From Candidatus Iainarchaeum sp. (GTDB lineage: Archaea > Iainarchaeota > Iainarchaeia > Iainarchaeales > UBA10191), in NCBI GenBank assembly GCA_030649735.1, contig JAUSFL010000004.1, forward strand, positions 1 through 30,946: a stretch of DNA of 30,946 nt, written 5' to 3'. Each line of letters opens with the position of its first letter. Within the stretch, counting starts at the first letter, position 1. Both the position numbers and the translations under genes were made by a program. The notes beneath the pieces are model-generated. The model was not told where the DNA came from. It saw nothing but the letters and a program-made list of their open reading frames with translations, and did not search any database. This document shows positions 1-30,946 of the stretch, one piece after another.

Positions 1-44
1 ACAAAAAAGCCCAGCATTAATAAGACGAAATTCTTCCCACTCAC
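1..44 (-). CDS. 5' end of a probable membrane or secreted protein running off the window start
   Basis: Minus strand reads GAGGGG (RBS-like), then GTG AGT GGG AAG AAT TTC GTC TTA TTA ATG CTG GGC TTT TTT = MSGKNFVLLMLGFF, which is signal-peptide-like. Only 14 codons are visible. Confidence 0.4.
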   Translation of the reverse strand, partial: MSGKNFVLLMLGFF

Positions 45-103
45 TTTTTTTCAACCCCTCTGAAATTCAATAAGATTGTTCTATTGGAAAGTTCAAAACA
101 TTT

Positions 104-718
104 TTAAACCGCGCTTTTCTGTTTTTTGCGCGTTTTTTGAATGTAAAACGCGATTATGAAAACAATTCCTATTACAACCGCAATGTCAAGGAATTCAGTG
201 TACTTGATAAGTTCGGCCCAGTTTTTTCCCAATTGGATTCCGACAATCGCGAGGAATGAATTCCAGCAAAGCGCGCCGATTGCAGTGTATGCGATGAATT
301 TTCCCAAATTCATTTCTGCAATTCCTGCAGGAATTGAGATTACATGCCTTACTGCTGGAATGAACCTGCAGATGAACACTGTCTTTCCCCCGAATTTTCC
401 AAACCATTCGTGCGCTTTGTCCAAGTGCTTTTTTTCCAAAAGCAGGTATTTTCCAAACTTCAGGACTGCTTCCTTTCCCAAAGTCTTTCCCAAATAGTAA
501 GAAATCAAAGAGCCCGCAATGCTTCCTAAAGTGGCCGCAAAAACCACTGCAATCAATTGCATTTTTCCTTCAGCAACCAAGAATCCCGCGAAAGGCATTA
601 TTAGCTCTGAAGGAATCGGAATTACCGTGCTTTCCAAAAGCATGAGGGAAAAAATTCCCAAAAGACCGGTCGCTGAAATGATTCCTAAGACAAAATTCAG
701 CAAAAATTCCGCAATCAA
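104..718 (-). CDS. dedA: DedA family membrane protein (SNARE_assoc/VTT domain)
   Basis: Motifs LESTVIPIPSELIMPFAGFL, GSLISYYLG, CRFIPAVRHVISIPAG; TTG start. Confidence 0.93.
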   Translation of the reverse strand: MIAEFLLNFVLGIISATGLLGIFSLMLLESTVIPIPSELIMPFAGFLVAEGKMQLIAVVFAATLGSIAGSLISYYLGKTLGKEAVLKFGKYLLLEKKHLDKAHEWFGKFGGKTVFICRFIPAVRHVISIPAGIAEMNLGKFIAYTAIGALCWNSFLAIVGIQLGKNWAELIKYTEFLDIAVVIGIVFIIAFYIQKTRKKQKSAV

Positions 719-803
719 TCAGGTTTCACTTTGAGAATTAAGCTTTAGCAATTCTTTTAAACACTTGCTGCTCTAGAATACTTTAATTCTAATTAAAGGG
801 AGG

Positions 804-1379
804 GTGGATTTTGTGGCTTTTTTAGGAATTAGCTTTCTTTTGTGGGGCATTGTGATTTTGGCCTTGATTGTTGTAGCCCTGATTCTTGTATTCAATGGTT
901 TGATTCTTGCAAGGAACAGGATGCAGAATGCTTGGAGCCAGATTAGCGTGCAATTGCAGAAAAGAATTGACTTGGTGCCAAACCTTGTTGAGACAGTGAA
1001 AGGCTATGCAAAGCATGAAAAGGACACTTTTGCAATGGTGACTCAGGCAAGGACTGCAATGATGAACGCGAAAGGCGTTGCAGAAAAGGCAAAGGCCTCT
1101 GACTTGTTCACTGGCGCATTGAAGAGCCTGTTCGCGGTTGCAGAGGCATATCCTGACTTGAAGGCAAACCAGAATTTCCTGCAATTGCAGGAAGAATTGA
1201 CTGGCGTTGAGGAAAAAATCGCTTATGCGAGGCAATTCTACAATGATTCAGTATTGGATTACAACAATGCAATCCAGACTTTGCCAAACAGCATTTTGGC
1301 CGGAATCTTTGGTTTCAAAAACCAGGAATTCTTTGAAGCGACTGCTTCTGCAAAAACAGTTCCGAAAGTTTCATTCTAG
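804..1379 (+). CDS. lemA: LemA family protein
   Basis: N-terminal TM helix, then NAWSQISVQLQKRIDLVPNLVETVKGYAKHE and AEAYPDLKANQNFLQLQEEL. True start may be GTG at 813 given the GGAGGG spacing. Confidence 0.96.
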   Translation: MDFVAFLGISFLLWGIVILALIVVALILVFNGLILARNRMQNAWSQISVQLQKRIDLVPNLVETVKGYAKHEKDTFAMVTQARTAMMNAKGVAEKAKASDLFTGALKSLFAVAEAYPDLKANQNFLQLQEELTGVEEKIAYARQFYNDSVLDYNNAIQTLPNSILAGIFGFKNQEFFEATASAKTVPKVSF

Positions 1380-1400
1380 AAACTTCGGAATTTTTTCCTT
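1360..1400 (+). terminator. Hairpin plus T-run at the end of lemA
   Basis: TTCCGAAAGTTTC (1360-1372) pairs with GAAACTTCGGAA (1379-1390) with one bulge, followed by long T-rich tracts to about 1440. Confidence 0.5.
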
Positions 1401-1482
1401 TTTTTCTTTTGGGGCCTTTTGGCTTCTTTTTTCTTTAAACTTTTAAACCTTTACATTCCTGAATTGCTTTAGTGAATTAAGC

Positions 1483-2421
1483 ATGACTACTTTGTGGAAC
1501 CGCTCTGCATCAAACAGGAACAAGTCTTTCGTTCTTTTTGCGGGCATGATTGTTTTTGTAATGGTCCTGGGCTATTTTTTCGGGATTATTCTGGGCGGCA
1601 TGGAATTCGGAATGATTGGGCTGACAATCGCGTTTTTCATTGCAATAATTTGGGCCTTGATTTCCTACTATTATTCTGACAGCATTGCATTGGCTGTTTC
1701 CCGCGCAAAGCCTGCTGACGAAAAGCAGTACTTGAAGCTTCACAACATTGTTGAAGGATTGTCAATTGCCGCCGGGATTCCAAAGCCAAAAGTTTATATT
1801 ATGGAAGACAAGGCAATCAATGCCTTTGCGACAGGCCGTGACCCAAAGCATGCAGCAGTCTGCGTTACTACTGGCGCTTTGGAAAAGCTTGACAAGTGGG
1901 AATTGGAAGGCGTCATAGCGCACGAGCTTTCGCATGTTAGAAACCGCGACATTTTGCTGATGACATTGACTGCCGTAATGATTGGAGTCATTGTATTGCT
2001 GAGCGACTGGATGATTAGAATGACTTTTTTCAGGGGCGGAGACAGGGAAGGCGGAAGGCTCGGCTTGATTTTACTGGTTGTTGGGATTGTTTTGGCGATT
2101 TTGGCGCCAATAATTGCAATGATAATTCAAATGGCAATTTCCCGCAAGAGAGAATTCCTCGCAGACTCTGATGGAGCTTTATTGACGCGCTATCCTGACG
2201 GCTTGGCAAATGCCTTATTGAAAATACAGCAGGACAATAGGCCAGTGGCTGCCGCAACTTCAAGCACTGCGCACATGTACATCAGCAATCCTTTAAGGCC
2301 TGGCTTTTTGTCAGGATTGTTTTCAACTCACCCTCCAATTGCCGAGAGAGTCGCCGCGCTAAAGAACATTAATGTCAAGGCAGCAGAGCAGGAAATAAAG
2401 GACAATTCAGGGAAGAAATGA
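1483..2421 (+). CDS. htpX: M48 family zinc metalloprotease HtpX
   Basis: NAFATGRDP, HELSH zinc motif, SRKREFLAD, FSTHPP; canonical lemA-htpX adjacency. Confidence 0.95.
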   Translation: MTTLWNRSASNRNKSFVLFAGMIVFVMVLGYFFGIILGGMEFGMIGLTIAFFIAIIWALISYYYSDSIALAVSRAKPADEKQYLKLHNIVEGLSIAAGIPKPKVYIMEDKAINAFATGRDPKHAAVCVTTGALEKLDKWELEGVIAHELSHVRNRDILLMTLTAVMIGVIVLLSDWMIRMTFFRGGDREGGRLGLILLVVGIVLAILAPIIAMIIQMAISRKREFLADSDGALLTRYPDGLANALLKIQQDNRPVAAATSSTAHMYISNPLRPGFLSGLFSTHPPIAERVAALKNINVKAAEQEIKDNSGKK

Positions 2422-2422
2422 A

Positions 2423-3082
2423 TTATTTGGCTTGATGGTTCTTTTCTGCAAATAGCATTAATTGCGTTTCTTTCACTCTGAAGCCGTTTTTTCTTGCAGA
2501 ATTAATGAAAACATTTCTCCGTTCCTTTTCTGAAGCAGTAGTGTTTGTTTGTTGCATGAGTTCAAATGCGACTCCAACTCCTTCATTCCTTGCGTGTGAG
2601 AATATTTCATCCAGGACATGCTGTCTCCAGCCGCCATACTTTGTTGCAAGGCTCCTGTTCAATTCTGCAGGAAATCCTGTCCTGAAGCTTGCTTGCATAT
2701 TCTTTATTAGAATTGTATTCGAGTTGGCCAAACGCTCGGTTTTTATCACTCCAACAGAGCCTGGCGATAAAGTTGCCGGCCCGCCAGCAATCACAAATTT
2801 TGAGCCTTCCTTGAATGTCTGGAAGTGCTCTTGTTTTGGGTAATAAATCCAGTAAGTGTTGCCAAACCAATCGAGTTTTCCTATGATTCCTTTTTGCACG
2901 CCATTTTTTTCCAGTAATTTTCTGTGCACGATTATTTTTGCGGTTTTTTTCCTTAATGCTTCCACTCCTTTAATTGCGACTGAGCCTTCCTTTGCAGTCC
3001 ATAATTTTACAGGTACCGCGCTTTTTTTAGCGGCTCGCAAGCCAGCCGAGGGATTGCTTGGTTTTCTAATTGGCTTTAGCAT
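2423..3082 (-). CDS. Hypothetical basic protein
   Basis: 219-aa ORF fills the gap between htpX and asd. ATG start with TTTTAAA 25-31 nt upstream. No recognisable family. Confidence 0.7.
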   Translation of the reverse strand: MLKPIRKPSNPSAGLRAAKKSAVPVKLWTAKEGSVAIKGVEALRKKTAKIIVHRKLLEKNGVQKGIIGKLDWFGNTYWIYYPKQEHFQTFKEGSKFVIAGGPATLSPGSVGVIKTERLANSNTILIKNMQASFRTGFPAELNRSLATKYGGWRQHVLDEIFSHARNEGVGVAFELMQQTNTTASEKERRNVFINSARKNGFRVKETQLMLFAEKNHQAK

Positions 3083-3106
3083 GTTCTAGAATCTAGCTTT
3101 CCAAAG

Positions 3107-3113
3107 TTTAAAA
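3107..3113 (-). promoter_or_regulatory. Putative archaeal TATA box for the 2423-3082 gene (leaderless transcript)
   Basis: TTTTAAA on the minus strand 25-31 nt before the ATG at 3082, with no RBS. Confidence 0.45.
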
Positions 3114-3116
3114 GGA

Positions 3117-4172
3117 TTATTTCAAGAATCCTTTTTCCGCAAGCAATTCTACGTTGAGAATGCTTGACATTGCCGCTCCGCGCAAAGTGTTGTGGCTTAA
3201 GAGATTGAAAGAGTAATGCATGGTTTTGCTTTCCTTGATTCTTCCAACGCAAACGCTCATTCCGTCTCCCTTGTCGCGGTCAAGCCTTGGCTGAGGCCTG
3301 TCTTTTTCCTTCATTACAATTATCGGTTTTTCTGGCTTTGAAGGCAGGTTGAAGTTCTTCAATGGATTGAATGCTTCAAAGCATTCAATGATTTCTTCAA
3401 TGCTTGGCTTTTTTTCCAATTCTACAGTGACGCATTCAAAATGCCCGTCGCTTACAAAAACCCTGTTGCATTGCGCTGAAACCTTGAAGGCCGCGTTCTT
3501 TACGCTTGCCCCGTTGAGTTTTCCGAGAATTTTTTGCGGCTCTGTCTCCATTTTTTCTTCCTCGCCGGAAATGAAAGGGTATACATTGTCTATCAAATCA
3601 ATCGCGGAATTTCCAGGATAGCCTGCCCCGCTTAATGCCTGCATTGTCACAACATGCACTTTGTCAAGCCTGAAAGAATCATCCAATGGCTTTAATGGAA
3701 TCACCAATCCTGCAGTTGAGCAATTTGGGTTTGTAATAATGAATCCTTCAGAATTTCTTCTCTCTTTTTGCGCATTGATTATTTCCAGGTGTTCATGGTT
3801 TACTTCAGGAACCAATAATGGAACGTCAGCGTCCATCCTGTGGTTTTTTGAATTGCTTGAAACAGCAAAGCCCGCATTGGCAAAATTTTCCTCTATTTGG
3901 CCTGCAACATTGCTGTCCAAAGCGCTGAATGCAATCTCGCAGTCCAGCCCTTTAGGACTGCAGTCCTTCACTTCCAAAGCCGCGATTCTTTCAGGAATTT
4001 CTGCCTTGATTTTCCATTTTTCCCGCACTGCCTCAAGGTAGGTTTTGCCGCTGCTTTTTTCTGAAGCGCAAACTTCACTCAATTCAAAGAACGGGTGCTT
4101 TTCCAAAAGCTCCACAAACCTTTGGCCAACTGTTCCAGTGGCGCCCAAAACCCCGACTTTTATTTTTCTCAA
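3117..4172 (-). CDS. asd: Aspartate-semialdehyde dehydrogenase, archaeal/fungal type
   Basis: VGVLGATGTVGQRF, VPLLVPEVN, catalytic NPNCST, QALSGAGYPG, SHNTLRGAA. Confidence 0.96.
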   Translation of the reverse strand: MRKIKVGVLGATGTVGQRFVELLEKHPFFELSEVCASEKSSGKTYLEAVREKWKIKAEIPERIAALEVKDCSPKGLDCEIAFSALDSNVAGQIEENFANAGFAVSSNSKNHRMDADVPLLVPEVNHEHLEIINAQKERRNSEGFIITNPNCSTAGLVIPLKPLDDSFRLDKVHVVTMQALSGAGYPGNSAIDLIDNVYPFISGEEEKMETEPQKILGKLNGASVKNAAFKVSAQCNRVFVSDGHFECVTVELEKKPSIEEIIECFEAFNPLKNFNLPSKPEKPIIVMKEKDRPQPRLDRDKGDGMSVCVGRIKESKTMHYSFNLLSHNTLRGAAMSSILNVELLAEKGFLK

Positions 4173-5530
4173 TTGAATTCCCCCTTTTCAAAAAATTCAG
4201 AATGCAGGCAAAGCACGCTTTTTTCCAGGTCTTTTTCTTCGACAACGAATGAAATGTTGTTTTCGAAGGCATTCTGGCTTATTGCCTTGATGTTCACTTC
4301 ATTGTCTCCAAGGATTGAGAAAATCTTTCCCGCAATTTTTGGCTTTTCCCTCATTCCTTTCCCAATGACTGAAATCAATGAAACTTTTTCTTCAAAAATG
4401 ACTTCTTCCTCGTCAAGCGAGGACTTTAGCGCGCTCACTGCTTTCCTGCAGTCCTGCCTTTTTGCCGAAATGCTGATTCCTGTCTCCGAAGTTGAAATCA
4501 AGTCTATGTTTATTCCGGCATTTGAGACTGCATTGAAAAGTTTTGCTGCAGTGCCTGACTCCAAAAGCTCCGGGCTTCTTACAGTAATCAGGCAGATTTC
4601 TTTCTTGAACGCAATTGACAATATTGAGTTTGCGTTTGCTGATTCCGGACCTACAATTGTTCCTTCAGCGTGAGGTTTTGAAATGTTCTTGATTTTCAAG
4701 ACCGCATTGTTTGAGCGCAGCGGGTTGACTGTTTTTGGATGGATTATTTTTGCGCCAAAAACCCCAAGCTCTTCTGCCTCGTCATAGCTTAGTGCTTTCA
4801 CAAGCACTGCGTTTTTTGCAAGCTTTGGGTCAGCGCTTAAAAAGCCGTCAACGTCCTTCCATAATTCCAGGCTTTCCGCCCCAAGTGCTTCTGCAATCAA
4901 TGCCGCGGAGTAATCGCTTCCGCCCCTTCCAAAGCTTGTGATGTTTCCTTTAATGTCTGCCCCGTAAAACCCGGTGATTACTGGAATCACCCCATCTCCA
5001 GCGTTAATTCTTGCCGGGAGTGTTTTTTTTATTTCATCGCGCAATGGCCTTGCCTTACCGTAATTTCCGTCAGTCAGCATTCCAATGTCCTGGCTTTCAA
5101 AAGCCTTGGCTTTCAGGCCGTTTGAGCTTAGCATTTCTGCGACAAGCATTGCCGAAAGCCTTTCGCCGAAAGTCTCAACCAGGTCTCTTGTCTTGGGTGA
5201 TGCGCTTTTGCTTTCTTTCGCTTTCTCCAGCAGGCTTTCAATTTCGGCGAGCTTTCCGTCAAGATTTTTTTTTGCCCGCTCTTTGAATTCCGGCTTTAAC
5301 TGGCTTAAAGCGTCATAGTGCTTTTGCCTGACTTCATTGAATTTTATGGAATAATCATTCCGCAATTCTGCATTCTTCAATGAATCAATCAAAAGGTCTG
5401 TGACTCCTTTCAATGCAGAGACAACAATCACTATTCTTTCATTCTTCCGGCTTTTCAGCATTAAAACTATTTTTTCAAAATCGCCATGGCTTGAGAGAAT
5501 GCTTCCCCCAATTTTCAGAACTGAAGTCAT
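4169..5530 (-). CDS. lysC: Aspartate kinase with two C-terminal ACT domains
   Basis: KIGGS, VVSALKGVTD, GERLSA, GRGGSDYSA, DVDGFLSADP; AGGTGA RBS; overlaps asd by 4 nt. Confidence 0.94.
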   Translation of the reverse strand: MTSVLKIGGSILSSHGDFEKIVLMLKSRKNERIVIVVSALKGVTDLLIDSLKNAELRNDYSIKFNEVRQKHYDALSQLKPEFKERAKKNLDGKLAEIESLLEKAKESKSASPKTRDLVETFGERLSAMLVAEMLSSNGLKAKAFESQDIGMLTDGNYGKARPLRDEIKKTLPARINAGDGVIPVITGFYGADIKGNITSFGRGGSDYSAALIAEALGAESLELWKDVDGFLSADPKLAKNAVLVKALSYDEAEELGVFGAKIIHPKTVNPLRSNNAVLKIKNISKPHAEGTIVGPESANANSILSIAFKKEICLITVRSPELLESGTAAKLFNAVSNAGINIDLISTSETGISISAKRQDCRKAVSALKSSLDEEEVIFEEKVSLISVIGKGMREKPKIAGKIFSILGDNEVNIKAISQNAFENNISFVVEEKDLEKSVLCLHSEFFEKGEFN

Positions 5531-5534
5531 TGTT

Positions 5535-6440
5535 TCACCTGCTTAATCTAAAATTATCCAAAACAGAGTTAATCTTTTCCTTAGTTAAAGAGTCGATTTC
5601 GCATAATGGAAGCCTTGGAATCCCGGCATCAATCCCTATTGATTTGAGCGCGTAATGCATTGGCATTGGGTTTGTGTCAAAAAACATTGCCTTGTAAACT
5701 GGCTGAAGCCTTGCGTCAATCTTTTCCGCATTCTCGAATTCTCCCGCAAGGCAGTGCCTGACCATTTCGCTCATTTCTTTTGCTATCAGGTTGGCGCTTG
5801 TTGAAATCACGCCTGTTCCGCCAAGCCTCATTATTTCAAGAGTCAATGCATCATCGCCTGAAAGCACTGAAAACTCAGAGCCTTCAGTTGCATCAATTAT
5901 TTTTTTTATTTGCGCAATGTTTCCAGAAGCTTCTTTAATTCCGATTATGTTGGAGTGCTCTTTTGCAAGCCTTAATGTTGTTTCTGCCTCAATGTTTTTT
6001 CCAGTCCTGCCGGGAACATTGTAGACAATCAGTTCTCCGCCAATCGCGCTGGCGATTTTTGAGTAGTGCAAGAACATTCCTTCAGGGTTTGGCTTGTTTT
6101 GGTAAGGGCTTATTGACAAGTGGGTTTTTGCCCCGTGGTCTTCTGCCTTTTTTGCAAAATCAATTGCCTCGCGAGTGCAATTGCTTCCGTCCCCAAAAAT
6201 TATCCTAGTCTTTGGGCTTGCCTTTTCCATTGCGAAATCCAAAAGCCCAAGCTGTTCTTCAACAGTCAATGATGCGGAATGCCCAGTGCAGCCTGCAACC
6301 GCGATTCCTTCAACTCCGCAGTCTTCAACAAACTTTATGAGCTTTTCAAGCTCTGGAAAATTAATCTTTCCGTCAATGTTCGGCTCGCTTGCAATTATTG
6401 GAGTCACTAATGCAGGATAGCATCCACTTATTTTTTTCAA
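5535..6440 (-). CDS. dapA: 4-hydroxy-tetrahydrodipicolinate synthase, atypical active-site residues
   Basis: YNVPGRTG, Schiff-base GIKEASG, SGDDA, TNPMP, RLPL; operon context. Has GCTGHS and PYQNKP in place of GTTGES and PYYNKP. Confidence 0.88.
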   Translation of the reverse strand: MKKISGCYPALVTPIIASEPNIDGKINFPELEKLIKFVEDCGVEGIAVAGCTGHSASLTVEEQLGLLDFAMEKASPKTRIIFGDGSNCTREAIDFAKKAEDHGAKTHLSISPYQNKPNPEGMFLHYSKIASAIGGELIVYNVPGRTGKNIEAETTLRLAKEHSNIIGIKEASGNIAQIKKIIDATEGSEFSVLSGDDALTLEIMRLGGTGVISTSANLIAKEMSEMVRHCLAGEFENAEKIDARLQPVYKAMFFDTNPMPMHYALKSIGIDAGIPRLPLCEIDSLTKEKINSVLDNFRLSR

Positions 6441-7231
6441 AAAACCGCCTCTTTTTCCTTAATCAAATCGTCAATGCATTCCTTGAATTGGAAAATTCCT
6501 TTCTTTCCAAATACAAATTCCGCTGCCTTTAAGGCCCCAAGCGCAAAGCCATTCCTGCTTTTTGCCTCATGCGTTAAAGTGACAGAGTCAAATTCAGAGT
6601 CAAATCCCACAGTGTGAGTTCCCACTATTGCGCCTGCGCGGACTGACGCCAAATGGAATTCTTCAGGGCTTATTTTCCTGGCGTCAACCTTGTCGAATTG
6701 GGCCTTGTTTTTTGCCTTGAAGTTTTCAATGACTATTCTGGAAATTTCTTTTGCAGTGCCGCTTGGGCTGTCAAGCTTGTTCTTGTGATGCAATTCCAGC
6801 CCATAGCAGTCGTACTCTTTCTGGAATGCCGAGAATTGCCTTGCAGAACTTTCCAGAATCCTGTAGAACAAGTTCACTCCAATGGAAAAGTTTGCCGAGT
6901 AAACAAGGCCTGTTTTTGCATTGCCTATTGCATCTTTCATTTCGTTAATGCCGTCAAGCCATCCAGTAGTGCCTATGACACAGTCTTTTCCCAGGCTTGA
7001 AATTTCTTGAATGTTTTTTATTGCCTGGCCTGCCTGCGTGAATTCAATGCAAACGTCTGTGTTTTCCAAGGCCGCTTTTGAAATTTCTTTGGAAGTCACC
7101 CTGCTGTCGCTTGAGAGCGGGTCAATTATTGCGTTGACTTCAAAGCCTTGCAGCATTGCCTGCTCCAAGATTGCCTTTCCCATTTTTCCAAAGCCGACAA
7201 TTCCAATTCTTGGCTTAGAATTTCTTCCCAT
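6437..7231 (-). CDS. dapB: 4-hydroxy-tetrahydrodipicolinate reductase
   Basis: GFGKMG, VIGTTGW, ANFSIGVN, signature ELHHKNKLDSPSGTA, HEAKSRNGFALGA. Confidence 0.95.
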   Translation of the reverse strand: MGRNSKPRIGIVGFGKMGKAILEQAMLQGFEVNAIIDPLSSDSRVTSKEISKAALENTDVCIEFTQAGQAIKNIQEISSLGKDCVIGTTGWLDGINEMKDAIGNAKTGLVYSANFSIGVNLFYRILESSARQFSAFQKEYDCYGLELHHKNKLDSPSGTAKEISRIVIENFKAKNKAQFDKVDARKISPEEFHLASVRAGAIVGTHTVGFDSEFDSVTLTHEAKSRNGFALGALKAAEFVFGKKGIFQFKECIDDLIKEKEAVF

Positions 7232-7246
7232 GCATTAAAGGCAACC

Positions 7247-7282
7247 TGTTTATTATTTATACAAAATGTTATACTAATAACA
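7247..7282. promoter_or_regulatory. Divergent promoter with two tandem palindromic boxes (candidate operator)
   Basis: TGTTTA-N5-TATACA (7247-7263, 5/6 inverted match) and TGTTAT-ACTA-ATAACA (7267-7282, perfect 6-4-6). Minus-strand TATAAATA (7254-7261) lies 23-30 nt upstream of the dapB ATG. Confidence 0.6.
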
Positions 7283-7300
7283 AATTAGGCTGTGGTTTGA

Positions 7301-7975
7301 TTGGTTTCAGTAATGCGCTTGGTCGAAAAGGAAGTTTCACAAAGGCCTTTCATCCAGTATGCGCTGGGGCAGGAATTGATTAATTGCGCCGCGCTTGCAA
7401 AGCAATTTCAGCCGTCAATAGAGCGCGAGCTTGGCAGGAAAGTGAAGAATTCCGCAGTAATAATGGCTTTGCACAGGCTTTCTGAAGAATTCAAGCTCAA
7501 AGAGCACAGGCTCAAGTGCGATTTTGGGTCTGAATTGAATTTGAAAAACAATCTTGTTGAATTCACTTTCGAGCGCACTTCAACAATACTGAAAAAACTG
7601 CAAAAGCTTTACGAAGAAGTCGATTATGGAAAAGGCCATTACTTTAATGTCCTGCAGGGAAGCTTTGAGCTTTCAATAATAATAAATCAAACGCTTGAGA
7701 AAAAATTGCGCGAAATAATGAAGGGAGAGAGGCTCTTGAATTTTGAAAAATGCCTTTCTGCAGTCACTATGACAGTAAGCAAGGATTTTGCTGAAACTCC
7801 CGGAGTGATTTTCACGACAACCCGCCAGCTTGCATGGAACAACATCAATATTTTTGAGTTCTTGTCAACAATGACTGAAATTTCTTTCATTGTTTCAGAG
7901 AAAGACTCAGTCAATGCCTACGCGTGCCTTAAGGAATTGCTCTCAAAAAACAAGGTTTACTCTAAAGTCCAATAA
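7301..7975 (+). CDS. ACT-domain protein with a small N-terminal helical domain; putative amino-acid-sensing regulator
   Basis: N-terminal LINCAALAKQ...AVIMALHRL. C-terminal aspartokinase-type ACT pattern ETPGVIFTTTRQLAWNNINIFEFLSTMTEISFIV. No kinase domain; divergent from the dap operon. Confidence 0.8.
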   Translation: MVSVMRLVEKEVSQRPFIQYALGQELINCAALAKQFQPSIERELGRKVKNSAVIMALHRLSEEFKLKEHRLKCDFGSELNLKNNLVEFTFERTSTILKKLQKLYEEVDYGKGHYFNVLQGSFELSIIINQTLEKKLREIMKGERLLNFEKCLSAVTMTVSKDFAETPGVIFTTTRQLAWNNINIFEFLSTMTEISFIVSEKDSVNAYACLKELLSKNKVYSKVQ

Positions 7976-8652
7976 ATCCTCCGGTTTTGAGCGCCCTTGT
8001 TTTCAGTCCTTAAAATCCTGACTTTTCCAATCTCGCGCGTGTTTTTCACGTGTGTTCCTCCGTCTGCCTGAACGTCAAAATCTCCAATGCTCACAATTCG
8101 GAATTCTGGGATTTCTTTAGGCAGAACGTCCTGCAATCTGAAAAGCTCCGGCATTTTTAGTGTTTCCTCGCGCGACTTGAAAGAAATTTCCTGAACCAAA
8201 TTGCCTTCAATCACTTGGTTTGTTTTCTTTTCCAATTCCTTGAAGAATTCCGGATTGTAGTTTTCCATGTTGAAGTCCATCCTTGATTCGGGCATTCCAA
8301 GTTGGTTGCCTGTAATCATTTTTCCAGTCTCTTTGAAAATCACGCCGGCCATTATGTGCGCTGAAGAATGCATTCTCATAAAATAGTAGCGCCTTTCCCA
8401 ATCCAGCACTCCGTGGGCTTTCTCGCCCGCGCGAAAGCCTTCAGTGCTTTCCAGCCTGTGGAGGATTTTTCCATCGCGTTTTACAACTTCCAGAACTTTC
8501 TTTCCGTTCAAAGTTCCAAGGTCGCAGGGCTGGCCTCCGCCTTGGTAGTAAAACGCGGTCTTGTCCAAAACAACAGCATTGCCTATGATTTCCAAAATCT
8601 CAGCGTCAAACTCTTTCAGGTAAGAGTCCTTCAAGTACAAAAGCTCAGTCAT
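7957..8652 (-). CDS. alaX: AlaX-M-type misacylated-tRNA (alanyl-tRNA) editing protein
   Basis: MTELLYLKDSYLKEF, TAFYYQGGGQPCDLG, MRMHSSAH, QADGGTHV, KGAQNRRIY. ATG 8652 preferred to GTG 8661. Confidence 0.92.
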   Translation of the reverse strand: MTELLYLKDSYLKEFDAEILEIIGNAVVLDKTAFYYQGGGQPCDLGTLNGKKVLEVVKRDGKILHRLESTEGFRAGEKAHGVLDWERRYYFMRMHSSAHIMAGVIFKETGKMITGNQLGMPESRMDFNMENYNPEFFKELEKKTNQVIEGNLVQEISFKSREETLKMPELFRLQDVLPKEIPEFRIVSIGDFDVQADGGTHVKNTREIGKVRILRTENKGAQNRRIYWTLE

Positions 8653-8664
8653 TTTTTCCACTAT

Positions 8665-8976
8665 TTATCTTTTCTTTTTGAATTCCTCGCTTATTTTTCT
8701 GGCAAGCTCAAAGTCTTTTTCGCCCAAGCCGTTGATTTTGTGCGTCCAAATGCTCACTTTGGCTTTTCCCCAATCGAGTTGAATGCTTGGGTGATGGTTC
8801 ATTCTTTCAGCAATTTTCCCAATCCTGTTCACAAACCCGAGCGCTTGCTTGAAGTCATTGAAAGCGAATTCTCTCGCGATGTGATGCTGGCGAATGCATT
8901 TCCATCCGGAAGCTTTCCTTAAGGATTCCTGCAGGAGTTTTCCCTTCAATCTTCCGGGCTTTTTCTCCGGCGGCAT
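8665..8976 (-). CDS. Pterin-4-alpha-carbinolamine dehydratase family protein
   Basis: AERMNHHP and WTHKINGLGEKDFELA motifs. ATG 8976 follows the upstream stop at 8981; the ORF track start is 8997. Confidence 0.9.
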   Translation of the reverse strand: MPPEKKPGRLKGKLLQESLRKASGWKCIRQHHIAREFAFNDFKQALGFVNRIGKIAERMNHHPSIQLDWGKAKVSIWTHKINGLGEKDFELARKISEEFKKKR

Positions 8977-8980
8977 TCTT

Positions 8981-9190
8981 TCACTTCCAGACGTCAAGGC
9001 CGCCTTTTTTGTACTTTTTCACTTTTTTCAGGCTTGTCTGCCTTTCTTTTCTTGCTTTTTTTTGCCTTCGCATTTTTCTTTTAGGCCCGACTTGGCTTTC
9101 TTCCTCTTTTTTTGTCGCAAGCCATAGCCAGATTTTTATCCTTTCAATAACGCCTGGTTTTGTAAGCCCTTCTTTTTTCTTTAAAACCAT
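8981..9190 (-). CDS. Small Lys/Arg-rich hypothetical protein (69 aa)
   Basis: Strong RBS GAGAGGTGG just upstream of the ATG. Exactly fills the gap between mtnP and the PCD gene on the operon strand. Confidence 0.7.
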   Translation of the reverse strand: MVLKKKEGLTKPGVIERIKIWLWLATKKEEESQVGPKRKMRRQKKARKERQTSLKKVKKYKKGGLDVWK

Positions 9191-9203
9191 TTGACCACCT
9201 CTC

Positions 9204-9986
9204 TCAAATTACCGCGCTTTTCACTGCTGTCTCACAATTGCATGATTTTTCAACCTTATCAATTTTTGCAATGCTTCCCAAAAAAATCTTTTTCACGTTT
9301 TCAGCATTTTCCTTCATTCTTTTAATTACCATTTTAATGTTGACTGCTTCTTCGCTTTCCCGCCAGCAGTCATAATCTGTTGCCATTGCAATTGCCTGAT
9401 AGCACATTCCTGCCTCGCGCGCAAGCACGACTTCTGGAACAGTGCTCATGTTCACAATGTCTGCCCCAAGCAGCCTGTACATTTTGCTTTCCGCCTTTGT
9501 TGAAAACCTCGGGCCTTCAATTGTAATGACTGTTCCTTTTTCATGATGCGGGATTTTCAATTGCCTTGCAGTTTCAATCAATGCTTTGCGGATTTCTGGG
9601 CAGAATGGCTCTGCCATTGGAATGTGGCACACCTTGTCCAAGTCGTAAAATGTTCCCGGCCTGTGAGTCCAGTCAATGAACTGGTCTGGAAAAACTAAGT
9701 TGCCTGGCTTTATTTCTTCGCGCAGGCTTCCGCAAGCAGTGCTTGCAAGAACAGTATGGCAGTCCAGCTCTTTCAATGCCAAAATATTCGCTTTGTATGG
9801 AACATTTGACGGATTGATGGAATGCGTTTTTCCATGGCGCGAGATTATTGCGACTTGAATTCCATTCAATTTTCCAACTGTAATTGGAGAGCTTGGCTCT
9901 CCGAAAGCAGTTTTGACTTTGCGTTCTTCAAAGTCTTTCAGTATTTTTGGGTCTTCAAGGCCAGTTCCGCCAATTATTCCAATCAT
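9204..9986 (-). CDS. mtnP: S-methyl-5'-thioadenosine phosphorylase
   Basis: IGIIGGTG, SRHG, ACGSL, EGPRFSTKAES, NMSTVPE, TDYDCW, C-terminal CxC; GGTGA RBS. Confidence 0.95.
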   Translation of the reverse strand: MIGIIGGTGLEDPKILKDFEERKVKTAFGEPSSPITVGKLNGIQVAIISRHGKTHSINPSNVPYKANILALKELDCHTVLASTACGSLREEIKPGNLVFPDQFIDWTHRPGTFYDLDKVCHIPMAEPFCPEIRKALIETARQLKIPHHEKGTVITIEGPRFSTKAESKMYRLLGADIVNMSTVPEVVLAREAGMCYQAIAMATDYDCWRESEEAVNIKMVIKRMKENAENVKKIFLGSIAKIDKVEKSCNCETAVKSAVI

Positions 9987-9990
9987 TCTT

Positions 9991-10929
9991 TCACCAGTCC
10001 TTGTGGTTTTTTTTCAATTCTTCAATCATGTTGTGGAATTCCTTGTCTTCTTTAGAGACTCTTTTTATTTTTCCGTTTTCCAGGAATGTAGGGTCAACGT
10101 ACCTTAATTTTTTTGGCTTTTTCACCGGGGAAAGGTTTTCTGTCCTGATTTTTTCCAGTCCTTCAATTATTTTTGGGTTTTTGCTTTTCTCTAGCTTTCC
10201 AAGCACAAAATCATCGTCTTGGAAAAAGTCTTCAAATTCCAGCGCTTTACTTTGCAGCGCTTCGTTCATAATTTCAGTCATTACTGCGCCTTTTGCAACT
10301 GCTTTTTCGCTTGCCCAGTTTTCAGTCTGGAATTTCAAGTATGCCAGCCCAAATTCTTTTGCGTTTTCCAGGCTGTCAAATTGGATTGTGTTTTGAAAAT
10401 TAACCAGCCCATTAAGCAATTGCTTTGCCTTTTGGGATTGCCTGCTTATGAGCACTATTTGTTTTAGCGTGTAATCTACCCTGTCAGCGCACAAGTATGG
10501 AATCTCTTTTTCCAAAAGTGTGAATTTTGTCAAGTCAGTGAACTGTTCAATGCCAAAGCCATGCTTTTCTAGAATTTCAGGAATCTCTGTTTTTTTCACG
10601 AATTCTGCAAAAATCCTGTCCTGGTAGTCTTCGTTTTCTTCCCTTCCGACAATGTGGTCTATGGCATGCGAGAATGCGGTGTGCGAAACATCATGAATCA
10701 GTCCAGCAATTCTTTCCTCAAGCGAGGCGTCAAGCCTGTCAAGCAAGGCCATTACCCCAATACTGTGCTCAAATCTAGTGAATGTTTTGCTTTTATCAAA
10801 CCGGTCAGGAAGCCATTGCGAGATTCCCTTCAGGCGCTGGATTGGCACTGAATTGTAAAGTTCAATTAGGACTGGTTCTTTGATTTCAAAATTGCCGTAA
10901 ACAATGTCTTTGCATTTGATTGGCTGCAT
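9991..10929 (-). CDS. HD-domain phosphohydrolase, dNTP triphosphohydrolase/YdhJ-like
   Basis: IQRLKGISQ, TRFEHSIGV, LIHDVSHTAFSH, CADRVDY (H...HD...D metal ligands). Confidence 0.88.
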   Translation of the reverse strand: MQPIKCKDIVYGNFEIKEPVLIELYNSVPIQRLKGISQWLPDRFDKSKTFTRFEHSIGVMALLDRLDASLEERIAGLIHDVSHTAFSHAIDHIVGREENEDYQDRIFAEFVKKTEIPEILEKHGFGIEQFTDLTKFTLLEKEIPYLCADRVDYTLKQIVLISRQSQKAKQLLNGLVNFQNTIQFDSLENAKEFGLAYLKFQTENWASEKAVAKGAVMTEIMNEALQSKALEFEDFFQDDDFVLGKLEKSKNPKIIEGLEKIRTENLSPVKKPKKLRYVDPTFLENGKIKRVSKEDKEFHNMIEELKKNHKDW

Positions 10930-10939
10930 TCGGAAAACC

Positions 10940-11476
10940 TTATTCTTCCTTTTCGTAATCCACTAGGGAAAACACTTTGTACCCTGCTTTTTCGAGCTTT
11001 TCCCTGCCTTTGAGGAATTTCAGGCTGACTAGAAAGCAGAATGATTTTACTGTTGCGCCTTGGCTTTCAACAAGCCTTGCAGCTGCCAGTGCTGTTCCGC
11101 CAGTTGCCAAAAGGTCGTCGACAATGATGACTGAATCGCCGTGGTTTAATGCGTCAGCGTGCATTTCGAAAGAGCCTGTCGAGTATTCTGTCTCGAACTC
11201 TTGCCTTACTGTTTTTGAAGGCAGTTTTCCCGGCTTTCTTACTGGAACAAAGCCGACGTGAAGTTCGTGGGCGAGAATGCTTCCAAAAATGAACCCTCTT
11301 GCTTCTGCAGCCACGATTTTGTCGGCGTGAATTTCATTCTCAATGCAATAATTCACCATTTCGCTCATTGCAAAGCTTAATGCATTCGCGTCTTTCAATA
11401 ATGTCGTAATGTCCTTGAACATTACGCCTTTTTTTGGCCAGTCAGGCACTGTCCGGATTTTTTTCTTCAAGTCCAT
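10940..11476 (-). CDS. apt: Adenine phosphoribosyltransferase
   Basis: PDWPKKGVMFKDITTLL, EARGFIFG, RKPGKLP, PRPP motif IVDDLLATGGT. Confidence 0.96.
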   Translation of the reverse strand: MDLKKKIRTVPDWPKKGVMFKDITTLLKDANALSFAMSEMVNYCIENEIHADKIVAAEARGFIFGSILAHELHVGFVPVRKPGKLPSKTVRQEFETEYSTGSFEMHADALNHGDSVIIVDDLLATGGTALAAARLVESQGATVKSFCFLVSLKFLKGREKLEKAGYKVFSLVDYEKEE

Positions 11477-11477
11477 G

Positions 11478-11549
11478 CATTATTCCAGCAAAATAATGTT
11501 TTTAAATATGGATTTTTCCCAGAAATGCCCCTTTAGGTATGTTTTTAAA
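11478..11549. promoter_or_regulatory. Divergent archaeal promoters for the apt operon and the GT2 operon
   Basis: Minus-strand TTTAAAAA (11499-11506) 23-30 nt from the apt ATG. Plus-strand TTTTTAAA (11542-11549) 26-33 nt from ATG 11575. Inverted repeat CATTATT-N7-AATAATG at 11478-11498. Confidence 0.5.
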
Positions 11550-11574
11550 CAAATTTTTGAATGTTTTCTTGATA

Positions 11575-12288
11575 ATGCGCGACAGCAATCCTTCAGTTTC
11601 TTTGGTAATGCCTGCCTATAATGAAGAGCAGCGCATAATGAAAGTAATGCCAAACTATTACAGTTTTTTGAAAAATAATTTTTCTGATTTTGAATTCATT
11701 ATTGTATGCAATAATTGCTCTGACAAAACCCCTGAGATTGTTGAAAAATTCAGCAGGAAAGACAAGCGGATAATTTTCATGAACATTCCGAGAAAAATTG
11801 GAAAGGGCGGCGCAGTCATTGAAGGATTCAAAAAGGCATCCAAGGACTTGATTGGATTCACTGATGCTGATTCTTCCACTTCCCCGGAGCAATTTTGCAA
11901 GTTGCTTGCCCCGATTGTTGAAAAGAATTTTGACGCCGCTGTCGCCTCAAGGGCCTTGAAAGAATCAATTGTTCCAAAAAAATCAATTGTAAGGGTAATT
12001 TTGGGAAGGTTTTTCAGCGTGCTTGTGAAAGTCTTGTTTGGCCTGAAAATCAATGACACGCAGTGCGGCGCAAAGCTTTTCAGGAAAAAGCCTTTGAAGG
12101 GCATTCTTTCCTCATTGAAAATCACTGGCTGGGAATTCGATGTTGAAGTATTGTGGAAGTTGAGCAAGAACGGCTTTTCAATTGCCGAGGTTCCAATAAC
12201 CTGGTCTGATGCTGCCGGCACAAAGCTCAACCCGGTTTCTGATTCGTTCAGGATGTTTGCCGGACTTTTGAAATTGAGGTTTTCTTGA
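11575..12288 (+). CDS. GT2 polyprenol (dolichol)-phosphate glycosyltransferase, DPG-synthase/AglJ-like
   Basis: VMPAYNEE, GKGGAV, FTDADSS, ASR, DTQCGAKLF, GWEFDVEVL, EVPITW. ATG 11575 chosen from TATA spacing; the ORF track start is 11539. Confidence 0.9.
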   Translation: MRDSNPSVSLVMPAYNEEQRIMKVMPNYYSFLKNNFSDFEFIIVCNNCSDKTPEIVEKFSRKDKRIIFMNIPRKIGKGGAVIEGFKKASKDLIGFTDADSSTSPEQFCKLLAPIVEKNFDAAVASRALKESIVPKKSIVRVILGRFFSVLVKVLFGLKINDTQCGAKLFRKKPLKGILSSLKITGWEFDVEVLWKLSKNGFSIAEVPITWSDAAGTKLNPVSDSFRMFAGLLKLRFS

Positions 12289-13251
12289 ATGGCAAAATTG
12301 AAAATAATTGTTGCCTTGATTGGAATTGCCGTTTTTGCATGGATTATTTCAAGCATTGATGTTTCAAAGCTTCTTTCAATAATTTCAAAGGCAAATTTCT
12401 TGCTTTTGGGCTTGGCCTTGATTATAGTGTTTTTCACAGTTCTTTTGAAAGGCCTGAAGTGGGGCTTGCTTTTGCGCCCTTTTGAAAAAAGGCTTGCTGT
12501 TTTGGACAATTCGCGGATTTTTTTGATTGGTTTTTTCCTGAGCGTTTTGACTCCGGGAAGGATTGGCGATTTGGCGAGGGCATTGTATTTGAAGGACAGG
12601 ATGAAGTTTGGCCAGGCATTGTCCACAGTGATTCTTGACAGGCTTGTAGACCTTACAGTATTGTTCTTTTCCGGAATTCTTGCGGCAATCGCTTTTTCAA
12701 TGGTTTTCAAGCAGCAGGTCATTTCTCTGCCTTTGGCAGTGATTTTCATCGCATTCTTTGCGCTGGCGCTGTTTTTGGTTTCAAGGCAAAAGCTAATGCG
12801 TTTTATTCTGCGGCCTTTCTTCAATCTTTTCATTCCGGCATCGCTCAAGCCAAAGGCTTCTGAAAGCTTTGCTTCATTCTTTGAGGCCTTGCGTATTTTT
12901 GCAAAAAAGCCGTTTACTTTGCTTGCTGTTTTCTTGCTGAGCATTGCTGCAATTTTTCTTTCAAGCATTGCCTTTTGGCTTATTGCATTGTCTTTGGGGT
13001 TGAAAACTGGATTTGCGCTGGCTTTGATTGCTGTTCCAATAATTGCGTTGGCTGACTTGCTTCCAATCACGGTTTCAGGGATTGGCGCAAGAGAGCTTCT
13101 TTTGATTTTCATGTTTTCTTTTGCCGGCGTTAGCGCGGAGAGCGCTGTTGCTGTTTCAATAGTTTATTTCATCATTGGATACATTAGTGTTGCTTTGGCC
13201 GGCTTTGCTTTTTTCCTGAAAGAGCCTGTGAAATTGAATTTTTCAGCTTAA
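12289..13251 (+). CDS. UPF0104/LPG-synthase-TM flippase-like membrane protein
   Basis: Polytopic; LTPGRIGDLARA, LDRLVD, LPITVSGIGARE motifs; abuts the GT2 stop. Confidence 0.9.
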   Translation: MAKLKIIVALIGIAVFAWIISSIDVSKLLSIISKANFLLLGLALIIVFFTVLLKGLKWGLLLRPFEKRLAVLDNSRIFLIGFFLSVLTPGRIGDLARALYLKDRMKFGQALSTVILDRLVDLTVLFFSGILAAIAFSMVFKQQVISLPLAVIFIAFFALALFLVSRQKLMRFILRPFFNLFIPASLKPKASESFASFFEALRIFAKKPFTLLAVFLLSIAAIFLSSIAFWLIALSLGLKTGFALALIAVPIIALADLLPITVSGIGARELLLIFMFSFAGVSAESAVAVSIVYFIIGYISVALAGFAFFLKEPVKLNFSA

Positions 13252-14604
13252 GCCGATTATCATCCTTAATCCTTTAAGGTTTTTGAAAAAGTCCTGCGGG
13301 CTCCTGATTTTTGAGATTCTTTTCAGCACGTAAGCCGGCCTGATGTAGAATTTTTTGAATGCCTTTTTTTGCATTTTCACGACTTCTTCGGCATTCTTGT
13401 AGCCGAACGGGACAAAAACAGGCTGCCATTCGTTATAGTTTTCAAAGTTTTCGTCAAGCTTTCCGAACTTTGAGGCTGTTTTGTACAATTCAGTTCCTGG
13501 AAAAGGCGTTGTTATTGAGAACTGCGCGTAATCAGGGTCCAGCTCGATTGCAAAATTTATTGTTTTCTCGGCGAGTTCTGGAGTTTCCCCGGGCAGTCCA
13601 ATCATGAAGCTTCCGCGGATTTCAATTCCCGCCTCTTTTGTGAGCTTGACTGCTTTTCGCACGTCTTCAAGCTTTATTCCCTTGTTGATGTTGTCCAAAA
13701 GCGTTTGGTCGCCTGCTTCAATTCCGTAAAAAATGTTCCAGCAGCCTGCCTTTTTCATTAATTCCAGCAATTCCTTGTCGACTAATTGAACGCGGGTTTC
13801 GCAGCTCCAGGGAAAATCAATCTTTTCTTCAATCATTTTTTCACAAAGCTTTTTCACCCACTCGCGCTTGATTGTGAAAATGTCGTCCCAGAATGCAATT
13901 TCTTGAATGCCGTATTTTTCTTTCAGTTCTTTCAATTCTGCAATCACGTTCTCTGCGCTTCTTACGCGGTATCTTCTTGTGCCTTCAGTCTTGCAGCAGA
14001 AAGTGCAGTTGAAAGGGCAGCCCCTTGAAGCCAGGACATTTAAGACGCGCGGGTTTTTTTTGTAATTGTTTGGAAGCGCGGAGTACTTGCTCAAGTCCAG
14101 CAAGTGCCTTGCAGGCATTGGCAGTTCATCCAGGTTTTCAATCAATTCTCCCTTGATTATGCTGTGCCTTTTGAGTTTTTTCAGTTCTTTCGCAATTTTT
14201 ACAATTGCTTTTTCTCCCTCGCCAGTTATCACAAAGTCGGCATTTGTCAGTTTTAGGGTTTGTTCTGGAAGCAGGCTTGCGTGCGGGCCTCCAATCACTA
14301 GGTAAACTTTCGGGAATTTTTCCCTGATTTTTTTGGAAAGCTCTGCGGTTCTTGAAATTGTCGGGGTCAAGGCGCTTATTCCGACAAAATCCGGCCTGAA
14401 TTTCTTAATCTCTTCAAGAACGTCCTTGACTTCAAGCTGTTGCGCGGGCATGTCAAGTATTTTGCATTCAATGCCTTGCTTTTCAAGCATTGCGGCAAGA
14501 TAGCAAAGCCCTAAGGGCGGCAAGTGGCCGCCTATTTCCCCGACGCTTTTCTTGCCGTACCTTTCGTCAAGGCTTATTGCTGGAAAAACCAAAAGCGCTT
14601 TCAA
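13243..14604 (-). CDS. Cobalamin-binding radical SAM protein (no. 1)
   Basis: PPLGLCYLAA and IGGPHAS in the B12 domain; SRGCPFNCTFC; WDDIF; YGIEAG; GLPGET; TPFPGT; GGGTGA RBS. Confidence 0.93.
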   Translation of the reverse strand: MKALLVFPAISLDERYGKKSVGEIGGHLPPLGLCYLAAMLEKQGIECKILDMPAQQLEVKDVLEEIKKFRPDFVGISALTPTISRTAELSKKIREKFPKVYLVIGGPHASLLPEQTLKLTNADFVITGEGEKAIVKIAKELKKLKRHSIIKGELIENLDELPMPARHLLDLSKYSALPNNYKKNPRVLNVLASRGCPFNCTFCCKTEGTRRYRVRSAENVIAELKELKEKYGIQEIAFWDDIFTIKREWVKKLCEKMIEEKIDFPWSCETRVQLVDKELLELMKKAGCWNIFYGIEAGDQTLLDNINKGIKLEDVRKAVKLTKEAGIEIRGSFMIGLPGETPELAEKTINFAIELDPDYAQFSITTPFPGTELYKTASKFGKLDENFENYNEWQPVFVPFGYKNAEEVVKMQKKAFKKFYIRPAYVLKRISKIRSPQDFFKNLKGLRMIIGLS

Positions 14605-14605
14605 T

Positions 14606-15376
14606 TCATTTCACCCTTGCTGCCTTTACCATCATTCCAACGCTTGTTTTTGAATTCTTGAAAAGCAGTTCATCAACTTTCAGGATTGCCTTTACAATTC
14701 CTTCAAGGATTTTGGGCGGCTTTTCCTTGCTTCCAATGAATTCTTTTTTTGCCTGCCTGTTTTTCGGGTCGCTTTTGAACAATGGCTGCAGTATTGTGGA
14801 AAGGTAATTTTCGCACAGTCCTGCAAAATAATGGTTCAAGAACTTGGCTTCTTGGATTTTGAAGCCGTTCTTTTCAAGCAGTTCTTTCAATTCTTCAAAA
14901 GAAAAAATTCTTTCGTGGCCAAAGCCGTAAATTCCAATTCCAATGTGCTTTCCAAAAACTTTTTCAAGCAAATAATTTATTGGATCGTAAGTGAATGGAA
15001 AATTCCTGTTCGGCGTTGAAATAACGAGCACTCCGCCTTTTTTGAGGCTTTTGCGCGCTTGCTGCAGCATTTTTTCAGGCTTTTCCAAGTGCTCTATCAC
15101 TTCAATGCTTAATGCCTTGTCAAACTTTGCATTGAACGGGATTTTGTAAGCGCTTGCCTTAATGAATCGAGAATTCCTCAAATTCCTGCTTTTTGCTTTC
15201 TTCAAGTCCTGCTCATTCAAGTCCATGCCTGTTATTTTCTCAAATTTTTCCTGCAGTTCTTCCTCAAATACTCCGTCAGAGCAGCCAATGTCAAGCAGGT
15301 TTTTTCCAGTCCCGATTAGCCTGACCGCTGTCCTAAAGCGGTTGTAATAGCTTGGCGCAAGCATTTTCAAACTCAT
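14606..15376 (-). CDS. Class I SAM-dependent methyltransferase
   Basis: LLDIGCSDG motif I, FD, EVIEHL, LKKGGVLVISTPN. Confidence 0.9.
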   Translation of the reverse strand: MSLKMLAPSYYNRFRTAVRLIGTGKNLLDIGCSDGVFEEELQEKFEKITGMDLNEQDLKKAKSRNLRNSRFIKASAYKIPFNAKFDKALSIEVIEHLEKPEKMLQQARKSLKKGGVLVISTPNRNFPFTYDPINYLLEKVFGKHIGIGIYGFGHERIFSFEELKELLEKNGFKIQEAKFLNHYFAGLCENYLSTILQPLFKSDPKNRQAKKEFIGSKEKPPKILEGIVKAILKVDELLFKNSKTSVGMMVKAARVK

Positions 15377-15385
15377 GTTTTTTCC

Positions 15386-16948
15386 CTACTTCAAGTCTTT
15401 TGTTTTGGCCTGCCTTATTTCTTTCAATCCAAGCGTTCTTTTCAACTTTACTGTCTTTTCAAAGATTGAGTAAAGCATTGGAAAAACAAATGTCAAGTGC
15501 GGCCCGATTTTCATCATTGGCTTGCTTGTGAGCACTGGAACCATTATGGAAGGGACTGTGCCGTATTTTCTTTTGGTTACAACGCCCGACATTATCCAAG
15601 TCAGGTAATTCAAGTACTTGTTTTTTTTCTTTAAATTAATGTGTTTTATTACTTCTTTTTGGCTGCCGTAATCCATGTCAGAGCTTGCAAAATCGTCTTT
15701 TCCTATTATTCCCTCATTTAATGCCCTGTTGTACAATTCAGTGCCTGGAAAGAATGCCATGTTGAATGACTGGTGAATGTATGGTTTTGGGAGTTCTTGC
15801 AGCAATCTTATTGTTTCAAGCTTGTCTTGCTCTGTTTCGAAAGGGCTTGAGTTTATTATCTGGTAATTTGGCAATTCCATTCTTTCAGCGTACTTGTTCA
15901 GTATTTTTGCGGCATTCAATACTGCCGAGTTTGGAATGTTCCTGTCGTAAACTTCCTTGTTCAGTCTTTCGCTTCCTGTCTGGATTCCCATTTCAACCTT
16001 GCATAATCCGGCATCTAACAGTATTTTCAGTTTTTCCTCATTGATTGTCAAAGGGCTTACATAGCATTGGAATGGGATCTTGATTTCTTTCTTGTATTCT
16101 TTTGCAAATTCCTTGAGCTCTTCAATGCTTCTTACAAAGAACACGTCGTCAGTGAACCAGATTAATTTTGTGTTAGGCAGCCTTTCTATTGAATGATTCA
16201 GTTCTTGGATTATCCCTTTGGCGCTTCTTTTCCTGATTATTGGCCCAAGCCCGGCATACAATTGCCTGAAAAAATTGCTCCCGCAATAAGTGCACTTGTG
16301 CGGGCAGCCTCTTGCAGTATGGACATTGAGTTTTCCGCAAAAATGCCTTTCTTCAAGCTGGACGAGCTTGTGATTCTCAAGAACGAGCTGTTCTTTAATG
16401 TCATAGTCTGGGAATGGCAGAGAATCAAGCACGCATACCGGGGGCCTTACCGGATTCTTTATTATTTTCCCGTTTTTTCTGAACCACATGTTCCTTGTTT
16501 TAGTGAATGCTTTCTTTTCATTCATTTTTTCAACAAGCTCTGCAAATGCTTCCTCGCCTTCGCCAATGCATACAATGCCTGCATGCTTTATGCATTCTTG
16601 AGGGCTTGTTGTGGCATAAACTCCGCCCCAAATCACCGGCTTTTCAGGCATTGCATTCTTTATTTCTTTAATGATTTGGATTGCCTTGTTCCTGTTCATT
16701 GCAACGCAGGTTATTCCAACCAATTCCGCGTTTTTCACTTCGTTCAAGACTTGTTTTATGACGTCTTCAGTGAATGGCTTGCTGTAATTGTTGTCGATTG
16801 GCGGAAGGAAAACGAGCCTTGTTTCAAATCCTTTCTGCCTAAGCGCTGATGAAAGGTATCTTATTCCCAAGACTTCAATGTCGTCAACTGAAAGCAAGGC
16901 TATCTTGAAATTCTTTCTCTTTTGCCGGTTTTTTTCTTTTTCTTTCAT
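15386..16948 (-). CDS. Cobalamin-binding radical SAM protein (no. 2)
   Basis: LGIRYLSSAL, IWGGVYAT, GEGEE, ARGCPHKCTYC, TDDVF, GIQTGSER, FFPGT. ATG 16948 follows GGTGA; the ORF track start is 16957. Confidence 0.92.
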   Translation of the reverse strand: MKEKEKNRQKRKNFKIALLSVDDIEVLGIRYLSSALRQKGFETRLVFLPPIDNNYSKPFTEDVIKQVLNEVKNAELVGITCVAMNRNKAIQIIKEIKNAMPEKPVIWGGVYATTSPQECIKHAGIVCIGEGEEAFAELVEKMNEKKAFTKTRNMWFRKNGKIIKNPVRPPVCVLDSLPFPDYDIKEQLVLENHKLVQLEERHFCGKLNVHTARGCPHKCTYCGSNFFRQLYAGLGPIIRKRSAKGIIQELNHSIERLPNTKLIWFTDDVFFVRSIEELKEFAKEYKKEIKIPFQCYVSPLTINEEKLKILLDAGLCKVEMGIQTGSERLNKEVYDRNIPNSAVLNAAKILNKYAERMELPNYQIINSSPFETEQDKLETIRLLQELPKPYIHQSFNMAFFPGTELYNRALNEGIIGKDDFASSDMDYGSQKEVIKHINLKKKNKYLNYLTWIMSGVVTKRKYGTVPSIMVPVLTSKPMMKIGPHLTFVFPMLYSIFEKTVKLKRTLGLKEIRQAKTKDLK

Positions 16949-17054
16949 ATTCACCAAAAAGCTAAATAATTACTACAGCAGCATTTTAAATGATTAGCGT
17001 GCTTTTTTTCTTTTGAGCATTTGCCTATAATCAAGATTTAATGGTATTTTTAAT

Positions 17055-18572
17055 ATGTCTGAAAAGCTTTATTCTGCAACAGCCCGCGGTGCAATCTATA
17101 ATTATTCTTCAACAGTTCTTGTCACTTTGCTGCAGTTTTTGACTTCAATCGTTTTTATCAAAATGCTTTCTGTATTTGATTATGGAGTCTACAACATTAT
17201 AATCGGCGGTGTTGGAGTTTTGGGGCTTGTTTTTCCGGTTGCAACAATAATGCGTTTTCTTCCGGAATATGCCCAGAAAGGCAATACTTTGCTTGCAAAA
17301 AAGCTTGTGAAAACTTTCTTGTTCTATTCTTTAATAATTCTTGGAATTTTTGCATTAAGCGTTTTTCTTTTCTCCATTTCTTCATTTTCGAATGGCTTGC
17401 TAAAGCTGGGAATAACTAAGGAGTTCGTCTGGTTTTTCATTTTAATCTCGGTCTTGACTGTAATTTCTGGAATAATTGACACTGTATTAATTGCATTGAT
17501 TGACCAGAAATTCAGGAGCTTTATTCGGGTTTTGTATTCTTCATTGGTTTTTTTGCTGTCCTTGATTTTGCTTTCCTTTGGCTTTGCGCTGGTTGGGGTT
17601 TTTGCGGTCGCGCTTGCCTCCGCGGCAGTATTGCTTTCATTGTCTGCCTGGCGTTTGCAGAATCTGATTTTTTCAAGGCCTTTGCAAGGCGGGGGGAAGC
17701 TGGAGTCCAAGCGGCTGCTTGACTATTCCCTTTTCAGTTCGTTGAATTATTTTGGCGACATTGTTCTTGGATTGACAATTGACATTTGGGTAATTGGATT
17801 GTTTTTGGGCGCTTATCAGGCTGGATTGTACGCATTTGCCGCCAAGACAGCCCAGACTCTCATTGCCTTATCGCCGGCGGCAATTGCAACTATTGTTGTA
17901 TACCCGATGCTGATAAAAAAATACACTGAAACAGGAAGCAAGGAACATCTTGTTTATTTTTTCGGGCTTTACAGCAAGTTCATTGCCTTTTTTGTTTTTC
18001 CAATGATTATTGGAGTCGTTGTTTTTGCAGACCCAATAATAAGGTTTGTTTTCAACCCAGAGTATGTTTTGGTGACTGGAATTTTCATGATTTCGGCAAT
18101 TGGATTTGGCTTTTCGGCGTTCCGCTCCGCAACCCTTGCGGTTTACAGCACTTTGGAACGGCTGGATATTGGATTTAAGGCAAAGCTTTTTTTCATTTAC
18201 AACTTGGCTGCTGATTTGATTTTGGTTCCATTGTACGGCTTGACTGGGGCAATTTTTGCAACAACCACTGCCACTTTTTTTGTTTTTTTGACAGAATTCC
18301 TGCTTACAAGAAAGCTTGTTAATATTTCATTCCCAAAAATGGCTTTTTTAAGAATTCTTGCAAATTCTGCATTGATGGGCCTTATTGTTTTTTTGATTTT
18401 GCCTTTTGTTAAAAGCACTTTGACATTGGGCATTGCAGCCCTTGCTGGCATTGGATCATACTTTGCGCTTTCTTTCATTAACAGGCCTTTCAGCGAGAGG
18501 GATTCAGGTTTTTTTGAGAAACTTGGGTTTTTGGGAAAGTTCTTTTCCTTTTTCTCAAGAAAGAACCACTAA
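17055..18572 (+). CDS. MOP-superfamily oligosaccharide flippase (Wzx/AglR-like) no. 1
   Basis: 505-aa polytopic protein; LSVFDYGVY, AGLYAFA, LVPLYGLTGAIFAT. Confidence 0.88.
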   Translation: MSEKLYSATARGAIYNYSSTVLVTLLQFLTSIVFIKMLSVFDYGVYNIIIGGVGVLGLVFPVATIMRFLPEYAQKGNTLLAKKLVKTFLFYSLIILGIFALSVFLFSISSFSNGLLKLGITKEFVWFFILISVLTVISGIIDTVLIALIDQKFRSFIRVLYSSLVFLLSLILLSFGFALVGVFAVALASAAVLLSLSAWRLQNLIFSRPLQGGGKLESKRLLDYSLFSSLNYFGDIVLGLTIDIWVIGLFLGAYQAGLYAFAAKTAQTLIALSPAAIATIVVYPMLIKKYTETGSKEHLVYFFGLYSKFIAFFVFPMIIGVVVFADPIIRFVFNPEYVLVTGIFMISAIGFGFSAFRSATLAVYSTLERLDIGFKAKLFFIYNLAADLILVPLYGLTGAIFATTTATFFVFLTEFLLTRKLVNISFPKMAFLRILANSALMGLIVFLILPFVKSTLTLGIAALAGIGSYFALSFINRPFSERDSGFFEKLGFLGKFFSFFSRKNH

Positions 18573-18629
18573 TGGTTTTTAATTCAATTATGGAATTATA
18601 TTAAGAAAAGCAGGGCGGGGTTTTTTGTT

Positions 18630-19910
18630 TTGAAAAAAGTTTCAATAATTGGTTTGGGGTATGTTGGCTTGCCTTTGGCCTGCCTTGCGGCAAAAAAAGG
18701 CCATGCTGTTTTTGGCATTGACTTGAGCAAGGAAATTGTGGAAAAAACAAACAAGGGAGAAAGCCATATTTTGGACGAGGGTTTGAAAAAAAGCGTTTTT
18801 GAAGCCAAAGGAAAAATTCATGCAACGACCAATGCTTCGGAAGTTTTGAAAGACTCTGAAGTGATTGTGGTTTGTGTTCCAACCCCTGTTGACAAAAAAT
18901 GCCTTCCAGACTTGGGTCCTGTTAAGGCGGCTTGCGAAGATATTGCAAAAAGCCTGAAGAAAGGCCAAGTTGTGATTGTTGAGTCAACAATTTATCCCGG
19001 AACTATTCAGGAAGTTGTCCACCCAATTCTTGAAAAGTCTGGGTTGAAGGCAGGAAAGGACTTTTATCTCGCGCATTGCCCGGAACGCATTGATCCAGGC
19101 AACAAAAAATGGGCTGTTGAGAAAATTCCGCGCGTGGTTGGAGGAATTAACGAGAAAAGCACCCAATTGGCCGCCGAGTTTTACGAAAGCATTTTGGACG
19201 CGAAAGTAAAGCGCTTGAATTCAGTGAAGGCTGCAGAGGCAGTCAAAATCATGGAAAACACTTTCCGAGACATCAACATTGCGTTCGTGAATGAAATGGC
19301 AAGGTCTTTTGATGTTTTGGGAATTGACATCAAGGAAGTGATTGAAGGCGCTTCCTCAAAGCCTTTTGGATTCATGCCTTTCTATCCAGGCCCTGGAGTT
19401 GGAGGTCACTGCATTGCAGTGGACCCTTATTACTTGATAGAGCGGGCGAGGCAAAGCGGCTTTGACCACAAATTCCTGCGATTGGCGCGGGAAATCAACG
19501 AGTCAATGCCTTCCTATGTTATTCAATTGGCTTCTGAAGGATTGAATCATTCTGGAAAAAGCCTGAATGGAAGCAAGGTTTGCGTTTTGGGAATTGCCTA
19601 CAAGCCAAACGTTGATGATTCTAGGGAAAGCCCTTCATTCCCTATTATAGAATTATTGCAGGAAAGAAAGGCAGTATTGAAAATTTTTGACCCTTTGGCT
19701 GTTGAATTGAACAATTCAAAAAGCATTGAAGACGCAGTGAAGGACTCTGACTGCGTGATTATTGCAACAAACCATGAAGAATTTTTGGAAAAAATCACTC
19801 CGGAATTCTTGAAAAAGAACAAAGTGCCTTTCATTCTAGACTGCAGGAATTCCTTCAAAAAGCAGGATTTTGAAAAGGCTGGAATTCTTTACAAGGGCGT
19901 CGGAAGCTGA
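18630..19910 (+). CDS. UDP-N-acetylhexosamine 6-dehydrogenase (WbpA/WecC family)
   Basis: GLGYVGLP, CVPTP, ESTIYPGT, PERIDPG, KIMENTFRDINIA, GVGGHCIAVDP, AYKPNVDDSRESP. Confidence 0.93.
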   Translation: MKKVSIIGLGYVGLPLACLAAKKGHAVFGIDLSKEIVEKTNKGESHILDEGLKKSVFEAKGKIHATTNASEVLKDSEVIVVCVPTPVDKKCLPDLGPVKAACEDIAKSLKKGQVVIVESTIYPGTIQEVVHPILEKSGLKAGKDFYLAHCPERIDPGNKKWAVEKIPRVVGGINEKSTQLAAEFYESILDAKVKRLNSVKAAEAVKIMENTFRDINIAFVNEMARSFDVLGIDIKEVIEGASSKPFGFMPFYPGPGVGGHCIAVDPYYLIERARQSGFDHKFLRLAREINESMPSYVIQLASEGLNHSGKSLNGSKVCVLGIAYKPNVDDSRESPSFPIIELLQERKAVLKIFDPLAVELNNSKSIEDAVKDSDCVIIATNHEEFLEKITPEFLKKNKVPFILDCRNSFKKQDFEKAGILYKGVGS

Positions 19911-19912
19911 AT

Positions 19913-21547
19913 TCAAGGGCAATTGTTTCGTTTGTTCGCAAAAAGCATGAATGCAGTGTCTTTTCCGGACTTTAATTCTTCGCAAAGCCTGAATTCTTTT
20001 GCGTCAAGGCCCAGTTTGTCCGGAGTTTTTGAGGATATCAAAAAGTCAATTTCTTCAGCTGAGTGCTTTTTGTTGTCTGTTAAAATAAGGCTTTTTTTCA
20101 GTTCGAACTCTTTCTGCCTTTCAGGGTCTGGAGGAAAAAACTTTTTGAAGAAAGGATTGTTAACTTCAGTGTCAAGCGCGTAAATTCCCAGGTAATATTC
20201 TGGAAGGTCTGTTCCGATGCTGCTGTAAACTGTTTTTCCTTCAGGAATTTTTTGCACTGCCTGCGAGAATCCCTTGAAGTCGTGCTGTTGAATTACAATC
20301 GCTGATTGCACTGCAAAAGCTGCCAAAAACAATGCGGCAACAATCCAGAAGTGCTTGTGCTTGCTTAATTCTGCCAGCGCAAATGCCGAAATTGCAAGCA
20401 TTGGGAATTCAATTTCTGCCAGGTAGTTTGTCCTTTGAATGCTCAGGATTGCCGAAAAATAAATTAGGAAAACCAAGAAAAGCAGGAGGATTGCCAGTTG
20501 GGCGGAATTTCTTCTTTTCAGGATTAAAAACGCGCCGCCCAATGTAAAGACAAGCAGCAATGGAGTGTAAAACAGCCCGGCAAGATTTAAGTAAAATAAA
20601 TTGCTTGGCGTTCTTGCAGTTCCTCCAATGCTGTCGGCAATGAAAGAACTATAATGCACTTGCTCGCTCAAGTCATTGACTTGGCTTCCGTATTTTTGAA
20701 TGTAAGCTTGTGTTATTCCTGAATTTCCAACAATCACAGGCAAGTTGTAGGCTATTGCAAACAGGATTAATGCTGAACAAACCAGCGCTTCTTTCCTGCA
20801 TTCTTTTGAAAGAATCTCTTTTCTCCAGGTCCATGCAAGAATTGCAAAGGCTGGAATGAACGCAAAAACTGTTTCCCTTGTTGAAAGCCCCAAGGCCAAA
20901 GCCAGTCCGGCCAATGGAAGGAGCTTTTTTTGCCTTGTGCTTTCCGCAAGCAATGCAAGCGAAAGCGCGCCAAGGAACATTCCTAAGGAATCCCTGAATG
21001 AGGAAGCGCTTATGAAAATCCCGAACGGCGAAAGCATCAGCAGGGCGAATGCAATGATTCCTGTCCTTTCGTCAAAGACTTTCCTGCAAATGAAAAAAGC
21101 GCAAACCGCAATCCCTAAAGTCGAGAATGTTGAAATCAATTCTCCGGTAATGTTTGGCTTCAGGCCTGTCAGTGCAATTCCAAAAGACTGAAGGATAAGG
21201 AAAAACTCCGGCGCGTAAAAAAGGTACGGGATTTTGAAGGCGAATTTTGCCAGCAAAAAGCCCGCAAGCAGTATTGCAGTGATTTTCCAGTTTTTTTTCA
21301 CAAAGGCAAAGTATGAAAAAACAGCAATTGCCAGCAATGCTGGAATCACTGCCAGAATGTTGGAAAGCAAAGTGTGCGCGATTTTGAACGCGAACATTCC
21401 ATAAAATGCCTCGTCTCCAGTAATGTCAGTGCGGTTTATGAAAGCCAGCCTTAACAATAATCCAAGGACTGCAATTCCTAACAGAATCAGTAAAGTGTTC
21501 TTTTTCTGAAATTCAAAAGCTTTTTCCAGCATGCTATTGTCATTCAT
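19913..21547 (-). CDS. GT-C fold (ArnT/PMT_2-like) membrane glycosyltransferase
   Basis: GLLLRL followed by the DEAFY acidic motif after TM1, many TM helices, LSPF...D, and a soluble C-terminal domain. Confidence 0.8.
   Translation of the reverse strand: MNDNSMLEKAFEFQKKNTLLILLGIAVLGLLLRLAFINRTDITGDEAFYGMFAFKIAHTLLSNILAVIPALLAIAVFSYFAFVKKNWKITAILLAGFLLAKFAFKIPYLFYAPEFFLILQSFGIALTGLKPNITGELISTFSTLGIAVCAFFICRKVFDERTGIIAFALLMLSPFGIFISASSFRDSLGMFLGALSLALLAESTRQKKLLPLAGLALALGLSTRETVFAFIPAFAILAWTWRKEILSKECRKEALVCSALILFAIAYNLPVIVGNSGITQAYIQKYGSQVNDLSEQVHYSSFIADSIGGTARTPSNLFYLNLAGLFYTPLLLVFTLGGAFLILKRRNSAQLAILLLFLVFLIYFSAILSIQRTNYLAEIEFPMLAISAFALAELSKHKHFWIVAALFLAAFAVQSAIVIQQHDFKGFSQAVQKIPEGKTVYSSIGTDLPEYYLGIYALDTEVNNPFFKKFFPPDPERQKEFELKKSLILTDNKKHSAEEIDFLISSKTPDKLGLDAKEFRLCEELKSGKDTAFMLFANKRNNCP
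21230..21394. repeat. 15-bp imperfect direct repeat, copies 150 bp apart, inside the GT-C gene
   Basis: GATTTTGAAGGCGAA (21230-21244) and GATTTTGAACGCGAA (21380-21394), 14/15 identical, both encoding FAFKI. Confidence 0.6.
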
Positions 21548-21617
21548 GTACCAAACTCATTTAAATAATTTAAGACAGCCATTAATTGCGAATGACTGGC
21601 AAAATGGGGTTTTTCAA

Positions 21618-22580
21618 TTGAACATTCTGGTGACTGGCGGCTGTGGCTTTATTGCAAGCAATTTCATCAGGAAAGAGCTTTCAGAAAACTCTGAGAACAC
21701 AATTACTAACCTGGATTCCTTGACTTATGCAGGCAATCCCTCAAACTGCAAAGACTTTGAAGAAAACCCGCGCTATTCTTTCATCAAGGCAGACATTAAT
21801 GAAATCAATAGATTGAAAGTCCGGAAAGACTTTGACTGGATTGTGAACTTTGCCGCAGAAACCCATGTTGACAACAGCATTTCAGGCCCTGACGCTTTTG
21901 TAAAAACAAACATTAATGGAGCCCTCGAGCTTTTGAAATTCTGCAGGCAGAATGACATTAATTTCTTTCAAATATCAACTGACGAAGTTTACGGCAGCAT
22001 TGAAAAAGGCGCTTTCAAAGAAAGCGATGTTTTTTTGCCTAACTCTCCGTACTCTGCCTCAAAAGCCGCTGCTGAAATGCTCGTTCGGGCTTACCAAAAA
22101 ACTTACGGCTTGAAAACATTGGTTTCACGCAGTTCAAACAATTACGGGCCTTTCCAGCATCCTGAAAAGCTCATTCCATTGTTTATCACTAATCTTTTGG
22201 AAGGAAAGAAAGTCCCAGTTTACGGCAGTGGCTTGAATGTCAGGGACTGGGTTTTTGTGGAAGACAATTCCAAAATGCTAAGCATAATGCTGAATTCCGG
22301 AAAAACAAACGAGTCTTACAATATTGGCGGCTTGAACGAGCGCTCTAATTTGGAAATCACGCGAATGCTTTTGAAAGGATTGGGAAAGGACGAAAAGTCC
22401 ATTGAGCATGTTGAAGACCGCAAAGGGCATGACTTCAGGTATGCATTGGACTGCAAAAAATTCGAGAAAGACTTTGGAAAATTCAAGCGCGCTGAATTCC
22501 AAAAAGGCCTGCAGCTTACTATTGACTGGTACAAGAACAATGCTTCCTGGTGGAAGCCATTGAAGCAAAAAAAGGAGTGA
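21618..22580 (+). CDS. rfbB: dTDP-glucose 4,6-dehydratase
   Basis: ILVTGGCGFIA, LTYAGN, FAAETHVDNSI, STDEVYG, YSASK, DRKGHDFRYA. TTG 21618 after GGGGT preferred; the ORF track start 21531 overlaps the divergent gene. Confidence 0.95.
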   Translation: MNILVTGGCGFIASNFIRKELSENSENTITNLDSLTYAGNPSNCKDFEENPRYSFIKADINEINRLKVRKDFDWIVNFAAETHVDNSISGPDAFVKTNINGALELLKFCRQNDINFFQISTDEVYGSIEKGAFKESDVFLPNSPYSASKAAAEMLVRAYQKTYGLKTLVSRSSNNYGPFQHPEKLIPLFITNLLEGKKVPVYGSGLNVRDWVFVEDNSKMLSIMLNSGKTNESYNIGGLNERSNLEITRMLLKGLGKDEKSIEHVEDRKGHDFRYALDCKKFEKDFGKFKRAEFQKGLQLTIDWYKNNASWWKPLKQKKE

Positions 22581-22586
22581 TTTTTT

Positions 22587-23333
22587 TTGAAGGGCGTGAT
22601 TCTAGCAGGCGGAAAAGGAACAAGGCTTTTGCCTTTGACATTGGCCACAAACAAGCACTTGCTTCCAGTCTATGACAAGCCCATGATTTTCTATCCCTTG
22701 CAGACCTTGAAGGATGCTGGAATCAAGGACGTTTTGATAATCATTGACCCCGAAAATGCCGGCGCTTTCCTTCGGATTTTGGGAAGCGGCCTTGAGTTTG
22801 GAGTAAACTTGACTTTCAGGATTCAGGACAGCCATGTTGGCTTTGGAATTGCAGGGGCCTTAAGCCTTGCTGAAGACTTCTGCAAAAACGACTGCCTTGC
22901 AGTGATTTTGGGCGACAATATTTTTGAAGACTCTTTCAAGAGCGCGATTGCAGATTTTGAAAAAAAGCGCAATGGATCCTGTGTTTTCCTGAAAAAAGTT
23001 CCAGACCCTTCAAGGTTTGGAGTTGCGGAATTGAATGGCGAAAAAGTCGTTTCAATCGAGGAAAAGCCAAAAAAGCCAAAGTCAGACTTTGCAGTCACTG
23101 GCTTTTACATTTATGACAATAATGTTTTTGACTTGATTAAAAAAATAAAGCCAAGCGGCCGCGGAGAGCTTGAAATCACTGACGTGAACAAGGCATACCT
23201 TGCGAATGGATCCCTTGCGGCAAAAATAGTCAGCGGGTTCTGGAGCGATGCCGGAACAATCCCTTCATTGCAGAACGCGTCAGAGCTTGTCAAAGGCAAT
23301 GCAATAAAAAACAAAGCCTGCTCTTCCTGTTAA
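22587..23333 (+). CDS. rfbA: Glucose-1-phosphate thymidylyltransferase (short, SpsI-like)
   Basis: ILAGGKGTRLLPLT, NKHLLPVYDKPMI, LGDNIF, EEKP, RGELEITD, WSDAGT; GGAGTGA RBS. Confidence 0.92.
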   Translation: MKGVILAGGKGTRLLPLTLATNKHLLPVYDKPMIFYPLQTLKDAGIKDVLIIIDPENAGAFLRILGSGLEFGVNLTFRIQDSHVGFGIAGALSLAEDFCKNDCLAVILGDNIFEDSFKSAIADFEKKRNGSCVFLKKVPDPSRFGVAELNGEKVVSIEEKPKKPKSDFAVTGFYIYDNNVFDLIKKIKPSGRGELEITDVNKAYLANGSLAAKIVSGFWSDAGTIPSLQNASELVKGNAIKNKACSSC

Positions 23334-23360
23334 GGGATTTAAGAAAAAAGTTGTTTGAAA

Positions 23361-24794
23361 ATGGCTGACTCTATAGTTAAAGGAAGCTTTTACCTGACTC
23401 TTGCCACTGCATTCTATCTTGCGGCAAACTATGTTGTTTACTTTTTGCTTTCGCGTTCTTTCACTCCGGCAGAGTTTGGAGTTTACGGGATTGTAACAAC
23501 ATTGGTTTCAACTGTTGGAATGCTTTTGGCATCTTCAATAGAGCCTGCGGCTTCAAAATTTGCTTCAGAAACCAACGCAAGCGTTGGCAAAGTCTCCCGC
23601 GCTGTCTTTTCATTGACCCTCAAAATCTCTTTCGCGCTTTTCGCGGTTGTTTTCCTGCTGGCTGATTTCATAGCATTGGCTTTTAATGATTCTTCACTCG
23701 CAACTCCAATCCGATTGGCTTCATTGTTCATTGTTTTCGCGCCATTGTTCAGTTCAGGAACAGGATTGCTTTCAGGCACCAGGCATTTTCTCAAGCAATC
23801 AGCTTCAATAACTGCTTACTCAATAATCCGGGTGCTTTTAATAATTGGTTTTGTATTGCTTGGCTTTTCAGTGCTTGGAGCTCTTGCTGGAGTAGTGCTT
23901 TCAGTAATGGCGATTTCAGTGATAGTTTGGCTTTTGAACAAGCCTGCTTTTGAAAAAGCCGGCACTTCACAATTGCAAAAGCGCGTTCTTCCATTCCTGC
24001 TTCCATTAATGCTTTTGGCTCTTTTAACCAATTTTTTAACAAACTTTGACTTGTTTGCTGTCAAGGCGTTAAGCGCTCCTGGAGTCTCAAGCATTAACGC
24101 CGGGTTTTACGCTGCTGCTTCTTTGCTTTCAAAAATTCCCTTGCTGCTGATTTCTGCAGTTTCAATAGTAGTGATTCCAGTAATTTCCAGGCAAGGCTTT
24201 GCGCGCTTGGAAAACACCCAGAAAATAATCCGCACTACAATGCGTTATTCACTGATGATTCTTGCCCCAATTGTCCTGGCCCTTGCTTTCACTTCGCAAG
24301 AAGTGATACAATTGTTTTATTCGGCAAAATTCCTTCCTGCAGCAGAGCCTTTCACGATTCTCGTGCTGGGCATTGGGCTTTTCAGCCTGGCAACAGTCGC
24401 TTTCAACATTATGATCGCTTTAGGCAGGCCTAAAATTCCGACAATAATAACTCTTTTTTCCTTGATTATCGCAGTCGCTTTAAGCATTGCATTAGTTCCA
24501 TTGATTTCAATGCGCGGCGCTGCCATTGCAACAGCAGTTGCAGGCGCTTTTGCTTTTGCTTGTGCGGCTTTTTACCTGATTTTCAGGCTTAAGGCCTTAA
24601 TGTCCTGGATTTCCCTTGCCAGAATCGCGATAGCCGCGTGCTTGACTGCTTTTGCTTTAGGCTTTTGGCAGGTTGGCGGATTGCTTCTGGTTTTAAAGTA
24701 TTTGGCATTCCTTATTTTGTATTGTTTTTTATTGGTTGCACTTAAAGAGTTCAAAAAAGAAGATTGGAATTTCTTTCTGGGAATAGTGAAGTGA
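23361..24794 (+). CDS. MOP-superfamily oligosaccharide flippase (Wzx/AglR-like) no. 2
   Basis: Polytopic; PAEFGVY, AGFYAAA, LVPLISMRGAAIAT. Start is ATG 23361 or TTG 23355. Confidence 0.88.
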   Translation: MADSIVKGSFYLTLATAFYLAANYVVYFLLSRSFTPAEFGVYGIVTTLVSTVGMLLASSIEPAASKFASETNASVGKVSRAVFSLTLKISFALFAVVFLLADFIALAFNDSSLATPIRLASLFIVFAPLFSSGTGLLSGTRHFLKQSASITAYSIIRVLLIIGFVLLGFSVLGALAGVVLSVMAISVIVWLLNKPAFEKAGTSQLQKRVLPFLLPLMLLALLTNFLTNFDLFAVKALSAPGVSSINAGFYAAASLLSKIPLLLISAVSIVVIPVISRQGFARLENTQKIIRTTMRYSLMILAPIVLALAFTSQEVIQLFYSAKFLPAAEPFTILVLGIGLFSLATVAFNIMIALGRPKIPTIITLFSLIIAVALSIALVPLISMRGAAIATAVAGAFAFACAAFYLIFRLKALMSWISLARIAIAACLTAFALGFWQVGGLLLVLKYLAFLILYCFLLVALKEFKKEDWNFFLGIVK

Positions 24795-26315
24795 ATGAGC
24801 TCTAAAATTGCTTTCCTCAGCCCTTCAGGCAGGTCATTGAGCATGCGCCCGCCTTTGGCTTACCTTTCCTTAAGCGCTTTTCTTGAAGAGAATGGAATAG
24901 GCTCTGACATTGTTGAATCAAAGGGATTCAGTGCAAAAAAGTCTTTGGAGAAGTCTTTTGAAAAACTTCACAGGCTAAAGCCGGAAATCATTGGATTAAC
25001 CTGCCTGACAACTGAAGTCTTGGAAGCCCGGGCTGTTGCGCAACGCTTGCATAAAGAATTCCCGGAATCAACATTGATTGTCGGGGGAGTTCACCCGACT
25101 TTAAGGCCGCAAGACCTGATTTTTGAAAACAATGGAATAGACTATGCGGTAATGGGCGAGGGCGAGGAAACATCTCTCGAGCTTGTCCAAAAGATTTTGG
25201 CAAATGACGTTTCTGGAAAAACAATGGGCAAAGTTCAAGGAATTGCATTCTTGAATGGAAAAAAGCTGGAAATTACTGAAAAAAGGCCGTTGATTAAAGA
25301 TTTGAGTGTTCTTCCCTCGCCGAATTATGGCAAAATTGACATGGACTTTTACACAAAGCCAGACATTTACTGCATTCGAGGAGTTCCAATTTCCGGATTT
25401 TATTTTTTCACAAGCAGGGGCTGTCCTTTCGCCTGCCAGTTCTGCGTTAACAAAAACCTTTTCGGACGCACAATCCGCTACAAAGACCCTGTAAAAGTTG
25501 TTGAAGACATTGAAGCAGTGGTGAAAAAGAACGGAATTGACGGCTTTTACTTTTATGATGACACTTTCACAGTAAATAGAAAGCATGTTGAAAAGATCTG
25601 TTCAGAATTGAAGGAAAGAAAGCTTGACTTGATTTGGGGCTGTGAAACCCGCGTGAACCTGGTTTACAAGGACTTGATGGTTGCAATGAAAAAAGCAGGC
25701 TGTGTTCAAATAGACTTTGGGGTAGAGTCCGGCAGTGAAATAAACCTAAAACGCCTGCAAAAAGGAATCACGGTTCCGGAAATAAAGAACGGCTTCAAGA
25801 TTTGCAAGGAAGTTGGAATCAGGACTTTCGCAAACTTCATGCTTAACACTCCTGACGAGACAGAGCAGGACGTGGAAGAAACAATACAGCTTGCCCGCGA
25901 GCTTAATGCCAACGTGAGCATTTTTAATGTAACAACCCCGTTTCCAGGGACTGAAATTTACGACAGGCTTGGCGGAGTTCCTTTAGAAGATTATGAAACC
26001 CTCGGGCCCAATCCCACTTCGTTCAATGTCTGGCTTTCAATGATTGAAACAAAGTACAAGCTTTCAGAGCACAAAATGCCTTTAGGGACATTGCTTGAAA
26101 GACTGAACAAGGAATTCCCGAGCATTCATTCGCTTTCTTTTGGAAACCCAAAGCACTTGGCGCGCTTTTTGAACAACATGGCTTTCTTGTTCAAGCCAAG
26201 CTATATTGCAAAGCTTTTGAAAAGCAAGCACAGGAAGCAGTACCTTGACTTTTTGCTTCATGTTTCAGACTATTTGAAAGCCCAGAAAAATCTTGAAGAG
26301 AGTGAAGACCAGTGA
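24795..26315 (+). CDS. Cobalamin-binding radical SAM protein (no. 3)
   Basis: PPLAYLSLSA, VGGVHPT, GEGEE, SRGCPFACQFC, YDDTF, FGVESGS, TPFPGT. Confidence 0.93.
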   Translation: MSSKIAFLSPSGRSLSMRPPLAYLSLSAFLEENGIGSDIVESKGFSAKKSLEKSFEKLHRLKPEIIGLTCLTTEVLEARAVAQRLHKEFPESTLIVGGVHPTLRPQDLIFENNGIDYAVMGEGEETSLELVQKILANDVSGKTMGKVQGIAFLNGKKLEITEKRPLIKDLSVLPSPNYGKIDMDFYTKPDIYCIRGVPISGFYFFTSRGCPFACQFCVNKNLFGRTIRYKDPVKVVEDIEAVVKKNGIDGFYFYDDTFTVNRKHVEKICSELKERKLDLIWGCETRVNLVYKDLMVAMKKAGCVQIDFGVESGSEINLKRLQKGITVPEIKNGFKICKEVGIRTFANFMLNTPDETEQDVEETIQLARELNANVSIFNVTTPFPGTEIYDRLGGVPLEDYETLGPNPTSFNVWLSMIETKYKLSEHKMPLGTLLERLNKEFPSIHSLSFGNPKHLARFLNNMAFLFKPSYIAKLLKSKHRKQYLDFLLHVSDYLKAQKNLEESEDQ

Positions 26316-27688
26316 AAATCCTGCTTTGCCTCCCGCGCTTTGAGCCAAACGCAAATCCTCCTTTAGGGCTGGCTTACATTGCAGCAGTCTTAAGGCAAAG
26401 AAAATTTGACGTTGAAATCCTCGATCCAACCTTTGAAAATTTTGATTTTGCAGTGAAGCGCCTGGAAAAGGCAGACTTTGACATTTTGGGAATCAGCTGT
26501 TTCACAATGAATTATAATGTCTCAAAAAAGCTTGCCGCAATTGCAAAAAAAGCAAACCCGAATCTTTTGGCTGTCTTTGGCGGGCCTCACCCAAGCATTC
26601 TTCCCGAAGAGACAATCAAGGACAAGGAAGTTGATGCAGTGTGCATTGGCGAGGGAGAAGAGACTTTTGCAGAGCTTGCTGAAAGGCTTTCAAAGAAAAA
26701 AAGCCTGAAAGGAATCAAGGGATTGTGGTTCAAGCAAGGCAAAAAAACAGTCAAGAATGCAAGAAGGCCAATGATTGAAGACTTGGACAGCATTCCGTTT
26801 CCTGCAAGGGACTTGATTCCAATGCAAAAATACCTGAAAGCAGTGTATGGAACCACTGCATGGGCTGTAAAGCAGCCTTCAACAACAATCACTGCAGGCA
26901 GGGGCTGCCCTTTCAACTGCACTTACTGTTCCACAAAACTGGTTTACGGATTGAATGTAAGGTTCAGGAGCGCAAAAAACATTATTGCAGAAATTGAATT
27001 GCTTGTGAAAGATTACGGAATTAAAGGAATGAATTTCATTGATGACACTTTCACAATAAACAAGAAATTGATTTTTGACTTTTGCGATTCATTGGCTGGA
27101 AAAAAACTTGATGTGCAATGGGCCTGCCACACCCGCGTCAATAACGTAAGTTTGGAAATGCTCAAGAAAATGAAGGCCGCCGGGTGCACTTGCGTTGGAA
27201 TGGGGGTTGAATCAGGAAACCAGTTTGTGCTGGACAATTACATAAAAAAAGGAATCAATCTCGAGCAGGCAGTCAATGCCTTCAAGTGGGCAAAGCAGGC
27301 CGGCTTGATTACTGATGCTTATTTTATGATTGGCATTCCTGGAGAAACAAAAGAGCAAATGCGGGAAACAATTAATTTTGCAAAAAAACTGGATTTGGAC
27401 GTTGTAAACTTTAGCATTACCAGGCCGATGCCAAAGACTGAAATGATGGAAATTGCGTTAAGGCAAGGAAGCATTTCAGCAAAAGACTGGGATGACTATG
27501 ACTTTAGCGCAAAGCCAATATACCACACTGACGCGTGGAATATGGAAGAATTGAGGGCTTTGCAAAAGCAGGCTTACAGGTCTTTTTACTTCAGGCCGTC
27601 GTTTGTTTTGAAACAAGCCCTTTCAATAAGAAGCGTTTCAGACTTGAAGAACAAAATCAATGGCTTGAAAATGGTTTTGAAAACTTGA
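26312..27688 (+). CDS. Cobalamin-binding radical SAM protein (no. 4)
   Basis: PPLGLAYIAA, FGGPHPS, GEGEE, GRGCPFNCTYC, IDDTF, GVESGN, GIPGET; GTGA overlap with the upstream stop. Confidence 0.93.
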   Translation: MKILLCLPRFEPNANPPLGLAYIAAVLRQRKFDVEILDPTFENFDFAVKRLEKADFDILGISCFTMNYNVSKKLAAIAKKANPNLLAVFGGPHPSILPEETIKDKEVDAVCIGEGEETFAELAERLSKKKSLKGIKGLWFKQGKKTVKNARRPMIEDLDSIPFPARDLIPMQKYLKAVYGTTAWAVKQPSTTITAGRGCPFNCTYCSTKLVYGLNVRFRSAKNIIAEIELLVKDYGIKGMNFIDDTFTINKKLIFDFCDSLAGKKLDVQWACHTRVNNVSLEMLKKMKAAGCTCVGMGVESGNQFVLDNYIKKGINLEQAVNAFKWAKQAGLITDAYFMIGIPGETKEQMRETINFAKKLDLDVVNFSITRPMPKTEMMEIALRQGSISAKDWDDYDFSAKPIYHTDAWNMEELRALQKQAYRSFYFRPSFVLKQALSIRSVSDLKNKINGLKMVLKT

Positions 27689-27702
27689 TTGGAGTTTCTT
27701 TT

Positions 27703-28431
27703 ATGAAAAGCGAACAACAACAATGGAATGACTGGTTTAAGCACATTTCAAAAGCCAAAAAGAAAACATTGAATGAAGAATTAAATTGTTTCCGGGAGAT
27801 ATTTTCCTTCATTCCAAAAATCAAGGGAAAAAGAATCCTTGACATTGGCTGTGGTTTGGGGGAAGTCTTGATCGAATGCAGCTCTTTGGGCGCAAGGCAG
27901 GCTGTTGGAATAGACTCTGTGGAAAACGTTGTAAAAGCGGCTAGAAAGAATGCAAAGTCTGCCGGGTTTGCAAAAATAATTAAAGTAGTCAAGGGCGACG
28001 CTTTGAAAATGCCTTTCAAGGGCGAAAGCTTTGACATTGTCTTCTCTTTAGGGCTTTTGGAGCATTTTGAAAACCCGCAGGGATTGCTTTTGGAAAAAAA
28101 GCGCGTTTTGAAAAAAGGCGGTTTTGTCGTTGCAGTAGTCCCTAACTTTTTGAGCATTCCAAGGCATTCTTTCGGGATTGCCCGCAGGCTTTTGAGGCCT
28201 GAAAGCGTTATTCCAGAAAAGCCAATCACTTCCTTTTATTTAAAAAAAGAATTCAAGAAAGCCGGCCTGAAAAACTTTAAAATCAAAGGACTGTATTATT
28301 TTCCGTACACTGCAATTTCCGGAAAAGAAATCAGGCCATTAAGCAAGGCTTTGCAAGTTTTCAATTCATTGAATACAATGCCTGGCTTGAAGCATTTTGC
28401 GTGGTTTTTGGTTGCAATTGCCGAAAAGTGA
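27703..28431 (+). CDS. Class I SAM-dependent methyltransferase (Methyltransf_11-like)
   Basis: ILDIGCGLG, GDALKMPF...SFD, GLLEHF, LKKGG. ATG 27703 follows GGAG; the ORF track start 27535 overlaps the upstream gene. Confidence 0.9.
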   Translation: MKSEQQQWNDWFKHISKAKKKTLNEELNCFREIFSFIPKIKGKRILDIGCGLGEVLIECSSLGARQAVGIDSVENVVKAARKNAKSAGFAKIIKVVKGDALKMPFKGESFDIVFSLGLLEHFENPQGLLLEKKRVLKKGGFVVAVVPNFLSIPRHSFGIARRLLRPESVIPEKPITSFYLKKEFKKAGLKNFKIKGLYYFPYTAISGKEIRPLSKALQVFNSLNTMPGLKHFAWFLVAIAEK

Positions 28432-28541
28432 TTATTTTACTGACGATTGTACCAATTTTTTTGGGAGTTTTTTTAAAGCAATTGGAGTTTCAATACTAAA
28501 AAACACGTTGTTTTTATAGGACTTTTCTGGAGGAATTTATA

Positions 28542-29753
28542 TTGCAGAGCACTATTCCAAGGCTTAAAATGGAAGCCGGTTTTTTTGACGCTTTAAGGTC
28601 TTTGATTCCATTTCCTTCCAACGCAAAGCAGAAATTCCGCAAATTATTGGCCGACTATTTTGGAATTGATGATGAAAAAATTCTCCTGATTGGCAGCGGC
28701 AGGCAGGCATTGTATTTTTTGTTCAAAAGCCTTCCTGATTATGAAACCGTGATAATGCCCGCGTTCACTTGCAGGCTTGTGGGCGATGCAGCATACATGG
28801 CTGGAAAGAAAGTAAAGTTTGTTGATGTTTCACTCGATGATTATAACCTGGTTCCAGAGCTTTTGGAAAAGCGCATTGTAAAGCATTCAATAGTTGTAGT
28901 GACAAACCAGTTTGGAATTCCTTCACAAACCAGGGAGATTAAAAGAATCTGCGAAAAGCACGATTGCCTTTTGATTGAAGACATGGCTGAGGCTTTTGGC
29001 ACTGAAATTGGCGGAAAGAAAGTCGGAACTTTTGGCGATGCCGCAATCCTGAGCTTTTCAGTCTCTAAAACAATAAGCACTGCAAGGGGCGGGGCAATTT
29101 TCTTGAACAATCCAAAACCATGGTCTGGAAAGCTTGAAAAAGTCATTAATGCCGAAATGAATCCAGAAGGCCTGGTCAGGGCATTGAAGCATTGCTTTAC
29201 CGCAGGCACTTACAATTTTTTCGCCAATGGAATAGTTTACGGAAACATTATCCTTCCATTATGGATCAGAAGGCACGGCTTGTACACTGACAAGGGAATT
29301 TACACTACAAAAAAGAATTCATTCTACACTGACAATTACACTCAAATGCAGGCAAGGCTTGGATTGATAGTCTTTTCAAGGCTTGACAGCATAATAAAAA
29401 GAAGGCAGTCAATTGCAAAGCGCTACATTAGAGAGCTTTCAGGCATCAAAACATTGGGGTTTCCAAAGCTTTCTGAAGGCTCGGTTCTAAGCAGGTTTCC
29501 AATTTTAATCCGTAATGAAAACAAGACAGAATTTTACTTTAGGGCATTGCAGAAAAACATTGACTTGGGCTTTACTTTCTCATATTCAATGTCGCGCGAT
29601 AAAAAGAACGACCCGAATGCTGAATTTATAGGGCAACAAATATTAAATTTGCCAATAACCACTAAAATTAGCGATGCTGAAGTTGATTATGTCATAAAAT
29701 CCATAAAGGAAGTGGCAAAAGGGGCAGACAAGCCGCCCCAGCTGCTTTTTTAA
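28542..29753 (+). CDS. DegT/DnrJ/EryC1/StrS family PLP-dependent sugar aminotransferase
   Basis: SGRQAL, MPAFTC, NQFGIP, IEDMAEAFG, SFSVSKT (PLP lysine), GGA, LNLP. Confidence 0.88.
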   Translation: MQSTIPRLKMEAGFFDALRSLIPFPSNAKQKFRKLLADYFGIDDEKILLIGSGRQALYFLFKSLPDYETVIMPAFTCRLVGDAAYMAGKKVKFVDVSLDDYNLVPELLEKRIVKHSIVVVTNQFGIPSQTREIKRICEKHDCLLIEDMAEAFGTEIGGKKVGTFGDAAILSFSVSKTISTARGGAIFLNNPKPWSGKLEKVINAEMNPEGLVRALKHCFTAGTYNFFANGIVYGNIILPLWIRRHGLYTDKGIYTTKKNSFYTDNYTQMQARLGLIVFSRLDSIIKRRQSIAKRYIRELSGIKTLGFPKLSEGSVLSRFPILIRNENKTEFYFRALQKNIDLGFTFSYSMSRDKKNDPNAEFIGQQILNLPITTKISDAEVDYVIKSIKEVAKGADKPPQLLF

Positions 29754-29818
29754 GCATTAAACAGGCTGTTTTTTAAAACTCTATAATTTAAGTTATAAAA
29801 AGGAAAAGGTTTTCTGAA

Positions 29819-30946
29819 TTGAATGTTTTGTTCATTTACCCTAATTTGACTGGCCAATTGCAGACGCCATTGGGAATCACAAGCTTGTCTGCTGTTTTGA
29901 AGAGTGCCGGGCATGAGACAATGCTTTTTGACACCACTTGGGGTTATGACAAGGAAGGGCTTTTCAGGGCAATCAAGGAATTCAAGCCAAAACTCATTTG
30001 CTTTTCAACCAGGAACAGCGATTACAAGTTTTCCTTAAGCATTGCGCAAGAATTGAAAAAAAATTTCAAGACCCCGATAATTTTTGGAGGGCCGCATGCA
30101 ACATTAAATCCTGAAAAACTAATTATGGAAGACTGCATTGACTTTGTCAATGTTGGCGAAGGCGACGAATCACTTCCAGAGCTTGTGCAAAAGCTAGAGG
30201 AAATGAAAGGCACTTCAAAAATAAGGAACGTTTGGGCAAAAAAGAACGGCAAGGTCTTCCAGAATCAAGTAAGGCCATTACTGCAAAACCTGGATGAACT
30301 GCCATTCCCTGACTTGGACATTCTTGACAAAAAGCACTTGGGGTTTGAAATATTGTTCATGACTTCCCGCGGATGCCCTTACCACTGCACGTATTGCGCA
30401 AACCATGCTTTCCAGAAAGTTTTTGCCGGAAAAGGCCGTTATATCCGCTACAAAAGCCCGCGTTATGTCATTGAAGAAATAAAAGCAGCCCAAAAGAAAA
30501 TAGGCATGAAATCATTGACTTTTGTTGACGAAATGTTCACTGTCGACAAAAAACGCGTCAAAGAAATTTGCCGGCTTTACAAGAAAGAAATTGGCCTTCC
30601 TTTCATGATTGAAACCCGCGCTGACGGCGTTGACAAGGAACTGCTCAAGGTCTTGAAGGATTCAGGCTGCGATACAATTGCAATGGGAATAGAGCACGGA
30701 AACGAGTACATTCGCGGTCAAATAATGAAAAGAAACATGAAGCGCGAAGCCATAACCCAAGCATTCAAAATGGCTAAAGAAGTTGGCTTGAAAACATATG
30801 CAATGAACATGGTTGGCTTGCCTTTTGAGACAGAAAAGACAATCTTTGAAACAATTGAGTTAAACCGGCAGTGCAGGCCTGACGCAATCCAAGTAAGCAT
30901 TTTTTCTCCGTATGAAGGCACTGAATTGCATGAAATGTGCGCGAAA
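29819..30946 (+). CDS. Cobalamin-binding radical SAM protein (no. 5), truncated by the window end and absent from the ORF track
   Basis: Manual translation from TTG 29819: MNVLFIYPNLTGQLQTPLGITSLSAVLK...IFGGPHAT...GEGDE...TSRGCPYHCTYC...FVDEMF...GIEHG...GLPFET...SPYEGT; open to the end. Confidence 0.92.
   Translation, partial: MNVLFIYPNLTGQLQTPLGITSLSAVLKSAGHETMLFDTTWGYDKEGLFRAIKEFKPKLICFSTRNSDYKFSLSIAQELKKNFKTPIIFGGPHATLNPEKLIMEDCIDFVNVGEGDESLPELVQKLEEMKGTSKIRNVWAKKNGKVFQNQVRPLLQNLDELPFPDLDILDKKHLGFEILFMTSRGCPYHCTYCANHAFQKVFAGKGRYIRYKSPRYVIEEIKAAQKKIGMKSLTFVDEMFTVDKKRVKEICRLYKKEIGLPFMIETRADGVDKELLKVLKDSGCDTIAMGIEHGNEYIRGQIMKRNMKREAITQAFKMAKEVGLKTYAMNMVGLPFETEKTIFETIELNRQCRPDAIQVSIFSPYEGTELHEMCAK

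Follow-up and report, generated by a model that had tools for sequence, protein, structure and literature searches.

Ten B12-type radical SAM enzymes as candidate sugar-tailoring enzymes of an AglB-linked surface-glycosylation island in a small-genome archaeon

The window, the whole stretch of 30,946 nucleotides analyzed here, is one entire contig of a 1.28-Mb archaeal genome (completeness 92.7%). Its 11.5–30.9 kb locus comprises 16 genes, including those for five fusions of a B12-binding domain and a radical SAM domain (B12-type rSAM enzymes r1–r5; Table 1) and two glycosyltransferases, and domain searches thus returned the gene content given by the first-pass annotation. A profile search of the genome with PF02310 identified ten matches, and all ten are rSAM fusions within glycosylation loci: r1–r5 in the window, r6–r9 on contig C46, directly downstream of aglB-aglH-alg14-alg13, and r10 on the 1664-bp contig C5. 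The best explanation of the 11.5–30.9 kb locus is that it forms one arm of a large surface-glycosylation island, linked to AglB and broken up in the assembly, as synteny in relatives suggests. On balance, it is probable that the ten enzymes are soluble cytoplasmic tailoring enzymes of activated sugars. The host is a groundwater archaeon with a small genome, and its nearest protein relatives are named “Candidatus Diapherotrites” in the sources, a DPANN-type lineage; its archaeal origin, also claimed by the first-pass annotation, is borne out by the archaeal SSU and LSU models, which win the clan competition in an rRNA model search.

Table 1. Features of the window with their best profile support.
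Feature	Coordinates	Strand	Profile match and remarks
GT2, polyprenyl-phosphate sugar synthase type	11539-12288	+	Pfam Glycos_transf_2 85.4 bits
Flippase-like membrane protein LPG_synthase_TM/TIGR00374	12289-13251	+	Pfam 160.8 bits; TIGR00374 115.2 bits, cut-off 43.2
r1, B12-binding + radical SAM, 453 aa	13243-14604	-	PF02310 105.3 bits, PF04055 104.2 bits
Class I SAM methyltransferase	14606-15376	-	Methyltransf_23/11 82 and 67 bits; one base upstream of r1
r2, B12-binding + radical SAM, 523 aa	15386-16957	-	PF02310 64.9 bits, PF04055 61.1 bits
Wzx-like polysaccharide biosynthesis membrane protein, weak match	17055-18572	+	Polysacc_synt_3 30.9 bits
NDP-sugar dehydrogenase	18630-19910	+	TIGR03026 457 bits, cut-off 189.8
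GT-C fold glycosyltransferase (PMT_2, ArnT/PMT-like)	19913-21547	-	PF13231 34.2 bits
dTDP-glucose 4,6-dehydratase (RmlB)	21531-22580	+	TIGR01181 421 bits, cut-off 365.1
Sugar-1-phosphate nucleotidylyltransferase (RmlA-like)	22587-23333	+	NTP_transferase 201 bits
Wzx-type flippase	23355-24794	+	Polysacc_synt 79.5 bits, Polysacc_synt_3 78.9 bits
r3, B12-binding + radical SAM, 506 aa	24795-26315	+	PF04055 86.1 bits, PF02310 69.1 bits
r4, B12-binding + radical SAM, 458 aa	26312-27688	+	PF02310 99.3 bits, PF04055 95.6 bits
Class I SAM methyltransferase	27703-28431	+	Methyltransf_11 85.7 bits
DegT/DnrJ/EryC1-type sugar aminotransferase	28542-29753	+	PF01041 154.2 bits
r5, B12-binding + radical SAM, 376 aa seen, cut by contig end	29819-30946	+	PF04055 101.8 bits, PF02310 63.1 bits

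The earlier claim that five reading frames of the window combine a B12-binding domain with a CxxxCxxC motif held for all five. The scores of r1–r5 range from 63 to 105 bits for PF02310 (B12-binding; cut-off 32.1 bits) and from 61 to 104 bits for PF04055 (Radical_SAM; cut-off 29.5 bits), and the motif occurs exactly once per protein (CPFNCTFC at residue 196 in r1, CPHKCTYC in r2, CPFACQFC in r3, CPFNCTYC in r4, and CPYHCTYC in r5). None of the five contains transmembrane-like segments. The stop codon TGA of the upstream wzx gene directly abuts the start codon ATG of r3, and the r3 and r4 reading frames overlap by 4 bases. The closest named record to r1 shows 57% identity; r2 shares 41% identity with the C46 enzyme r7, with which it forms a clade (support 100/100), and r5 is 72% identical to r10. 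Read depth at 30806–30946, within r5, is 44.7 vs. approximately 15, and the contigs of run X1 break up at the same place.

Because the description of these enzymes as cobalamin-dependent rests on a domain match, cobalamin use by r1–r5 is something that we infer. Where PMC9204698 places the cobalamin-binding motifs, r1–r4 keep G-x-S/T-x-hydrophobic, GG, and GEGE (GISAL, GG, and GEGE in r1), and r5 keeps GG and GEGD only. An alternative is that the enzymes are cobalamin-independent and AprD4-like, catalyzing sugar dehydration, deoxygenation, epimerization, or oxidation, in which the B12 domain persists as a Rossmann-like relic. Among solved structures, AprD4 gives the best sequence match to r1 (E 1.4e-33) and r3 (E 1.5e-23), and CysS to r2; by fold, AprD4 also ranks first for the model of r6 (TMq 0.74, TMt 0.80). 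It acts on a sugar, paromamine (PDB entry title), and does not bind cobalamin according to a statement in a 2026 review (PMC12931638). [quoted passage not shown] However, the AprD4 family model reaches only 33–143 bits against a cut-off of 500, and the phmmer alignment is limited to the rSAM core (residues 158–386 of r1), whereas the N-terminal domain of r1 aligns to the cobalamin-binding enzymes TokK (residues 70–342) and OxsB (37–335). The strength of the PF02310 matches and the retention of GxSxL, GG, and GE-type motifs in r1–r4 likewise argue against a relic, and the cobalamin-dependent TsrM, OxsB, CysS, MgmA, and TokK are nearly as close to the r6 model by fold (TMq 0.61–0.70). A cobalamin-independent function is therefore considered unlikely, although it is the rival to be taken most seriously.

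The genes that accompany r1–r5 were also recovered by profile matches as first described: two Wzx-type genes, two methyltransferases, RmlA/B, an NDP-sugar dehydrogenase, and DegT. The GT2 enzyme, which has a 56% orthologue in G028, scores below the cut-offs of the NCBIfam models for AglJ (65.5 bits), ArnC-type enzymes (54 bits), and a Dol-P hexose transferase (45 bits); the first Wzx-like protein scores 23.9 bits with Polysacc_synt (cut-off 28.2), and the RmlA-like protein 267 bits with the rmlA model (cut-off 360.65). DegT is below the cut-offs of the PseC, WecE, and DesI models, and the methyltransferase adjacent to r1 has no NCBIfam match above cut-off. The second methyltransferase was assigned a GTG start at 27535 by the ORF tool; its domain begins at residue 102 of this long form, and the in-frame ATG at 27703, 15 bases past the r4 stop codon, is probably the true start. 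A 484-aa minus-strand ORF (11658–13112) is probably spurious, because it matches no Pfam family and runs across the GT2 and flippase-like genes. The earlier remark that only two glycosyltransferases are visible applies to the window and fails for the island as a whole, because a contig break splits the island: its parts outside the window encode at least four GT2 enzymes, four GT4-type enzymes (Glycos_transf_1), one GT-C enzyme, AglH, Alg13/14, and AglB. On contig C46, a gene for a 1298-aa Ig/cadherin-like surface protein is followed by AglB, AglH, Alg14, and Alg13 and then by GT2, GT4, SPASM-rSAM, and methyltransferase genes together with r6–r9, all of the genes after Alg13 being co-directional.

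Synteny in three related genomes (G028, G041, and G023) joins the window locus and the C46 locus into one AglB-linked island. In G028, the order Ugd-Wzx-r3-r4 is followed by GT4, DegT, r9, an AglJ-like GT2, and GT-C, and the order in G041 is similar; a single contig of G023 carries Alg14/13, RmlB-RmlA-r6, r9, an r2-type gene, Wzx, and Ugd. G028 contains a 63% orthologue of r3 adjoining that of r4 (69–70%), and G041 contains a 60% orthologue of r4 and a 34% orthologue of the window GT-C. Orthologues of the NDP-sugar dehydrogenase (58–60%) adjoin wzx and B12-type rSAM genes in all three genomes, and those of RmlB (50–54%) lie beside an r6-type enzyme in relatives. This arrangement bears on whether the window arm instead makes a separate, rSAM-tailored glycoconjugate, such as a Wzx-dependent exopolysaccharide, a GT-C-dependent O-glycan, or a glycolipid head group, and not the AglB N-glycan. 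Two Wzx-type genes, a pair of GT2 and flippase-like genes, and a PMT_2/ArnT-type GT-C belong to the window itself, and it lacks aglB, which sits on a different contig; in addition, glycosylation islands whose products are unknown have been reported from other archaea (bioRxiv 10.1101/2024.04.23.590705). Nevertheless, the homologous modules of G023 lie together with Alg14 and Alg13 on a single contig, the window-type module of G028 and G041 abuts the module found here at the end of the aglB contig, and orthologues of the window RmlA and RmlB lie inside the aglB clusters of relatives, which makes a separate product rather improbable.

The B12-type rSAM family occurs in 33 of the 41 genomes of the order, with 0–13 copies among relatives. 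Its placement in glycosylation loci exceeds chance: 129 of the 355 non-B12 ORFs around these genes (20 loci in 18 related genomes) carry a glycosylation label, vs. 3/442 ORFs in 20 control regions drawn from 10 of these genomes, in a comparison where kin genomes are not independent and the case loci were picked around the enzymes. None of the control regions contains a B12-type rSAM fusion. Four of the 17 single-hit case loci (L042, L043, L053, and L055) have two or fewer glycosylation-labelled neighbors. This association, together with the position of some paralogues directly downstream of aglB, upholds the initial assignment as a glycosylation locus. In a scan of named genomes, only 9/156 non-B12 ORFs at 13 loci received a glycosylation label by BLAST with archaeal references, which is insensitive across domains. 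Members of the LPG_synthase_TM/TIGR00374 family adjoin B12-type rSAM genes at other archaeal loci in 3 of 54 cases. Arrays of B12-type rSAM genes are not unique to the window locus; they also occur in relatives, a CPR bacterium, viral contigs, and a Planctomycetia genome, where the enzymes are paired with SPASM rSAMs. As for the suggestion that no archaeal surface-glycan pathway with such an array is known to have been characterized, our literature search agrees, having found no paper that links such enzymes to archaeal N-glycosylation.

No paralogue (0/10) reaches a curated NCBIfam cut-off, and function thus cannot be transferred by orthology. Against the HpnJ model (cut-off 577.6), r1 and r4 score 256.5 and 223.8 bits, respectively, and the best model for r3 is BchE (207.6 bits, cut-off 481). 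The HpnJ lead of the first-pass annotation does not extend to the five window enzymes and applies to r6 and r9 outside the window, which are nearest to genuine HpnJ, r6 being sister to one genuine HpnJ sequence in the phylogeny; by contrast, the window enzymes are distinguished by their canonical cobalamin-domain motifs. Orthologues of the r6 type are conserved in 14 genomes, usually in the order RmlB-RmlA-(methyltransferase)-r6-GT2-GT4 and often beside AglB/AglH/Alg13/14. Two proteins with 61–62% identity to r6 end in an FkbM-type methyltransferase domain, and a Methyltransf_11 fusion occurs in an Atlas structural neighbor cluster; these fusions link the enzyme to sugar methylation.

Modification of isoprenoid lipids (dolichol, archaeol, or tetraethers) by these enzymes, as by archaeal GDGT ring synthases and methylases, has precedent in the cyclization and methylation of archaeal lipids by B12-type rSAM enzymes reported in bioRxiv 10.1101/2025.10.20.683597 and PMC13459092; however, the partial matches to the “lipid biosynthesis B12-binding/radical SAM protein” model (107–175 bits) fall below its cut-off of 360, the neighbors are sugar-nucleotide and glycosyltransferase genes and not lipid genes, and the variable copy number among relatives is that expected of a flexible surface trait, so that a lipid substrate is very unlikely. 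Equally little credence is given to protein or peptide modification (for example, of surface-protein side chains) like that by Mmp10, MgmA, or RiPP C-methyltransferases: MgmA ranks second among the PDB sequence matches of r1 (E 1.8e-27) and r3 (E 6.6e-21), and the large surface protein gene lies near aglB, but the ApyD and RiPP C-methyltransferase matches (75–180 bits) are partial and far under their cut-offs, genes for precursor peptides or RiPPs were not encountered, and the conserved neighbors are Rml, GT2, GT4, and methyltransferase genes. The substrates of Fom3 are nucleotide-activated, a parallel to the nucleotidyltransferase adjoining r6-type genes. That the enzymes resemble Fom3/PhpK and act as methylases of glycan-decorating phosphonate or phosphinate groups is nonetheless hardly credible, because the PhpK and Sden_1168 P-methyltransferase matches (at most 171 bits for the window enzymes, 173 bits for r9) lie far under cut-offs of 575–600 and PEP mutase was not found in the 92.7%-complete genome, even though HpnJ, Fom3, and MoeK5 co-cluster in the similarity network of PMC9204698.

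Sugar tailoring thus remains the preferred reading. It proceeds from the observed gene content, number of paralogues, linkage to aglB, conservation and neighborhood enrichment in relatives, and sister relation of r6 to one genuine HpnJ sequence; its substrates, reaction type, cobalamin use, and final acceptor are putative. In the proposed pathway, RmlA, RmlB, DegT, and the NDP-sugar dehydrogenase would supply nucleotide-activated 6-deoxy, amino, and uronic sugars, which GT2 enzymes would place on dolichyl phosphate or on the lipid-linked glycan under assembly. Each radical SAM enzyme would take hydrogen from an unactivated carbon of an activated sugar. Class B enzymes are described as mostly methylases, several of them sugar-acting (PMC12931638 and PMC9204698), and the next step of the window enzymes would most likely be methyl transfer from methylcobalamin (C-methylation), while r6 and r9 may perform an HpnJ-type, carbocycle-forming rearrangement. 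The adjacent class I methyltransferases may add O- or N-methyl groups, and the products would be flipped by Wzx or flippase-like proteins and transferred to surface proteins by GT-C enzymes and AglB. The presence of such an array in a surface-sugar island points to unusual sugar chemistry at the cell surface of this archaeon.

The gene content that the first-pass annotation had read in the locus at 11.5–30.9 kb was borne out by the list of open reading frames (ORFs) and by Pfam scans. In the five proteins that join a B12-binding domain to a radical SAM (rSAM) domain (r1–r5), the N-terminal Rossmann-type B12-binding domain scores 63–105 bits (cut-off 32.1) and the rSAM domain 61–104 bits. The eleven other genes of the locus encode a GT2-type glycosyltransferase, a flippase-like TIGR00374 protein, two class I methyltransferases (MTs), two Wzx-type proteins, an NDP-sugar dehydrogenase (Ugd), a PMT_2-type GT-C glycosyltransferase, an RmlB that exceeds its curated cut-off, an RmlA-like nucleotidyltransferase, and a DegT aminotransferase, and the gene junctions are tight. 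The three component types of a polyprenyl-phosphate sugar system (GT2, flippase-like membrane protein, and GT-C) are all present in the window, the GT2 scoring below the cut-offs of the AglJ, ArnC, and Dol-P-hexose models. A 484-amino-acid ORF without a Pfam match at 11658–13112 (−), which overlaps the GT2 and flippase-like genes on the opposite strand, is most likely spurious, and no RNA family reached the Rfam gathering score in the window.

B12-binding radical SAM proteins encoded in the window
Protein	Positions	Strand	Domains and motif
r1	13243–14604	−	PF02310 + PF04055, one CxxxCxxC
r2	15386–16957	−	PF02310 + PF04055, one CxxxCxxC
r3	24795–26315	+	PF02310 + PF04055, one CxxxCxxC
r4	26312–27688	+	PF02310 + PF04055, one CxxxCxxC
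r5	29819–30946	+	PF02310 + PF04055, one CxxxCxxC; cut by contig end

Bases 1–11476 carry housekeeping genes, namely those for VTT and LemA proteins, an M48 peptidase, an AlaX-like protein, a pterin dehydratase, a PNP/UDP-family phosphorylase (probably MTAP), an HD protein, and a phosphoribosyltransferase, together with asd, lysC, dapA, and dapB. The last four, which belong to the diaminopimelate pathway, lie in a run at 3117–7231, with a separate ACT-domain protein at 7301–7975, and represent a notable biosynthetic capacity for an archaeon, probably of the DPANN type, whose genome measures 1.28 Mb.

The window is one of 51 contigs in an assembly of 1.28 Mb that is 92.7% complete, and the rRNA operon of the genome is archaeal by clan competition of models. 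Genome-wide, ten B12-binding domains were detected, each fused to a radical SAM domain, and no other protein carries such a domain; all ten paralogues contain exactly one CxxxCxxC motif, which is that of the radical SAM [4Fe-4S] cluster. Besides r1–r5, four of them (r6–r9) are clustered within the final 17 kb of contig C46 (160 kb), and one (r10) is on the 1664-bp contig C5. The gene order on C46 is a 1298-amino-acid Ig/cadherin-like surface protein, AglB (the STT3 oligosaccharyltransferase), AglH (Glycos_transf_4), Alg14, Alg13, a SPASM rSAM protein, and a PHP protein, followed by co-directional genes for four GT2s, four GT4-type enzymes (Glycos_transf_1), two more SPASM rSAM proteins, four MTs, an epimerase, a GT-C, and r6–r9. 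From this placement and gene order, all ten enzymes are encoded in glycosylation loci, four of them in a canonical aglB cluster. The surface protein (C46:120615–124511; 615–4511 of the fetched locus L017) contains Big_9, cadherin-like, and He_PIG domains, is encoded 9 kb upstream of aglB, and is a candidate glycoprotein substrate. Near the island, a 588-amino-acid radical SAM protein (C46:126231–127997; L017:6231–7997) that lacks PF02310 scores 136.8 bits against the paralogue profile and is, by that score, a distant eleventh relative. A 147-amino-acid protein with three hydrophobic windows is encoded between an MT gene and r9 (C46:156800–157243; 17801–18244 of the fetched locus L002); neither Pfam nor NCBIfam gave a match to it, BLAST found no homolog in the other archaeal loci, and a GtrA-like flippase role considered for it is unsupported.

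Comparison with related genomes of the same order indicates that the window and C46 represent parts of one island. G028 shows the series Ugd (60% identical to its counterpart in the window), Wzx, an r3 ortholog (63%), and an r4 ortholog (69–70%), followed by GT4, DegT, an r9 ortholog (70%), an AglJ-like GT2 (62%), and GT-C; a similar arrangement is found in G041. In G023, a single contig carries Alg14/Alg13, RmlB-RmlA-r6, GT-C, GT2, r9, and an r2-type gene, and then Wzx, MT, and Ugd. The modules of the window and those of C46 are thus adjacent in three relatives, from which it is predicted that the 3′ ends of the two contigs face each other, with C5 between them or nearby. On C46, aglB, AglH, Alg14, and Alg13 lie upstream of the glycosyltransferases and r6–r9, as in AglB-type N-glycosylation clusters, and the window appears to be tied to aglB indirectly, via synteny in these three genomes. 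Since synteny joins the window to C46, whose modules carry more glycosyltransferases, the earlier remark that only two glycosyltransferases are visible reflects fragmentation of the assembly. The break itself probably represents a paralogous or collapsed repeat: r5 and r10 (C5; 531–1664 of locus L003) are 72% identical and both cut by contig ends, whereas all other pairs of paralogues are 25–43% identical, and, in the sequencing run that covers the locus best, contigs break into pieces of 90–591 bases over 30056–30946 and the depth rises to 44.7, versus about 15 (approximately threefold). The locus is best read as one arm of an AglB-linked island, of which B12-type rSAM enzymes are a main predicted tailoring component that is partly conserved across the order.

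The family was searched for with a profile of the ten paralogues (E 1e-20 or better) in 41 genomes of the order, the source genome included; these genomes are 0.5–1.5 Mb in size and come from more than 30 families. It is present in 33 of the 41, and copy numbers across the set range from 0 to 13. For neighborhoods, 20 loci around B12-type rSAM genes from 18 relatives were compared with 20 control regions that came from 10 of those genomes, and ORFs were labeled by BLASTP (E 1e-5 or better) against the Pfam-annotated proteins of one genome, the source genome. The enrichment for which the first-pass annotation had suggested looking was found: 129 of 355 non-B12 ORFs in the case loci were labeled as glycosylation genes versus 3 of 442 in the controls, in a comparison where the case loci were picked around the enzymes and kinship makes the genomes non-independent. 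Among the 17 single-hit loci, four (L042, L043, L053, and L055) have at most two glycosylation-labeled neighbors. For 54 B12-type rSAM genes in 30 other archaeal loci, the immediate neighbors included a GT2 in 15 cases, an MT in 14, another B12-type rSAM gene in 14, and an RmlA-like gene in 8. In the complete related genome G019, a LAGLIDADG-domain ORF occurs within an Rml/glycosyltransferase cluster (L039:5451–6383).

In a scan of 13 loci from named genomes (11 labeled bacterial and 2 archaeal), 9 of 156 ORFs were labeled as glycosylation genes; one locus from a Candidatus Portnoybacteria MAG of the CPR (L008) combines five copies, four GT4 genes, and two MTs, and one from a Planctomycetia MAG (L005) pairs its five copies with four SPASM rSAM genes but has no labeled glycosylation gene. 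Among 600 pattern matches on IMG/VR contigs, at least 514 relatives were confirmed, which are either true viral genes or mis-binned cellular islands; in the best 80 of these loci (L087–L166), 25 have at least two glycosylation-labeled ORFs, for example in the order B12rSAM-RmlB-RmlA-GT4, and 7 have at least two copies. With respect to the source organism, 95% of the sampled words from 23355–30946 occur in one sequencing run and 10–37% in six runs of three other studies, whose organism field, where filled, reads “groundwater metagenome”; contigs of three of those runs span most of the locus at 90–99% identity, and no RNA run appears among those listed. AmoA had no match in this genome, nor in any other that was searched. 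The nearest named record to r1 is 57% identical and labeled “Thaumarchaeota archaeon,” and 13 of the best 120 r6 homologs bear organism names, nine of which are “Candidatus Diapherotrites archaeon.” The lineage is likely to be DPANN/Diapherotrites.

A maximum-likelihood tree of 53 sequences, in which the careful run agreed with the quick one and a single genuine HpnJ (the hopanoid B12-type rSAM protein) served as the sole characterized-type reference, separates the paralogues into old, distinct lineages. The r6 clade has one member each in 14 genomes of the order, and in the relatives r6 lies in a conserved block RmlB-RmlA-(MT)-r6-GT2-GT4, often beside AglB, AglH, Alg14, and Alg13. Orthologs of r9 occur in four other genomes, and the r3-r4 pair is kept in G028. 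In the tree, r1 groups with a protein of a MAG labeled Thaumarchaeota, r2 with r7, and r5 with r10. The phylogenetic placement beside characterized enzymes proposed in the first-pass annotation covers this one HpnJ, with NCBIfam scores standing in for other families. The genuine HpnJ, a cyanobacterial protein of 805.7 bits against the HpnJ model (TIGR03471, cut-off 577.6), is sister to the r6 clade (100/98) with the r9 clade next (93/78). The window's own enzymes score low against that model (r1, 256.5; r2, 118.5; r3, 160.7; r4, 223.8; and r5, 165.7 bits). None of the ten paralogues reaches a curated NCBIfam cut-off. The sole near miss is that of r6 (470.5 bits) and r9 (408.4 bits) to HpnJ, in both cases end to end; the ten score at most 218.8 bits against BchE (TIGR02026, cut-off 481.35), 33–143 bits against the AprD4 family diol dehydratases (NF033070, cut-off 500), and at most 173 bits against the PhpK and Sden_1168 P-methyltransferases (TIGR04479 and NF038361, cut-offs 575–600).

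The r6 protein and genuine HpnJ share the motifs TST, V/I-G, RHE[YF]DY, and, after the cluster motif, C-x-W-P-Q-T, whereas r1–r5 lack these HpnJ-type motifs and have GxSxL, GG, and GEGE-type motifs instead. Bacterial proteins from Desulfobacterales and Planctomycetota that are 55–57% identical to r6 score 453–478 bits against the HpnJ model, which indicates that r6 belongs to a widespread HpnJ-like family lying below the HpnJ cut-off. In the sequence comparisons, the r6 family is the closest non-hopanoid relative of HpnJ. Passages of one report describe HpnJ only in genomes with squalene-hopene cyclase (SHC) and HpnH (PMC12324291), and the present genome has no match to SQHop_cyclase_C. The ring contraction proposed for HpnJ converts the glucosamine of BHT-glucosamine to a cyclitol ether; by genetics, its substrate is a lipid-linked amino sugar that is installed by a GT2 (PMC13459092, PMC9204698). 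According to PMC13598231, HpnJ has never been isolated. An HpnI-HpnJ-type pairing was considered for r6 and dropped, because the GT2 genes flanking it gave no match to HpnI at E 1e-10 or better. HpnJ and the enzymes of the window and island have the same domain architecture, but the context of the latter is AglB-linked glycosylation in an archaeon.

The AlphaFold model of r6, the one paralogue predicted (48-sequence alignment; mean pLDDT 91.6), matches AprD4 best in the PDB (6fd2, TMq 0.74), followed by TsrM, OxsB, CysS, MgmA, and TokK at TMq 0.61–0.70. By sequence, r1 and r3 match AprD4 first and MgmA second, and r2 matches CysS best; for r1 and r3, the match to AprD4 spans the rSAM core only, whereas the alignments to TokK and OxsB also take in the N-terminal domain. 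AprD4 is a radical SAM 1,2-diol dehydratase acting on paromamine and, as described in sections of a 2026 review, shares a similarity network with the B12-type enzymes but, like ArsL, does not bind cobalamin (PMC12931638). Its substrate is a sugar, as is predicted here, but the window enzymes appear to differ from it in keeping cobalamin-type motifs. [quoted passage not shown]

A PF02310 match is not proof of cobalamin use, and the enzymes are putatively cobalamin-dependent. The motifs mapped in r1–r4 would speak for binding. [quoted passage not shown] Because these supply genes were not found, either cobamides would enter via an unrecognized uptake route or some of the enzymes would be cobalamin-independent. 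A PduO-type cobalamin adenosyltransferase match on contig C3 (14489–14740, −) is marginal (25 bits, cut-off 24) and lies inside an 813-amino-acid open frame.

The class I MT genes provide a link to METHYLTRANSFERASES: they flank the enzymes both in the window (r2-MT-r1 and r4-MT) and on C46 (r7, MT, r8, MT). Two database proteins that are 61–62% identical to r6, P0056 (792 amino acids) and P0064 (823 amino acids), carry a C-terminal FkbM-type MT domain, and, in a separate bacterial cluster of structural neighbors from the ESM Atlas, Methyltransf_11 is fused in 98% of members. These natural fusions suggest a shared substrate for the rSAM enzyme and the MT. Membrane segments are absent from the enzymes, apart from one C-terminal hydrophobic window in r7, and cytoplasmic action before flipping is thus expected.

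It is from this gene complement that we infer a substrate, a chemistry, a cofactor, and an acceptor. RmlA, RmlB, and DegT would supply dTDP-6-deoxy and amino sugars and the dehydrogenase uronic acids, and the AglJ/ArnC-like GT2s, with flippase-like proteins and GT-C, would supply polyprenyl-phosphate sugars. Each paralogue may modify one activated sugar, abstracting hydrogen from an unactivated carbon, with methyl transfer the most likely outcome for r1–r5 and an HpnJ-type rearrangement a possible one for r6 and r9. Neighboring MTs would add O- or N-methyl groups, and transfer of the products to surface proteins would be carried out by GT-C enzymes or AglB. The earlier interpretation, that the locus makes a multiply C-methylated or ring-rearranged S-layer glycan or glycolipid head group, is partly supported, inasmuch as this is a glycosylation locus; its chemistry and cofactor keep the rank of predictions. 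It is also tempting, though we consider it improbable, to join these elements into a single account, in which radical sugar chemistry is built into the core N-glycosylation of the order. The conserved r6 and r9 would then act in the manner of HpnJ, contracting the ring of a dolichyl-phosphate-linked amino sugar to give a carbocyclic cyclitol; C-methylation of unactivated sugar carbons would fall to the variable paralogues, among them the five in the window; and carbasugar and branched C-methyl units, which are not known from any protein glycan, would appear on the N-glycans. Such tailoring would draw on cobamides from a host or community through an unrecognized route, because the order appears to have neither cobamide synthesis nor a BtuC-type importer. 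Action on a lipid or a peptide instead is disfavored by the neighborhoods, and a phosphonate substrate by the lack of a PEP_mutase match in the genome, which is 92.7% complete.

For sugar tailoring in a glycosylation island, the nearest chemistries, by analogy, would be those of GenK, GenD1, Fms7, and MoeK5 (sugar C-methylation), of OxsB and, as proposed, HpnJ (ring contraction), and of Cds (calditol formation). In antibiotic pathways, the cobalamin-dependent class B rSAM enzymes GenK, GenD1/GntE, Fms7, and MoeK5 methylate unactivated sp3 sugar carbons (PMC12931638, PMC9204698). Set beside the window enzymes by description, those of the GenK type likewise occur next to glycosyltransferases, aminotransferases, and class I MTs, but in actinomycete secondary-metabolite clusters rather than in a protein-glycosylation island. 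For calditol synthase (Cds) of Sulfolobus, an archaeal rSAM enzyme, contraction of a lipid-linked glucose ring has been proposed (PMC13459092, section 2.6); also compared by description, it differs in acting on a membrane-lipid head group of acidophiles, and that part of the source mentions no B12 domain for it. Large, strain-variable, glycosyltransferase-rich glycosylation islands of unknown product have been described in marine ammonia-oxidizing archaea (bioRxiv 10.1101/2024.04.23.590705). Here too, copy number and content vary among relatives; on the other hand, B12-type rSAM enzymes are dominant and partly conserved in the present island, which begins at aglB, and the word “radical” is absent from the available text of that preprint. 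The main text of a Nitrososphaerota glycoproteomics paper contains none of the words “methyl,” “radical,” or “B12,” and a literature search, with supplementary gene tables outside its range, found nothing joining aglB, radical SAM, and N-glycosylation. In the literature searched, no role in archaeal protein glycosylation is assigned to any B12-type rSAM enzyme.

For enzymology, the family offers defined, sequence-diverse candidates for new sugar C–H functionalization with obvious substrates encoded next door, and the r6 family may provide a more tractable route to HpnJ chemistry. For the organisms themselves, about ten such genes are present in a 1.28-Mb genome, and one type is kept beside aglB across many families of the order. 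With cobamide supply apparently missing from the order, either these domains bind no cobalamin, or ultra-small archaea rely on partners for a cofactor that is used only in surface tailoring.
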